Shown piece after piece: positions 1 through 64,000 of a stretch of DNA of 64,000 nucleotides (the stretch's first letter is position 1; the number at the start of each line of letters is the position of its first letter). Source of the DNA: Candidatus Bathyarchaeota archaeon (GTDB lineage Archaea; Thermoproteota; Bathyarchaeia; Bathyarchaeales; Bathycorpusculaceae); contig OY970176.1 of the NCBI GenBank assembly GCA_963707955.1, positions 1,024,001 through 1,088,000 on the forward strand. The letters run 5' to 3'. Below the pieces are notes generated by a model. That model did no database searches. It was not told where the DNA came from and worked only from the letters and a program-made list of their open reading frames with translations. A program made the translations under genes and the position numbers.

Positions 1-125
1 ATGGCTGTGAAGGTCGGGCGAAGTTGGGACTTTTCAGGTGGTGACGAAGAATCGCGGCTGGGCAATAGATGTTTGGAGGGGGTTGAGAGATTATGTGGAT
101 TAGCGGTGCGCATTCAGTTCCAGAA

Positions 126-203
126 TGGTGGGGCTGCCCGGATTTGAACCGGGGTCTAGAGAGCCCAAGTCTCCAAGCCTAGACCAAGCTAGCCGACAGC
201 CCC
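126..203 (-). tRNA. tRNA-Pro (anticodon TGG), CCA encoded, no intron
   Basis: Reverse complement GGGGCTG...GGAGA-CT-TGG-GC-TCTC...GGTTCAAATCC...CAGCCCC-A-CCA folds as a cloverleaf. Confidence 0.96.
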
Positions 204-350
204 TTTTTTCTTGGCGTTAGAGCCATTGTTGATGGTGTAGTTTAAGGCTTTTGTTCAAACAATGCTTGACATCAAAAGATTCATAGTCGAGGTCCATTTT
301 CGTGGACTTACAAGATTTTCTCATGGCACGATGCATTCAGACCTGCGAGG

Positions 351-788
351 CTAGAAAAAGGGCTGTCGTTCCTTTTTGAGGCTGCATTGGAGTATTTTTG
401 GGCAGATTAGGCACTCGTCGGGGACGGGTATGTCCAATGACACGGCACTGACGAAACCTGAATAGTGGGCGCACTTCGCCGGTGAGTCGAAAACCTTTCC
501 ATATTCAATTGCTTTGATATCCACGACCTTCAGGTTTTCAATTTGCATGTCTATCTTGGACATGCAGTGCGGGCAGGCGTAGAAAGTTTTTCTGGGAATC
601 GTGGAGGGGTCCGTGAGGATCGTTGGCCTGTCGAAGGACTTACCGCATCCCCTGTACGGACATTTCAGTTTTGCGCTATGGTGGAGATGTAGTGGCGACA
701 TCGCATATCCTTCTGTGGAGTGCCCATTAGTATCGTTCGTATTAATATTTAATAAAGCTTGCCGTTTAAGCGTGCAACAAAAATACAC
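351..788 (-). CDS. Cys-rich hypothetical protein (putative Zn-binding); real start probably at MSPLH
   Basis: CPYRGC, CPHC, CAH, CLIC and terminal Cys motifs. Confidence 0.7.
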   Translation of the reverse strand: MYFCCTLKRQALLNINTNDTNGHSTEGYAMSPLHLHHSAKLKCPYRGCGKSFDRPTILTDPSTIPRKTFYACPHCMSKIDMQIENLKVVDIKAIEYGKVFDSPAKCAHYSGFVSAVSLDIPVPDECLICPKILQCSLKKERQPFF

Positions 789-816
789 AAACTCAACTTT
801 GCCATCTCCTTCGAAG

Positions 817-891
817 AGCCTCGGCCGGGCTTTGAACCCGGGGCCTGCGGTTTACGAGACCGCCGCTCTACCGAGACTGAGCTACCGAGGC
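817..891 (-). tRNA. tRNA-Thr (anticodon CGT), CCA not encoded
   Basis: Reverse complement GCCTCGG TAGCTCAG...GCGGT-CT-CGT-AA-ACCGC...GGTTCAAAGCCC...CCGAGGC-T. Confidence 0.95.
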
Positions 892-947
892 ATATGCCGC
901 TTAGTAGTGAGAGGAACCCTTATTTTTAAGATGTTCGGAAATAGCCC

Positions 948-1748
948 TTGGACGCTGAGCTCATGGAAAATTCAAGCATGCTGGATATAATTCTGGAAAG
1001 AACATCGATCAGAAGTTACGAGAAAGAAAAGAAAATCCCAGAAGAATTCGTGAAGAAAATACTTCTTGCTGGAATCAGAGCTCCCTCGGCCGGAAACATC
1101 CAACCGAGAACCATAATAGTTGTGAAAGATGAAGTCGTAAAAGAGCAGCTGTATCAGCTTTGCGAAGGCCAAGCGTTCATGAAAGCCGCCCCTCTCTGGA
1201 TCGTGATGTGTGTTGACCTCCATCGTCACCTAAAGGCTGCAGATCTGACGGGCGTAAAGTACGATTACACGGGCATTCTGCCTTACACGTTGGGCGTTTT
1301 GGACGCCTCGCTGTCGCTTGAAAACATGGTCATAGCCGCTGAAGCCTTAGGGTTGGGCAGTGTGATGATAGGATCAGTCATTGAACACCCAGAAGAAGCG
1401 AGCAAGATTCTGAAATTGCCCGAACATTGCTTGGCTTTCTGTATCCTGTGCGTTGGATACCCGAAAAGAAAATTCGGACCGAGAGAGAAATGGGACTACA
1501 GGATGATAGTCTGCGAAGACCACTACAGAGACATTGACGCGACCGACGTTGCAGAATACTGGAAGAAGTTCATGCTCAGTGATTTGAAACGTGGCGGAAA
1601 GGAAATCTCCCCAGAAATCATCGAAAGAATCTGCAACGAGAGAAATTATGGAAAGACCTACGCAAGTCACTACAAAGAAGAATTCGTCAGCGCTACAAAC
1701 AGGAAGCTGACTGAGTTCCTCAGAAAGCAAGGACTACTAAAGGACTAA
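948..1748 (+). CDS. Nitroreductase family protein (NfsA/FRP-like)
   Basis: RTSIRSY, APSAGNIQP, AAEALGLGSVMIG and VGYP motifs. Confidence 0.9.
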   Translation: MDAELMENSSMLDIILERTSIRSYEKEKKIPEEFVKKILLAGIRAPSAGNIQPRTIIVVKDEVVKEQLYQLCEGQAFMKAAPLWIVMCVDLHRHLKAADLTGVKYDYTGILPYTLGVLDASLSLENMVIAAEALGLGSVMIGSVIEHPEEASKILKLPEHCLAFCILCVGYPKRKFGPREKWDYRMIVCEDHYRDIDATDVAEYWKKFMLSDLKRGGKEISPEIIERICNERNYGKTYASHYKEEFVSATNRKLTEFLRKQGLLKD

Positions 1749-1769
1749 GTACCATTATGGTGGTCCTCA

Positions 1770-2759
1770 TTGGCAAGCGCTGAAAAACTGGGAGAGCGGA
1801 GGATAATCGAGATCATACAAAGCCGCTTAGACCATATGCCCAAAATGCCTGTGCCTTTCGGCGATGACGTATCCGCTTGCGAAATAGGAGGCGGCAACCT
1901 CGTGGTTTTGAAGACAGACATGCTTGTGGACAAGACCGATGTTCCTGCGGGCATGAATCTCTGGCAGGCAGCTCGAAAAGCCGTGGTCATGAACGTGAGC
2001 GATTTCGCAGCCAAAGGTGTTAAGCCGATCGCTATGCTCGTTTCCCTTGGCATACCGAGAAGTCTGAGACAGAGTGACGTCGAAGAATTGGGAGATGGTT
2101 TGAACGCTGGCGCACGTGAATACGGCGCATACGTGATCGGCGGAGACACGGGTGAGGCTTCAGACCTCGTGATCAGTCTTTCAGTTTTTGGGATGATTAG
2201 AAAGGGCAAACTAATGCTGCGGAGTGGAGCAAAACCCGGAGACCTCATAGCCGTGACTGGCCCCTTTGGAAAGCCGCCTGCAGGCTTAAAGATCCTCGTC
2301 GACAACTTCAAAGCGCCAAAAGAAATCAAGAAGACTCTTGTGCATTCCGTTTTGATGCCGCATGCTCGGCTTGAAGAGGGACTTGCCCTCAGTCAGACAG
2401 GAGCCGTCAGCGCGGCGATCGATTCAAGCGACGGCTTGGCCTGGAGTCTGCACGAGATCGCGAGAGCAAGCAAAGTTGGAGTGTCGATAAACTCGTTGCC
2501 AGTAGCAAAGGAAGCGGCGAGGTTCGCAAGGATAAACAAGCTTGACCCTTCGGCGCTGGCACTGTACGGAGGAGAAGAGTATGAGCTTATCTTGACAGTT
2601 AAGCCTAGGCTCTGGATTAAAGCTGAAAAGGCCGCTGAAAAAGCTGGTGGAAAACTCATGAAAATTGGAAAAACAACGGCTGGGAAGAATTTGCTAATGG
2701 AGACGAGTAGAAAGCACGTTCTAATTGCGCCGAAAGGGTATGAACACTTCAAAACATAA
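1770..2759 (+). CDS. thiL: Thiamine-monophosphate kinase
   Basis: GDDVS, KAVVMNVSDFAAKG, IGGDT, DSSDGL and GGEEYEL motifs. Confidence 0.95.
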   Translation: MASAEKLGERRIIEIIQSRLDHMPKMPVPFGDDVSACEIGGGNLVVLKTDMLVDKTDVPAGMNLWQAARKAVVMNVSDFAAKGVKPIAMLVSLGIPRSLRQSDVEELGDGLNAGAREYGAYVIGGDTGEASDLVISLSVFGMIRKGKLMLRSGAKPGDLIAVTGPFGKPPAGLKILVDNFKAPKEIKKTLVHSVLMPHARLEEGLALSQTGAVSAAIDSSDGLAWSLHEIARASKVGVSINSLPVAKEAARFARINKLDPSALALYGGEEYELILTVKPRLWIKAEKAAEKAGGKLMKIGKTTAGKNLLMETSRKHVLIAPKGYEHFKT

Positions 2760-2997
2760 GTGTCGTTTTAATTTTCTTAGAGCCTCTTAGCTGAGGCTGC
2801 TCAAGAACTCGTAAGCGATAACGTTCAGCCAAAGGAGTTTTCACTGTGCAGTGCAGAATTCTTCCAGTTCTCTTCATGAGAAAACCTGTGTTATATGTTG
2901 AGTTTCCTATGTTCTGAGAGAAAACTTATATCGGGGGGATTTCGGTTGTATTTCATTCTCGTGTCTGAGCTCAGAATTTTGGGCGATAATTCAATCT

Positions 2998-3309
2998 TCA
3001 ACGCTTTCTGGTTTTCTTTTTCCTGTTTTTTACCTTTGCCACAGTGACTGAACGGGCTTGGTTCAGCCTTCGGATTTGAGCGTTCGGAAAGGCGCGACCA
3101 ATATCTCTTCGCAACTGTTCAATGTCTACTTGGCCATAAGTCTTAACGTCGACTATGGGTCTTTCGTCTTCGCCGTAGCTGACGGCGACCGTGTATCCCG
3201 AACCAACTTCAACATGGTTTGGTTCTAGGATGAAGCTCACCTCTTCTGAGTCTGTCGTAACTGCATTCTCTGATGCGCGTTTGTTCTTTCGTTCAGCCAT
3301 ATTCGTCAC
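2998..3309 (-). CDS. Hypothetical protein with basic C-terminus
   Basis: 103-aa ORF occupying otherwise non-coding space; plausible composition. Confidence 0.6.
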   Translation of the reverse strand: MTNMAERKNKRASENAVTTDSEEVSFILEPNHVEVGSGYTVAVSYGEDERPIVDVKTYGQVDIEQLRRDIGRAFPNAQIRRLNQARSVTVAKVKNRKKKTRKR

Positions 3310-3489
3310 AACATTCTAACACTTTAAAAGCGTAGATTAAAGCGTTATTAAGTCTAAATATGAATCATTCATTTCAAGTCAGGACGTCTTGTGATTGCAC
3401 GTGTCAGCACCACTCTTAGATTATCCTAGCGTGCATGACACGTTTGTCTGGAGAAACTGTAAACATTGGGCGGAGGTACTGAAGAGCGC

Positions 3490-4050
3490 TCAAGTGACTT
3501 TTCGTCTGTCCATCATGAAGTTCAGGACTGTTATGCACGAAGCTGCAAGGTAGGGTTGTTTCCCGAGGCTGATTTTTTCGCCGTATCGCAACGCGTAGCC
3601 TTCGACTGTCTTGGGCAGGCCGATGTGGTCGCCTAGCACGAAGACTGGGTGTTCGCCTATCTCTACGGTTTCCACATCCTTTCCACTTTCCTCCAGCACG
3701 AATATTCTTGAGTCATTCGCCTTTTCTCTCAACAAAGCTTCAAAGCTTACTTTTGTTGCAGTTATGCCTGGATGGGGCAGGCCTGACAGGGTCCTTCGAA
3801 GAATGTCTTCCCACGTTTCCTGATCAGTTCGCACATCATAGAGGGTTGCGCCGTCAACCTTCAAATGCAACGGCGGGTTTGGTGGTCCGCTAAGCACTGC
3901 GTTGAAGACCACGTTTCTCCGCAGCCCATGTGAGAGGAACAGTGATGCGATAATGCACTCGTGCACCACGTCCAATCGACCAGCATCTCGCAGGTTTGTG
4001 AACCGAGCATCGGTCCTGCCCTTACGAGAATAGACGATGAACTCTCGCAT
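3490..4050 (-). CDS. trmY: tRNA (pseudouridine54-N1)-methyltransferase, SPOUT family
   Basis: N-terminal MREFIV...GRLD, FVLGDHIG and ISLG motifs typical of archaeal TrmY. Confidence 0.9.
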   Translation of the reverse strand: MREFIVYSRKGRTDARFTNLRDAGRLDVVHECIIASLFLSHGLRRNVVFNAVLSGPPNPPLHLKVDGATLYDVRTDQETWEDILRRTLSGLPHPGITATKVSFEALLREKANDSRIFVLEESGKDVETVEIGEHPVFVLGDHIGLPKTVEGYALRYGEKISLGKQPYLAASCITVLNFMMDRRKVT

Positions 4051-4263
4051 TCGCAGCCCTGAAGCATGATGAGCTATTGTGAGAATTATCGTTTACTCTA
4101 TTGAGACACAACGACGGCATACTCTGAAGGATATAATTCCAGACAACACGTTTTTGTCGACAACTCTTTCGTATATTGCGCCATCAAGACTTTAGGCTGA
4201 CTCTTCTCAACAACTCCGAATAGCTTAATTTTGAGAACCTCAACAGTAAGCTAGCAACGCATT

Positions 4264-4340
4264 GCCTCCGTAGCCTAGACGGTTAGGGCGTTAGCCTTGT
4301 AAGCTGAAGGTCCCGGGTTCAAATCCCGGCGGAGGCTCCA
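4264..4340 (+). tRNA. tRNA-Thr (anticodon TGT), CCA encoded
   Basis: GCCTCCG...TTAGC-CT-TGT-AA-GCTGA...GGTTCAAATCCC...CGGAGGC-T-CCA. Confidence 0.95.
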
Positions 4341-4520
4341 TTATTCTCAACGTTTTCAGCAGACGAAATCCCCCAGACTCAGGATGGAGAAACGCGCGAC
4401 TTGCCTTTCACGACTAGCATCGCGGGCCTAAAGGGCAAGAAACTCTGATGATGCGACCTCGGAGACAACAGCCTACGATTTTGAAAGCCACGACAAAAGA
4501 GCGTTTGATTGCAGCGACAT

Positions 4521-4532
4521 AACCCTTATATC
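4521..4532 (+). promoter_or_regulatory. Putative archaeal BRE/TATA promoter of the 23S rRNA transcript
   Basis: AACCCTTATATC about 200 nt upstream of the 23S start; similar AACCCTTAT precedes the nitroreductase near 915. Confidence 0.45.
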
Positions 4533-4654
4533 CACGAAAGGTGCTTCAGAAGTATTTTGGCTACTTACTTGAAGCCATAGATAAGATGCAACTCTCCATC
4601 GATCGGTGGTGAGTGAAGGGAGAAATGAGCGTGCCTAGGCGTACGCTCACGATG

Positions 4655-4724
4655 ACACCATGCATAGACTCAGGAAACTGAGAAGTTTCACCGAAACGTC
4701 AAACAGACACTGCCGTAAGGTTTG

Positions 4725-4728
<4 letters not shown>
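4655..4728 (+). other. 5' arm of 23S pre-rRNA processing stem (bulge-helix-bulge)
   Basis: GAAGTTTCACCGA (4682-4694) pairs with 7781-7793; CGTC pairs with GACG; AAA bulge; CAGACACTGC pairs with GCGGTGTCTG; outer stem 4655-4671 pairs with 7807-7823. Confidence 0.85.
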
Positions 4729-7747
<3,019 letters not shown>

Positions 7748-7750
<3 letters not shown>

Positions 7751-7823
7751 TCAAACTATAAGCGGTGTCTGGACGATATATCGGTGAAACTTCAATGTGC
7801 CAGAAAGAGTCCATGCATGGTGT
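7748..7823 (+). other. 3' arm of 23S pre-rRNA processing stem (bulge-helix-bulge)
   Basis: Complementary to 4655-4728, with an ATA bulge at 7776-7778. Confidence 0.85.
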
Positions 7824-7899
7824 ACACACTTATTTCTCAAATGAACAAGCGAATCGTTTTTGTTAGTCTTTCACTCAAGAAATGTAGTAGTGAACGTGT

Positions 7900-8751
7900 T
7901 TGACCCTCATCTCAAAGTTTGATCCTTGGCGCTCTGCCCTGTGCACGTGCCCCCCTAAACTGACTTTCAATCCGTACACTGGCTGCGATCACGGATGCAC
8001 ATACTGCTACGCCTCAAGCTACATTTCAAGATTCTCTGAGTGCAGGCCCAAGAAGAATCTGATTCAAAGACTGAACAGTGAAGCGGCGAAGTTCACTGGC
8101 GAAATAATATCCATATCCAATTCTTCTGACCCTTACCCGAGGCTTGAAGCCAAAATGGCTTTGATGCGCAGTTGCCTAGAAATCTTTTCAGAAGACAACT
8201 GTAAGGTTCAGATAATCACGAAGTCCAGCCTTGTAGTCAGGGACATCGACCTGTTGGCAAAGATTCCCTCAATGGTTTCCCTGACCATCACAACGGACAA
8301 CGATGAAACTTCAAGGTTACTCGAACCCTATGCACCTCCTGTGTCAGAGCGTCTGAAGACAATCGAAAAACTGGTTCAGAAGGGTTTGCCAACTGCAGTG
8401 CGGATAGATCCGATTATACCGTTTGTGAATGACCGCTTCGAAAAATTGATTGAAACCCTTGCAGCCTTAGGCGTCAAGCACATCACCAGCTCGACATACA
8501 AGGTCAAGCAGGACGACTGGAGAAGGTTTAATGCTGCAATGCCTGAAGTCGCCGCCAGGTTGAGACCGCTTTACTTTGAAAGGGGTGAGAGAATGGCAGG
8601 CTACGTCTACTTGCAGCGCGATCTCAGGGAAAGTTTGATGGAGAAAGTTTCTGCCTCGGCTAAGAAAAACGGTATGAAGTTCGGCACATGCAGAGAGGGT
8701 TTAAGCCATTTGAACACAGGTGCGTGTGACGGCTCATGGTTGCTTGACTAA
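7900..8751 (+). CDS. Radical SAM protein, SplB/Rv2578c-like (DNA repair photolyase-like)
   Basis: NPYTGCDHGCTYCYA (CxxxCxxC), SDPYP, IITKS and RIDPIIP motifs. Confidence 0.9.
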   Translation: MTLISKFDPWRSALCTCPPKLTFNPYTGCDHGCTYCYASSYISRFSECRPKKNLIQRLNSEAAKFTGEIISISNSSDPYPRLEAKMALMRSCLEIFSEDNCKVQIITKSSLVVRDIDLLAKIPSMVSLTITTDNDETSRLLEPYAPPVSERLKTIEKLVQKGLPTAVRIDPIIPFVNDRFEKLIETLAALGVKHITSSTYKVKQDDWRRFNAAMPEVAARLRPLYFERGERMAGYVYLQRDLRESLMEKVSASAKKNGMKFGTCREGLSHLNTGACDGSWLLD

Positions 8752-8966
8752 TGATAATGCGCGCTAGCTTCAGCGCGTCCGAACTAGTGATAGCGCGGCC
8801 TTGCGAATCGTTCTACAGAATGGCAGAGCTTCCAGAAGAAGTCAAGGCAGACGTGGCACAAGCAAACATGAGAGACGGAGTAATAGAAGTGGTACTTCCA
8901 AAGAGAACACCGAAACAGAAGAAGAAAGTCCTTATAAAATACAGGTCAGTAACCCCGCCTTTTTGA
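8751..8966 (+). pseudogene. 5'-truncated Hsp20/alpha-crystallin gene fragment
   Basis: SFYRMAELPEEV...AQANMRDGVIEVVLPK matches the C-terminal half of the alpha-crystallin domain; N-terminal half missing. Confidence 0.7.
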
Positions 8967-9188
8967 GTTTGCCGGTTCTGTTGTGGAGATGTGATTTTTT
9001 GATTGTTGATATCAGATTCGATTTTGTATCGGATTAGGGGACTCACGTTACTACGCTGTTAGATATCTTCAGTTTTAGTTTCTTGTAAAATCAGACAAGT
9101 TGCCCGTTGTCGTTGTGTGAATCAATTGATGCCTAAAATTCGCAAATGAAGAAGCAAGGGATAAATTGCCCGTATCATGTGAAAAATA

Positions 9189-9473
9189 GTGATGCTAACC
9201 CATTCTCCAATCCTCCAGGTGAGGGGCAACAGAAGGGACAGGCTCGTAATAATCTCAGTCATGTTATCGTATGCGGCTAAGGGAGTGGGAAAAACCGAAT
9301 TAATGTACAAGGTTGGGTTGAGCTCCGCTCAACTGGACAAATACATACCTGTGCTCGTGAGGTCAGAACTGCTGGAAGTGTCAAACCACACGAAGAGAGC
9401 CTTGTATAAGACGACCAACAAGGGTAGAAGCTTCTTAAATATTTTTGACACTCTGGTCAGACTTCTAGACTAG
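9189..9473 (+). CDS. Winged helix-turn-helix protein (archaeal predicted transcriptional regulator)
   Basis: RRDRLVII...KTELMYKVGLS...YKTTNKGRSFL pattern. Confidence 0.8.
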   Translation: MMLTHSPILQVRGNRRDRLVIISVMLSYAAKGVGKTELMYKVGLSSAQLDKYIPVLVRSELLEVSNHTKRALYKTTNKGRSFLNIFDTLVRLLD

Positions 9474-9553
9474 CGGAACGAACGCGATCACCTGAGAACC
9501 CAACTCTTGGTTACCTGCTTTTTTCGCGCGGATACGCTGAAAGGATGAAGCTT

Positions 9554-9838
9554 CTATATGATATCATGCTGCTCCAGAGCGTGATCCCCTATCTCGCAGC
9601 CTTCTTTTTCGCAAAATTCTAGAATTTTTGACACGGCTCTCAAATCGATAGCTTTTATTCTTTCTTCCTCAGGCCCAACAACTTCAATTATGACGCCTAG
9701 TCCTGCTACACCGCCCATGCACGCGTACACGTTCTTGTAGATCCTTATGTCGTACTCCGGTGGAACGCCAGTTTCTTCCACCGCGGATTTAATCTTGTCT
9801 ATTAGAAGGTCAATGCTGCGCGACTGCATCGCTTTCAC
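9554..9838 (-). CDS. Hypothetical protein
   Basis: 94-aa ORF directly downstream of the Lrp-domain gene on the same strand. Confidence 0.65.
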   Translation of the reverse strand: MKAMQSRSIDLLIDKIKSAVEETGVPPEYDIRIYKNVYACMGGVAGLGVIIEVVGPEEERIKAIDLRAVSKILEFCEKEGCEIGDHALEQHDII

Positions 9839-9867
9839 GAAGTAGATCTCTCTGCAGCCGATTCGGG

Positions 9868-10110
9868 TTATTCATATCCCTTTTTGAAAGCTATCAAAGT
9901 CACCGTTTCTTTTACGCCGCTTATCCTGCGAATCTTGTCGAAAATGAATCTGTCAAGATCATCCATCGTGTCGAATGAAGCTTCAACGTGCAAGTCATAG
10001 ACACCGTACGTTGGAACCGCATGGTGGACGCCTGGTATTTTCCTGACTTCCTTGAGTACTTCTTCGTCTTTTCCTGATTCAACCTTCGCCAACACATAGG
10101 CAACCGTCAA
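9868..10110 (-). CDS. Stand-alone Lrp/AsnC ligand-binding (RAM) domain protein
   Basis: AYVLAKVE...YGVYDL...KIRRISGVKETVTLI. Confidence 0.9.
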   Translation of the reverse strand: MTVAYVLAKVESGKDEEVLKEVRKIPGVHHAVPTYGVYDLHVEASFDTMDDLDRFIFDKIRRISGVKETVTLIAFKKGYE

Positions 10111-10185
10111 GTCTATGCCCCTCCCTAAAGGTTAACGTTCTCATGGAGCCCGTAATAAAGATAACGTATCCGTTAGGCGCGCCTT

Positions 10186-10779
10186 TCAAGAGCTTGGCAT
10201 TATAATCGTCTGGTCATCACTGCCGTAGGTCAGCGTTTTTCCCTCTAGAAAGAGCTTGCCAACATAGGCGCACGTTATGGCATCCAGCTCGTCGGCGCTC
10301 ATTGCATTAGCTATGCCCTTGATCTGCAATTTCTTCAAACCGCCTCTCAGCTTATCGAGACCTTTCTGTTTTCTGGGTATTCCCAAGACATCTTGTGCGC
10401 CTCCAGGATACACTTCTATGACGTTGAAATGCATACTCTCAAGAGTTTTCCTCAGTGTTATTCCTCGGGAGGTGAGTTTTCTCATCGGACCGAGCGTAAC
10501 CGGGAAGAACTTTATTTTTCTTCTGAGAAGTTCTCGGTCACATTCTCTCAAGTGTGCGCCGGTTCTTTCGTCTATGGATTTTCTTCCTGCTGGGAGGCTG
10601 AGAGGCGCATCGACGGCGACTAATTTTGGTTTGGTTTCCTGTATTTTCTTTATTATTTCTCTATCTCCGTAGACCACACATGTCTTGACGTTCCAGTCTT
10701 CAAGGATACAAAAACCCGTGGGTCTAGTCTCGACACCTGCCAAGTCCAAGCCCACTATCGGCATATCATCCAGACTCAC
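10186..10779 (-). CDS. DUF429 family protein (RNase H-like fold)
   Basis: VGLDLAG, VAVDAPLSLP, RECDREL, IEVYPG and DELDAI motifs. Confidence 0.85.
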   Translation of the reverse strand: MSLDDMPIVGLDLAGVETRPTGFCILEDWNVKTCVVYGDREIIKKIQETKPKLVAVDAPLSLPAGRKSIDERTGAHLRECDRELLRRKIKFFPVTLGPMRKLTSRGITLRKTLESMHFNVIEVYPGGAQDVLGIPRKQKGLDKLRGGLKKLQIKGIANAMSADELDAITCAYVGKLFLEGKTLTYGSDDQTIIMPSS

Positions 10780-10788
10780 ATTGATGGT

Positions 10789-11265
10789 TCATGAGACAAG
10801 TTGTGGCTCTTCCTGATAAGAGAGCGAGTATAATATGAGGTCTTCGTTCAGATAGTCTTTTCGCAGGTGGGCTTCTGGGACAAAGCAAAGTTCGGCGCAC
10901 ATTTTGCGCATGCCAATGTTCCATGGCCTTGTGAACAATTTCACTTTCTTTCTGCCAATTGCTTTAGCACGCCTTATGCCATCTCGGACAAGCTGCCTAC
11001 CGATTCCTTTTCTACGAAAAGCAGACTTTACGGCTACGAGATGCGATTGTGCCGGGTATTCTACGCTTTCTTCTGCCATGATTATGAATCCAGCAATTGC
11101 TGATTCCTCGTTCTCGTAGACAAGAATCTGTACGGGGCGCTTTGAAAATTCGATGAGCTGTTTGGTCGTGAGCGTTCCCAGTGCGATTTCGTCGCTGAAT
11201 GCTTCCGTGAGAATTTTGACGATAGCTGGTGCGTCTTTTTCGTTAAACTCCCTCATTACACGCAT
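10789..11265 (-). CDS. GNAT family N-acetyltransferase
   Basis: VAVKSAFRRKGIGRQLV acetyl-CoA binding motif A. Confidence 0.85.
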   Translation of the reverse strand: MRVMREFNEKDAPAIVKILTEAFSDEIALGTLTTKQLIEFSKRPVQILVYENEESAIAGFIIMAEESVEYPAQSHLVAVKSAFRRKGIGRQLVRDGIRRAKAIGRKKVKLFTRPWNIGMRKMCAELCFVPEAHLRKDYLNEDLILYSLSYQEEPQLVS

Positions 11266-11289
11266 TAAGTTTCCCGTGAAACATGGAGA

Positions 11290-11365
11290 TGGTAGCCCGG
11301 GAGAGATTCGAACTCTCGTCAGCGGCTCCAGAGGCCGCCATGTTTGACCACTGCACCACCGGGCT
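11290..11365 (-). tRNA. tRNA-Gln (anticodon CTG), CCA encoded
   Basis: Reverse complement AGCCCGG...GCGGC-CT-CTG-GA-GCCGC...GTTCGAATCTC...CCGGGCT-A-CCA. Confidence 0.95.
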
Positions 11366-11447
11366 TTGTCACAAAGGGATTAAACAATGAAGTTTGGGAT
11401 AAATACTTTAGTGCGGAACAGGGAGGGACGAAAACAACGTGGGCTTC

Positions 11448-11651
11448 CTATTTTTGCTTCTTCAGCGTCTCTTCGATGCAGTGGCATTCTTGGGCGCTTG
11501 GATACCATTCTTCGCAGCACCAAAGCGTGGAGACGATTGCGTCTTGACTCTTCAAGTATCGTCTGGTGCAGAACACTTGGCTTGGGAAGTCGTAGGCGTT
11601 GTGGCTGGTGCAGTTTCCGCAGAATTTGTGTTTGGAAGATTTCTTCTTCAT
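11448..11651 (-). CDS. Small Cys-rich hypothetical protein
   Basis: 67 aa with CGNC, C, CC and CHC; starts 8 nt after the dys stop, with a GGAGTG-like RBS. Confidence 0.6.
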   Translation of the reverse strand: MKKKSSKHKFCGNCTSHNAYDFPSQVFCTRRYLKSQDAIVSTLWCCEEWYPSAQECHCIEETLKKQK

Positions 11652-11658
11652 GTGGATT

Positions 11659-12681
11659 TCACTCCTTAACGACGGGGTCTTCGAATTTCACGTTCCGCGC
11701 TCGCTTGAAGTCTTTGCCGAGTCTCTCCACGACTGAGGCCACGATCGTTGGGAAGACGATCATCGCGTCGCTGATGACCATTACTTTGTCTGCTTGACCC
11801 TTCAGTTTTCCCCAGCTGACGGTCTCTTCTAGTGTCGATCCTGAGAGCCCACCCGTTTCTGCGCGGTCCATTGTTATGACGACGGCGTAGTCTATGCCTG
11901 ACTTTGTGGCCAGGGCTGCTGACTGTATGGTGTTTCTCGGCACTCCACCGCCTATGACTATCATGCCGTTTCTGGAAGCGCCTCGACAGATGCTGATTAT
12001 TTCCGATACGTCTTTGAAGCTGTCTACGACCAGCGTGTTCTTAAAAGCCCTGCGAGAGGCGTGGAGATGGTAGATGTAACCGAATTCTGAGTCGCGCACC
12101 GCAGGAATAAAGATTGGGGCTTTTGATTCGTAGGCCGCGCGCAGAATCGAATTAGGGTCTTTGAGTCTTTTGCCCAGTTCCCAAGCAAAATCCCTCGAGG
12201 AGAGAGGCTTCCCCTTGCATTCTGTGGCCATCTGGTCGTATATTTTCACGAGTTCACAGTCGAGTTTTATGAAGTCTTCCTCTGGGACGAAGACGTCGTA
12301 TATGCGGTAGGTATGATTTTTGTAGAGCATGTAATCGTCTACAAACCAGTGTCCTTTGTAGTGATGACCTCCTATGGCTTCTAAGGCGTCGTGAACCATG
12401 TTTGCTCCCGTTGTTACGAGGACGTCGATGAGGTTTTCACGAATCATGTCCGCAATCAGCGAGCGCATGCCTGCTGGAACCATGGCTCCTGCTAGGGCCA
12501 AGAAAATCGTGCAATCGTCGTCCCGAACCATGCGCTCGTAGATGTCGCATGCCGTTGAAAGTCTTCCTGCCCCGAAGGATCCCGAGTTTTGAAACTGTCG
12601 AACAAGCTGGTCTACGGTGAGTTTTCCTCTGATTCTCATGTGTTTTACTGGCTCGCGAAGGATCTCTTTCCTCTGCATCAA
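11659..12681 (-). CDS. dys: Deoxyhypusine synthase
   Basis: VTTGANMVHD, IGGGVPRN and GGLSGSTLEETVSWGK (catalytic Lys present). Confidence 0.95.
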   Translation of the reverse strand: MMQRKEILREPVKHMRIRGKLTVDQLVRQFQNSGSFGAGRLSTACDIYERMVRDDDCTIFLALAGAMVPAGMRSLIADMIRENLIDVLVTTGANMVHDALEAIGGHHYKGHWFVDDYMLYKNHTYRIYDVFVPEEDFIKLDCELVKIYDQMATECKGKPLSSRDFAWELGKRLKDPNSILRAAYESKAPIFIPAVRDSEFGYIYHLHASRRAFKNTLVVDSFKDVSEIISICRGASRNGMIVIGGGVPRNTIQSAALATKSGIDYAVVITMDRAETGGLSGSTLEETVSWGKLKGQADKVMVISDAMIVFPTIVASVVERLGKDFKRARNVKFEDPVVKE

Positions 12682-12799
12682 AATACACGCTCAGAATCTC
12701 ACTCTTTGGTTGACTAAGAAGAAATATTTTGCTGTGCTGCTGCGGTGGGGAAGATTGAGATTAGAAGGGACAGATTCTGCGTCTGAGATGAGAGTTGGC

Positions 12800-13267
12800 T
12801 TATTTGACAACCAGGACTGGGCAGTGTGCGTTTTTTATGACGCCTTCGCTGACGCTTCCCATGAGAAGCTCTCTTATCCTGCTTATGCCTCTGGCACCCA
12901 TGACTATCAAGTCGAACTCTCCTTCTTTTGCTAGTGCGACGATTTCCTGCACGGTGTTTCCTTCCCTGAGAACAGTTTCGACCCTAACGTTTGCAGACTT
13001 GGCTTTCTGCTCACCGTCTGTTAGAACTCTGTTACCAACCATGCGTGCGGCTTCAACCATCTTCGCGATTTCTGCGGAGGTTACCACGGGAACTCCTGCC
13101 GGCGTCAGAGTAGTTGGTTCAGGAGCAATCGCAGCTGGCACAGTGACAGAGTAAACATGGAGTAGCGTCATCTTTGCGCGGAATTTCTTGGCGATTTGAA
13201 TTGCAGTTTCTAAGGCTCTCTCGGAATGTTCTGAACCGTCTAATGGGACCAAAACCTTCTCAAACAT
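12800..13267 (-). CDS. Universal stress protein (UspA family)
   Basis: KVLVPLDGSEHS and DLIVMGARG...LLMGSVS...HCPVLVV. Confidence 0.95.
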   Translation of the reverse strand: MFEKVLVPLDGSEHSERALETAIQIAKKFRAKMTLLHVYSVTVPAAIAPEPTTLTPAGVPVVTSAEIAKMVEAARMVGNRVLTDGEQKAKSANVRVETVLREGNTVQEIVALAKEGEFDLIVMGARGISRIRELLMGSVSEGVIKNAHCPVLVVK

Positions 13268-13367
13268 TTCGGTTGCTCCCGTACAGAAGCTGCTGTACGG
13301 TTTCAGATATAACCTTTGAATTCTTTTAAACTAGGCGGTATAGTGGGCTTGAGGTTTGGGCTTTTTG

Positions 13368-13601
13368 TTAGAGTAGGGCGAAGCTTGTTGACTTTATTCT
13401 TCCCTTGGTGTCAACGATGACTTCGAACCTCTCAGCCCATGGGTGTCCTTCCAGGTCTATTGGGCACGTGCCTCGGATTACCCAGATGTCGTTGTTGTGG
13501 TCGACTCCGGAGACTTCCACTTTGTCGGTGTTCTTCCTTTTCTTTAGAAAGTCAATCGCTATCTGCTGGGCTGATTCTACGCTGATGCTCTTTTCCTTCA
13601 C
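13368..13601 (-). CDS. Small hypothetical protein (PepSY-like)
   Basis: ISVESAQQIA...FEVIVDTKGRI pattern. Confidence 0.6.
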   Translation of the reverse strand: MKEKSISVESAQQIAIDFLKKRKNTDKVEVSGVDHNNDIWVIRGTCPIDLEGHPWAERFEVIVDTKGRIKSTSFALL

Positions 13602-13788
13602 CGCGTTTCCTCCGAAGCGTTGGTTTCACTATCTTCATGAGTGGTGTAAAAAGGGTTATGAACGAGGAATACTTAGCGAAAATAAGTGCGACTGAAGTGG
13701 CAGTGTGCTTCTGCTTATGTTTCGATAGGTTCAAATCAGCAGACGTTTATCTTAGAATTGATGCAGTTCTGGCTGGAAAAGGAATGTC

Positions 13789-14862
13789 ATGAGCGAAAGG
13801 AAGAGGATAATATTCCATTTGGACATGGACCATTTTTTCTCGGCGGTTGAGGAAAGGGAGCATCCGGAGCTCAAAGGTAAGCCTGTCATCGTTGGGGCTG
13901 CCCCCCTGGGTGGAAAGGGCAGAGGGGTCGTGAGCACTAGTAACTACGAGGCTAGGAAGTTCGGAGTGAGGTCGGGTATGCCTATTTCTAGGGCTTGGAA
14001 GTTTTGTCCACAGGGGGTCTATTTGCCTGTCAATTATGAGCTGTATGCAAGGGTGTCTAGCGAGATAATGGATATTCTGCGGAAATATGCTGACAAGTTT
14101 GAACAGTGGGGCATCGACGAAGCCTTCCTTGACGTGTCCTCAAGAGTGAGAGATTATGCGGAAGCGGAGGCTTTGGCATGGGAGATAAAGAAGAAAATCT
14201 ACGAGAAAGTAGCGCTGACTTGCTCGATAGGGGTGAGCTCGAACAAGCTCGTCGCCAAAATAGCCAGCGAAGCCCAGAAGCCCGATGGTCTGACAATTGT
14301 CAGGGGGGAAGATGTTGAAAAGTTTCTTGCTCCTCTGCCAGTTCGGAGGTTGCTGGGTGTCGGAAGGAAGACTGGACAGATACTTGAAGAAATGGGTATA
14401 AAGACCATTGAAGACCTGGCTCATTTTGACCCTGCGGTCTTGGCTGAATCTTTCGGGGTCATGGGCACTCAGCTTTACCTTATGGCTCATGGGATTGATA
14501 GAAGTGAGGTTGAGGAAAGGAGTGAGGTCAAATCCATCGGGCGAGACGTGACTTTTCTTGAGGATACCGACGACTTCGGCTATGTTTTGAATGCTTTGAA
14601 CGGGCTTTCTGAGGATGTGAGCAGGAATGTTTTGGACCAGCACCTCTTCTTTAAGACGGTAACGGTTAGAGTGCGTTACGAGAATTTTGAAACGCACACA
14701 CACAGCAAAACCCTGCCTTTCATGACAGACCGGTTGCAGGATTTGAAGAAAGCCGCTGGGGAACTGATGCAATCTTATCTTAAACCTGGCAGGAAGATCA
14801 GGCTTGTCGGCGTCAGAGTGTCCAGTCTTGTTTCGGGTTTCAAGCAGAAGAATCTCCTCTAG
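13789..14862 (+). CDS. dinB: DNA polymerase IV (Y family)
   Basis: HLDMDHFFSAVE, YEARKFGVRSGMP, GIDEAFLDV, KIASEAQKPDG and RLVGVRVS motifs. Confidence 0.96.
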   Translation: MSERKRIIFHLDMDHFFSAVEEREHPELKGKPVIVGAAPLGGKGRGVVSTSNYEARKFGVRSGMPISRAWKFCPQGVYLPVNYELYARVSSEIMDILRKYADKFEQWGIDEAFLDVSSRVRDYAEAEALAWEIKKKIYEKVALTCSIGVSSNKLVAKIASEAQKPDGLTIVRGEDVEKFLAPLPVRRLLGVGRKTGQILEEMGIKTIEDLAHFDPAVLAESFGVMGTQLYLMAHGIDRSEVEERSEVKSIGRDVTFLEDTDDFGYVLNALNGLSEDVSRNVLDQHLFFKTVTVRVRYENFETHTHSKTLPFMTDRLQDLKKAAGELMQSYLKPGRKIRLVGVRVSSLVSGFKQKNLL

Positions 14863-15003
14863 TCTGCCGTAGACTGGAGGGAACTATCTTTCGTGCGGGA
14901 GCAGGATCTGGACTTTGCCATCTGGCCAACAATAGTTATTAATAAGACATTCGAGAAATTCTGTGCGTTCAGATTATAGAGAGAAGGCGAAAGGGAAAGG
15001 AAG

Positions 15004-16569
15004 ATGCCGGCTAATTCGGGCGTGAAGGTTGTGTTGACCGCTTCAGCGACTGAGATGAGTGACTTCGCCGATAATCCCTTTGTTGCCTTTGCAGGTGGTT
15101 TTGCCAAGGGACCAGTGCCTTTGTGGTTTTTGAGGAGAGCATTGTACCCGCCGGTCGAACGGAATGACGGTGACAGAAGGGCAAAGTATGCGCCCTACGG
15201 GTTAAGGAAGGTTGAAGCTCTGCTCTTGCAGAATGGTTTTGAAGAGTCAGAAGTGGCGGTTGTTCATCCGAGCAACCTTGACGAGTTCGTTGGGCCGAAC
15301 ACGAAGGTCGTAGGCATAACTTCTATGGATCCCACTGGGATGGCGTACGTTAGCAAGACTTATTCTTCAATAGTCGGCGGTGGAGAGCCGATGAACGCTA
15401 TTGAATTCAGGAAGCTGGTCAAGCAGAGGAGTATCCGAAGATACAGGCCTAAGGTGATCGTTGGAGGCTTCGGGTCTTGGCAGCTGGAACGGAAGAGAGT
15501 GGCTGAAAGATACGGTGTGGACTGCGTGGTCATCGGTGAGGGGGAAACGGCTGTCACAGATGTTTTCAAGAAGGCCGTGAACGGTGAACCCGTTCCGCGC
15601 GTCATTCGTGTTAGGAGTAGCGTTGAGGGTGACAAAGTGCCGCTTATCAGGCATCCAGCGATCCACGGTTGCGTGGAAATCTCCAGAGGTTGCGGTAGAA
15701 ATTGCCAGTTCTGCACTCCTACGATGCAGAAAAAGCGGGATGTGCCGCTGGAAAGGATACTGAAGGAAGTTGAAGTTACTACAAACGGAGGGTGCCCTCG
15801 TATCACGTTGGTGACTGAGGACCTTTTCCTTTATGGTTCGAAGGATCCTGGTTTCACACCAAACAGGGAGGCTGTTGTGAGGCTGGTTAGGAGCGTGGCT
15901 TCGGTTCCAGGGGTCAAGGCTGTGCAGCCGTCGCACAGTTCTTTGGCTCCCGTTGTTGCTGACCCTGCGATGGTCAAGGAAGTCGCTGATGTTTTGATTG
16001 AGCACAACTGGTATTATCACGGGAAAAAGAGGATTGTGACTTCTGAAGTGGGGATGGAGACTGGCAGCGTCAGGCTCATGCGGAAGTACATGGCTGGGAA
16101 GATGCTTCCCTTCAAGCCTGAGCAGTGGAAGGAAGTCGTGAATCAATCCTTTGGAATAATGAATGACAACGAGTGGTACCCTCTTGCCACACTGATAATT
16201 GGGCTTCCTGACGAGCGTGAAGAAGATGTTTTGGAGACGCTTGAACTGATGGATGACTTGAGGGATTACAGCGCCTTCTATGTTCCTCTGTTCTTTGTTC
16301 CCCTAGAGAATTGTCTCCTTATGAACGGGCGTGGAGCAGAGCTTGATTCTCTCACGAAGGCACGGTGGGAGGTTTTCGCGCGTTCCTGGGAATACAACGT
16401 CAGAATATGGGGAGACACTTTCTTGCAGCATAGAATTCCGAACCCGCTGCTCTTCAAGCTTGTAAAGAGGGTAGCGATTCCCTTCGGCGGTAAAGTTGCG
16501 GGACTCTATTATGGACTGAAGCACGGTGAAGAAATGGAGAAGGCAATCTGGCGTATGGCAAACGCCTGA
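15004..16569 (+). CDS. B12-binding domain radical SAM protein
   Basis: APYGLRKVEA, GEGE and EISRGCGRNCQFC (CxxxCxxC) motifs. Confidence 0.9.
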   Translation: MPANSGVKVVLTASATEMSDFADNPFVAFAGGFAKGPVPLWFLRRALYPPVERNDGDRRAKYAPYGLRKVEALLLQNGFEESEVAVVHPSNLDEFVGPNTKVVGITSMDPTGMAYVSKTYSSIVGGGEPMNAIEFRKLVKQRSIRRYRPKVIVGGFGSWQLERKRVAERYGVDCVVIGEGETAVTDVFKKAVNGEPVPRVIRVRSSVEGDKVPLIRHPAIHGCVEISRGCGRNCQFCTPTMQKKRDVPLERILKEVEVTTNGGCPRITLVTEDLFLYGSKDPGFTPNREAVVRLVRSVASVPGVKAVQPSHSSLAPVVADPAMVKEVADVLIEHNWYYHGKKRIVTSEVGMETGSVRLMRKYMAGKMLPFKPEQWKEVVNQSFGIMNDNEWYPLATLIIGLPDEREEDVLETLELMDDLRDYSAFYVPLFFVPLENCLLMNGRGAELDSLTKARWEVFARSWEYNVRIWGDTFLQHRIPNPLLFKLVKRVAIPFGGKVAGLYYGLKHGEEMEKAIWRMANA

Positions 16570-16579
16570 CTCTTGATTT

Positions 16580-16852
16580 CTACTTCGGTTTTTTCTTCTT
16601 TATTCTTCGAATCTCGAACACGACGGGGTTCTCGCCGTCTGGGCACGCGTTGAAGATGACGTCTTTGTCTTCAGCCCAGGGAAAATCGACGCCAAAACGC
16701 ATCGCGTAGACTTTTGGAAGCAGAACCATCAGGGCGCTGTAGCAGATGTCTCCTTGGACGGTTCTTCCGTCGAAGACGATTTTATCGCCGACTCTGTGTC
16801 CGAAGTTGCACTTTCCTTTCTGACTCTTCACTGTCACTTCGACGACTGACAT
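16580..16852 (-). CDS. TIGR04076 family protein
   Basis: GKCNFGHRVGD...ICYSAL...ACPDGENPVVFEIRR. Confidence 0.85.
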   Translation of the reverse strand: MSVVEVTVKSQKGKCNFGHRVGDKIVFDGRTVQGDICYSALMVLLPKVYAMRFGVDFPWAEDKDVIFNACPDGENPVVFEIRRIKKKKPK

Positions 16853-16868
16853 GCTTGTTCACCCATTA

Positions 16869-17192
16869 TTACTTTGATGCCTCTGGGTATTTCTCTCTTA
16901 TCTTTTCGTCTGCTATCTTCGCGATCATCGCGCTGGAGATGAGCACGTGTTTGACGCCTCTGAGGTCAGCGAGGTCTGCGGGTTTCTGGTCCTGTGTGAC
17001 TAGCAAGAGGTTGTTTCTTCTTGCGTACTCGACTATGTCCTTGTCTTTCGCTCCTTTCAGGCCAGCATCCTGTGCGGTGACTGCTTCCCAGCCTAGGGTT
17101 TCAAAGTACTCTCTCAAGCCTGCGTACATTTCGTCGAGCAGAAGCTTCAATCCTGCCGCCTCTTCGGTCGGTCTTAGATGTGCAGTGTTCAC
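16869..17192 (-). CDS. DUF5615 family PIN-like protein; start possibly at the internal TTG (LKLLLDE)
   Basis: KLLLDEM...GAKDKDIVEYA...LLVTQD. Confidence 0.8.
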   Translation of the reverse strand: MNTAHLRPTEEAAGLKLLLDEMYAGLREYFETLGWEAVTAQDAGLKGAKDKDIVEYARRNNLLLVTQDQKPADLADLRGVKHVLISSAMIAKIADEKIREKYPEASK

Positions 17193-17598
17193 CTATTTAG
17201 ACGCTTCCACAAGTCTTGGCTGACGCTACATCCCTGTATTCGCGTTTTGGCCTCGTCTATTCCACCCTCCCTCTCCCCCCCTAGGGTGTTAGTACTGCAC
17301 GTAGGCGTTCGTGAGGACCCTTCGGACTTGACGCGGGTCTGAAGAAAAGCGCGTAAGAAGGACTTGGCAGAGAGTCTGAGCAAGGATAGTGGCTTTCAAT
17401 GCATTTCAACATCAAGTCGCCTACTGGTTTCAGCTGCCCCTTGCAATTGCGGGCACGCCTGTCCCTTCCCTCTAGGGTGCCAGTTCCTTACTAGCCCGTA
17501 TCGAAGAAACTGCCGCATCCGGCATCTTTTGCTGTTTCGGCCGCTGGGAGAAAAGTCTTTAGGACGACAGGGCTTACGTAAGCTTGAGGTTGTAATGT

Positions 17599-18618
17599 TT
17601 GGTCTCCTTAAGGGTCTCTTTAAGGGCTTTGGCGCCTTCTTTAACGCGGATCACGGTGGCTGCTGCTGTCGGGGCGGCTTTGCACATCGGTCAAGGGAAC
17701 GGAGATTTGGTGGATGCGAAGGCTGTCGAGTTTTCGAGAGCTGTGCTGGCTCAGACGGATGTTGAGGGAGAAGTGATTGCCTGTGAAGGACCTAAGGACA
17801 ATGCGCCTGCGTTCCTGCGCAGAGAACTCGTGGGAACTGGGAATGGCCCCAAGGTTCAGTTCGTCATAGACCCCGTTGACGGCACGACGGCTGCGTCAAA
17901 GGGCAGAAAAGACGCGATCTCGGCTCTCGCGTGTGCACCAGCAGGATGCTTCCAAGTGCTTCCAGATGACGGGTACTACTTCAAGGTGGCAACTGACCAT
18001 CATTCAATCGGAAAAATCTCGTTAGAAATGTCAGTGGACGACATTGTGCGCACGGTTGCCCGCGAAAAAGACTTGCCCCTTGAGAACTTCACCGTTATAA
18101 TGTTGGAACGCGACAGGCACACGGGGATTCTGCAAAGTTTGAGAAAGCTGGGCGTAAGAATAATTCTTATTCCCGATGGTGATATTGCCGGGGCGGTTGT
18201 CACGTGCCGACCAGGCTCAGGCATTGACCTTCTCGTCGGTGCAGGCGCAGGTCCAGAAGCGACTATTGCCGCAACCGCGATCAAGTGTCTTGGAGGCACA
18301 ATGCTCGTCAAGGTTTGGAGAGACGAGAAAGATGATCAGAAACGGCTGGAAAGGTTGGCCATCGAAGGAGTGGACGTGGACAAGACTTACTGCGAAGACG
18401 AGCTTGCCAAGGGCAACGAACTTGTCTTTGCAGCCTCAGGCGTGACGAAGGGCGAACTCTTAGACGGCGTGCGCTTCATCCCAGAAGGCGCCGTGGTGAA
18501 TTCCATTTGCATGCGATTACCCAGCGGAACAGTGGAAAAGTCTGAAACGACCTTGCGGTTCAAGGGACACCCCGTGTACAAGAAGTTCTTACCTGGATCC
18601 CGCGGCGAAAGAGTTTGA
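17599..18618 (+). CDS. glpX: Class II fructose-1,6-bisphosphatase (GlpX family)
   Basis: CEGPKDNAP, DPVDGT, LERDRH, PDGDIAG, GAGPE and FAASGVTKGELLDGVRF motifs. Confidence 0.9.
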   Translation: MVSLRVSLRALAPSLTRITVAAAVGAALHIGQGNGDLVDAKAVEFSRAVLAQTDVEGEVIACEGPKDNAPAFLRRELVGTGNGPKVQFVIDPVDGTTAASKGRKDAISALACAPAGCFQVLPDDGYYFKVATDHHSIGKISLEMSVDDIVRTVAREKDLPLENFTVIMLERDRHTGILQSLRKLGVRIILIPDGDIAGAVVTCRPGSGIDLLVGAGAGPEATIAATAIKCLGGTMLVKVWRDEKDDQKRLERLAIEGVDVDKTYCEDELAKGNELVFAASGVTKGELLDGVRFIPEGAVVNSICMRLPSGTVEKSETTLRFKGHPVYKKFLPGSRGERV

Positions 18619-18685
18619 AAATGAAAACGTTAGGAAAGCGTACTCGGTTCGAAAGCCAATCTGGCTTTGATGCGAAGTTGGGAAA

Positions 18686-18835
18686 GTGACAGGAAAGACG
18701 ACCACTTTGCCTTGCGGATGCAAGTATCAAGACGACGGATACGTGGTAGTCCGTGTCCATGAATGCGCCTACCACAAGGAGAGACGAACAAGAAAGCGAC
18801 CGTACCGGCCTAAGGCCGAGTGCGTGAGACCCTAA
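18686..18835 (+). CDS. Putative 49-aa small Cys/His protein (not in the ORF track)
   Basis: GTG start; MTGKTTTLPCGCKYQDDGYVVVRVHECAYHKERRTRKRPYRPKAECVRP, with CxC and CxxH motifs and a basic tail. Confidence 0.45.
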   Translation: MTGKTTTLPCGCKYQDDGYVVVRVHECAYHKERRTRKRPYRPKAECVRP

Positions 18836-18997
18836 AGCCGCGAGCCAAACAGTTCACAGTCTTATGGGCAAGCGTCTGCGTATTGCGAAGCTGATTTCAG
18901 CGTCGAGCGTGCCTACAACTGGTTATTCCAAGGGTGTATTTGAACTCTTTATTTAGAAGACGCAAGATTAAATGAGCAAATCGTTCTTTTTCAGTAG

Positions 18998-19528
18998 TTG
19001 GAGTCCTTAAAGATGAGGATTCACATAGCGAACAAAGTTTCGATAGTCTTGATACTGATGGCAGGTGCATCTCTGGTCTCCATGCTTGCCACTCTCAACA
19101 TAGACCACATCATTCATCATGACCTGTACAACTACGGTCTTCAGTTCAGCCCACAATGGGCTGATCCGTACTGGAGGATGGCAGCAGTCGTATTCTCAAT
19201 GGGATGGTTCATCATTCTAACCTCGGTGGCGTTTGAACTTCATTTTGTTATGCAATGGCGGCGTAGACACATCGAGCCCCAAGCCCCATGCGTCGCCCAG
19301 GAACAGGTTCAAAACCAACCGCCAATAACTGAAACAAAACCGAGCGATAAATTGGAGGAGAAAAAAGCAGAAACAACGGCTGAGGAAGAAGCGAAAACAA
19401 CAGCTCTTGTCGCGGAGACCGAAGACGATCTTAGCGAGTTTCGCGTACTCCTTGAAGAGATATCTGTAAGGACGGATGAGCCTGTTACACGTCAGAAAGC
19501 AGATGACAGCCAAGCAAACGAGAAGTAG
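18998..19528 (+). CDS. Membrane protein with LYxYGLQFS-x2-WAxPYW motif and acidic C-terminal tail
   Basis: Two hydrophobic helices; N-terminal domain paralogous to 53808..54332. Confidence 0.75.
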   Translation: MESLKMRIHIANKVSIVLILMAGASLVSMLATLNIDHIIHHDLYNYGLQFSPQWADPYWRMAAVVFSMGWFIILTSVAFELHFVMQWRRRHIEPQAPCVAQEQVQNQPPITETKPSDKLEEKKAETTAEEEAKTTALVAETEDDLSEFRVLLEEISVRTDEPVTRQKADDSQANEK

Positions 19529-19530
19529 TG

Positions 19531-19543
19531 TCGCGCGCGCTAG
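19531..19543. repeat. Dispersed (GC)4 palindrome copy
   Basis: TCGCGCGCGCTAG starting 3 nt after the stop of 18998..19528. Confidence 0.85.
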
Positions 19544-19577
19544 AGAGCGTTCGACTGTCTCACAAACAGGGTGTGCG

Positions 19578-19889
19578 CTAAGATGGTTTGACTAGAACAG
19601 TGGCCCTCAGCTCCGCATACTTCTTTTCAATATCTTGCTTGAAAGCTGTGATTTCTGACGCGAGTTTCATCTTTGTTTCTGCTTCGAGACTCGATTTCAT
19701 GATTCTTTCATCAATCTTTTCAATATCATGCAAAGTGTTGTGTTTCATTTCTTCAGTCTTCTTCAACGTTTCCACCTTCTTTTTCTCAATGTCTGCCAAT
19801 CGACTTCTGACATCCACTTCTCTCTTGTGAAATTCTTCTCGTGTTTTTGTAAGCTTCTTCTCAAGCTCGAAGATCTCACTCACTTCCAA
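19578..19889 (-). CDS. Coiled-coil hypothetical protein
   Basis: E/K-rich heptad-like 103-aa ORF preceded by GGAGGA. Confidence 0.7.
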   Translation of the reverse strand: MEVSEIFELEKKLTKTREEFHKREVDVRSRLADIEKKKVETLKKTEEMKHNTLHDIEKIDERIMKSSLEAETKMKLASEITAFKQDIEKKYAELRATVLVKPS

Positions 19890-19977
19890 TCATCCTCCAG
19901 CATACTTCTAGGTCGTCGTCGAATAAGCTTTTCTTCAGGCCTGCCTGAAGCAAAGTCTATCCTATGCTTAAATAGCC

Positions 19978-20408
19978 ATGCGCACGCGAATTAAATAATT
20001 GCCTTAGAGCGCATGCATGAAGTGCAGCGCGCGCAAAACCAGAAGGGTTCATGCTCAAAGCGCGTCCGCGCTAACATGGAGACGCGAATTCGTCAAGGTG
20101 AGAGGGCACTCTCAAGACCGATACAGAGACCTTAGGACAGGTCGTTTCATTAGGAAGCCTTAGAGCGCGCGCTGGCCTTGTATGTTATCTCCATTAGTGA
20201 TTGCTTGTCAGGATGACGAACAAATATTACGGAACAAGCGCTGTTTTCGCACAAGTACTTAGCCTTGCGTGTGCCCTTTTTCAACGGTTTCCCACATTCT
20301 GGACAATTAACCATCTTCAAATTCCCTATTGGATAACTAAAGAAGATGATGTAAAAATGTTATGAATCTCGGATAGTGAAGGAAACTCTGCTTCTGCTAG
20401 CGCGCGCC
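19978..20408. repeat. Cluster of (GC)4 palindrome copies and decayed variants
   Basis: Perfect GCGCGCGC at 20027, 20165 and 20400; variants ATGCGCACGCG, GAGCGCATGCATG and AGCGCGTCCGCGCTA. Confidence 0.85.
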
Positions 20409-20445
20409 CAAAAGCTAAAAGCCAAGTGTTCAGAGAGAGTAAAAG

Positions 20446-20682
20446 GTGATTTGGATGCCTACGGCATATTTGTTGATAAATTCAGAAGAATATCACCCAA
20501 GGTTGATGAAAGCATTGAGGGAGATTAAGGGAGTTGAAGAAGCTTATCCTCTCTATGGCGTCTATGACATCATTGTAAGAACAAGAGCGGGTACTATGGA
20601 CAGGCTTAAAGAAATACATGACAAGATAAGGAGACTGGAGAAAGTTAGACAGACACTGACGATGATCGCGCATGAAGGATAG
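20446..20682 (+). CDS. Stand-alone Lrp/AsnC ligand-binding (RAM) domain protein
   Basis: PTAYLLIN...YGVYDIIV...KIRRLEKVRQTLTMI. Confidence 0.9.
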   Translation: MIWMPTAYLLINSEEYHPRLMKALREIKGVEEAYPLYGVYDIIVRTRAGTMDRLKEIHDKIRRLEKVRQTLTMIAHEG

Positions 20683-20688
20683 AAAAGG

Positions 20689-20700
20689 TAGCGCGCGCTA
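20689..20700. repeat. Perfect 12-bp palindrome TAGCGCGCGCTA
   Basis: Seen directly, 7 nt after the Lrp-domain stop codon. Confidence 0.9.
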
Positions 20701-20920
20701 GTAAGTAAGTAATTTCTGTGTCTGTTTGTTGTGTGTGACTCAGTCACTCTCACAGTCACAGGTTCTCTCAGACTCTCTCTCTTTGTGTGTCAGAGTATGA
20801 AGTAAGAGAGAGGTAGATAGAGAGAAAGAGTAACAGAAGAAGAAAAAGGGTGAAGTTTTATCCAACCAACCACACACCATTTGGGGAAAAACCTCGCACG
20901 CGCGCTACGAAGGGTAACGA

Positions 20921-21355
20921 TTAGTAAGGTCGGGCGGGAATTCCCTTGATTTTGGCTTTAGGCGTCACATCTTTTGTGACTATGGCTCCAGCAGCTACGT
21001 TGGCCTCTTCTCCGATTGTGACTCCTGCGACAATGACAGCATTGGCTCCTATGACAGCTCCACGTTTTATAGTGACTGGCTTGACTTGCCAATCATCCCA
21101 ATGCTTCAAGAGGTCTGGATGCTTGTCATTCGTTACCGTCGTATTAGGACCAACGAACACATAATCCTCGATGACCGTTCCTTGAGGAATGAATACATGC
21201 GCTTCAATTTTGCAGTGAGAGCCGATTTTAGCTCCGCCTATTTCGACAAAACTCGCAATTTTAGTGCCTTCACCAACCTCACTGTCATAGATGTTAACAA
21301 GCTCAGGATGATGGATTTTGACTGAGGAATGAATTTTGCAACGTTCTATCGGCAT
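20921..21355 (-). CDS. Hexapeptide-repeat sugar N/O-acetyltransferase (WbpD/WxcM-like)
   Basis: IEDYVFVGPNTTVTNDKHP and IGANAVIVAGVTIGEEANVAAGAIVTKDV...GIPAR. Confidence 0.9.
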   Translation of the reverse strand: MPIERCKIHSSVKIHHPELVNIYDSEVGEGTKIASFVEIGGAKIGSHCKIEAHVFIPQGTVIEDYVFVGPNTTVTNDKHPDLLKHWDDWQVKPVTIKRGAVIGANAVIVAGVTIGEEANVAAGAIVTKDVTPKAKIKGIPARPY

Positions 21356-21701
21356 GACGATTATTACTCATGGCTCTGCTTAATTGCATTTCGTCTGAGA
21401 ATAACTGCGAGGTAAAGGCTAATTATGACTATTGGGAGATCGCTCTATCTGCCAAGATACAGAAATGTTTCTTCCGACCACGTTTATGGACCGAGCTCGA
21501 CAAAATTCTACGGACTCAGTTCTGCTTTACCTGTTTGCAGAGTAGGCTTTGCAGACTGCAGATTCGTATAGGCGGGCTTACGAACAACCCCAGGAGAGGT
21601 GGAATGATCTGTTTCTAGCGTGCGCGCTCCTTGCGAGGCGCCGCGCGCGCTAAATGGGTTCAAGTCCAAACTTAAAGAATAGGGAAAAGCCATGTCCGAT
21701 A

Positions 21702-21935
21702 GGCGCGCATACGTGTTCCTAAATTCGGCTTTAGCGCGTATGCCTGTTCCTAAATTCAGTTCAAGAGCTGGCATGGCGTTTTGCGACGAGGGATTGTTAC
21801 TGTCATGGTTCGAGCCGCTTGCTCTCTTGCTCTCACGCCCTCCTCCCCGGGTATCCTATATGATCCAAATATGGTTCATGAGCAAAGTAGGACTAGCTGC
21901 TCCCCGAAAGAATTTAGGAACACGCTAGCGCGCTA
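21702..21935. mobile_element. Putative MITE-like non-autonomous element with about 25-bp terminal inverted repeats
   Basis: Left GGCGCGCATACGTGTTCCTAAATTC; right (reverse complement) AGCGCGCTAGCGTGTTCCTAAATTC; a second left copy 31 bp inward; no transposase. Confidence 0.55.
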
Positions 21936-21993
21936 ATCCTTATCCAAGATTAATAACGTTTTTCTCCTTTGCGTGCGTCAATAGAATGTTGGA

Positions 21994-22455
21994 ATGTGGG
22001 TACTTATGAACGTGCGGGAACTGATGATCACGAACGTAATCACCGTAGAAAAAAACATGACGGTGCAGCTGGCTGCGGGTACCATGAACAAGAAGAGAAT
22101 AGGCTGCTTGGTGACCGTTGACGGAGAAGGAGTGAAAGGAATCCTGACAGAAAGAGATATGCTAGTTAGAGTCTTGGAAGCAGGCAAAGATCCCAAGACA
22201 ACCAGGGTCTCAGACGTTATGACCCAGAGCATTATTTTCGGGAATCCAAACATGCAACTAGTTGAAGCCACGCGTTTAATGTTTCAAAACGGGATTAAGA
22301 AGCTGCCAATACTAGAGGACAATCGATTGGTCGGCCTAGTCACGCTGACCGACATAGCTCGCGCGACAAGCTGCGACAAGAAAACCATTGATCTCATTGA
22401 AGCACTGTCAAACATGCACAAGATCAGCTCATCCCAACAAGACATCAGCGTATGA
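21994..22455 (+). CDS. CBS-domain pair protein
   Basis: VRELM...IGCLV...GILTERD...VSDVMT...IKKLPI...GLVTLTDI. Confidence 0.92.
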   Translation: MWVLMNVRELMITNVITVEKNMTVQLAAGTMNKKRIGCLVTVDGEGVKGILTERDMLVRVLEAGKDPKTTRVSDVMTQSIIFGNPNMQLVEATRLMFQNGIKKLPILEDNRLVGLVTLTDIARATSCDKKTIDLIEALSNMHKISSSQQDISV

Positions 22456-22906
22456 ACACGTACATAAGCGCACGCTTCTATTCACGCGCGCTACGCGCCA
22501 TCTCGCACTCGGCAAAGTGTGTGAATCAAGGCCCCTTGCGCAAACGCAGGACAAGCGAGGGATGATCGAAGAAAGCTCGGGACACTAGCAGTAATTCTGG
22601 AGAGAATCTATTAGCATCTTCAAACCAAAAAACGTGGAGTTTTCTCTTCAAAGTATTCTATTGTAATACATAGGTATTACTTCATGCGCGCGGGCTGATA
22701 TCACTGTCACGCTAGTCGAGAAACTGGTAGTATATGAAAAGTCTTTTATTCGCCTGCTTCACAGACATTGAAAGCTAGGCACGCGCGCAGCATATCTTGA
22801 GTACACGATGTGATTGTGTGAGTAGCAAAGATGGTTTGTGCTTTGTAGAGCTGGACGCCTAAGGTTGAGGGTGAGAGTTGAAAGAAACTTCTGAGAACAG
22901 TCTTTC

Positions 22907-24214
22907 TTGGACCCTGAAGGAGCAGGATCTCTTATGCTGACCTGGCCATATATCGGATTAGTCTGCACGTTCGTCATTGTCTATGCATGGTCGTTCTATA
23001 ATCTGCCAATTTTGGTGGCAGGCGTAAAGAGTCTACGGCAAAGCAAACAAAAGCCCGGCAGAAAGCCTGCTGAAAGAAAAGCTTTTCCAGGTTTTTCAAT
23101 AATTGTGCCAGTGAAAAATGAGGAAAAAGTGGTAGGCAGATTGCTGAATGCTTTGTCCGAGTTGAATTATCCTGCAGACAAGAAGGAAATAATAATCGTT
23201 GAGGATGGTTCGACCGATAGAAGCCTTGATGTGTGCGAAGCCTTTGCTAGGGAGCAAAGGCTGAACATAAGAATTGTTCAAAGACGGTTTTCTGATGGTA
23301 AGCCCTCGGCCTTGAATAGTGGTATCACTTATGCGCAGGGCGAAATAGTAGGCGTTTTTGACGCAGACAGTGTTCCTGCAAGCGATGCTCTGTTGAACGT
23401 TTGCAGGTACTTCGAGGATCCGCAGGTGGCGGCAGTTCAGGGTCGAACACTGTCGATTAACTCTGAGGAAAACATGCTGACCCGAATCATTTCACGAGAG
23501 GAGGACGTTTGGTGTGAAGCATATTTGCGCGGCAAAGACGCTCTGAACTTGTTTGTCCATTTGAAGGGAAGCTGTCAGTTCATCAGGCGAGATGTTCTGA
23601 AACAGGTAAATGGCTTTGATGAGAATGCCTTATCTGAGGATATGGAGCTTTCAGCGAAGACAACCGAAAAAGGCTACAAGATCAAGTATGCCCCAGACGT
23701 AAGATCGTGGCAGGAGAGCCCATATGAATTAAAGCAGTTATTCAGGCAGCGCACTCGTTGGTTCAGGGGAACCATGGAAGTGGCCCTGAAGTATGGTCGA
23801 TTGATGGCCAAGCCGAGCAAAAAGAGCTTTGATGCCGAAGCGACTCTCTTTGGGCCCTTTGTCTTAATAGCATCGTTGCTGACGTACATTGCGTCTTGTT
23901 ACGTGACGTTCACGCCTTTTCCGCTGGGTGTTTTGTTGCAGATCATGGCAGAGCTGACAGCGCTGGGCGCCACCGTCATTGTACTTCTTTGTGGCCTAGC
24001 CCTGCTCTACACGTCGAAGCCCAGAAAAGCATCAGACCTGCTGTGGGTCCCATTCGTCTATGCCTATTGGAGTGCGCAGGCTTTCATCGCACTTTATGCA
24101 ATGCTGCTTATGATGCTACGCAGGCCGCGCAAGTGGTTGAAGACGGACAAAAAAGGATCGATTACGCGTGCTACTTCCAACTCTGTTATCATGAAGCCGC
24201 AAGAGTACGTTTGA
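22907..24214 (+). CDS. Processive-type GT2 glycosyltransferase (cellulose synthase/PgaC-like)
   Basis: SIIVPVKNEE, EDGSTD, GKPSALN, DADS, SED and QRTRW motifs; N- and C-terminal TM helices. Confidence 0.92.
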   Translation: MDPEGAGSLMLTWPYIGLVCTFVIVYAWSFYNLPILVAGVKSLRQSKQKPGRKPAERKAFPGFSIIVPVKNEEKVVGRLLNALSELNYPADKKEIIIVEDGSTDRSLDVCEAFAREQRLNIRIVQRRFSDGKPSALNSGITYAQGEIVGVFDADSVPASDALLNVCRYFEDPQVAAVQGRTLSINSEENMLTRIISREEDVWCEAYLRGKDALNLFVHLKGSCQFIRRDVLKQVNGFDENALSEDMELSAKTTEKGYKIKYAPDVRSWQESPYELKQLFRQRTRWFRGTMEVALKYGRLMAKPSKKSFDAEATLFGPFVLIASLLTYIASCYVTFTPFPLGVLLQIMAELTALGATVIVLLCGLALLYTSKPRKASDLLWVPFVYAYWSAQAFIALYAMLLMMLRRPRKWLKTDKKGSITRATSNSVIMKPQEYV

Positions 24215-24326
24215 GGTGTTGATAGGCGGCGTGAACATTAAGAATAGCAATCCCAGACGGCTGGCATTTTGACGGAAAAGTTGAGCAACTGGGCGTACCC
24301 CATATTAAGACAGAAGCGATGACCGG

Positions 24327-25802
24327 ATGAGCTTAAAATCCTTGCCTCGTCGTGCCTCCGCTGATTCAAGAATTTTCGTTGTTCTGGCTTTTCTAGGACC
24401 ATTTGTAGCGCGGCTATTGCCCGAATTACTGATGGGGCCATTCATGACCGGTTTTGACACTGTTGCATACTATGTTCCTAGAACTTTAAGCTGGATCCAA
24501 GGAGGAAGCAGTTTTGTTCAGATCATGGCTTATCCGCCTTTGTTTTATGTCTTACCTGTCCAATTGAGTCTTTTCGGCATTCCATTGACTTGGTCGTTGA
24601 AAGTTCTGCCGCCTATCTTGCTTGGCTTTCTAGGACTTGCTGTCTACGTCTATGCGAGAAAGGCTCTTGTCTGGTCGCACCTTGAAAGCCTCGGTGTTTC
24701 ATGCTTGGCGACTTTGTATTTCGTCAGCTTGAGAATTTCTTGGGACATGCTCAGAAGCGAGCTGGGACTGATTCTGTTTTTTGTCTTTTTGATGTTGCTG
24801 CATACTGGTTGGGAGAGGAAGAATTGGCAGAGTTTTCTGTTATCATTATTTATGGTTTTGGTTGCGCTCTCCCACCAGCTCGTGGCTTTGATAATGTTTT
24901 CAGTAGTTCTCGCGCTCTGCATCCAGAAACTGTCGAAGAAGGAGCACGATGCTTTCGGGAGATTAGTTGTTGCAACACTGCCAAGCTTGGCTGTTTTCGG
25001 TTTGATCCTGGGTGCCGACTATGTTGTTTCTTTGGGTTTTTCAACAACGAGTGCGAGTCAATGGTTTTCATTATTTGAGTTTTCGTCATTTTCTGATGCG
25101 CTGATTGGCACAGTTGGGTTTTGGCTGTTCTGCTTCTTGCCGCTGTTGCCCTTTGCATGGGTTGGGTGGAAGAATTTTAGTAACTTAGAGTTGAAAACTT
25201 GGATCCTTTGGTCTCTAATCGGTATTTTGCTCGGAATCGGAGCTTCGTCTGGGTTGTTTCCGATGAGTTACAGGTGGACCTTGCTGATGTCTTTCCCAAT
25301 GGCTTTTTTTGCCATTGAAGGCATCAAACATTTCAGGTTTCCTCGTCTGAGGCTGTTTCTAAGCGGGGTCTTAATCCTCTTGAGCTGCAGTTTCATGTTC
25401 TTGCCTGCCGAGCTGGCTTTTCCATATTTCAGTTTGTTCCCCAAATACGTTCCATCATCTATGCTACAGAACAGTGTGCCCTTGAGCGATTGTGAGGATG
25501 TCGTCAGGGTCATGTCTTGGTATGGTCAGAATGTTGGAGCCAGCGGCACTCTGCTCCTTCACGACGCGTTCAGCGGATGGGCAGACTTGTATTTGAATGC
25601 TGGTTGCCGAGTCGTCGATTACGGTTATGAGAACCCTCAAGCAGCAGCCGAAAAGTTGGTGGCAGATGGACCTGGAAGTGTATACGTAATCTGGTGGGTT
25701 CCTGGTGAAGGCTGGCATGGTTTAAGCAGCCTGCCCTCTAGTTTCTTTGAGGTTTTTAGGAGCGGTAGAATTGCTGTTTATGAGTATAACAATACTGCTT
25801 AA
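24327..25802 (+). CDS. Polytopic membrane protein, GT-C-like (glycan transfer or modification)
   Basis: About 11-12 hydrophobic segments, GFDT..YY and YPPLF in the first loop, soluble C-terminal domain. Confidence 0.65.
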   Translation: MSLKSLPRRASADSRIFVVLAFLGPFVARLLPELLMGPFMTGFDTVAYYVPRTLSWIQGGSSFVQIMAYPPLFYVLPVQLSLFGIPLTWSLKVLPPILLGFLGLAVYVYARKALVWSHLESLGVSCLATLYFVSLRISWDMLRSELGLILFFVFLMLLHTGWERKNWQSFLLSLFMVLVALSHQLVALIMFSVVLALCIQKLSKKEHDAFGRLVVATLPSLAVFGLILGADYVVSLGFSTTSASQWFSLFEFSSFSDALIGTVGFWLFCFLPLLPFAWVGWKNFSNLELKTWILWSLIGILLGIGASSGLFPMSYRWTLLMSFPMAFFAIEGIKHFRFPRLRLFLSGVLILLSCSFMFLPAELAFPYFSLFPKYVPSSMLQNSVPLSDCEDVVRVMSWYGQNVGASGTLLLHDAFSGWADLYLNAGCRVVDYGYENPQAAAEKLVADGPGSVYVIWWVPGEGWHGLSSLPSSFFEVFRSGRIAVYEYNNTA

Positions 25803-25864
25803 CCAGTTGGAATAATCCTGAAAGTGCTTTCGGTCCATTTTTCCAAATGCCATCTGTGCGCGCT

Positions 25865-26671
25865 TCAGGAAGGCCGGGCAATCACGAGTATGCCCGTGCA
25901 CATGTTCTTAGCTATGTGTTCCAAAAACTTGAAGGATCGCCAATTTTCTAACCCATAGGAATTGATCACTTTGAATCCATTGTCCTCAAGCAAGTCTGTG
26001 AGAGAGTATAAAGTGAAAGGACGAATGTGTCCAGCGGGCTTCCACGTGTCGAGTCGTTTCTTTAAGAATTCCATTCTGTATCCATAACTCAGTTTTTTTG
26101 TTGACACCTCTGTATTAATTGGCTGAATGCCCAAGGGCACAAGGATTCGATTCTTCCAGCAAACAGTGTTCAGTGTTGTGACAAGCAAGATGCCATCTTT
26201 CGAAATTGAGTCCCTCATTGATAGAACAAGAGAATCTGTGTCGAAGATATGCTCAATTGTCTCAAAAATCGTGAATACTTGAAAATCTCGTAGCGGAATC
26301 GGTTCTGAACCAAGATCGAGACGAATAAATTCGATGTTCTGTCTGTTGCATTGTTGTTCACACTGAGCTGACGCGTCAACTCCCACTGTTTTAATGACCA
26401 TCTGAGTCGTTTTTCCTAAGAAATCTGCAAAAGCTCGTGTGCCTCTGCAATCGCCGCATCCCAAGTCAACGTAGTTTATCGATTTTCGGTTTTTCCTCCA
26501 AATGTTTCCAGCGTCTTCGAAGAACTTTTGTACCCAAGCAATTGAAGCTACTTCAGAGTATCTTGGAGGCGTTAATTCATATCTGTCTCTCTTGTCCCAG
26601 AAGGTTTGTGATGCTTGTAGGCCAAGTCCCTTCGGTTTTGCTTCATCCACTTGGGCGTTTCTCCTTGTCAA
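25865..26671 (-). CDS. Class I SAM-dependent methyltransferase (glycan-cluster type)
   Basis: VDLGCGD, ETIEHI, VTTLN and HIRPFT motifs. Confidence 0.88.
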   Translation of the reverse strand: MTRRNAQVDEAKPKGLGLQASQTFWDKRDRYELTPPRYSEVASIAWVQKFFEDAGNIWRKNRKSINYVDLGCGDCRGTRAFADFLGKTTQMVIKTVGVDASAQCEQQCNRQNIEFIRLDLGSEPIPLRDFQVFTIFETIEHIFDTDSLVLSMRDSISKDGILLVTTLNTVCWKNRILVPLGIQPINTEVSTKKLSYGYRMEFLKKRLDTWKPAGHIRPFTLYSLTDLLEDNGFKVINSYGLENWRSFKFLEHIAKNMCTGILVIARPS

Positions 26672-29588
26672 TTCGTCTAGATAGGACTGAAGATATCTTC
26701 TTCCTAAATGGCGTAATGGCTATTATTAATATTAAGTAGGTAAAACCTATCGACACTGCTGTCAATCCAATTGTCATTTGCGAGCTTGTTGTGCCTATGA
26801 GTATGTTCGTTTCTTTTGAAGCCAAACTTGTCCCATTTACGATCCATGCCTTGAAAAAGACATTCGCCTGCACCTCCTCACTGGCGGCAGGTGTTTCCAT
26901 TTCTTGAAGCCCATTGTATAGATATTGATCTACAACTGCGTAGTCTGATCCCCCGTTCAAAACAGTCATAGCGGACCCTTCAGAACTATCCTGTTGAACT
27001 GAGAAAACCGGTTCTTCATGAACTTGGCGCACAGCGAATAATCCTAGAATGTCTGCGGTTTGTACGTGAATTCCTGAAAACTTGGAGATTGAGGCTTCAG
27101 AAGATAAGGAGACGGTGGAGAGATTTGGCTCTGTTGGAAAGGACATTTCCAAATTGTTATTGACGTAGACTTTGACTTCGTCGAATGTTCGGCTTAAGGT
27201 TACATTGATTGGATTATTCTCTCCCATGAGGTCATGGCCCACATATGTAGTTATCACGTCAGAAGTGTATGAATCACCCTGCTGAACTGCTAGTTCCAGG
27301 AAACCGTTGTTATGGAAAATTACGAAGTACTTGGAGTTGCCTGTATCTATTAGCGCCCTGGGCCCTTGAAAATCATATTGACCCCATCTGGAAACGTTGA
27401 CTGTAAAGTTGAGCATGAAGCTACCGTACGTGCCTAGGGGAAACGAAGTTGAATTAAGAACCAAATCATCAAATTGGTGAGTGTCAGCCCACGTGTTTGA
27501 ACTTGGGACTTTGACGATGTCATCTGCAGACAATTGACAATCGGTTGAAAACACGTCGACGTTGCTCGAGGTCGCTAACTTGTTTAGAGTGAGAGTTTCT
27601 ATGTTTTCGCCATTGAATGTTACTGTCAAATTCAGACTAGCAACTGAACCATCATATGTGGGCCTCAATGCATACATTTGGTAGGTATCGTTGTTGACAA
27701 AACTCGGGATGCTGAGCTGATTGATTTGTTCTTCGGAATTCAGAAATACAGGTAGATCTTGGAAGTCTATCAGTTGAAAAGCATATTTCAGCGTGCTTGT
27801 GTCATCGTAGAAGACATAGTTTCTTGTTGCGTACAGAGTGGGCAGACAGTTTTGGTTTTCAAAAATTGTGTAGTTGCCTTGCTGCTCTAGGAAATGCAAT
27901 CCGCTGTCGTTTTCTATGTCGTCAACAACGCTTGTAATGTTGTTGTTGAAAGATTCAGGAAATATCAATAATTCGTTTGGCTGGAAAACTTTGCTTACGA
28001 CCACGTACTTCGCAGAGAAGAGACCCAGAATCTTGCTCCAAGGAACAGAGGCTCCGTCAGTCAGTTCCAATGTTTGGTCATTCACATTGGACACCAATTG
28101 GAAAAGACGGAAGTTTGGAGGGAGATAAAGCTCTGCCTTGTGAGTGTATGGGATTAGTACTCCTCTATCATTGGAATAGTTCTGGCTCAGGAGGTTCGCA
28201 AGCTTCGAATATCCAGTGTCGAACAAGTTTCCCCATTGTAAATTATCTGAAATCTGCTGTAGAGGAGTATATCCGGCATAACTGATGAGCCATGGACTGT
28301 TGTACAGGACAACCGATGCGACTAAAAGTATGACTGCAGTTCCTTTGGCGATTCTTTTTTTTCTGGTTTTTCCGTAGGTTTCAAGTTTTTTGAAGGCGAC
28401 GAAAGTTGTTGTTAGTAATGACAGGAGGAGGATAACACGAAGTTCGGTGGGGCTTTCCCATGTTTGAAGTATGAAGCTGAACAATTTTCCCGCTAGAATG
28501 GGATCATTTGGTAGGTACTTAATGAATTCTATTAGGATGATGGAGTTGACGAACACAAGAATGTTCATATAGAAAAATGCTTTGTCTGTTTGCGCTACGT
28601 CTTTTCGCAAAAAGAGAAGCAGAATTGATGCGAGAAAAACAATGAATAGAGCATATCCGAATAGATTCGTGTAGGCGCTTGAGTCGTACCATGAATTTTG
28701 CCCCAAACCTACTCCAGAGTCTCCTCCAAGCCTGAATAATGTGACAGGGTTTGCATTCGCGTAGCAATATTGAATGTTGGACAGAAAATTGCCGAGGTTC
28801 CCTTTAAAGTAGGTTGCAAGAGGAGCGAAGTTGATGTTGTTGACGGACAAGATTAGGGGAGCGTTGACTATAATAAAAACGAACACAAACAAAACTACGT
28901 TAGTTACTGATGCCCTCACGAAGCAACGAGTTTGGCCGTACTTCCGAAGACAAATTACGACAAAAGTCGATACTAGGTATATTGAGATAAGGGCGGCTGA
29001 AAGGAAGAACTGTTCATGAGCTGAAACAGAAAGTGACAAAAACATCGCGCTTATCAGAAAATTTCTTGATAGACGACCTGGGTTGGACTGTTGGCTTATC
29101 TCACGTAAGGTTCTTATGAAGAATTTCAGTGCCAGCGGTAGAAACACCATGACAAATGCGTAAAGCATTGAGGCAAAATAGTACGGAGTTATTGGATTGA
29201 TAACATACATTGCTGAAACGATGAGACACCAGAACTTCTTGGTGAGAAACTCTCTAGAAAAAGTGTAGAATGAGAGCATCGAAAGGAAGTACAATAGGAA
29301 AGGATAGATCAGAGTCAGAGGAATGCTCAGGGCGTTTAAGAGGTAAGACAGTGGAAACAGGAAACCAGTCCTGAACGTAGAAAGGACGGCGATGTCGCCC
29401 AAGTATGATTCTCGTATCACTTTGGGCCCTAGGATGTCGACTATAGTCTGCTTGGTCCAATAGACGTTGTCGCCAATTACAAGACTTGGCAACGTTAGCA
29501 CGTTGTACGTAAGAAATATGGATAGGATGAGTAGCACAGCAGCTATGATGGAGAAATGGCAAATAGCCCTAAGTCGTTGATGTTTCAT
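26643..29588 (-). CDS. Large membrane protein: polytopic GT-C-like N-terminal half, extracellular beta-rich domain, C-terminal TM helix
   Basis: Many TM segments in the first ~430 aa, LGLFSAKYVVV motif, beta-rich Asn/Ser/Thr C-terminal half, terminal TM plus basic tail. Confidence 0.7.
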   Translation of the reverse strand: MKHQRLRAICHFSIIAAVLLILSIFLTYNVLTLPSLVIGDNVYWTKQTIVDILGPKVIRESYLGDIAVLSTFRTGFLFPLSYLLNALSIPLTLIYPFLLYFLSMLSFYTFSREFLTKKFWCLIVSAMYVINPITPYYFASMLYAFVMVFLPLALKFFIRTLREISQQSNPGRLSRNFLISAMFLSLSVSAHEQFFLSAALISIYLVSTFVVICLRKYGQTRCFVRASVTNVVLFVFVFIIVNAPLILSVNNINFAPLATYFKGNLGNFLSNIQYCYANANPVTLFRLGGDSGVGLGQNSWYDSSAYTNLFGYALFIVFLASILLLFLRKDVAQTDKAFFYMNILVFVNSIILIEFIKYLPNDPILAGKLFSFILQTWESPTELRVILLLSLLTTTFVAFKKLETYGKTRKKRIAKGTAVILLVASVVLYNSPWLISYAGYTPLQQISDNLQWGNLFDTGYSKLANLLSQNYSNDRGVLIPYTHKAELYLPPNFRLFQLVSNVNDQTLELTDGASVPWSKILGLFSAKYVVVSKVFQPNELLIFPESFNNNITSVVDDIENDSGLHFLEQQGNYTIFENQNCLPTLYATRNYVFYDDTSTLKYAFQLIDFQDLPVFLNSEEQINQLSIPSFVNNDTYQMYALRPTYDGSVASLNLTVTFNGENIETLTLNKLATSSNVDVFSTDCQLSADDIVKVPSSNTWADTHQFDDLVLNSTSFPLGTYGSFMLNFTVNVSRWGQYDFQGPRALIDTGNSKYFVIFHNNGFLELAVQQGDSYTSDVITTYVGHDLMGENNPINVTLSRTFDEVKVYVNNNLEMSFPTEPNLSTVSLSSEASISKFSGIHVQTADILGLFAVRQVHEEPVFSVQQDSSEGSAMTVLNGGSDYAVVDQYLYNGLQEMETPAASEEVQANVFFKAWIVNGTSLASKETNILIGTTSSQMTIGLTAVSIGFTYLILIIAITPFRKKISSVLSRRIDKEKRPSG

Positions 29589-29713
29589 GTAACTATCTCT
29601 TAGACAGATTCCCGTTTCAGCTCATTTTTTCTACGTATGATATAAATCTATATACTTGAGCACCATTCGGTTCAGGTTGAATTGTTCTGATCTTGAGATT
29701 CTGTCTGTCCTCG

Positions 29714-29927
29714 CTAGCGCGCGCACCAGAATAAACACAACATTTCTTTGTTCAAGACGCCATTCCCTTCAAAGAATGTTTCATGAGCCATGCTGGAGAG
29801 CGATTTTTGGTCGCTCAGCTATACTCTTCAGATAGATGCACGCACCATTAAGCCTGTGAGTATCGGTGGTGAAGGTGTTGAGCCTGTTATCCAAGTCCAG
29901 CTTAGCGCGCGTGAACTAGCATGCGCA
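29714..29927. repeat. (GC)4 palindrome copies
   Basis: CTAGCGCGCGCAC (29714), TAGCGCGCGTG (29903) and CTAGCATGCGCA (29916). Confidence 0.8.
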
Positions 29928-29955
29928 GGTCTAATACGAATTAGTTTTTCTGGTA

Positions 29956-30513
29956 TTGGCTATCTTTTGGAAAGAAATTAAGTGCGATGACTATTCCTTT
30001 AAGTACTTGACAACTCCATTTGCAAAACCTGGGTCACTCTTGTGGGAAAAATCTTTTATTCATAAGCCGTTAACCCTAGATAGTTTGGAGCGTTCGGAGG
30101 CTGCAGTTATAATCAGAGATGGCACGTGTAAACCGTCGAATGCTTTACATGTGTCAGGTCACGACAGTTTTGATTTTGGCAAGGGTTGTTTGGTTAGGCT
30201 GAAGTTGAAGGCTCTCCGATCAGGCGTATGGTTTCGGACGTTAAAAAGAATCGATCGAGTCCTCATTGACGTAACCTTGCAGGTTGCCAGCAGAATTCGA
30301 AGCCCAATCCTGTTGAAAACGCCGTTGCCCGTTGTGACACAGTCAAAAAACTCTTTGGCGCGCGCGCTGTTTGACGGCAACGCAAGCAAAAACTCATATA
30401 TTCTGTCAGAAGAAATGTTTCTTGGGTGGGGGTATCAATCTACTCACGGCGCACAAGCGAAGATGTCACTGTTATTCCTTACGCCGCAAATTCGACTTCA
30501 GATAGAGCTCTGA
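29956..30513 (+). pseudogene. Probably degenerate hypothetical gene (basic helical core LKLKALRSGVWFRTLKRIDR) containing a (GC)5 tract
   Basis: Protein-like central segment; GCGCGCGCGC at 30358-30367; flanking parts look non-coding. Confidence 0.35.
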
Positions 30514-30621
30514 GAGATGTACCACTAAACACGGGTGAAGTTTACTCGATATGGTATGCTAACGAAGAAGTACAAGGTTTCAAGATGATACATTCCGACA
30601 ATAGCATCGAGATTTTCCAAT

Positions 30622-31816
30622 ATGTACCGTAGGAAGAAGCAGGTTAGAATCTGCTTTGTCTCCAGTTTTCCGCCATCCAGAGGTAGGTTATCCGAGTACG
30701 CATTTGCTCTCATTAATAGTCTCCAAAAACACTCAGAAATCACGAAAATCGACATCCTCGGTGATACAATCAATGGTAAGACAACCGTTCCAATCAGCGA
30801 CAAGACGGTTCTACATCGAGTTTGGAAACCGGAAAAGCCCGTTTCGTTACTCATGGTCCCTATGTATATTCTCAGAATACGTCCTGACATAGTGCATTTC
30901 AATCTGCACATGGCAGTCTTTGGGAGAGGTAGACTTTCGAATTTTATTGGGCTTGGACTTCCTCTACTCTGCCGCTTGATGGGTCTAAGAGTGCTTGTTA
31001 CGTTACACAATATAACTGAAAGGATAGACCTTCAAAAGACAGGATTTAGCAACAGCTTTATCAACAAAATCGGAGCATTGTTTGCAACAAAACTTCTAAC
31101 CCTAAGCAATATGCTAACAGTGACTGTGAAATCTTACGTGGAGTTACTCAGAACCAAGTACAAATGCAAGAACGTTGTCTGGATTCCTCACGGAACGTGG
31201 TATTCTGGACCTCTCAACAGCGATTGTGGGGAAAAGGACACTATCTTGTACATAGGTCATCATGGGCCTTACAAGGATTTGGAATTACTCTCCAAATCGT
31301 ATCATTTGATTAGGAAGAACAGAAGAGTAAAATTAATAATAGCTGGATCATCACACCCAGACTACCCGAACCTTCTCGAGGAATGGTATGACAAGTCTCC
31401 AGATAAGTCAGATGATATGGATTTCCTCGGGTATGTACCTGAACAGGAACTACCGAAGCTTTTTGGTTGTGTAAGCGTGGTGGTCCTACCTTATTACACC
31501 TGCACTGGCACGAGTGGAGTCGCGCATCTTGCCAGTCTCTTTTGGAACCCCTATCGTGGCAACGGATTTGCCAGAATTTCGTGACCTTGTCAGCTCAGGA
31601 TGCGGAATAGTTCTGAGCGGACACACTCCTGAAGAGTTGGCCGGAAAGATCGAGAGCATACTCGACAGGACAACTCTAGTGCAGGAACTAAGGAACAAGA
31701 ACAACTGCTTTGCCAAACAGAGATCGTGGGATGTGATCGCTTCCCAATTCTGCACGCTTTACGCAAATCTTCTGGATGGAAAAAAGCTGCCCGAAGAAGT
31801 AGGCAATGGGCCATAA
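30622..31816 (+). pseudogene. GT4 glycosyltransferase split by a +1 frameshift near 31537
   Basis: ORF 30622..31584 ends ...SGVAHLAS; ORF 31514..31816 continues SFGTPIVATDLPEF; removing one base from GCCAGTCTCTTTTGGA restores the motif. Confidence 0.85.
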
Positions 31817-31834
31817 CGCAGAAGGCCTTAGCAG

Positions 31835-33055
31835 ATGAAGATTCTTCAGATTTCCCCCGAATACCCTCCATATAATATTGGCGGTGGGGGGCTCGTAGTT
31901 CAGGAAGTCGCACGAAATCTATCAAAAAGAGGACATAATGTCGAAGTGATATCCGGTTACTATCCTACAGGCTCAATCTTTTACAAAGTCCTATTTGACC
32001 ATGATCAAGGCATCAAGGTTTCATTGCTACCTCTGATCCCGAACCCTCGAACAAAAATCGAGCTAAGAACAAGAATGCCACCCAACATTTCCTCGTTTCT
32101 TTATGTCCTCAAAACAATCCTCAAATCCGACTTTCAAGCAATACATATACATGGGTACGGGCACTGTTTCATTGATTATTGCGCTTTTGTTTGTAGAATA
32201 TTTAGTAGACCTTATGTGCTGACCCTTCATGGATTTCCATATGCTCCGCGTGTGGGAGGGTTTTTGACTAGAGTTCTATACAGACTTCATTTTCTGGCCG
32301 TCGGAAGAGTCATAATATCTATGGCAAGCTGCGTAACCGCAGTATCATCAGAAGTGCTTGAGGAAGCCATGGCTTTAGGGGTTGATAGGGAGCACCTCCG
32401 TATTGTGCCAAATGGTTTGGACATCAGAGAATACTACGAGATAGAAGGCTCTTCACCAGTAAGAGAGAAGTACGGGATAAGCTCTAGCGACTGGTTGATA
32501 GTCGCAATCGGATCGCTTCATGAGAGGAAAGGTTTCCAGTATCTGATCAGATCAATACCGCTAATCAGGAATAACGATAGGATAAAGGTCTTATTGATCG
32601 GGGCAAATGGCGGATACGCAGACGAGTTGGCAAGAATTGCGAACATATTAAATTTGAAAGACAAAGTCATATTCACTGGGTATCTGGATCAAAGGAGCAA
32701 ACTCGCTGTCATCGCCCAAGCCGATATTTTTCTTATACCCTCAATTGCTGAACCATATGGACTTGTTGCCCTCGAAGCAATGGCTATGAAGAAACCAATC
32801 ATAGCCACCAATACGGGCGGACTCAGAGAGATTCTGCAGAATGGTAAAACTGCCTTGATGATTGAGCCAAAGAGCAGCGAATCGATTGCTGTGGCGATTA
32901 TGCAACTGCTTGAAAATGACACTCTCAGAGAAAATCTTTCCATTAACGCTAGAGCCGAATTGGCCAATCATGGGTGGGATGAAATTGTTGACAAATACTT
33001 GGCGATTTATATGGGTCTTAAAAAGGTAGAGAATAGTGCACATGCGTGTTTCTAA
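31835..33055 (+). CDS. GT4 glycosyltransferase
   Basis: PEYPPYNIGGGG, VPNGLD, RKGFQYL and EPYGLVALEAMA motifs. Confidence 0.93.
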   Translation: MKILQISPEYPPYNIGGGGLVVQEVARNLSKRGHNVEVISGYYPTGSIFYKVLFDHDQGIKVSLLPLIPNPRTKIELRTRMPPNISSFLYVLKTILKSDFQAIHIHGYGHCFIDYCAFVCRIFSRPYVLTLHGFPYAPRVGGFLTRVLYRLHFLAVGRVIISMASCVTAVSSEVLEEAMALGVDREHLRIVPNGLDIREYYEIEGSSPVREKYGISSSDWLIVAIGSLHERKGFQYLIRSIPLIRNNDRIKVLLIGANGGYADELARIANILNLKDKVIFTGYLDQRSKLAVIAQADIFLIPSIAEPYGLVALEAMAMKKPIIATNTGGLREILQNGKTALMIEPKSSESIAVAIMQLLENDTLRENLSINARAELANHGWDEIVDKYLAIYMGLKKVENSAHACF

Positions 33056-33253
33056 AATTGTATAAATACACGGTAGTTAATTGAAGACTATTGGGTTTAT
33101 TGCGCTAAAACGCGGTCAAGTGGTCTCGCTAGAGAGATCCGCGGAAGGGTATGTTGGACCGGCTTTGAAATGATTTTTGACCAATTTTGGAAAAGGCATG
33201 TGTGTTGGAGGAATTTGCTACATGCGCATTTGCGTAGGCAGCGTGTGCAACAT

Positions 33254-36200
33254 CTAGCTTGTGAGTTTCGGGATTGAAGGTGTCGAGCCGCTTATCCACG
33301 TCCAACCCGAGAATTCATTGGTTACCAAGTTCAATGAGCTTTGCCACATCGAATTGCCGTCCATTCCTATTACCACTACGTTTAGTGTAGTGCCCGTCAC
33401 TGTGGCCGCGGGCGCGTTAGGCGTGGATCCTGAGGCAAGCACGGTCCAACCTTGCCAGCCTGAGTCGTTATACATGTCCATATATATGCTGTTATCGTCG
33501 CCTCTGACAACCACATACAGTGTGTCTGATGTCGCAGAAACCGCCAATGTTGGTGTAGATGGGGTTGACCCCAGCAGTAATGTCCATCCCGAGAAGGCAT
33601 CGTCTGTGAGATTCAAGGTTGAATACCATAGAGTATTGTTCATGTAGGCATCAACCGTACTGAAACCTCTGACGACTATGTGCAGTGTATTTCCGAGCAT
33701 TGCCACGGCAGGCGTGTCGCATGTGGTTCCTCCCGGCAGAGCCACCCAATCATTCCAGGTCTGAGTTAAGGTGTCGTATATACGGTAGTATATGGCATTG
33801 TCAGAACCCCTGACCATCAAGGCTAAGGCAGTGCCGTTAGCAGTTAGCGTTGGTGGTGAGGGCGTCGAGCCACTTATCCACGTCCAACCCGAGAAGCTAC
33901 CATCGCTTTGGTTAATCCAGCTGAACCACAGGCTATAGCCGTCCATTCCACGGACAATGAAGTATTGCGCGCCTGAACATATAGTCGTGGCGGGACTGTC
34001 GCCAGTGGTGCCCGATGGAACCACATTCCAGCCACCCCAGACTGAAGAAGAGAAGTACCTGTAGTAAAGCAGATTGTTGTCTCCACGAACGACCAAGCTT
34101 GTATTTCCAAAGTCAGCTGTTATCGTCCCAGGCCCACCTATGGTGGCCGTTGTGGATGCGGTGATCGAGTTGACAAAGGCAATGGAACCTGTATCGCTTG
34201 ACCACTGCAAGAATACATAGCTAGGGTTGCCCGTCGCACTTATCGGAAGCGAACCTGCATCCTCCCAAACGTTAAAACCCGTGGGAATAGTTGAACCGCC
34301 TCCCGAGGGAGAAACGGCGAAAGAAACTTGGTATTGAGTCACGTAATTTCCTGTCACTATTGCCGCGGCCGTTACGGTTATCGGTGAAGCTGGCCCGATC
34401 ACACTGTCAAGTCTGAACTGCTCGCCAGAAACGCTGCTTGAGACCATACTCTCGTAGGCGTAGGTTGCTAAGTCGCTGCTATTAACCCAAAGGCTGTCCG
34501 GCAAGCCAGAATAGGTAATCGCCGAACCGTTCACGGTCACTACGGTGCCGGTCGCGGTGATGTCAAGGCCTGTCACCGTGAAAGTGACGTAGTACTCCGT
34601 AACGTAATTGCCGGTTACGCTTCCGCTGCCAAGTATGGTTATGGAGCCATTTTGAATGCCTGACAGGCCGCCAGTAGACGTCCATGCGTACCGTTCAACG
34701 TCAGCCGTGACGACTAGAGAAGAAGCATAGGTGAAATTGTAAACGTCGCCCGAGTTAGCCCAGAACGAAGTGCCAAGCCGATCATAGCCAGTCCCGTTAA
34801 CTGTTACAACAGTTCCACTGAAGTCAGAGCCAACACCAGACTGAGCAAAAGTCACGTAATACTGAGTCTCGTAGGTCCCAGTAACCGTTTCAGCGCCTGA
34901 AACAGTGAACGGCGAAGACTCGTTTGCGCCTACGAAGATGTACTGCTTAACGTTTGCGGTGACGAGCAACGGAGAGCTGAAGCCGAAATTGTAAACGTCG
35001 CCCGAGTTAGCCCAGAACGAAGTTCCACTCCTGTCGTAACCTGTCCCGTTGATAGTCATTAGATTAGCAGAGTAATCTGAGCTGACACCAGACTGGTTGA
35101 AGACGATCCAGAACTGCTCCTGCCAACCGAAGATTATGGTGTGATTAACCACCACAGTCGAGAAGACGTAGCTGGTTCCAGGAGTAGATGATCCTCCATC
35201 AACGCTGTAGCCAGTGCAGACCCATTGACTAATGTCAGGCACAGTTTCAGTCGGACTAGTAACATTAGCAGAGAAGTCAGTGCCGTTGTCAACCCAAGCC
35301 GAAGGAGTAGGCGTGTCTTGAGCGCTGGTAACAGCGATGTACCACTGAGTCTTGTAGGTGCCAGTGATCGTGGCTGAACCGTTCACAGTGTAGAAAGAAG
35401 AGGAAGCATTCACCATGACAAACACGTACTGCTTCACGTTTGCGGCTACTAACAGAGGTGTCTGGTACACAAAGATGTGAAGAGATGCGTTGTCCCACCA
35501 GAACGACGCCGGAAGACTGGTAAAATCATAGTCTGAACTGTCTATAGTTACCACAGTGCCGGTGAAGTCAGAGCCAACACCAGACTCATTAATCGTAACG
35601 TTAAACTGGGTCACGTAATTAGCGGTCACCGTTTTACCACTGTCCATCATAACAGTTGTCGAAAGCGAGCTCGGACTCGTTATCTCGCTCATGTTGCCCG
35701 TCGTCCAGCTCGTGAAGTTGTACCTTGAAGAACCGGTTTCGTTCGCAAACTGACTTGTCGAAATAGAAGCAAAAGTGCTTGCATTGTACCAGCCTTGCCC
35801 ACTCGGAGAATCAACATTGGAAGGACTCGTTACGACGGTCAAGTAATACTGGGTGTAGTACCTGCCAGTAACGGTCTCAGCACCTGAAACAGTGAACGGC
35901 GATGACTCGTTGACACCTGTGAAGACGTATTGTTTGATGTCTACGGTGACGACCAGTGGAGAGTTGAAGGTGAAATCATATACGTCGCTTGAATTAGCCC
36001 AGAACGATATGCCAAACCGGTCATGATCAGTTCCGTTAACCGACACAACAGTTCCACCGAAGTCAGAGCCAACACCACTCTGAGCAAAAGTCACGAAATA
36101 CTGAGTCTTGTAAGACCCAGTAACCGTCACAGCCCCAGCAACAGTCAAAGTTGTGTCAGTAGAGTTGCCTGACACCCCCGTCAGAACATACTGCTTAACA

Positions 36201-39200
36201 TCCGCAGACACAAGCAGCGGAGAAGCATAGTTGAAAGTACTAACGTTTCCAGAGTCAGCCCAGAAGGAAACACCTCCAGAACCATAATCAACACCGTTAA
36301 CCGTCATCACCGTTCCAGAAAAGTCAACGCCAACACCGCTCTGAGCAAAAGTCACGTAATACTGAGTCTCGTAGGTCCCAGTAACCGTCTGAGCAGCCGA
36401 AACAGTCAACGCGGAAGAAGCATTAACATCCGTAACAACGTATCGCTTCTCGTCTGCAGTGACGACCAACGGAGAGTAATAGAAGAAGGTTATGTTAGCT
36501 CCATTATCATACCAGTTTGAATAGCCGCTCCTGTTATAGTCAGTTCCGCCAACATTCATGACAGAACCAGAGAAGTCAGTGCCAACACCACTCTGAGCAA
36601 AGGTGACGTAATACTGAGTCTTGTAGTTGCCCGTTATGCTTCCGAAAGTCGTCACTGTTATCGTGCCGCTTTGTGAAGATGATAGACCAGTAGTGCCCGT
36701 CCAAACGTACTGCTCAGAATTCGCACCAACTACTAGCGGTGATTGATAGGCAAACGTGTGATTGGAACCGATGTTCCATGTGAAGCTCACAGGCAATTGA
36801 GTAACGTTGTAAGAGTTGCCGTCTACTATGAGCACCGTGCCGTTGAAGTCTGAGCTTACTCCAACCTGATCGAACGTGATGCTGTTCTGAACTATGTAGC
36901 TTCCCACCACACTTCCTGAAGCTGTGACTGGCAGTGTTCCACTTTGGAGGCTCGACAACCCGGAGGTGGAGCTCCAAGAATAAGTTTTGTTGGCATTCAC
37001 GACCAATGGCGAGGCAAAAGAGAAGCTGTGACCGGAACCATTGTCCCACCAGAAAGAAACAGGCAAACCAGCCACACCATAGTCCACGCTGTCAACCGTC
37101 ACCACCGTGCCAGTGAAATCAGAGCCAACACCAGACTTATTGAAAGTCACGTAGAACTGTTCCTTCCAGTCAAACTCAATCGTGTGAGCAGAAGCCACAC
37201 TCGTAAAGTTGTAGCTCGTTCCAGCAGTCAAAGAACCATTGTCAACAATGTAACCAGTGCAAACCCACTGAGTAACATTAACAACGATGTCAGCCGGACT
37301 CGTAACAGAAGCCGTGAAGTTACCGCCAGAATCAACCCAGCCCGAAGAAGTGGGGGAATCATGAGCGCTGTCAACTTCTATCCAGAACTGCTCACTCCAG
37401 CCGAAGAGTATGGTGTGATTCGCCTGCACGCTGGTGAACGTATACCCTGTACCAGGAGCAGATGCTCCACCGTCGATGCTGTAGCCAGTGCAAACCCACC
37501 GATGATCGCCAGCAACAACGTCAGCAGGGCTCGAAACAGAAGCAGCAAAACTACTGCCATTGTCAACCCAGCCCGAAGCGGTAGGCGTGTCATGAGCGCT
37601 TGTAACGGTGATGTACCACTGCTCGGTCCAAGAGAAAACTATCGTGTGAGAAGCATTCACATTGGCATAGCTCACCGTGTTATTGAGAGTCTGAGGTACA
37701 GTATCAACCGTCAGGGCAGTAAGGTTCCATTGATGCTCAAAAACAACAACCACGTCCGGATTAATCACTGAAACACTGAAAGCAGCACTATCATTAACCC
37801 ACTGAGAAGCCTCAGTAGGACTACCATGAGCGCTAGTAATAGAAATGTACCATTGAGTCACATAGGTGCCAGTCACTGTGGCTGAGCCAGACACGGTGTA
37901 AGACGAGGAAGCATTGGCAATAACAAGCAGGTACTGCTTCACGTTTGCAGTCACGACCAGAGGCGACTGATAAACAAAAGTGTGAGACGAGCCAGCATCC
38001 CACCAGAACACAGCAGAGGAAATGTTGCCAAGGCCATAGTTCACCCCGTCAACAGTGAGAAGAGTACTAGTGAAATCAACGTTAGCGCCTGTCTGACCGA
38101 AGGTGATTTGGTACTGAGTCACATAGTTTCCAGTTACCGTCACTGGGCTTGTCACGTTTATCGGTGAAGTTGGCCCGGTTACGTTGTCAAGCCTGAACTG
38201 CTCGCGAGAAGCAGTGCTCGAAACGTTGGCATAAATGAAGACAAGAGAGTCACTGCTGTTAACCCACAGGCTGTAAGGCAAGCCTGAATAGATTATCGCC
38301 GAACCGTTCACAGTTACAACAGTCCCACTTGCGGTCCCGTCAAGGCCAGACTGAGCAAAAGTCACGAAATACTGAGTCTGATAGGTTCCAACAATCAAGC
38401 TGGGCGAAGTAATCACAGTCCTATTATCACTGACAAAGTTGCACCTCGTCCCACCGACAGTGACCTGCGATGGAAACACGCCAACAGCCGACCCGCTAGA
38501 ATTAACCCATTCGTCAGAGGGAACAGTCACTGGAAGAACATTACCAGTCGCCGAATAAGTCACCAAATACTGAGTCGTCCAGGTCGCAGTAGCCGTCTTA
38601 GGACCATTCATCGTTATGGCGTTGCTCTGAGCGTAATTAGTTCCAGAAGCATCCGCACCCCAACTAGTGAAGACGTACTGAGTACCAACACTGCCCGGAA
38701 CGGTTCCATCAGTTAGAGTCGCGTAAGCCGTAGAACCATTGTCATACCAGCCAGCACCACCAGCAGTATCATACGCAGAAGTGACAGTCAAATAGAACTG
38801 CTCTTTCCAGTCAAACTCTATCGAGTGAGCAGAAGCTACACTCGTGAAGTTGTAGCTCGTTCCAACAGTCAATGAACCATTGTCAAGTTTGTAGCCAGTG
38901 CAGACCCACTGATGATCACCTGAAACAACCTCAGTCGGACTCGTAACAGAAGTATTGAAACTACCGCTAGAATCAACCCACGCTGAAGCAGTAGGCGAAT
39001 CATGAGCGCTAGTGACAGCTATCCAGAACTGCTCACTCCAGCCGAAGAGTATGGTGTGATTCGCCTGCACGCTGGTGAACGTGTAGCCTGTACCAGGAGT
39101 AGACGCTCCACCGTCGATGCTGTAGCCAGTGCAGACCCACTGATGGTCGCCAGCCACAACGTCAGCCGGGCTCGAAACAGAAGCAGCAAAGCCACTGCCA

Positions 39201-42200
39201 TTGTCAACCCAGCCCGAAGCAGTCGGCGTGTCATGAGCGCTAGTGACAGTGATGTACCACTGCTCGGTCCAAGAGAAGACTATCGTGTGAGAAGCATGCA
39301 CACTGGCATAGCTCACCGTGTTACTGAGAGTCTGCGGCACACTATCAACAGCCAGGCCTGTGAGGTTCCACTGATGCGCACCAGGCGAAACAACGTCCGG
39401 ATTGGTCACCGAAACAGAGAAAGCAGCACCATCATCAACCCACTGCGACGATTCTGAGGGATTGCCATGAGCACTCGTAACAGAAACATACCATTGCTCA
39501 GTCCAGTCAAACTCAACCGTGTGATTAATCGCTACACCGACAAAAGACACAGAGTTCGCCAAAGCCTGAGGCACACCATCAACTTTCAGGCCAGTGAGGT
39601 TCCATTGATGCTCAAAAGCAACAACCACGTCTGGATTAGTCACTGAAACAGTGAAGTTGCTACCAGCATCAACCCAACCTGAGGAAGCCGTAGGACTACC
39701 ATGAGCACTGGTAACCGTAATGTACCACTGAGTCTTGAAGGTGCCAGTAACAGTTTCGGAAGTTGAAACAGTCAAGGGTGAAGTCTCGTTCATGCTCACA
39801 AAGACGTACCTCTCGCTAGAGTTCACGACCAAAGGCGAATAGAAGCTGAAGGTTACGCTGGACTGGTTATCATACCAGCCTGAATGACCAACTCTAGTAT
39901 AGTTCACGCCGCCAACATTCATGACATCGCCAGAAAAGTCACTGCCAACACCAGACTGAGCAAAAGTCACGTAATACTGAGTCTTGTAGGTTGCGGTTAT
40001 GCTTCCGAAAGTCGTCACATTTATCGAGCCGCCTTCCAGAGACGACAGACCAGTAGTGCCCGTCCAAACGTACTGCTCAGAATTCACACCAACTGCCAGC
40101 GGTGATTGATAAGCAAAGGTGTGGACGGAATAAATGCTCCATGAGAAGCTTACGGGCAAGTCAGTAACATTGTAAGATGTGCCGTCCACGATGAGCACCG
40201 TGCCGTTGAAGTCTGAGCTCGCTCCAAGCTGATCAAACGTGACCTGATTCTGAACTATGTAGTTTCCAACGACGCTTCCTGAAGCTGTGACCGTCAGCGA
40301 TCCGCTTTGGAAGCTTGACAACCCGGAGGTGGAGCTCCAAGAATACTGTTTGTTGACATCCACCACCAATGGCGAGGCAAAAGAGAAGCTGTGACCGGAA
40401 CCATTGTCCCACCAGAAAGAAACAGGCAAACCAGCCACACCATAGTCCACGCTGTCAACCGTCACCACCGTGCCAGTGAAGTCAGAGCCAACACCAGACT
40501 TATTGAAAGTCACATACCACTGCTCAGTCCAGTCAAACTCAATCGTATGAGCAGCATGCACACTGGCATAGCTCACCGTGTTATTGAGAGTCTGCGGTAC
40601 AGTATCGACCGTCAGGCCAGTAAGGTTCCACTGCTGAGCGCTAGGAACAACGACGTCCGGATTAGTCACTGAAACACTGAAAGCAGCACCATCATTAACC
40701 CATTGAGAAGCCTCAGTCGGACTACCATGAGCACTAGTAACAGAAATGTACCACTGCTGAGTCCAGTCAAACTCAATCGTACGATTAGTCGTGACACTGC
40801 CAAAAAACACAGAGTTCGCCAAAGCCTGAGGCACACCACCCACAATCAACCCAGTCAAGTTCCATTGATTAGCGCTAGGAACGACCACGTCCGGATTAGT
40901 TACCGATACATTGAAGCTGCTACCATCATCAACCCACTGAGAAGCCTCAGTAGGGCTACCGTGAGCACTGGTAACAGTGACGTACCACTGAGTCTTATAG
41001 GTGCCTGTCACCGTTTCAGCCATCGAAACGGTCAAAGACGAAGTCGCATTCTGGCTTACGTAGACGTATCTCTTTCCAGAGTTCACGTTCAAGGGCGACA
41101 GATAGGCAAAGGTAATGCTTGATCCATTGTCATACCAGTCTGAATTGCCGTTTCTGTCGTAGCCAGTTGCTCCAACCGTCATAACGTTGCCAGAGAAGTC
41201 AGAGCCAACACCAGACACGGCGAAAGTAATGTAGTACTGGGTCAAGTAGTTTCCCATTACCGTCACTGGACCCGTCACCGTCAATGGTGAACTAGCGTTC
41301 ACGCTGTCAACTATGAAACGCATGCCAGAAACAGTGCTTGAAACGTTGGCGTAACCGAAGATGAGAGAGTCACTGCTGTTAACCCACAGGCTGTAAGGCA
41401 AGCTCGAGTGAGTTATCGCCGAACCGTTCACAGTTACAACGGTCCCAGTTGCAGTCCCATCAAGGCCAGACTGAGCAAAGGTGACGTTGTACTGGGTCGC
41501 GTAGTGGCCGATTATGCTTCCGCTAGACGACACAGATATGAAGCCACTTTGAACGCCGGACAAGCCGCCGGTGTATATCCAAGCGTACTGTTTAACGTTC
41601 AATGTCACGTTTAGGGGAGAAGCATAGCTGAAGTTGTAAACGTCGCCCGAGTCAGCCCAGAAGCTGGTTCCATTCCTATCATGATCCGTCCCGTTAACAG
41701 TCATCACCGTCCCAGTGAAGTCGCTCCCAACGCCCGACTGAGCGAAGGTGATGTACCACTGAGTCTTGAAGGTGCCAGTAACCGTAGCTGAACCAGACAC
41801 AGTATAAGGTGAAGACGCATTAGCACTGACGAAGACGTATTGTTTCTGGTTCGCAGAGACAAGTAGCGGGGTCGAATAGTTGAAGTTGTAAACGTCTCCA
41901 GCATAGGCCCAAAACGCTACGCCATTCCTGTCATAACCAGTTCCGTTGACGGTCATAACGGTACCGTTGAAGTCGCTGTTAACACCTGATTGAATGAAGG
42001 TCACGTTATACTGGGTCAAGTAGTTCGCTGTCACGGTCTTGGCTTCATCCATCAGAACCGTCGTAGACAGCGAGCTTGGGCTAGCTATCTCGGTCATGTT
42101 GCCCGTCGTCCAGCCCGTGAAGTTGTACCTTGAAGAACTGGTTTCGTTCGCAAGCTGACTTGTCGAAATAGAAGCAAAAGTGCTAGCATTGTACCAGCCC

Positions 42201-45200
42201 TGCCCACTCGGAGAATCAACATTGGAAGGACTCGTTACGACGGTCAAGTAGTACTGGGTGTTGTAGCTGCCAGTAACAGTCTCAGCACGTGAAACAGTGG
42301 GGGGCGAAGTCTCGTTAACGGTCAGCAACACGTACCTCTCACCAGAATTCACGTTCAAAGGCGAGTAATAGCTGAAGGGTAGGCTCGCACCAGAATCATA
42401 CCAGCCAGAGAGACCACTTCTGCCGTAATCAGTTCCGTTAACGTTCATGACAGAACCAGAAAAGTCAGAGCCAACACCACTCTCAGCAAAGACAATCCAA
42501 TACTGAGTCTTGTAAGTCCCAGTAACCGTCTGAGCAGCCGAAACAGTCAACGGGGAAGAAGCATTAACATCCGTAACAACGTACTGCTTCTCGTCTGCAG
42601 TGACGACCTCCGGAGAGTAGAAGAAAAAGGTTATGTTCGCTGCGGAATCATACCAACCTGAATGACCGCTCCGGCCATAATCAGTCAAGTCAACATTCAT
42701 GACAGAACCAAGGAAGTCAACGCCAACACCAGACTGAGCAAAGGTGACATAGTACTGAGTCTTGTAGGTGCCGGTTATGCTTCCGAAAGTCGTCACATTT
42801 ATCGAGTCGCCTTGCAGGGACGATAGACCAGTAGTGCCTGTCCAAACGTACTGCTTAGAATTCGCACCAACTACCAGCGGTGATTGATAGGCAAACGTGT
42901 GAACAGAATTAATGCTCCATAAGAAGCTAACGGGCAGGTCAGTAACGTTGTACGGAGTGCCATCAACAAGTAATACTGTGCCAGTGAAGTCCGAGGTCAG
43001 TCCAAACTGGTTAAATGTTATGGCGTTCTGCAAGCCATAGTTTCCAACCACACTGCCCGAAGCAGTTATCGTTATTGAATCGCTCTGAAGAGTCGAAAGA
43101 CCAGAAGTTGAGCCCCAAACGTACTGGTTAGTCGCATTCACAACAAGCGGAGAGTAATAGTTGAAGGACACGATGGTCCCACTGTCAAACCAGTTTGAAT
43201 AACCGCTACGAGTGTAGTTCACACTGCTGACATTCATAACCGCGCCGACAAAATCAACGCCAACACCACTCTGAGCAAAAGTCACGTAATATTGTTCTAT
43301 GTAGTTAGCCGTGGCCGTCTTAGCGGAGTCCATTGTTACGGTAGCGTCTGCGAATGTTCCAGAAGCACCAGCCCAAGAATTGAACCTGTACCGTGAACTT
43401 CCAGGAACAACATCAACATACTGGTCAGTGCTGACATGAGCAGTAACACCCGTATCATACCAGCCCGCACCAGTCGGACTGTTAACGCTAGAAGGATTCG
43501 TGTCCACAGTCAAATACCACTGCTCAGTCCAAGAGAAAACAATCGTGTGAGAAGCATTCACACTGGCAAAGCCCACTGTGTTATTGAGAGTCTGCGGTAC
43601 ACTATCAACCGTCAGGGCAGTGAGGTTCCATTGATGCTCAAAAGCAACAACCACGTCCGGATTAGTCACTGAAACAGTAAAGTTGCTACCAGCCGCAACC
43701 CACGTAGAAACCTCAGTCGGACTACCATGACCATTCGCGTTAACAGTGATGTAGAAGTTCTCAGTCCAGTCAAACTCAATCGTGTGATTAGCCGTGACAC
43801 TGCCAAAAGACACAGAGTTCGCTAAAGTCTGAGGCGTACCATCAACTATCAGGCCAGTAAGGTTCCACTGATGAGCGCTAGGAACAACCACGTCCGGGTT
43901 AATCACTGAAACATTGAAGCTGCTACCATCATCAACCCACTGAGACGACTCAGTCGGACTACCATGAAGACTCGTAACAGAAATGTACCATTGAGTCTTG
44001 TAAGTGCCAGTAACAGTCTCAGCACTTGAAACAGTCAAGGGCGAAGTCTCATTCATGCTTACAAAGACGTATCTCTCGCTAGAGTTCACGACCAATGGCG
44101 AGTAGAAGCTGAAGGTTACGCTCGACTGGTTATCATACCAGCCCGAATTACCAGCCCTAGAATAGTTCACGCTGTCAACCAACATGACGTCGCCAGAAAA
44201 GTCAGAGCCAACACCAGACTGGCTGAAAATCACGTAATACTGAGTCTTGTAAGTGCCAGTAACAGTCTCAGCCATCGAAGCGGTCAAAGGCGAAGTCGCA
44301 TTCTGGCTTATGTAGACGTACCTCTTTCCAGAGTTCACGTCCAAGGGCGACAGATAGGCGAAGGTAATGCTTGATCCATTGTCATACCAGTCTGCATGAC
44401 CGCTTCTGTCATAGCCAGTTGCTCCAACCGTCATAACGTTGCCAGAGAAGTCAGAGTCAACACCAGACACGTTGAAACTAATGTAATACTGGGTCAAGTA
44501 GTTTCCCATTACCATCAATGGACCTGCCACCGTCAACGGTGAAGTTGCGTTCACGCTGTCAACTATGAACCGCGTGCCAGAAACAGTGCTTGAAACGTTG
44601 GCGTAGTTGAAGACGAGAGAGTCACTGCTGTTCACCCACAGGCTGTGAGGCAAGCTCGAATAGGTTATCGCTGAACCGTTCACGGTTACAACCGTCCCAG
44701 CCGCGGTTCCGTCAAGGCCGGACTCGGCGAAAGTCACGTAATACTGAACCGTGTAGGCGCCAGTGACAGTCTGAGCGCCCGTCACCGTTAAGGGTGATGA
44801 AGCATTCACGCCTGCAAGGATGAACTGCTTGTTAGCCGTGCTGCTTGCTACGATGCTCTCATAGTTGAACGCTAGCACGTCACTGTCGTTGACCCAAACA
44901 CTATACGGCAGACTACCAAAGGGGAGTGTTGTACCGTTAACCGTGACAACGGTTCCAGTCGCAGAACCGTCAAGGCCACTCTGGGCAAAAGACATGTACC
45001 ATTGAGTCTTGTAGCTGCCAGTAACCGTGGTGGCCGCTGAAACAGTCAAGGGCGAAGAAACATTGACACTCGTCAGAGCATACTGCTTACCAGCGTTGAC
45101 ACTCAGAGGATTTGAATAGGCAAAGTTGTACAAGTCGCCAGAGTCAGCCCAGAACGAAGTGCCATTCCTATCATGGCTGGTTCCATTGACAGCCATAACA

Positions 45201-48200
45201 TTCCCAGAGAAGTCTGTTCCGACACCAGACTGGGCGAAAGTGACGAAGTACTGAGTCTTGTACGTGCTGGTCACTGTGGCTGAACTAGACACTGTGTAGG
45301 GCGAAGAAGCATTCACGCTGACAAGCATGTACTGCTTCACGTTTGCACTCACGACGAGAGGCGACTGATAAACAAAAGTGTGAGACGAGCCAGCATCCCA
45401 CCAGAACACAGCAGAGGAAACGTTGCCAAGGTCATAGTTCACCCCCTCAACAGTGAGAAGAGTACCAGTAAAATCACCGTTGGCGCCCTTCTGACCGAAG
45501 GTGACCTGATACTGAGTCACGTAGTTTCCAGTTACCGTCACTGGACTTGTCACGTTTATGGGTGAAGTTGGCCCGGTTACGTTGTCAAGTCTGAACTGCT
45601 TGCCAGAAACGTTGCTTGATACGGTCGCTCCGTAGCTGTAGGCCACCGAGTCGCTGCTGTTAACCCACATCGAGAACGGCAAGCTACCATAGGCCTCAGT
45701 TGAACCATTAACGGTTACGATGGTTCCGGTGGCCGTTCCATCTAGGCCAGTCTCTCCGAAGGTGACGTTATACTGGGTCACGTAGTTCGCTGTTACCGTC
45801 TTGGCTTCATCCATCAGAACCGTCGTAGACAACGAGCTTGGATCAGCAATCTCGATCATGTTGCTCGTTGTCCACCCGCTGAAGCTGTAACGCGAAGAAC
45901 CAGACAATATATCAACGTATTGATCTGTTGATATTGAAGCCAAAGAACTCGCGTTATACCAACCCTGTCCAGTCGGACTGTTCACGCCAGACGGAGACGT
46001 ATCAACTGTCAGATACCACTGCTCAGTCCAGTCAAACTCAATCGTATGATTAGTCACAACACTGCCAAAAGACACAGAGCCCCCAACAGGCAGAACGACA
46101 CCATCAACAGTCAAACCAGTCAAGTTCCACTGCTGAGCGCCAAGAACAACCACGTCCGGATTAGTCACTGAAACAATGAAGCTACTGCTAGCATTAACCC
46201 ACTGAGAAGACTCAGTAGGACTACCATGAAGACTAGTAACAGAAATGTACCACTGCTCAGTCCAGTCAAACTCAACAGAATGAGCACTGGCTACACCAGT
46301 AAAGCTTACAGAGTTATTCAACGTCGCAGGCAAACCGTCAATCACGAGGCCAGTCAGGTTCCATTGATGAGTCGAATCAACCACCTCTGGAGCCGTCACT
46401 GAAACAGTAAAGTTGCTGCCAGCATCAACCCAACCTGAAGAAGCCGTGGGACCACCATGAGCACTCGTAACAGTGACGTACCACTGAATCTTGTAGCTGC
46501 CAGTAACAGTCTCAGCACCCGAAACAGTCAACGGTGAGGTCTCATTGGCACCTGTCAAAGCGTACTGCTTGACGTTCGCAGCGACAATCAGAGGAGAGTC
46601 AAAGTTGAAGGGTATGCTCGCTCCACTATCATACCAGTCTGAATAACCAGCACGGTCATAGCCAGTTCCATTAACCACCATAACGTTTCCGCTGAAGTCT
46701 GAGCCAACACCTGTCTGAGCAAAAGACACGTAATACTGAATCTTGTAGGTGCCCATAATTGTCACAGAGCCTGTGACCGTCAGCGGTGAAGTCGCGTTCA
46801 CACTGTCAACTATGAACCTTACGCCAGAAACAGTGCTTGAAACGTTGGCATAACCGAAGACGAGAGAGCCACTGCTGTTAACCCACAGGCTGTAAGGCAA
46901 GCTCGAGTGAGTTATCGCCGAACCGTTAACAGTCACAACGGTCCCACTTGCTGTCCCGTCAAGGCCAGACTCAGCAAAGGTAACGTACCATTGAGTCTTG
47001 TAGGTGCCCATAATCGTCTGAGCGTCAGTCACCGTTAGGGGCGAGGAAGCACTCAGGCCAGAAAGCATGAACTGTTTGTTAACCGCGTTGCTTCCAACTA
47101 TGCTCTCGTAGTTGAACACCAGCACGTCGCTGTCGTTGACCCACAGGCTATACGGCAGATCCAAAGCCCCTTTTGCGGTAGAGTTCACCGTCACGACGGT
47201 TCCGGTCGCAGAACCGTCGAGGCCGCTCTGGGTGAATGTCATGTACCATTGGGTCTTGTAGACGCCAGTTGTCGTTTCACTGGCTGAAACAGTGAACGGT
47301 GAAGTTGCATTAGCTTCTGTTAAGACGTACTGTTTAACGTTCACAGTGACAACTAGGGGAGAGCTGAAGCTAAAGTTGTAGATGTCACCAGAATCAGCCC
47401 AGAAACTAATTCCAGTCCTGTCATACCCTGTGCCGTTAACTGTCACCACAGTCCCAGAAAAGTCAACGTCTACACCCGATTGAGCGAAAGTGACATAGTA
47501 TTGAGTCTTGTAGCTGCCAGTAACAGTCTCAGCACCTGAAACAGTCAACGGTGAAGACTCATTAGCAGTTAGAAACACGTACTGCTTCCCAGAATCCACT
47601 GACAACGGAGAAGCATAACTGAAAACATAATTGTCTCCACTGTCAGTCCAAAAGGAAATGCCGCTCCTACCATAACCCGTCCCGTTGACTGTTACAACGG
47701 TACCAGAGAAGTCAGTGCCAACACTGGACTGAGCAAGAGTCACGTAGTACTGAGTCTTGTAAGTGGCTGAAGATGTCCCTGACGCCAGTATAGGCGAACT
47801 GAGACCAGAAACTCCAGTCAGAACAAACTGCTTACCTGCACCGCCTGAGACTGTAGCTGTCCAAGAGAATGAGGTCCCATTGTCAACCCAAATGTTGCTG
47901 ATATTGAAGTCAGTGAAGACATAGTTAGTTGCTCCAACACTAAGAACCGTGTTAGAACCAGCATCACTGTCCAACCCAGACTCAGTGAAAGACACCAAGT
48001 ACTGAGTACCATAAGTGGCTGCGTCAGTCCCTGGAGCCGTTATAGGTGAAACAAGACCTGCATTGTCTCCAATGAAATTGAACCGCTCACCTGTAACCCC
48101 TGCGACAGTAGAGGCCCAGCTGAATGTGGTTCCATTATCAACCCAAACGCCAGTGGGCAAAGCATCATAAGCATAGTCTGATCCTCCCAACGTAAGAACA

Positions 48201-49684
48201 GTGTTGCTACCAGCATCGCTGCTTATCCCAGTCTGTTGGAATGACACTTGATACTGATGCGTCCAAGAAGCAGTCTCATTGACCGCGCTGTTCATAGTCA
48301 CCTCAGCCGGGTTAAGCAAGGTAGTGTTGCCGTCAGAACCCGTTCCAGTCCAGCCGTTCCAGACGTACTGCTCACCACCTCCAGCAGAAGGAGCGGTAGC
48401 AGAAATCGTCACCACTGAACCATTATCATACCAGTTGTCTCCAACGCTTGGTGAGGTCGTTCCAAAGTCTGTGGACATAGTTAACTTGTACTGAATCACG
48501 TAGTTTGCCGTAACAGTCTTGGCTCCATCCATTAGAACCGTCGTTGACGGCGAGCTTGCGTCTGTGATATTCGGATCGCCTGTCCAGCCTCTGAAGTCGT
48601 AACGCGAAGAACCCGCCACAATGTCAACGTCCTGAGGCGTTGATATCGTGGCCAAAGATCCTGAGTCGTACCAGCCTTCTCCACTTGGAGAGTTAACTCC
48701 AAGAGGGCTCGTTTCAACAGTAAGGTAGTAGCCTCCATAAACCGTGAATTCTTCCTGATACCAAGATACCGAGTTTTGATCTGCGAAGAGGTAGCAGGAT
48801 ACGTTGTCGTCGGCAATGAAGATTTGCGGGCAGGCTTCGGAATTCGTCAGGATAGGCGAATTTGGACACTCAGCGTAACCGCTTGTTACACTGGTTGAAA
48901 CGAACGCGCCTACCTCCCATGGCCCAGTGTCTGACGGTAGGGCTTCACAGAGAAGCCAATAGTGCCCGTCGCGGTACATGACCGTCGGAAATGACATGTG
49001 ACGCAACGGTGATGACGTCGGACATGACATTACAAGAGTATCATTTTCATGGGCTAGGTCTGTGATTGAACTGGAGTTTCTCGCATAAATCGTCCAGGTT
49101 TCGCCGGTGTTGTTTCCGTCTGCCCAGAACAGATACCAATTGCTGTCGTTAGGGTTTAACCAGACGAACGGGTTAGTCCACGGGTCATCGGGACTTGTTA
49201 AAAGTGTTTCTTGATAAGTGAAGTTTATTCCATCAGTACTCGTCCAGCGTTCAACGTCCTTGTTGGTTATGTTGTTCAGGAACATCTCGAAAACGCCGCC
49301 TGTGTAGACAACGGAAGGCGTGCGAAAGCTGCCGTTTGTTGAAGCCAAAACTGGATTAAGAGAGTATGGTGTCCAAATTCCTGTTATGCTGTCTGAATAG
49401 TAGAGGCTAATGTTGTTGCCTTCGCTGTCAGAATCGTACGCCAAATAGGTCCTGTTTGACCCGTCTATCGTTAAGTTGCACTGCACGATGTTGGTCGTAT
49501 GCGCAACGTCGAAGCCATGTTGATCTGTAGGGTTCCCAGAAATCGGATTAGATGACCCTGACATATTGTACCACCTGAGCGGCGGGTCCTGTGCCATCGT
49601 TCCCAAGCAGAAGCTCGCAAGCAGGAGCAACGCGCAAGATACGAATATGAAGGAAACAATTCGAGAAGATTTCCACCGTTTCAT
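33254..49684 (-). CDS. Giant secreted surface protein (about 5,476 aa from MKRWK; ORF extends to 49786): signal peptide, GH43/GH32-like propeller, about 55-60 Ig-like repeats, C-terminal PLL-like lectin propeller
   Basis: Uninterrupted 16.5-kb ORF; basic plus hydrophobic N-terminus; NPVL/SPIL propeller motifs; roughly 80-aa repeats ending TG.YKTQ or FDWTEQ; six VRG.D...W.GW...G.T repeats at the C-terminus. Confidence 0.9.
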   Translation of the reverse strand: MKRWKSSRIVSFIFVSCALLLLASFCLGTMAQDPPLRWYNMSGSSNPISGNPTDQHGFDVAHTTNIVQCNLTIDGSNRTYLAYDSDSEGNNISLYYSDSITGIWTPYSLNPVLASTNGSFRTPSVVYTGGVFEMFLNNITNKDVERWTSTDGINFTYQETLLTSPDDPWTNPFVWLNPNDSNWYLFWADGNNTGETWTIYARNSSSITDLAHENDTLVMSCPTSSPLRHMSFPTVMYRDGHYWLLCEALPSDTGPWEVGAFVSTSVTSGYAECPNSPILTNSEACPQIFIADDNVSCYLFADQNSVSWYQEEFTVYGGYYLTVETSPLGVNSPSGEGWYDSGSLATISTPQDVDIVAGSSRYDFRGWTGDPNITDASSPSTTVLMDGAKTVTANYVIQYKLTMSTDFGTTSPSVGDNWYDNGSVVTISATAPSAGGGEQYVWNGWTGTGSDGNTTLLNPAEVTMNSAVNETASWTHQYQVSFQQTGISSDAGSNTVLTLGGSDYAYDALPTGVWVDNGTTFSWASTVAGVTGERFNFIGDNAGLVSPITAPGTDAATYGTQYLVSFTESGLDSDAGSNTVLSVGATNYVFTDFNISNIWVDNGTSFSWTATVSGGAGKQFVLTGVSGLSSPILASGTSSATYKTQYYVTLAQSSVGTDFSGTVVTVNGTGYGRSGISFWTDSGDNYVFSYASPLSVDSGKQYVFLTANESSPLTVSGAETVTGSYKTQYYVTFAQSGVDVDFSGTVVTVNGTGYDRTGISFWADSGDIYNFSFSSPLVVTVNVKQYVLTEANATSPFTVSASETTTGVYKTQWYMTFTQSGLDGSATGTVVTVNSTAKGALDLPYSLWVNDSDVLVFNYESIVGSNAVNKQFMLSGLSASSPLTVTDAQTIMGTYKTQWYVTFAESGLDGTASGTVVTVNGSAITHSSLPYSLWVNSSGSLVFGYANVSSTVSGVRFIVDSVNATSPLTVTGSVTIMGTYKIQYYVSFAQTGVGSDFSGNVMVVNGTGYDRAGYSDWYDSGASIPFNFDSPLIVAANVKQYALTGANETSPLTVSGAETVTGSYKIQWYVTVTSAHGGPTASSGWVDAGSNFTVSVTAPEVVDSTHQWNLTGLVIDGLPATLNNSVSFTGVASAHSVEFDWTEQWYISVTSLHGSPTESSQWVNASSSFIVSVTNPDVVVLGAQQWNLTGLTVDGVVLPVGGSVSFGSVVTNHTIEFDWTEQWYLTVDTSPSGVNSPTGQGWYNASSLASISTDQYVDILSGSSRYSFSGWTTSNMIEIADPSSLSTTVLMDEAKTVTANYVTQYNVTFGETGLDGTATGTIVTVNGSTEAYGSLPFSMWVNSSDSVAYSYGATVSSNVSGKQFRLDNVTGPTSPINVTSPVTVTGNYVTQYQVTFGQKGANGDFTGTLLTVEGVNYDLGNVSSAVFWWDAGSSHTFVYQSPLVVSANVKQYMLVSVNASSPYTVSSSATVTSTYKTQYFVTFAQSGVGTDFSGNVMAVNGTSHDRNGTSFWADSGDLYNFAYSNPLSVNAGKQYALTSVNVSSPLTVSAATTVTGSYKTQWYMSFAQSGLDGSATGTVVTVNGTTLPFGSLPYSVWVNDSDVLAFNYESIVASSTANKQFILAGVNASSPLTVTGAQTVTGAYTVQYYVTFAESGLDGTAAGTVVTVNGSAITYSSLPHSLWVNSSDSLVFNYANVSSTVSGTRFIVDSVNATSPLTVAGPLMVMGNYLTQYYISFNVSGVDSDFSGNVMTVGATGYDRSGHADWYDNGSSITFAYLSPLDVNSGKRYVYISQNATSPLTASMAETVTGTYKTQYYVIFSQSGVGSDFSGDVMLVDSVNYSRAGNSGWYDNQSSVTFSFYSPLVVNSSERYVFVSMNETSPLTVSSAETVTGTYKTQWYISVTSLHGSPTESSQWVDDGSSFNVSVINPDVVVPSAHQWNLTGLIVDGTPQTLANSVSFGSVTANHTIEFDWTENFYITVNANGHGSPTEVSTWVAAGSNFTVSVTNPDVVVAFEHQWNLTALTVDSVPQTLNNTVGFASVNASHTIVFSWTEQWYLTVDTNPSSVNSPTGAGWYDTGVTAHVSTDQYVDVVPGSSRYRFNSWAGASGTFADATVTMDSAKTATANYIEQYYVTFAQSGVGVDFVGAVMNVSSVNYTRSGYSNWFDSGTIVSFNYYSPLVVNATNQYVWGSTSGLSTLQSDSITITASGSVVGNYGLQNAITFNQFGLTSDFTGTVLLVDGTPYNVTDLPVSFLWSINSVHTFAYQSPLVVGANSKQYVWTGTTGLSSLQGDSINVTTFGSITGTYKTQYYVTFAQSGVGVDFLGSVMNVDLTDYGRSGHSGWYDSAANITFFFYSPEVVTADEKQYVVTDVNASSPLTVSAAQTVTGTYKTQYWIVFAESGVGSDFSGSVMNVNGTDYGRSGLSGWYDSGASLPFSYYSPLNVNSGERYVLLTVNETSPPTVSRAETVTGSYNTQYYLTVVTSPSNVDSPSGQGWYNASTFASISTSQLANETSSSRYNFTGWTTGNMTEIASPSSLSTTVLMDEAKTVTANYLTQYNVTFIQSGVNSDFNGTVMTVNGTGYDRNGVAFWAYAGDVYNFNYSTPLLVSANQKQYVFVSANASSPYTVSGSATVTGTFKTQWYITFAQSGVGSDFTGTVMTVNGTDHDRNGTSFWADSGDVYNFSYASPLNVTLNVKQYAWIYTGGLSGVQSGFISVSSSGSIIGHYATQYNVTFAQSGLDGTATGTVVTVNGSAITHSSLPYSLWVNSSDSLIFGYANVSSTVSGMRFIVDSVNASSPLTVTGPVTVMGNYLTQYYITFAVSGVGSDFSGNVMTVGATGYDRNGNSDWYDNGSSITFAYLSPLNVNSGKRYVYVSQNATSSLTVSMAETVTGTYKTQWYVTVTSAHGSPTEASQWVDDGSSFNVSVTNPDVVVPSANQWNLTGLIVGGVPQALANSVFFGSVTTNRTIEFDWTQQWYISVTSAHGSPTEASQWVNDGAAFSVSVTNPDVVVPSAQQWNLTGLTVDTVPQTLNNTVSYASVHAAHTIEFDWTEQWYVTFNKSGVGSDFTGTVVTVDSVDYGVAGLPVSFWWDNGSGHSFSFASPLVVDVNKQYSWSSTSGLSSFQSGSLTVTASGSVVGNYIVQNQVTFDQLGASSDFNGTVLIVDGTSYNVTDLPVSFSWSIYSVHTFAYQSPLAVGVNSEQYVWTGTTGLSSLEGGSINVTTFGSITATYKTQYYVTFAQSGVGSDFSGDVMNVGGVNYTRVGHSGWYDNQSSVTFSFYSPLVVNSSERYVFVSMNETSPLTVSTSETVTGTFKTQWYITVTSAHGSPTASSGWVDAGSNFTVSVTNPDVVVAFEHQWNLTGLKVDGVPQALANSVSFVGVAINHTVEFDWTEQWYVSVTSAHGNPSESSQWVDDGAAFSVSVTNPDVVSPGAHQWNLTGLAVDSVPQTLSNTVSYASVHASHTIVFSWTEQWYITVTSAHDTPTASGWVDNGSGFAASVSSPADVVAGDHQWVCTGYSIDGGASTPGTGYTFTSVQANHTILFGWSEQFWIAVTSAHDSPTASAWVDSSGSFNTSVTSPTEVVSGDHQWVCTGYKLDNGSLTVGTSYNFTSVASAHSIEFDWKEQFYLTVTSAYDTAGGAGWYDNGSTAYATLTDGTVPGSVGTQYVFTSWGADASGTNYAQSNAITMNGPKTATATWTTQYLVTYSATGNVLPVTVPSDEWVNSSGSAVGVFPSQVTVGGTRCNFVSDNRTVITSPSLIVGTYQTQYFVTFAQSGLDGTASGTVVTVNGSAIIYSGLPYSLWVNSSDSLVFIYANVSSTASREQFRLDNVTGPTSPINVTSPVTVTGNYVTQYQITFGQTGANVDFTSTLLTVDGVNYGLGNISSAVFWWDAGSSHTFVYQSPLVVTANVKQYLLVIANASSSYTVSGSATVTGTYVTQWYISITSAHGSPTEASQWVNDSAAFSVSVINPDVVVVFEHQWNLTALTVDTVPQTLNNTVSYANVNASHTIVFSWTEQWYITVTSAHDTPTASGWVDNGSSFAASVSSPADVVAGDHRWVCTGYSIDGGASAPGTGYTFTSVQANHTILFGWSEQFWIEVDSAHDSPTSSGWVDSGGNFTASVTSPADIVVNVTQWVCTGYIVDNGSLTAGTSYNFTSVASAHTIEFDWKEQFYVTFNKSGVGSDFTGTVVTVDSVDYGVAGLPVSFWWDNGSGHSFSFASPLVVNANKTYSWSSTSGLSSLQSGTLPVTASGSVVGSYIVQNSITFDQVGVSSDFNGTVLIVDGNSYNVTQLPVSFTWNIGSNHTFAYQSPLVVGANSEQYVWTGTTGLSSSQSGTITVTTFGSITGNYKTQYYVTFAQSGVGTDFSGSVMNVGGTDYNRSGYSNWYDNGANITFFYYSPLVVTADEKRYVVTDVNASSALTVSAAQTVTGTYETQYYVTFAQSGVGVDFSGTVMTVNGVDYGSGGVSFWADSGNVSTFNYASPLLVSADVKQYVLTGVSGNSTDTTLTVAGAVTVTGSYKTQYFVTFAQSGVGSDFGGTVVSVNGTDHDRFGISFWANSSDVYDFTFNSPLVVTVDIKQYVFTGVNESSPFTVSGAETVTGRYYTQYYLTVVTSPSNVDSPSGQGWYNASTFASISTSQFANETGSSRYNFTSWTTGNMSEITSPSSLSTTVMMDSGKTVTANYVTQFNVTINESGVGSDFTGTVVTIDSSDYDFTSLPASFWWDNASLHIFVYQTPLLVAANVKQYVFVMVNASSSFYTVNGSATITGTYKTQWYIAVTSAQDTPTPSAWVDNGTDFSANVTSPTETVPDISQWVCTGYSVDGGSSTPGTSYVFSTVVVNHTIIFGWQEQFWIVFNQSGVSSDYSANLMTINGTGYDRSGTSFWANSGDVYNFGFSSPLLVTANVKQYIFVGANESSPFTVSGAETVTGTYETQYYVTFAQSGVGSDFSGTVVTVNGTGYDRLGTSFWANSGDVYNFTYASSLVVTADVERYAWTSTGGLSGIQNGSITILGSGSVTGNYVTEYYVTFTVTGLDITATGTVVTVNGSAITYSGLPDSLWVNSSDLATYAYESMVSSSVSGEQFRLDSVIGPASPITVTAAAIVTGNYVTQYQVSFAVSPSGGGSTIPTGFNVWEDAGSLPISATGNPSYVFLQWSSDTGSIAFVNSITASTTATIGGPGTITADFGNTSLVVRGDNNLLYYRYFSSSVWGGWNVVPSGTTGDSPATTICSGAQYFIVRGMDGYSLWFSWINQSDGSFSGWTWISGSTPSPPTLTANGTALALMVRGSDNAIYYRIYDTLTQTWNDWVALPGGTTCDTPAVAMLGNTLHIVVRGFSTVDAYMNNTLWYSTLNLTDDAFSGWTLLLGSTPSTPTLAVSATSDTLYVVVRGDDNSIYMDMYNDSGWQGWTVLASGSTPNAPAATVTGTTLNVVVIGMDGNSMWQSSLNLVTNEFSGWTWISGSTPSIPKLTS
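34110..48730 (-). repeat. Intragenic array of roughly 240-255-bp modules with near-identical dispersed copies
   Basis: Approximate near-identical pairs: 37930-38200 with 45330-45600, 37360-37690 with 39000-39330, 36950-37150 with 40310-40510, 35690-35860 with 42095-42265, 40985-41340 with 44240-44590. Confidence 0.9.
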
Positions 49685-49822
49685 TCCAATCACTCTTAAA
49701 ACCAAACTTATTCTGTAATCTTCATATTTAACAATAGCGAGAGCTAACAAATGATCTGCTGATGTTAAGTTGATATATGACTTCATCGGCTCTTCGCGTA
49801 TGCAAGTCGCAAGTTCAATACT

Positions 49823-50863
49823 TCAAGAAATCACGTTCTCAACTTCTTTTTTTACCACTTTCCAATCATAATTCTCAGCTATCTTCCTGTTGATATTATT
49901 CCATTCAGGATGCCTCGATACATTTACGATGTGGTCAGCGATTTCTTCTGGAGTGGGATCGCTTGACAAAAGTTGAGGTTTAGGAATGAATTCAGGTATT
50001 CCGCCAACGTTACACGCTACTACAGGAGTTCCGCACGATATGGATTCTAAAAGAACCACTCCCCAAGCTTCCATTCTGGATGGTAGACAGAAAACAGTCG
50101 AGCGTTGATACAGGCGTATTTTATCCGTAATAGATAGATTTCCACACCATTCAACCCTATTCTTGTACGGTTCGCTCAGTTTATGACACCAAATCCAATA
50201 CTGCCAATTGTCTTGATACTCAATCGGTATGGAGGGATCCTCCCTGTCCACGTTTTCATGTAACCTGGGTCCGCCTCCAACTATCAGCTTCCAGTCTTGT
50301 AAATACTTCATGGCTTCTATAAGCAGGTGAAGCCTCTTTCGTCTGCTCGTGAATGCTAAGTAGGAAATCAAGTTGTTCTCTTTCAATCTAGAATTCGGTC
50401 TGTAGATTGACGTGTCAACACCGTTGTGCACGATTTTTACGCTTTTTTCGTAGAACGGCAACATCCGCGTGATTTCTCTTCTGCTGTAATCGGACACGCA
50501 TAAAGGCTGATCGCAAAACTTCAAGGCTGTAAGGACTTTCCACCCGAACAGACTAAGAATCTTTTCCACGTCTGTGTAATGAAGCCGAGAAATGATTTTC
50601 GCTCCAGAACTTTTGTAGAGTCTTCTGAAATTCCTGTTAACGCTCGCATAATAACGCATGAGATATAGCATTAAGGCTTGAACGCCCTCTTCTTCGTCGC
50701 ACCAGATCAAGTCAAACTCGTTTGCCAACGCTTCAAGCGAATACCGCAACGTACTCGTGCCAAGCTTGCACTGCTTTGCACCAAGCGGCTTGAAAACATA
50801 ATCGTACATATCCTGTGCAAAGCCGTAGCCTCTACCGCCATGGAACAGAATCCTCATCTTCAT
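49823..50863 (-). CDS. GT4 glycosyltransferase
   Basis: VHNGVD, RKRLHLLIEA and EAWGVVLLESISCGTPVV motifs. Confidence 0.9.
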   Translation of the reverse strand: MKMRILFHGGRGYGFAQDMYDYVFKPLGAKQCKLGTSTLRYSLEALANEFDLIWCDEEEGVQALMLYLMRYYASVNRNFRRLYKSSGAKIISRLHYTDVEKILSLFGWKVLTALKFCDQPLCVSDYSRREITRMLPFYEKSVKIVHNGVDTSIYRPNSRLKENNLISYLAFTSRRKRLHLLIEAMKYLQDWKLIVGGGPRLHENVDREDPSIPIEYQDNWQYWIWCHKLSEPYKNRVEWCGNLSITDKIRLYQRSTVFCLPSRMEAWGVVLLESISCGTPVVACNVGGIPEFIPKPQLLSSDPTPEEIADHIVNVSRHPEWNNINRKIAENYDWKVVKKEVENVIS

Positions 50864-50944
50864 TGCCCTGAACCACCAGATGCCTAATTAGCGTGTGCTC
50901 TTTTTACGGATTCCGAAAGAGTTCTTTGAGCGCGCGATGCTAAT

Positions 50945-52105
50945 TCAGTGAGATCGAAGCACCTGCGTGAGCAGTCTTTCAAATACGTCAACCCGCTTTT
51001 CCCAAGAGTTATCTTGTGCAAACCTAATTCTTCTTGCAACCAAGGCTTCATATTCAGGCTTCTTCCGTTCGTCCACAGCCTCTTCTACTTTCCTTATGAA
51101 ATCTTCATCATCTTTTGCAATGTAAACCAGTTCAGAGACGTTGTTGCACACCTCCGGGAGTGAGGTCGAAACGACGGGTTTCCCAGTGGCCAAATACTCA
51201 TACAGCTTTATCGGATTTGAAGCTGATGTTAATCTGTTTATCTTGAAAGGAATCAGGCATACATCTACGCAGGATAGGTAACTTGGAAGAGACTCATACT
51301 TCCTTGCTCCAAGCATTATTATGTTTGGATACTTTTGCAGCTCTTCCAGACCAAAAGCCACTGGACCAATGAGCAGGATGGAGTATTCCGGGTGTGATTG
51401 AGCTAGTTTGCATACCAACTCAACATTTATCCAATCTCTAACAATACCTACGAACCCTACTATTGGATGTTTGAGGGAACTTATTTCCTGAGGCTTGTCG
51501 ACCAACCACGTGGCTCTGTGAAAGTGGTCAAAATCAACTCCATTAGGAACGTAGAAGCAATGACTGTTGATCTTCGAAATTCTCTTACAAAGCACCTTGG
51601 ACACTGCAGTTACGACGGAAGAATCCGCAACTAGATTCTCCTCGGTTCTCAGAGCTTTTGACACGTTGACTCCCGAAAAAAAAGCTGAAAAGTCGTCAGG
51701 GCAATCGTAAACGATTTTTACGTTCATCGAATTCAGACTCGGCAAAAGGAAAGCGTATGAAAAAGAATAGAAAATGGCAACTTCTGGCTTGAAATTGAAA
51801 TATTTGAGACGCGACCGAAGGACCATTGAAGCATATTTTTCTTTGAGAAACTTGAGTCTTCCAGAGAATTCGGGAAGGAATAGGTTTATGACCGATAGAT
51901 TATCCGTGACTTTCTTTCTCAGAAAAACATCCTTTCTTCTGTAGCTCGCTATCAAAGACCGTGGAATCAGATAAATCGGATCCTGAACGTACAAGATGTT
52001 GATGCCACCTCTTTCTGCGAGCCGTGAAGGTATCTGCTGCGGTCTCGACCATAGAAATCCCCAAGGAACACAGGAAAGATAAAGCACGTTCAACAATATC
52101 ACCAT
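50945..52105 (-). CDS. GT4 glycosyltransferase (TuaH-like)
   Basis: WSRPQQI, YDCPDD, VPNGVD and NPIKLYEYLATGKPVVST motifs. Confidence 0.92.
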   Translation of the reverse strand: MVILLNVLYLSCVPWGFLWSRPQQIPSRLAERGGINILYVQDPIYLIPRSLIASYRRKDVFLRKKVTDNLSVINLFLPEFSGRLKFLKEKYASMVLRSRLKYFNFKPEVAIFYSFSYAFLLPSLNSMNVKIVYDCPDDFSAFFSGVNVSKALRTEENLVADSSVVTAVSKVLCKRISKINSHCFYVPNGVDFDHFHRATWLVDKPQEISSLKHPIVGFVGIVRDWINVELVCKLAQSHPEYSILLIGPVAFGLEELQKYPNIIMLGARKYESLPSYLSCVDVCLIPFKINRLTSASNPIKLYEYLATGKPVVSTSLPEVCNNVSELVYIAKDDEDFIRKVEEAVDERKKPEYEALVARRIRFAQDNSWEKRVDVFERLLTQVLRSH

Positions 52106-52126
52106 TCCTGCTTCCAGTCACTTTTC

Positions 52127-52138
52127 TCGCGCGCGCTA
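52127..52138. repeat. (GC)4 palindrome overlapping the wecB stop codon
   Basis: TCGCGCGCGCTA; the CTA is the minus-strand TAG stop. Confidence 0.88.
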
Positions 52139-53218
52139 TTCACCGATTTCTCTCACCAGTATTTGGACTATCCTTTTCCCTGCCTTGCCATCGCCGAAGG
52201 GGTTTTTCCATCGATTCTTCCTGTTTAGCATGAGCTCCGTTTTCTTGACAATCTCATCAGGATCCGCGCCTGCTAAAACATTCGCTCCAACCTCTACGGT
52301 CTCGGGTCTTTCAGTGTTGTATCTCAAGGTTACGCATGGAACACCCAAGATGCACGTTTCCTCTTGAACACCGCCGGAATCTGTCAGAACGAGTTCTGCG
52401 TTACTTTCAAGGTAGAGGAAACTCAAGTAGTCAAGAGGGCTGATCATTTTGACACCCTTCGCTTCGAGCTTGAATCCCTTGAGTCTTTTCTTAGCTCTCG
52501 GGTGGACCGGATAGATAACGGGAATGGCGAATCGTTCGTTGACCTTTTCCAATCCTTTCAATATGCCTTGAAACCTTTCAACATTGTCGACACTTTCTTG
52601 ACGATGAATAGTAACGAGGAAGTAATTCTTGGGCTTTATCCCAAGCTTGCGGCGTTTGATTCCCTTGTGCGTGGCTATTTCTAGATTCTGGTGGACAGCG
52701 TCCACTATTGTGTTGCCAGTTACGAATATTTCTTCTTTCGGAACCCCTTCAGCCAGCAATGTGTTCTTTGAGTTTTTGGTGGGCGCAAACAGCAGGTCTG
52801 AGCAGTGGTCTGTCAAGATTCTGTTTATTTCTTCGGGCATATGCCTGTCATAGCTTCTTAAGCCCGCTTCGACATGGCCGACTTTGATGCCGAGTTTTGC
52901 TGCGGCTAGGGCACCTGCAAGAACGGTGTTGGTGTCACCTTCGACTAAAACAACATGGGGTTTTTCTTCGAGGAGAACCTTCTCTATCCCGATAAGCATC
53001 TTTCCTGTCTGTTCTGCGTGTGTTCCAGAGCCAACGTCAAGGTTATGCTTGGCTTCGGGTAGCCCGAGCTGTTCGAAAAAGATTTTGTCCATGTTATATG
53101 AATAGTGTTGCCCCGTGTGTACGATGAAGAAGTCCAAATCAAGTCGGATGCATTGTCGGATAATCGGGGAGAACTTGATGATTTCAGGTCTGGTTCCGAG
53201 TATGATTGCGATCTTCAT
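52136..53218 (-). CDS. wecB: UDP-N-acetylglucosamine 2-epimerase (non-hydrolysing)
   Basis: GTRPEIIK, HTGQHY, GDTNT, HVEAGLRS, TDSGGVQEE, TERPE and NPFGDG motifs. Confidence 0.96.
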   Translation of the reverse strand: MKIAIILGTRPEIIKFSPIIRQCIRLDLDFFIVHTGQHYSYNMDKIFFEQLGLPEAKHNLDVGSGTHAEQTGKMLIGIEKVLLEEKPHVVLVEGDTNTVLAGALAAAKLGIKVGHVEAGLRSYDRHMPEEINRILTDHCSDLLFAPTKNSKNTLLAEGVPKEEIFVTGNTIVDAVHQNLEIATHKGIKRRKLGIKPKNYFLVTIHRQESVDNVERFQGILKGLEKVNERFAIPVIYPVHPRAKKRLKGFKLEAKGVKMISPLDYLSFLYLESNAELVLTDSGGVQEETCILGVPCVTLRYNTERPETVEVGANVLAGADPDEIVKKTELMLNRKNRWKNPFGDGKAGKRIVQILVREIGE

Positions 53219-53221
53219 TCT

Positions 53222-53233
53222 TAGCGCGCGCTA
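53222..53233. repeat. Perfect 12-bp palindrome TAGCGCGCGCTA
   Basis: Separated from the wecB ATG by only 3 nt. Confidence 0.9.
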
Positions 53234-53506
53234 CTATCCTGTCCCTTTGTATTTAAGACTTCTCAGAAAACAGATGAACGGCACTACAAGCGAAACTGCC
53301 AACTGTAAGGTAAAGATTAGGCGATGCTTCTGCGAGCAGTGATGGAATTCCTAGTCATCTGACCCTTATGTGCACATGCTTTTTCGCATTTCCGACAGCT
53401 AGTTTGTTAAGGTTTCAGGTTTTGAAATATGTCAAATGGCGCAGTATTCTAGGTCAAGAACTAGGCATATTATAGCTTACGATACAATATAAACAAGGTG
53501 GCGAAT

Positions 53507-53650
53507 ATGGAAATAGTGAATTGGAAACATCTCAAAAAACGAGACGAACAACTAACTCTGTCAATAATAGAAAACGCAAACAACGCCATGAAGAACGCGT
53601 ACTACGCCAGCCAATGGGCCACGATACACCAAGGAAACGATTCCTACTGA
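53507..53650 (+). CDS. Possible 47-aa small protein
   Basis: MEIVNWKHLKKRDEQLTLSIIENANNAMKNAYYASQWATIHQGNDSY, preceded by AATATAAA and AAGGTG. Confidence 0.3.
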   Translation: MEIVNWKHLKKRDEQLTLSIIENANNAMKNAYYASQWATIHQGNDSY

Positions 53651-53807
53651 AAAGAACGTGCACGGCCTAATAGTCTCCTGAATCAAAACTATGCTAGGTT
53701 TCATGGTATTCCAGTCTTGCAGTTTTGTCTATGATGGTTTCTGCCTCTATATTCTTGGTTCATAACGTTTTTCTCTATACTAGGCGTCAACTTGTCTAGA
53801 TGAGAGC

Positions 53808-54332
53808 ATGAATCTGAAGACCTTTCTTCAAGGCCCTTGGTTTCAAAGAAGCGTTCTTCTCGTATGGCTTGTCAGCTCTGCTCTTGTCATGTTTTCCCAG
53901 AAAACCATTGACTCGATTGTTAACGTAACGCTGTATGGTTATGGACTGCAGTTCAGCAATAAATGGGCAATACCCTATTGGACATATGCACGGTTGCTCT
54001 ATGCTACTCAATTTGTCTGCATCGCCCTAAGCGCGGTAGCCTTGACCTCAGGCTTTCTAAAAAAGGACAATAGCGATAAACACGTTCCGAAACCCGAAGA
54101 GAGAATCGATAAAAAAGCCGCTGCACGAGAAGAGACAAAGGGACGCACTATAGTTATCTCTTGCTCCTCTTGCAAAAGAGTCGTCAGCAAACCGTTAGTC
54201 ATGCTGGATTTCAGCGGCGGAAAAGCCAAGCTCGTAAACGTCTGCCCCTACTGCAACACTGTTCTAGGCAAAGCTGAGAAACAGAATGATACTGAAACAA
54301 TCGTAGACCCAGGGAAGGAAGTCGTTCAATAG
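53808..54332 (+). CDS. Membrane protein (LYxYGLQFS-x2-WAxPYW domain) with C-terminal zinc ribbon
   Basis: Two TM helices; CSSC...CPYC; N-terminal domain paralogous to 18998..19528. Confidence 0.8.
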   Translation: MNLKTFLQGPWFQRSVLLVWLVSSALVMFSQKTIDSIVNVTLYGYGLQFSNKWAIPYWTYARLLYATQFVCIALSAVALTSGFLKKDNSDKHVPKPEERIDKKAAAREETKGRTIVISCSSCKRVVSKPLVMLDFSGGKAKLVNVCPYCNTVLGKAEKQNDTETIVDPGKEVVQ

Positions 54333-54501
54333 AAGCGTCCGCTTAGACGATGGCAAGTGCTAGGTCAGTGTTAGGAGCCGGCGCGCTGGTGACTAACCGA
54401 AAAGGCAAGCATTATGTATTGAAAATAGGAATGTGAATAAACTATTGAAAATCAGAGTCTGGGTGAACCCAGACTAGTTTTGAGAATGGGGTCTGACGGA
54501 T

Positions 54502-55167
54502 TTGAACCAGAGAACTAGAAACAACATGATCGTGTTTGCTCCCCACCCTGACGACGAGACATTGGCATGCGGCGGAACTATCGTTAAGAAGCTCGAAGAA
54601 GGATTTGACGTCTACGTTACTGTTATGACAGATGGGCGCCATTCTCATGACGTCACACTTGGCCTCGCGCAACCTTCGCCCGAAACGATAGCGGAAATAC
54701 GTGCGACAGAGTTGAAGGAAGCCACCCGTGTCCTGGGAGTCAATCCTAGTAATCTGATTCTCCTATGGTTTGAAGATGGCAAGCTAAGGGAGCACATGAA
54801 TGAAGCAAGAGAGAGGACTGTTCGGATTCTTCACGAGGTACGTCCAGTCGAGATATACATGCCTTACAGAGACGACGCCAATGACGATCACCGGACAACC
54901 TACGAAATCGTTACTGGCAGTGTCAGGGAAGCCGATCTGCTCCCTAAAATGTACGAATACTCCGCATGGAATGGAAAGATCCCTCGCCCAGAATTGAAAG
55001 TGTTTGTGATAGGTATTCATGGGGAATTGGGAAGAAAAATGGAAGCCATCTCCAAATACAAGAGTCAGATCTCAACGTGTTTTCCAAAACAGGAAAAAGC
55101 AGTCCTAAGCGAAGAGTTCGTGAACATGTTCCGTTCTGAAACGGAAACATTCTACACAAAAGAATAA
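54502..55167 (+). CDS. PIG-L/LmbE family de-N-acetylase
   Basis: APHPDDETLACGG, DHR and YKSQ motifs. Confidence 0.9.
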   Translation: MNQRTRNNMIVFAPHPDDETLACGGTIVKKLEEGFDVYVTVMTDGRHSHDVTLGLAQPSPETIAEIRATELKEATRVLGVNPSNLILLWFEDGKLREHMNEARERTVRILHEVRPVEIYMPYRDDANDDHRTTYEIVTGSVREADLLPKMYEYSAWNGKIPRPELKVFVIGIHGELGRKMEAISKYKSQISTCFPKQEKAVLSEEFVNMFRSETETFYTKE

Positions 55168-55358
55168 CCAAGACCCATAACGTGCCTATTTTGCACGCGC
55201 GCCGTTCTGGAGTTTCCTTCGTTGCTCATTCCGCCCCCGTCTATGATAATGACGTTATTAGCAGTGGTGGTCCGCAGAAGAAAACGCGTGTTCTACCGTC
55301 TGCATAAGAGAAACTGGAAGCGCGAGACTCACGACATAGAAAGTGCCTCTGCACGTCT

Positions 55359-56036
55359 TTGGCACAGAATGCCTTAAGAATGATGACCCTGCTGGATATG
55401 TGCATGACAAAGCTGTATTTTCTCGGCGGGGAAGACGTGGCAGAAAGAGACTCTAAAGAAATCAATGAAAAAGCGTTTATGGAAGCTGGTGGAACACCTG
55501 TTGTTCTGATTTTCAACTGGACAGCAGAATCAGCTGACAAAATGGGAAAATACGGGAAGATAATGGCTGATTACTTTGAAGACATTGGTGCAAGCGCCGT
55601 CGAATTTGCAGAATGTTCAGATTCGCTGGAAGAAATTGCTCAGAAGGCTAAGCGTTCAGACTTGATATACCTGCCCGGCGGCGTCACGAGAATTCTGCTT
55701 GAACGTATACTAGATGCAAAAGTCGACAGCTTATTGCGAGAATACGAGAAAATCATCGTTGGAAACAGTGCAGGTGCCCTAGCCCTTGGCAGAGACTGCA
55801 TACTCACCAGAGGTAAACGCAACAAGAGAACCGTGATAATTCCAGGCCTCGGTCTAGTGGACTTCAGTGTTAAAGTTCACTACAAAGCTTCAAGGGATCG
55901 CGAATTGAAACAGCTTTCATACGAAAGAAAAATATACGCCATCCCCGAGGGCTGTGCACTCATTTATGACAGCGGCTCTGTATCCGGCATTGGGGACATC
56001 TACCTGTTTCAAAACGGAGAGAAGACCAAGCAGTGA
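55359..56036 (+). CDS. Peptidase S51 (dipeptidase E-like, glutamine amidotransferase fold); start probably at MTKLYFLGG
   Basis: IYLPGG, GNSAGA nucleophile elbow, GLGLVDF and VHY motifs. Confidence 0.85.
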   Translation: MAQNALRMMTLLDMCMTKLYFLGGEDVAERDSKEINEKAFMEAGGTPVVLIFNWTAESADKMGKYGKIMADYFEDIGASAVEFAECSDSLEEIAQKAKRSDLIYLPGGVTRILLERILDAKVDSLLREYEKIIVGNSAGALALGRDCILTRGKRNKRTVIIPGLGLVDFSVKVHYKASRDRELKQLSYERKIYAIPEGCALIYDSGSVSGIGDIYLFQNGEKTKQ

Positions 56037-56217
56037 ATGGAAACATTGCTCAGAGTCCAAACTTCTCTGAACTTGTTGAAGCCTACTATTTCTTCGACGG
56101 TTTTCCTTTTTCTGGTCGTTAGGCAACGGCGAAAATCCTCTTTTTTGCTGCTGGATGCAATATCGCTCAGAGCAAAAACTTGCTTACCAACAATACGATA
56201 GAGACTATGATGTAAGT

Positions 56218-56229
56218 CTAGCGCGCGCC
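56218..56229. repeat. (GC)4 palindrome copy
   Basis: CTAGCGCGCGCC upstream of metK. Confidence 0.85.
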
Positions 56230-56346
56230 GAACTCGGCGTACGCCTTAGGTTCGAAATTCCGAAGTTTTATTGAAGGCAAAGTTTCTTGAGAAATGAATG
56301 CGAAATCGTTAAAACCCCGTGTTACAAATTCAACTGAGGGGTTCTC

Positions 56347-57531
56347 ATGATTAACAATCGAAGATACCTGTTCACTTCGGAGTCTGTGGCAGAAGGTCAT
56401 CCGGACAAGGTCGCTGACCAGATATCAGACGCTGTCCTTGATGCTGTCTTCAGCAAGGATCCTAAAGCAAGAGTTGACTGTGAAACACTTGTGATGCAAG
56501 GAAACGTAATAGTCACTGGTCAGATCACGACCTCTTGCTACGTGGACATTCCCTACATTACTAGAAAAACTTTAAAGGAAATAGGCTTGGATAACGCCAA
56601 AGATGGAATGGACTGGGAGACCTGCGGCGTGTTGGTTTCGATAACCGAGCAGTCCCCAGATATTGCCATGGGAGTCAACGAGTCCGAGGCTCATGAACAG
56701 GGAGCTGGAGACCAAGGAATGGTGTTCGGCTACGCCACAAACGAGACGAAGGAATTTATGCCTTTACCAATCATGTTTGCGCACAACCTTGTGAGAAGAC
56801 TTTCCGAGTGCAGAAAGAACAAAGTTTTGCCATACCTGAGGCCAGACGGCAAGTCGCAGGTCACAGTTGAATATGTGAATGGAAAACCAAAAAGAGTGGA
56901 GGCTGTTGTAATAGCCGCTCAGCACGTTGAGAGCGTTGACAGAGAGAAGATGAAGCAAGACGTGATAAGTCAAGTCATAAAGAAGGTCATACCCTCAGAC
57001 ATGCTGGATAAGGAAACAAAATACTTTGTCAATGAGACGGGAAGGTTCGTTGTCGGAGGAACTCTAGCAGATTCGGGTTTAACTGGAAGAAAAATAATAG
57101 TCGACACGTACGGAGGCGTCGGCAGTCACGGCGGAGGATGCTTTTCCGGAAAAGACCCCTCAAAAGTCGATAGGTCTGGCTGTTACATGGCAAGGTACAT
57201 CGCAAAAAACGTTGTGGCAGCAGGTTTGGCAGACCAATGCGAGGTCCAGATATCTTATGCCATAGGCGTGGCACAACCAGTTTCTGTGATGGTAAACACG
57301 TTTGGCACGGGCAAGATACCTGACGAAAGAATCCTTGAATTGGTCAAAACACATTTCGACATGAGACCCAAAGCAATAATAAATCATCTGAATTTGCTCA
57401 GACCAATATACAGAAAAACGGCCGTTTTTGGCCACTTTGGCAGAGACGACCCAGACTTCACATGGGAAAAAACCGACAAAGCAGAGATCCTCAAGAAGCA
57501 CGCCGGATTACCACGACCAGCTCAGACCTAG
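56347..57531 (+). CDS. metK: Methionine adenosyltransferase, bacterial/eukaryotic type
   Basis: [43 protein letters not shown] and [16 protein letters not shown] motifs. Confidence 0.96.
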
Positions 57532-57698
57532 GACAAATAATAGACAATCGCTAGTGGTGACCGGTGGGTATCCGCAAAGGATTTTTATGCATTTGGGATT
57601 TGCGGGAAATACGGAAGCACCACAAAGACGGAACCTCCAAATCCTTAAACGGATTGACTGACCATTATCTAACTGTAGTAAGAGGTAGGAACTAAGGA

Positions 57699-58445
57699 TT
57701 GGTTTTCATGAATCTTAAGGATAGGCTCGTAATTGTCACTGGCGCTTCTTCAGGAATAGGTCTGGCGACAGCGAGACTTCTTGCTAAACAGGGCGCGAAA
57801 CTGGCTCTCGTCTCCCGTTCAAAAGAGAAGTTGGAGCAGCTCTCAATTGAACTTCCAGGCTCGTTGGCTGTTCCCGCCGACATGACGAGAATCTATGATA
57901 TCGAGAGCATGATTAATCGGACGATGGAACACTTCGGGAGAATCGACGTTCTAATCAACTGTGCCGGTCAAGGATATGACGCTCCAGTTGAGAAGACTAA
58001 CGTTGACACTTTCCATCACATCTTCGACTTAGACGTGGTCGGCCCGCTCGTTGCCATGAAACAGGTCATCCCAATCATGCGGAAGCAGGGCGGAGGAACG
58101 ATCATTAACATCAGCTCCGGCACCGCGCTGATGTATCTGCCGAACAACGGGGCATATTCAGCCCTGAAACGAGCGCTTGCCAACATCACCTTGACCGCAC
58201 GAGAAGAATTGAAGAAGGATAACATTGTTGTCAGTGTCGTGTACCCATACATTACACTCACCGATTTCGAGAAAAACACCATTAAAGATGCCGTTCCTGA
58301 AGACGGAGAGCAAGGAGGCTCCATTCCGTTTCAAGCCGACACCGCGGAGCATGTGGCCCAGAAGATACTGGAAGGAATAGAAAGCGGAGAAGCAGAAATC
58401 TTCGCCCACGATTGGATGAAGAAAAGAGCTGATGCAAACCCCTAA
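57699..58445 (+). CDS. Short-chain dehydrogenase/reductase
   Basis: TGASSGIG, NCAG and YSALK catalytic motif. Confidence 0.93.
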   Translation: MVFMNLKDRLVIVTGASSGIGLATARLLAKQGAKLALVSRSKEKLEQLSIELPGSLAVPADMTRIYDIESMINRTMEHFGRIDVLINCAGQGYDAPVEKTNVDTFHHIFDLDVVGPLVAMKQVIPIMRKQGGGTIINISSGTALMYLPNNGAYSALKRALANITLTAREELKKDNIVVSVVYPYITLTDFEKNTIKDAVPEDGEQGGSIPFQADTAEHVAQKILEGIESGEAEIFAHDWMKKRADANP

Positions 58446-58534
58446 CCTCGCTGCTTCGACGTTTGTAGGGATTCTGGGAAACCCCAGCGGGGGGGGGATT
58501 TGAACAAGCGTTCACCAGTAAAATGCTGCAGCTT

Positions 58535-58547
58535 CAGCGCGCGCTAG
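58535..58547. repeat. (GC)4 palindrome copy
   Basis: CAGCGCGCGCTAG between the SDR and nitroreductase genes. Confidence 0.85.
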
Positions 58548-58605
58548 ACTTATATGCGAAGATTCATCTAGAGGAAAATCACAGCGCAAGTGGTTAAGTT
58601 GGGAG

Positions 58606-59334
58606 ATGATAGTTATGCCTGACGTCTTGAAAATTATTCAGCAGAGACGGTCAAGCAGGGTTCCTTTTAATCCGAATCATCCGGTTTCCAACAAGAACCT
58701 GAGGCAGATCCTCGAGGCGGCGCGTTGGGCGCCGACGGCTCACAACATGCAGAACTTCGAAATTCTTGTCGTTGATGACAAGGAGGTTCTGGAGAAGATT
58801 GGAAAAATCAAGTCTCGTGTGTCGGAAGCATTCATCCGTGAGAACTACCAGCAGCTGTCATTCTCGGAAGAGGAGTTGCTTCAGAAGAAGGTCGGGATCC
58901 TCGGCACCAATTTTCCGCCGGATTGGAGGGATCCTGCCAAGCTGGACAAGGTTGTCCGTAAGAGTGCGCCTTCGCCCCTGAACCAGCGCATCAGAGGTAG
59001 TCCGCTGCTGCTGATAGTGATTTATGATTCTAGGAAGAGAGCGCCTGCCTCCGAGGGGGATGTTTTGGGTTTCATTAGCTTGGGTTGTGTAATGGAGAAC
59101 ATGTGGCTTGTGGCCCAGTTGTTTGGGATAAGCGTTCACATATTGAGTGTGTTCAGCGGAGATGTCGTGGAAAAAGAGGTGAAGCGGATTCTCAACATTC
59201 CTGAATCCATGAAGATTGCTTTTGCCATGCGTCTGGGATACCCCGTCTCTAGGCCGGCTAAACACCTGAGAGTGCGCCGTGACGTGGAAATGCTTACGCA
59301 TCATAATGGGTTTGGGAACAAGGGCTTCAGCTGA
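58606..59334 (+). CDS. Nitroreductase family protein
   Basis: RRSSR, AARWAPTAHNMQ, ENMWL and LGYP motifs. Confidence 0.9.
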   Translation: MIVMPDVLKIIQQRRSSRVPFNPNHPVSNKNLRQILEAARWAPTAHNMQNFEILVVDDKEVLEKIGKIKSRVSEAFIRENYQQLSFSEEELLQKKVGILGTNFPPDWRDPAKLDKVVRKSAPSPLNQRIRGSPLLLIVIYDSRKRAPASEGDVLGFISLGCVMENMWLVAQLFGISVHILSVFSGDVVEKEVKRILNIPESMKIAFAMRLGYPVSRPAKHLRVRRDVEMLTHHNGFGNKGFS

Positions 59335-59431
59335 GAAAACCTTGTCTTGTTTTCACGATTAGCTGGTTTGCGGAGAGGAAGTTTGAGGCGTTGTTGGAAT
59401 GGGAGTGAACTTGCAAGTTTTAGGTATGCAA

Positions 59432-59443
59432 TAGCGCGCGCTG
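59432..59443. repeat. (GC)4 palindrome copy
   Basis: TAGCGCGCGCTG between convergent genes. Confidence 0.85.
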
Positions 59444-59515
59444 GAAAGGTTGCGCTGGTAACCAGTCTTCTTGTTCAAGTTTGCTGTAAGGTGTCATCTG
59501 TGCCATGCATGTTGA

Positions 59516-59989
59516 CTATTGCGTGGTTTTTGCCTTTTCCAGGTGCATTTCTTCGAGTTTTCTGTATTTTTTCGCGCGCTCTTCGAAAAGATTCGATATG
59601 CTGGTTCTGTACGCTCTGAACTCTCGGCATATGTCAGATTCTGATTCGTCATCCATTTCCCTGGCCATGGACCCGTGACTTTTGGCCTTTTGAGCATCGA
59701 CATCGCTGATCTTTCGTTCACTGAACGCTATTGCTGCATAATGCTTTTGACGTCTGGCCACGGTTTCAACATCCTTTGCAAGCCTAGCGTACAGCCTTGC
59801 TTTCTGTCTCTCAAGTTCCTTTCTTTCCTTCGGTGTCATCCTAAGGTTAGCCTCCGTGAAGCCCAATCGGAACAAGGCCTCATGGATACCGTGTTTTGCA
59901 CCGGTTGTGTCTCCTTTCTCTAAACACATCAGTGCATAATGCAGTGCGCCCAAGACTGGTTGCGGGTCTAGGGTCAAATCTTTCGTCAT
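59516..59989 (-). CDS. Helical hypothetical protein
   Basis: 157-aa charged ORF with a GGTGA RBS upstream. Confidence 0.65.
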   Translation of the reverse strand: MTKDLTLDPQPVLGALHYALMCLEKGDTTGAKHGIHEALFRLGFTEANLRMTPKERKELERQKARLYARLAKDVETVARRQKHYAAIAFSERKISDVDAQKAKSHGSMAREMDDESESDICREFRAYRTSISNLFEERAKKYRKLEEMHLEKAKTTQ

Positions 59990-60083
59990 TTTTTCACCGT
60001 ATCTTCAGATTTAAGCTATATTAAGTCTGAAACATTTAAATTTTTCAAGGAGCACTAAGACTTTTTCCACGTATCATTCAACG

Positions 60084-61337
60084 CTAGAAGTAGGGCTGAT
60101 TTTTCGCAAGGCTCTCTGTGAGGTCCGAGTAGGTGTCGATGATGACTTCTCTCAAATCCGTTCTCTGGCTTTTTTTCTCCACTCTTTCCCGCAGAATTTC
60201 AGAGAGGTTTCCACATTCTATCCTTCTCTGGATTATAGGGAGATATTTTTTTTCGTCTGCTGTGGCGTTCCCCAGAGCGACGTTGTAATAATATTCGCAG
60301 ACTCGACGTGCAGTCTCTCCGTGTGGATGATGAACGCTGGCCCTGAGTCCATTCATCATGATCGCGTTGAGATCCTGTACTAGGACTGTGTGAGGGAGAA
60401 ACTCTGGGTCCTGATTCATTAGTCCCCTCAGTACCGCTCTGATGAAACAGCTCAATGCGACGTCTGATTTGATGCATTCTTGCTCATCCATTATTCGAAT
60501 TTCGATGGCTCTTCTGTCGAACCTGAATATCACTCCTCGGCTGTTCACCCATTCCTTGTTCAGGACAAGCTTGTCAGCACCTGCGTTGGATAGATCGTCT
60601 GAGTACTTGCCTATAATGTTCGTTTTATACTGGCTGAATGAGGACGTGTATTCTGGAATCACGTCGCCGGTTACTGATGGGATTTCTTTTTGGTTTTGCA
60701 TGTAGAAGTACAGTCTGTTGTCGACTCCGTCTCCGAGCCTGCCCTCGTAGATTGGTGAAGAAGCGCTAATTGCGGACAAGTAAGGGCATATGTTTGCAAG
60801 CGTGTTGTTAAGCAGGATTGCGCTTTCTTCGTTTGAGTATGAGAGGTTGAGGTGGAAGCTCTGAATGTTGAGCCATCCGTGCCGTCTCAGATTGAAGATT
60901 TTGCCGTAAGCCTCGTAGATTTGTCTGTGGCGGTGGGGCCAAATTCCCGTTTCGTCGAGTTCTAGTAGTGGGTGCATGCCCGTTCCAAGAAGATGCGCGT
61001 GAAACTTACGTTGCAGGAAATCCTGAATCGTCAAGATAGTTTCCTGCATCGTCTCCTCAAACTCCACCGGCGTCTTGAACGGAGCGTTAGGCTTGAATTC
61101 CATGACGTGCAGCTGAAGCTCTTTGCCAAAGGTAAAGCTTGGCTGTCTTACGAAGTTGACAACTCGGCCATGGAAAGCCTTTATGATTTTGTCTACGATG
61201 GGCAATGCCTCAAGCGCGTCATTCACAATTGAAAACTCGTGCTCTGGACCTAGGACTTCCAAGGTCTTGTACGTGAAGGCTCCACTCTTGCTGAAGCTGT
61301 TCTCCATGATTGAATATAAAGCTACAATCAAACACAT
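60084..61337 (-). CDS. Glutamate--cysteine ligase family 2 (GCS2/YbdK-like carboxylate-amine ligase)
   Basis: GPEHEF, ELQLHVME, GTGMHP, SFHLN, SASSP and IEIRIMD motifs. Confidence 0.85.
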   Translation of the reverse strand: MCLIVALYSIMENSFSKSGAFTYKTLEVLGPEHEFSIVNDALEALPIVDKIIKAFHGRVVNFVRQPSFTFGKELQLHVMEFKPNAPFKTPVEFEETMQETILTIQDFLQRKFHAHLLGTGMHPLLELDETGIWPHRHRQIYEAYGKIFNLRRHGWLNIQSFHLNLSYSNEESAILLNNTLANICPYLSAISASSPIYEGRLGDGVDNRLYFYMQNQKEIPSVTGDVIPEYTSSFSQYKTNIIGKYSDDLSNAGADKLVLNKEWVNSRGVIFRFDRRAIEIRIMDEQECIKSDVALSCFIRAVLRGLMNQDPEFLPHTVLVQDLNAIMMNGLRASVHHPHGETARRVCEYYYNVALGNATADEKKYLPIIQRRIECGNLSEILRERVEKKSQRTDLREVIIDTYSDLTESLAKNQPYF

Positions 61338-61367
61338 TGTGCAAGTACGCAGGGTTACAAGGGAAAA

Positions 61368-61380
61368 GGCGCGCGCGCAT
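61368..61380. repeat. (GC)5 palindrome copy
   Basis: GGCGCGCGCGCAT directly downstream of the tRNA-Ala T-tract. Confidence 0.85.
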
Positions 61381-61388
61381 AAAAATGG

Positions 61389-61465
61389 TGGTGGACCGGT
61401 GGGGATTTGAACCCCAGACCTCCTGAGTGCAAGTCAGGCGTTCATACCAGCTGAACTACCGGCCC
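61389..61465 (-). tRNA. tRNA-Ala (anticodon TGC), CCA encoded
   Basis: Reverse complement GGGCCGG...CCTGA-CT-TGC-AC-TCAGG...GGTTCAAATCCCC...CCGGTCC-A-CCA, with G3:U70. Confidence 0.96.
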
Positions 61466-61641
61466 GGGCTGCTTTCAGGAAAGAACCAGCGGTATCAAAT
61501 TTAGAGCTTTCGGTATCATAGCTTTGGGAAGACACGCTTTCGTGACCTATGATCGAGTCTTTCGAAACATGTGTGAAAAAAGTTTAACTGGGATAAGAAA
61601 AAAGTTAGAATGATCGATTCTGCAAGATCGATTAGTTTGGT

Positions 61642-61782
61642 CTAGAATCTTCTTCTCGAAGTTCTTCGCTTAGACCAGCAATCTCGGCAGTAAACAGGTC
61701 TGCTTGGGTCGGGTGTGAAGGGAACTTCGCACTCCTTTCCACAATCAGCACAAACTGCCTTATGCATCTCTTTCTCTGCCAT
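61642..61782 (-). CDS. CxxC-x17-CxxC small zinc-ribbon protein (46 aa, not in the ORF track)
   Basis: MAEKEMHKAVCADCGKECEVPFTPDPSRPVYCRDCWSKRRTSRRRF; AAGGAG upstream. Confidence 0.9.
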   Translation of the reverse strand: MAEKEMHKAVCADCGKECEVPFTPDPSRPVYCRDCWSKRRTSRRRF

Positions 61783-62038
61783 ATACTATTTCAACTCCTT
61801 TGATTGGTTTGTGCAGAAATTGCTTCTTGCACGTCGCACCTATGAAATAGAAGCAACTTATAAAAGTTGCCATGAAAAAACAAGGCCTAACGGTGACTTC
61901 TTCCAGAATGTTAGACCATGTTTCTCAATGAACGCAGTTCACTGAGAGGCTAGCTGGGGCAGACTTCTTGCCGTATCTGGCGATCTTTAGCATCACGTTT
62001 TTAAGCACAGCCTTGCTACCTTAAGATTCTTTCAAACG

Positions 62039-63145
62039 GTGACCCGAATGGTCGACCAAAGAATCGAAAAGCTCGCAGGACTCTGCGTCCGCTACAGCGT
62101 TGACGTGAAACCTAATGAACTAGTGCTTATACAAGGAAGCGAACAGGCTTTCCCTCTGATTAACGAAATCTTCAAGCAATGCCTTCTAAGCGACGCGCAA
62201 CCGATGATCCTTGCAAACCTTGATACGCAGCACACATTCTTCAAGTACGCAAAAGAACATCAACTGAAGTTCGTTTCCCCCATTCAGAAGTTCACAATGG
62301 AAAACATAGACGTGCGCATAAGCATATTCTGTGAACCGAGTCCGAAGGAACTGTCTACCGTGGACCCGTTGAAGATCAGAACCCGCATGGCTTCTGGAAA
62401 AGAGCTAGCTGAGATCTTCTACAGCCGCATTGCGGAGGGCAAACTTAGATGGACTGGCTTACCCTACCCGATAAACGCTCAAGCACAAGAAACCGACATG
62501 GCACTAAGCGACTACGAAGACTTTGTCTACAGCAGCTGTCTAATCGACGAGGAAGACCCGATTGCTGAATGGAAGAAAATTCATGAACAGCAGCAGAAAA
62601 TCTGCGAATTTCTAAACCAAACAAGCGAAATTCGTTTGGTGGGCGAGGACACGGACTTGACGTTCAACGCAGAGAGAAGGAAATGGATAAACTGCAGCGG
62701 AAAAGAGAACATGCCCGACGGTGAAGTGTTTACAGGACCGATCGAAAACTCGGCCAACGGGACCATAAGATTCACCTTCCCAGGAATATTTTCCGGCAGA
62801 GAAGTCGAAGACATAAAGCTCGCATTCAAAGATGGAAGAGTAGTGAAGGCTTCAGCGGCAAAGGGTGACGATTTTCTGCAGCAAACGCTGAAGATAGAAG
62901 GAGCGGACCGCCTCGGTGAAACCGCGATTGGCACAAACTACGGCATAACTAGATTCACCAAAAACATGCTCTTTGACGAAAAAATGGGCGGCACGGTGCA
63001 CATGGCTCTAGGCAACTCTTACCCAGAATCAGGAGGCAAAAACAGGTCAGCAATACACTGGGACATACTGAAAGACATGAAAAAAGGCGGAGAGATCTAC
63101 GCAGATGACAAGCTGTTCTACAAGAACGGCAAGTTCCTAATATAG
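62039..63145 (+). CDS. Aminopeptidase, peptidase family M29
   Basis: NMPDGEVFTGP, GETAIG, LFDEKMGGTVHMALG and SAIHWD motifs. Confidence 0.93.
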   Translation: MTRMVDQRIEKLAGLCVRYSVDVKPNELVLIQGSEQAFPLINEIFKQCLLSDAQPMILANLDTQHTFFKYAKEHQLKFVSPIQKFTMENIDVRISIFCEPSPKELSTVDPLKIRTRMASGKELAEIFYSRIAEGKLRWTGLPYPINAQAQETDMALSDYEDFVYSSCLIDEEDPIAEWKKIHEQQQKICEFLNQTSEIRLVGEDTDLTFNAERRKWINCSGKENMPDGEVFTGPIENSANGTIRFTFPGIFSGREVEDIKLAFKDGRVVKASAAKGDDFLQQTLKIEGADRLGETAIGTNYGITRFTKNMLFDEKMGGTVHMALGNSYPESGGKNRSAIHWDILKDMKKGGEIYADDKLFYKNGKFLI

Positions 63146-63203
63146 TAAAACACTTTTTTCCGATCGAGTCGTCATCTTCAGGAATCCGTCAAACTGGGAA
63201 AGA

Positions 63204-63425
63204 GTGATTCTTTGGATGGCAAACAATGAGATTGAGGCTCAGAAGCGACGATCATTTAGAAACACCTTCTTCAACCTGAGTGTTTTCGAGTTTCTCACGT
63301 TTCTTCGAAGAGGAGTATTCTACACTTTCATGATCTACTACCTTTACAAAGTGACGAACACCGTAACGTCGACAACCGCCCTAGGAACTAGCATGCGAGG
63401 CCGCTGGCAGCGTTGTTCGCCATGA
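63204..63425 (+). pseudogene. N-terminal fragment of a membrane (MFS-like) transporter
   Basis: FNLSVFEFLTFLRRGVFYTFMIYYLY resembles MFS TM1; reading frame ends after about 70 aa. Confidence 0.5.
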
Positions 63426-63496
63426 AATTCGTAGTGCTGAAACACGATTAACGAAATTTTAAATTCAGGCGTCGTAGAATCAACCTGAGGGACACG

Positions 63497-63985
63497 ATGG
63501 TGGAACTCAAGACTGTCAAGGTTGAAGTATCAGAAGGTTGCAACTTGATTTTAGGCATGGCGCACTTCATCAAAACCGTTGAAGATCTGTATGAGGCCCT
63601 CGTAAACGCTGTTCCAAACGCAAAGTTCGGGATTGGCTTCTGCGAAAACTCAGGACCCTGCTTGGTCAGGCACGAAGGAAATGATGCATATTTGAGACAG
63701 CAGGCGGCGAAAAAGGCTCTGGAAATCAGCTGCGGCCACAGCTTCATAATCTTCTTGAAAAACGCTTACCCAATAAACGTCTTAGATAAGATTAAGACTG
63801 TGCCAGAGGTATGCACAATCTACGCGGCCACGGCTAATTCTCTGGAGGTGATTATAGCAGAGACTGAGCAGGGTCGAGGAATAATCGGCGTGGTAGACGG
63901 CTTCTCGAGCAAAGGCATCGAAGCCGAGAAAGACATAAAGGCACGGAAGGATTTTCTGAGGAAAATAGGTTACAAACTCAGCTGA
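63497..63985 (+). CDS. Adenosine-specific kinase family protein (DUF355)
   Basis: [23 protein letters not shown] and [10 protein letters not shown] motifs. Confidence 0.9.
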
Positions 63986-64000
63986 TTCTTGAGAAAAAAA

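Follow-up and report, generated by a model that had tools for sequence, protein, structure and literature searches.

An abundant (GC)4 palindrome marks joins of formerly non-adjacent DNA in Bathyarchaeia and may consist of fused transposon ends

Related systems and how the tag compares

Cut-and-paste transposons leave excision footprints; in Tc1/mariner, for example, these consist of TA, the terminal bases of both element ends, and TA. Integron attC sites are imperfect palindromes longer than 8 bp, and the linear replicons of Borrelia contain telomere-resolvase scars, palindromes left behind where shuffled DNA is joined internally. Here, we describe a tag with the consensus a-GCGCGCGC-t, an 8-bp palindrome, that recurs in a 64-kb stretch of Bathyarchaeia DNA (the window) and throughout the genome. 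As in cut-and-paste footprints, the tag matches the terminal bases of the two inverted repeats, fused head to head and mostly flanked by A...T, and the same site, its flanks intact, can hold the element in one allele and a stub in another. The transposase, however, is IS5/IS1182-like, unlike that of Tc1/mariner, and most new tags accompany the loss or replacement of 0.2-4 kb, with no element in sister genomes.

The transposon family resembles IS5 and IS1182 and their MITEs in its transposase (328 aa, with DUF772 and DDE_Tnp_1 domains), its ~24-bp terminal inverted repeats and its short non-autonomous derivatives. It differs from them in that its protein falls below the curated NCBIfam cut-offs (IS1182, 139 versus 270 bits; IS5_4, 102.7 versus 140) and in its conserved termini of pure GC alternation across subfamilies of 38-48% identity. 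No IS4/IS5-type transposase studied so far is known to leave element bases on donor flanks.

Like cyanobacterial HIP1 (GCGATCGC), the tag is a short, GC-rich, highly iterated and lineage-restricted palindrome. The sequence-only reading of the window had proposed this analogy while observing that HIP1 also occurs within genes; the analogy fails, as just 66 of the 419 tag loci fall in coding sequences, the tag marks breakpoints without being conserved, and a C5 DNA methyltransferase (PF00145) was not found in the genome, G000. Integron attC arrays similarly have short genes split by a palindromic element in accessory regions, but the present element is 8 bp, no integrase was identified, and most long-allele ends are motif-free. 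Palindromic remnants at internal junctions are shared with the Borrelia scars, except that the tags here have no extended inverted flanks. In the portions of the literature returned by our search, we found no description of hundreds of such scars per prokaryotic genome.

Abundance, placement and conservation of the palindrome

Within the window, GCGCGCGC has 16 overlapping matches, equal to 14 loci by sequence count (Table 1), while 100 dinucleotide-preserving shuffles had a mean of 0.61 and a maximum of 4, with none reaching 16. The sequence-only reading had listed 14 (GC)4-5 loci and estimated fewer than one copy per 64 kb by chance; all 14 match exactly. It had also placed 13 loci in intergenic DNA or touching a stop codon and one in a degenerate ORF. 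Using our own crude gene caller, which supplied the window's gene positions, 12 of the 14 have no overlap with a called gene, 21643 is inside a weak ORF and 52129 touches a stop codon. Decayed copies are likewise present as (GC)3 runs at 20900, 21622, 21928, 22486, 22783, 25858, 50930, 54381 and 55197, of which the run at 21928 is the right terminus of a MITE. Two descriptions needed adjustment. The flanks are weaker than the title of that reading suggests, with TAGCGCGCGCTA present in full at 2 of 14 loci (20689 and 53222) and AGCGCGCGCT at 5 of 14, and the housekeeping region of 1-19 kb, described as motif-free, has no (GC)4 in 1-19532 but has (GC)3 at 8759, 10177 and 12137.

Table 1. Tags, repeated units and transposon-derived features of the window
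Feature	Position	Strand	Remarks
(GC)4 tag	19533..19540	.	intergenic
(GC)4 tag	20027..20034	.	intergenic
(GC)4 tag	20165..20172	.	within repeated unit; paralogous copies (86 kb, 1823 kb) read GCTCGCGC
Repeated unit, tag-bounded	20173..20399	.	copies at G000 86198-86469 and 1823033-1823282; each tag-truncated at a different place
(GC)4 tag	20400..20407	.	left edge of following unit (20408..20690), common to all three copies
Repeated unit	20408..20690	+	58-aa AsnC/Lrp ligand-binding-domain gene 20506-20682; copies at 85.9 kb and 807.4 kb
(GC)4 tag, full TAGCGCGCGCTA	20691..20698	.	intergenic
Decayed tag copy ctagcgtgcgcgct	21615-21628		near tag 21643
(GC)4 tag	21643..21650	.	in weak 88-aa ORF (score 12.9)
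Solo left inverted repeat of transposon family, GCGCGC ATACGTGTTCCTAAATTC	21703..21726	+	
MITE copy, family 1, about 200 bp	21734..21933	+	left terminus decayed (GCGCGT 21734-21739); right inverted repeat GAATTTAGGAACACGCTAGCGCGC ends at 21933
(GC)4 tag	29717..29724	.	intergenic
(GC)5 tag	30358..30367	.	intergenic
(GC)4 tag	52129..52136	.	1-nt overlap with stop codon of gene 52136-53218(-)
(GC)4 tag, full TAGCGCGCGCTA	53224..53231	.	6 nt upstream of start of gene 52136-53218(-)
(GC)4 tag	56221..56228	.	G007: tag at matching place; G001: 1011-bp segment with membrane-protein gene instead
(GC)4 tag	58537..58544	.	homology to G009 C20 begins directly after, at 58545
2-kb segment	59358..61389	.	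genes 59516-59989(-) and 60084-61307(-); bracketed by tags 59434 and 61369
(GC)4 tag	59434..59441	.	another strain's contig departs from window at 59432
(GC)5 tag	61369..61378	.	adjoins tRNA-Ala; other strains' contigs depart at 61367 and 61381

Across G000 (2.35 Mb, Bathyarchaeia), there are 464 overlapping matches to GCGCGCGC, equal to 419 loci, compared to 25-34 expected from Markov models of order 0-3, 108 from order 4 and 300 from order 5; in intergenic DNA only, 372 were observed versus 74 expected (order 3). The split is also uneven, with 339 loci in intergenic DNA, 14 at gene edges and 66 in called CDS, in a genome with 82% called coding. The enrichment proposed by the sequence-only reading is thus found, and the GCGCGCGC palindrome is real and far too frequent for chance. 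Its statement that the motif brackets gene units is overstated if applied to every unit: genome-wide, 285 of 2117 positive-length intergenic regions hold the motif. Further, at least one copy occurs at 20 of 80 metK loci, and six loci have 6-8 copies, in MAGs from different projects. An artefact of a single assembly was considered and rejected; 56221 is spanned by contigs from two other samples, which show 0 differences, and by a 7.2-kb contig from a separate study. The intergenic GC runs number 250, 120, 234, 102, 41 and 2 at lengths of 6, 7, 8, 9, 10 and 11 bp, with 0 at 12 bp or more. These lengths peak at 8 bp and end at 10-11 bp, which indicates a discrete unit and not a microsatellite.

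Such strong and mostly intergenic over-representation (339 of 419 loci) would be expected if the motif were a selected or driven sequence, whether from a HIP1-like methylation or repair bias, as a protein-binding or insulator site, or as a Z-DNA element; alternating GC is the classical Z-DNA-prone sequence. We find this explanation scarcely credible. The G000 tags do not cluster at any set distance from gene starts or stops and are found in spacers of all three orientations (tandem, 0.73 per kb; convergent, 1.12; divergent, 0.73). PF00145 was found in only 6 of 61 genomes and is unrelated to tag counts, the motif is associated with breakpoints, and the lack of conservation already largely refutes it. 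In particular, within aligned G000/G001 blocks, 4 of the G000 tags were conserved and 5 substituted, while 4 of the G001 tags were conserved and 10 substituted; against G007, the two counts were 4 conserved and 5 substituted, and 4 conserved and 3 substituted. In these alignments, the tag decays at least as fast as neutral DNA among ~93% identical relatives.

Tags at the joins of rearranged DNA

Tag sites are joins of formerly non-adjacent DNA, namely deletion junctions, the borders of segments that were replaced, and places where the similarity of paralogues ends. Among 29 clean indels between G000 and G001, the junction in the short allele carries a run of at least (GC)4 in 9 and of at least (GC)3 in 11 (controls 1.7% and 3.9%; binomial P ~1e-9). 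In the nine tagged indels, GCGCGCGC alone separates the left and right flanks of the short allele, and at that place ordinary genes fill 0.2-4 kb in the other genome. The bare motif replaces genes there, which supports the sequence-only reading's option of a scar where accessory genes are gained and lost. Some synteny breaks, proposed as a check, also coincide with the motif: of the breaks in collinearity, 15 of 46 in the G000-G001 comparison and 9 of 47 in the G000-G007 comparison have (GC)4 at a boundary (control 9.1%). Within the genome, 49 of 666 repeat-match ends are located 12 nt or less from a tag, which is present at one copy only in 41 cases and at both copies in 8, and base-level comparison shows that the homology of paralogous copies ends exactly at the tag. 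For example, the window units at 20.0-20.7 kb have three copies, each cut by tags at different places; for the unit at 20408..20690, the position of the right-hand tag differs from copy to copy, and the 807-kb copy has different DNA upstream of its 20400-type tag. The G001 counterpart of 59358-61389 is a bare GCGCGCGC adjoining tRNA-Ala, while G007 has the segment's two genes on a different contig, bordered by a tag.

Several tagged deletions have occurred since the G000/G001 split in each of these genomes, compared to 0 in 400 kb of G007; G000 and G001 are also richer in the inverted repeats, of which G007 has few. In G001, a (GC)5 stands in place of 4089 bp (four genes), a segment that is collinear and protein-homologous in G000, G007, G009, G004 and G008 and whose matching stretch in G007 contains no motif; by this outgroup comparison, the (GC)5 marks a derived deletion. 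The G001 tag of event 2 is also derived, because G007 holds DNA homologous to the G000 long allele. At G000 tag 1768847, extra DNA is present in six other genomes (~1 kb in G001, G007 and G003, 0.75-0.8 kb in G004 and G009, and ~11 kb in G008).

The sequence-only reading had taken the motif as a recombination or insertion site, and some arrangements resemble an integron-like system in which it is the core site for moving gene cassettes. In particular, there are arrays in which the motif recurs after almost every one or two small genes (as in G000 855-866 kb), an indel at G000 1559003-1560752 whose long allele is flanked by the motif on either side and whose short allele has it once, a case in which G000 and G001 carry unrelated 1.07-kb segments between one shared pair of GC sites (event C1 250446), and a gene upstream of metK in G001 that sits elsewhere, beside the motif, in another MAG. 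Most of the breakpoint evidence goes against a site-specific recombination site, making it quite improbable. Both ends of the long allele are motif-free in 7 of 9 tagged indels, where (GC)3 or longer is absent within 60 nt of either end and no inverted repeats were seen by eye. One tag arose de novo at a deletion, breakpoints are located 0-40 nt from the motif and not within it, and the motif is not conserved. No recombinase gene was found linked to the motif-separated arrays; one possible integrase-like ORF lies at 853339-854286. Moreover, 8 bp is far below the length of any recombinase site known to us.

Transposon ends as the probable source of the tags

G000 and its relatives carry an IS5/IS1182-like DDE transposon of ~1.1 kb, located outside the window. 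There are at least two derived MITE families of about 200 bp, plus shorter derivatives. In the transposon and the MITEs alike, the terminal inverted repeats open with GCGCGC, and their neighbours are mostly A...T. The termini of 23 MITE copies read ...A followed by GCGCGC AT/TA GC.TGTTCCTAAATTC, and all 20-odd copies have exactly (GC)3 joined to the rest of the inverted repeat. The G000 IS copy (389080-390160) has GCGCGC at both ends, flanked by TA, and encodes DUF772 and DDE_Tnp_1 split by a frameshift; an intact transposase copy (328 aa) is present in G009. G034, from a different genus (transposase identity 38%), has two intact IS copies with GCGCGC ends, and a G003 IS copy ends in GCGCGC too. 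The flanks of the G034 copy (TTC and AAT) differ from those in G000. The GCGCGC terminus is thus kept across three transposase subfamilies at 38-48% identity, while a related IS in tag-poor G041 ends in CGTGC...GCACG.

The inverted-repeat pattern AGGRACANGCNNGCGCGC occurs 38, 55, 14, 10 and 24 times in G000, G001, G003, G007 and G027, and 0 times in 48 of 61 genomes, mostly tag-poor; a reversed control pattern has 0 matches in all. The transposase is therefore a candidate for the co-varying enzyme that the sequence-only reading had recommended seeking, although co-variation is partial. Except for one pattern match in G024, neither the transposase nor AGGRACANGCNNGCGCGC was found with our queries in tag-rich G004, G008, G031, G029, G024 and G055, which are draft MAGs with repeats often unassembled, and distant transposase homologues are present in tag-poor G011, G014, G020, G041 and G044. 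PF13358 was not found in the genus. Tags far outnumber elements, and only 3 of 419 adjoin an inverted-repeat core.

Elements and stubs can occupy the same site in different genomes. G000 has a mini-MITE at 1936369-1936496 where G007 has AACGCGC with both flanks intact, and G000 reads CCCATC-GCGCGCGC-TGTAG where a 2.2-kb allele with an inverted repeat at its end is present in G001. At a third site, where G001 carries MITE2 and a further 96 bp, the G000 tag falls at the boundary between MITE terminus and flank; G007 shares this tag, and it is equally likely that the G001 allele arose by insertion into a tag already there. Pure footprints, in which the two flanks are whole and only the element is gone, are rare, numbering 0 in G000/G001 aligned blocks and 1 in G007. 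The empty site in G007 of the G000 MITE at 1976044 has no GC run, which indicates that GCGCGC belongs to the element.

We consider it somewhat probable that the tags are fused terminal stubs, produced by transposase cutting and end joining of a transposon family with GCGCGC ends. Each element end would leave a few terminal GC bases, and these would be fused head to head as the cut DNA is rejoined, possibly by the genus's Ku / LigD-ligase / LigD-polymerase operon (G000 957178-960233). The product of two (GC)3 ends could range from (GC)3 up to (GC)5-6 at most, in agreement with the 10-11 bp at which the observed runs stop. As 7 of 9 long alleles have no (GC)3 or inverted repeat near their ends, a simple excision footprint is not enough for most newly born tags. 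Candidate routes to kb-scale tagged deletions would be that two newly inserted elements excise together as a composite with the DNA between them or, alternatively, that a deletion next to an element is followed by excision.

End joining could instead act independently of transposons, with a LigD-type polymerase or other nucleotidyl transferase adding a fixed, self-complementary GCGCGCGC filler at broken-end joins; the look-alike transposon ends would then come from elements inserted through, or beside, such joins. The de novo tag at the 4.1-kb deletion, where four other genomes have neither motif nor element, is consistent with such filler, as are the missing motif at the long-allele ends of the seven indels, several events where filler abuts both flanks exactly, and the presence of the Ku / LigD operon. 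We nevertheless regard it as rather unlikely. Ku does not co-vary with the tag, being present in tag-poor G016, G026, G032 and G052 and not found in tag-rich G027 (98% complete), G034, G031 and G029. The constancy of (GC)3 across the MITE copies and the three transposase subfamilies is expected of element sequence and not of filler, one MITE's empty site has no GC run, and no enzyme is known to us that would add a fixed 8-mer without a template.

Overall, the missing conservation points to the tag being a neutral junction scar and not a working site. With fused transposon ends as the source, tags would amass between genes and in accessory regions because only joins and deletions that spare needed genes survive, and this selective survival may be why the tags seem to bracket gene 'cassettes'.

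Abundance, placement and spread of the GC palindrome

The source genome (G000) is a single 2.35-Mb contig with 47.9% G+C, in which the window occupies positions 1024001-1088000. It contains 419 loci of a short alternating GC palindrome, here called the tag, where Markov models of order 0-3 expect 25-34; 374 loci are (GC)4 and 45 are (GC)5. A sequence-only reading had listed 14 loci in the window and estimated fewer than one by chance. All 14 are present at exactly the positions listed, as 16 overlapping matches to the core GCGCGCGC, and dinucleotide shuffles give an expectation of 0.61. Its placement of the motif outside genes also holds in the window, as 12 of the 14 loci overlap no called gene and no (GC)4 occurs within the giant ORF (see the table); of the other two loci, one is within a weak ORF and the second just reaches a stop codon. 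The flanks that it described are less general than the core, with the full TAGCGCGCGCTA exact in only 2 of the 14 loci.

Across the genome, 339 tags are intergenic, 14 are at gene edges and only 66 are within called coding sequences, in a genome of which 82% is called coding (all such counts derive from our own simple dicodon gene caller, not from standard annotation); this distribution contradicts the suggested likeness to HIP1. The tags are clumped (variance 10.4 versus a mean of 3.55 per 20 kb), and they are most closely packed in accessory arrays of small genes, where a motif separates almost every one or two genes. Tag density is alike in tandem, convergent and divergent spacers; a promoter or terminator element was rejected, as the tags are found in every spacer type and have no preferred distance to starts or stops. 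Further, the lengths of intergenic alternating G/C runs peak locally at 8 bp and go no further than 10-11 bp, which indicates a unit of fixed size and excludes a microsatellite. The flanks are weakly specified, with A at -1 in 241 of the 419 tags and T at +1 in 241 of the 419, the two preferences being statistically independent.

The 10-mer AGCGCGCGCT occurs 114 times in G000 and 7-92 times in each of the 10 further members of its genus. A few genera beyond this one are also rich in the 10-mer (63 copies in G027, 53 in G034, 23 in G055, 16 in G031 and 11 in G029), and most of the rest of the 61 related genomes searched have 0-2 copies; a reversed control pattern gives 0-8. The window's metK has 76-90% protein identity to genes of MAGs, mostly Bathyarchaeia/Bathyarchaeota, and at least one (GC)4 lies in the surroundings of metK in 20 of 80 related loci, including MAGs whose titles name different projects. 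Moreover, the tag at window position 56221 is bridged with 0 differences by contigs of two other samples; the check for alternative joints covered assembled contigs, in which some bridge the tags and others mark strain breakpoints at their edges. The tags can therefore not be explained as an artefact of assembly.

Co-variation with the tags was considered for a methyltransferase domain and for Ku. PF00145, the methyltransferase domain, has 0 matches in G000, and its presence in 6 of the 61 genomes shows no relation to tag counts, contrary to the co-variation that had been proposed; a drive by a C5 methylase was rejected because PF00145 was not found in G000. Ku has matches in no more than 12 of the 61 genomes and was rejected because it does not co-vary with the tags.

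The window also contains five tRNA genes and an archaeal LSU rRNA gene. No match to SSU rRNA was found within its 64 kb, so the rRNA genes appear unlinked here.

Coordinates of features in the window, in the source genome (G000) and in the related genome G001
Feature	Sequence	Position	Observation
tRNA-Thr	window	4264-4340	~380 nt upstream of the LSU rRNA gene
LSU rRNA gene	window	4718-7758	complete, archaeal
AsnC/Lrp ligand-binding-domain gene	window; G000	20506-20682; ~85.9 kb, ~807.4 kb	58 aa, stand-alone (PF01037, 7.5e-11); three copies
Solo inverted repeat	window	21703-21726	
MITE copy	window	21734-21933	
Giant ORF	window	33254-49786 (-)	single ORF, 5510 aa, strong coding score
tRNA-Ala	window; G001 C6	61389-61465; 56183-64390	~8 kb inserted alongside in G001, 45-bp tRNA-region piece twice; looks like a tRNA-targeted integrative element
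Small multi-copy gene	window; G000	61634-61776 (-); 629199, 1679378, 2311031	paired Cys motifs (by eye, in a putative frame); many copies also in related genomes of this genus
Split transposase gene within inverted repeats	G000	389080-390160	DUF772 + DDE_Tnp_1 in two frames (frameshift)
MITE family 2	G000	564641, 669498, 734967, 1730220	three tandem GCATATACA boxes just inside the left inverted repeat
315-aa ORF	G000	853339-854286	putative integrase; edge of a tag-dense accessory array
Operon	G000, outside the window	957178-960233	by eye, LigD-type polymerase domain, Ku and ATP-dependent ligase; Ku (PF02735, 1.2e-40) the sole confirmed part
1591-aa protein gene	G000	1731560-1736335	many beta-propeller-like repeats; appears as a multi-copy DNA repeat
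Four-gene segment	G000	1763331-1767419	(GC)5 in its place in G001
Tag with extra DNA in six genomes	G000	1768847	~1 kb in G001, G007, G003; 0.75-0.8 kb in G004, G009; ~11 kb in G008
G001 insertion within a MITE copy	G000; G001 C1	1924200; 107467-116541	9 kb; ends tRNA-like by eye
Mini-MITE	G000	1936369-1936496	missing in G007
MITE	G000	1976044	missing in G007
MITE2	G001 C1	14.4 kb	missing in G000

Tags at breakpoints and their retention

Two related genomes, G001 and G007, have 91-95% DNA identity to G000 and are largely collinear with it; 400 kb of each was compared using chained BLAST blocks. A (GC)4 is present at the boundary in 15 of 46 G000-G001 breaks and 9 of 47 G000-G007 breaks versus 9.1% in the control, bearing out the proposed association with synteny breaks. 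In particular, 29 of the 46 collinear breaks between G000 and G001 are clean indels, with one allele of at most 45 bp and the other of at least 150 bp, and the short-allele join bears at least (GC)4 in 9 of these indels (1.7% for random intergenic windows) and at least (GC)3 in 11 of them (3.9%). At base level, the tagged short allele runs from the left flank through GCGCGCGC, in some cases plus 1-5 bases, into the right flank, and the long allele of the tagged indels is 189-4089 bp of ordinary sequence. The motif is on both ends of the long allele in 1 of the 9 tagged indels and at neither end in 7 of the 9, where no (GC)3 or longer lies within 60 nt of either end. These counts argue against the reading of the motif as a cassette site, and they differ from an integron-like system, where every cassette of an occupied allele would lie between two recombination sites. 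The untagged indels have classical signatures (tRNA-linked insertions, 9-17-bp direct repeats), and several replaced segments, with unrelated DNA in both alleles, are also bounded by tags.

The same relationship is found in the window. For example, the tag at 56221 corresponds to 1011 bp with a membrane-protein gene in G001, and window positions 59358-61389 correspond to GTTTTC-GCGCGCGC-TGGTGG in G001; homology with G007 and with a further relative, G009, stops at or within 40 nt of the tags at 58537, 59434 and 61369, and contigs of other strains diverge from the window at 59432, 61367 and 61381. Repeats within G000 behave similarly, in that homology halts exactly at a tag and the other copy continues. 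Overall, 49 of 666 repeat-match ends are within 12 nt of a tag, 41 of the 49 in one copy only, where our own arithmetic from tag density gives a chance of about 1%; the units at 20.0-20.7 kb of the window occur in three copies, each cut by tags at different points.

Polarity was assigned by outgroups for two events only, and by a third close genome for three more. The (GC)5 that replaces the four-gene segment in G001 is a derived deletion by outgroup comparison: in G007, G009, G004 and G008 all four genes have protein homologues in collinear arrangement, with no motif in the matching stretch of G007. The G001 tag of the second event is likewise derived. Once made, the tags are not maintained. 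In aligned sequence, the numbers of conserved and substituted tags are 4 and 5 for G000, 4 and 10 for G001, and 4 and 5 as well as 4 and 3 in the G007 comparison. This is poor retention; the neutral expectation for an 8-mer at 7% divergence is about 56% retained (our own arithmetic). This poor retention rules out a regulatory element, as well as the binding site and the maintained recombination site that the sequence-only reading had considered.

A candidate source in IS5/IS1182-like elements and MITEs

A MITE of 200-210 bp, whose inverted repeats read GCGCGC-AT/TA-GC.TGTTCCTAAATTC after a bordering (T)A, is present in G000 in 23 or more copies. A second MITE family starts with GCGCGC-TGGCTTGTCCCTAAATTC, and shorter derivatives of about 100-185 bp exist. 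The same inverted repeats enclose the frameshift-split transposase gene of G000, and the other three of the four long-range left/right inverted-repeat pairs examined in this genome have no transposase. An intact 328-aa copy in G009 matches the catalytic domain DDE_Tnp_1 (PF01609, 7.2e-25) and, in its N-terminal part, DUF772 (PF05598, 1.2e-10). Its nearest NCBIfam families are IS1182 (139 bits, cut-off 270) and IS5_4 (102.7, cut-off 140); because both scores are below the curated cut-offs, the transposase is named IS5/IS1182-like and is not filed in a curated equivalog. Divergent intact copies with inverted repeats ending in GCGCGC occur in G003 (48% identity) and twice in G034, of another genus (38% identity, arms of 23-34 nt with 88-96% complementarity). 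The related IS of the tag-poor genome G041 ends in CGTGC...GCACG. The enrichment of CGTGCACG predicted from these ends was not seen there (7 versus 5 for the control), a count made uninformative by the presence of one IS copy only.

The inverted-repeat pattern is found 38 times in G000, 55 in G001, 14 in G003, 10 in G007 and 24 in G027, and 48 of the 61 genomes, tag-poor ones for the most part, lack it. Because draft MAGs lose repeats, some tag-rich genomes may only seem to have no such element. MITE family 1 was rejected as a general correlate, since its DNA is limited to G000, G001 and G007 and the inverted-repeat matches in G003 and G010 are weak, and an IS630/Tc1-type transposase was rejected as the source because PF13358 was not found in the genus. 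Two other repeats proved to be protein-coding: a 943-bp multi-copy repeat (1731780-1732722), considered as an IS, comes from repeats within a gene for a beta-propeller protein, and an element near window positions 61643-61833, considered as a MITE, belongs to a small CxxC protein gene family.

The flanks were read for a target-site duplication: the IS of G000 has TA on both sides, and A is the last base in 13 of the 16 left MITE flanks read and T the first in 9 of the 14 right ones; one IS copy of G034 is flanked by TTC on the left and AAT on the right. Three of the elements are polymorphic between genomes (see the table), and the empty site in G007 for one G000 MITE contains no GC run, so that GCGCGC is part of the element and not of the target. 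Moreover, the G000 mini-MITE is matched by a stub, AACGCGC, in G007, and a 2.2-kb G001 allele ending in an inverted repeat is matched by GCGCGCGC in G000; both pairs have intact flanks and are readable as excision or insertion. At a third site, a tag occupies precisely the junction between a MITE terminus and its flank. Across the genome, only 3 of the 419 tags adjoin an inverted-repeat core, indicating that tags are not merely the ends of intact elements; this count, together with the absence of conservation past +/-2, rejects a larger element hidden around the tag.

Origin and meaning of the tags

A head-to-head fusion of the outer bases from two element ends has the sequence of the tag, with the A...T flanks usual for the elements, and tags are most likely the stubs that would remain when transposase-cut DNA is rejoined. 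Two (GC)3 ends would yield from (GC)3 to (GC)5-6 at most, which fits the length limit of the tag, and the joining may be carried out by the Ku/LigD-polymerase/ligase operon of the genus. Since their split, G000 and G001, both rich in inverted repeats, have each gained several tagged deletions; G007 has few inverted repeats, and no tagged deletion arose in the 400 kb compared.

The dominant class of tags, kb-scale deletions whose sister alleles show no element, lies outside what rejoined stubs account for. In particular, the DNA replaced in 7 of the 9 tagged indels measures 0.2-4 kb and contains no element, so that a footprint without flank loss fails for most new tags. Composites bounded by two new insertions would, once excised, give tags at kb-scale deletions, and an element-adjacent deletion followed by excision would give the same tags. 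Intermediates of either route were not observed in the compared genomes, and pure footprints, which both models predict to be many, are rare (0 in the G000/G001 aligned blocks and 1 in the G007 comparison). A transposon-independent join that adds filler thus stays a live rival. It is rather improbable that the tag is written de novo at joins with no past transposon end, either by a transposase-derived activity that would remove arbitrary gene-sized segments and seal them with a fixed 8-bp palindrome, or by end joining that would add a defined self-complementary filler.

HIP1, integron attC sites and methylation-driven palindromes each fall short in their defining tests. The nearest known systems are transposon excision footprints and IS-mediated deletions, from which the tags differ in transposase family, in the number of scars and in their link to the loss of element-free DNA. 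A search of abstracts and of terms within PMC13343696 returned no description of the motif or of such scars; the portions of that paper matched by these terms include one passage on IS1182 and none on footprints or Bathyarchaeia. The sequence-only reading had offered a recombination site or its scar; this interpretation is partly supported, in that the tags are read as a scar of gene loss and rearrangement and not as a recombination site.

These results caution that over-represented intergenic palindromes should not be read as regulatory or recombination sites before a test of conservation. Further, tags at deletions with no element in the sister genome present a concrete puzzle on the workings of the transposase or of archaeal end joining, and if de novo writing were true, every gene-loss event in these archaea would have a readable, datable mark. 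If the tags are scars, each would record one past cut-and-join event, and a single IS family could shape at least a third of the structural differences between genomes that are about 93% identical (15 of 46 breaks). With 419 per genome, the tags would then chart where genes were lost and DNA was rearranged in an uncultured lineage of archaea, and their decay would give relative ages.
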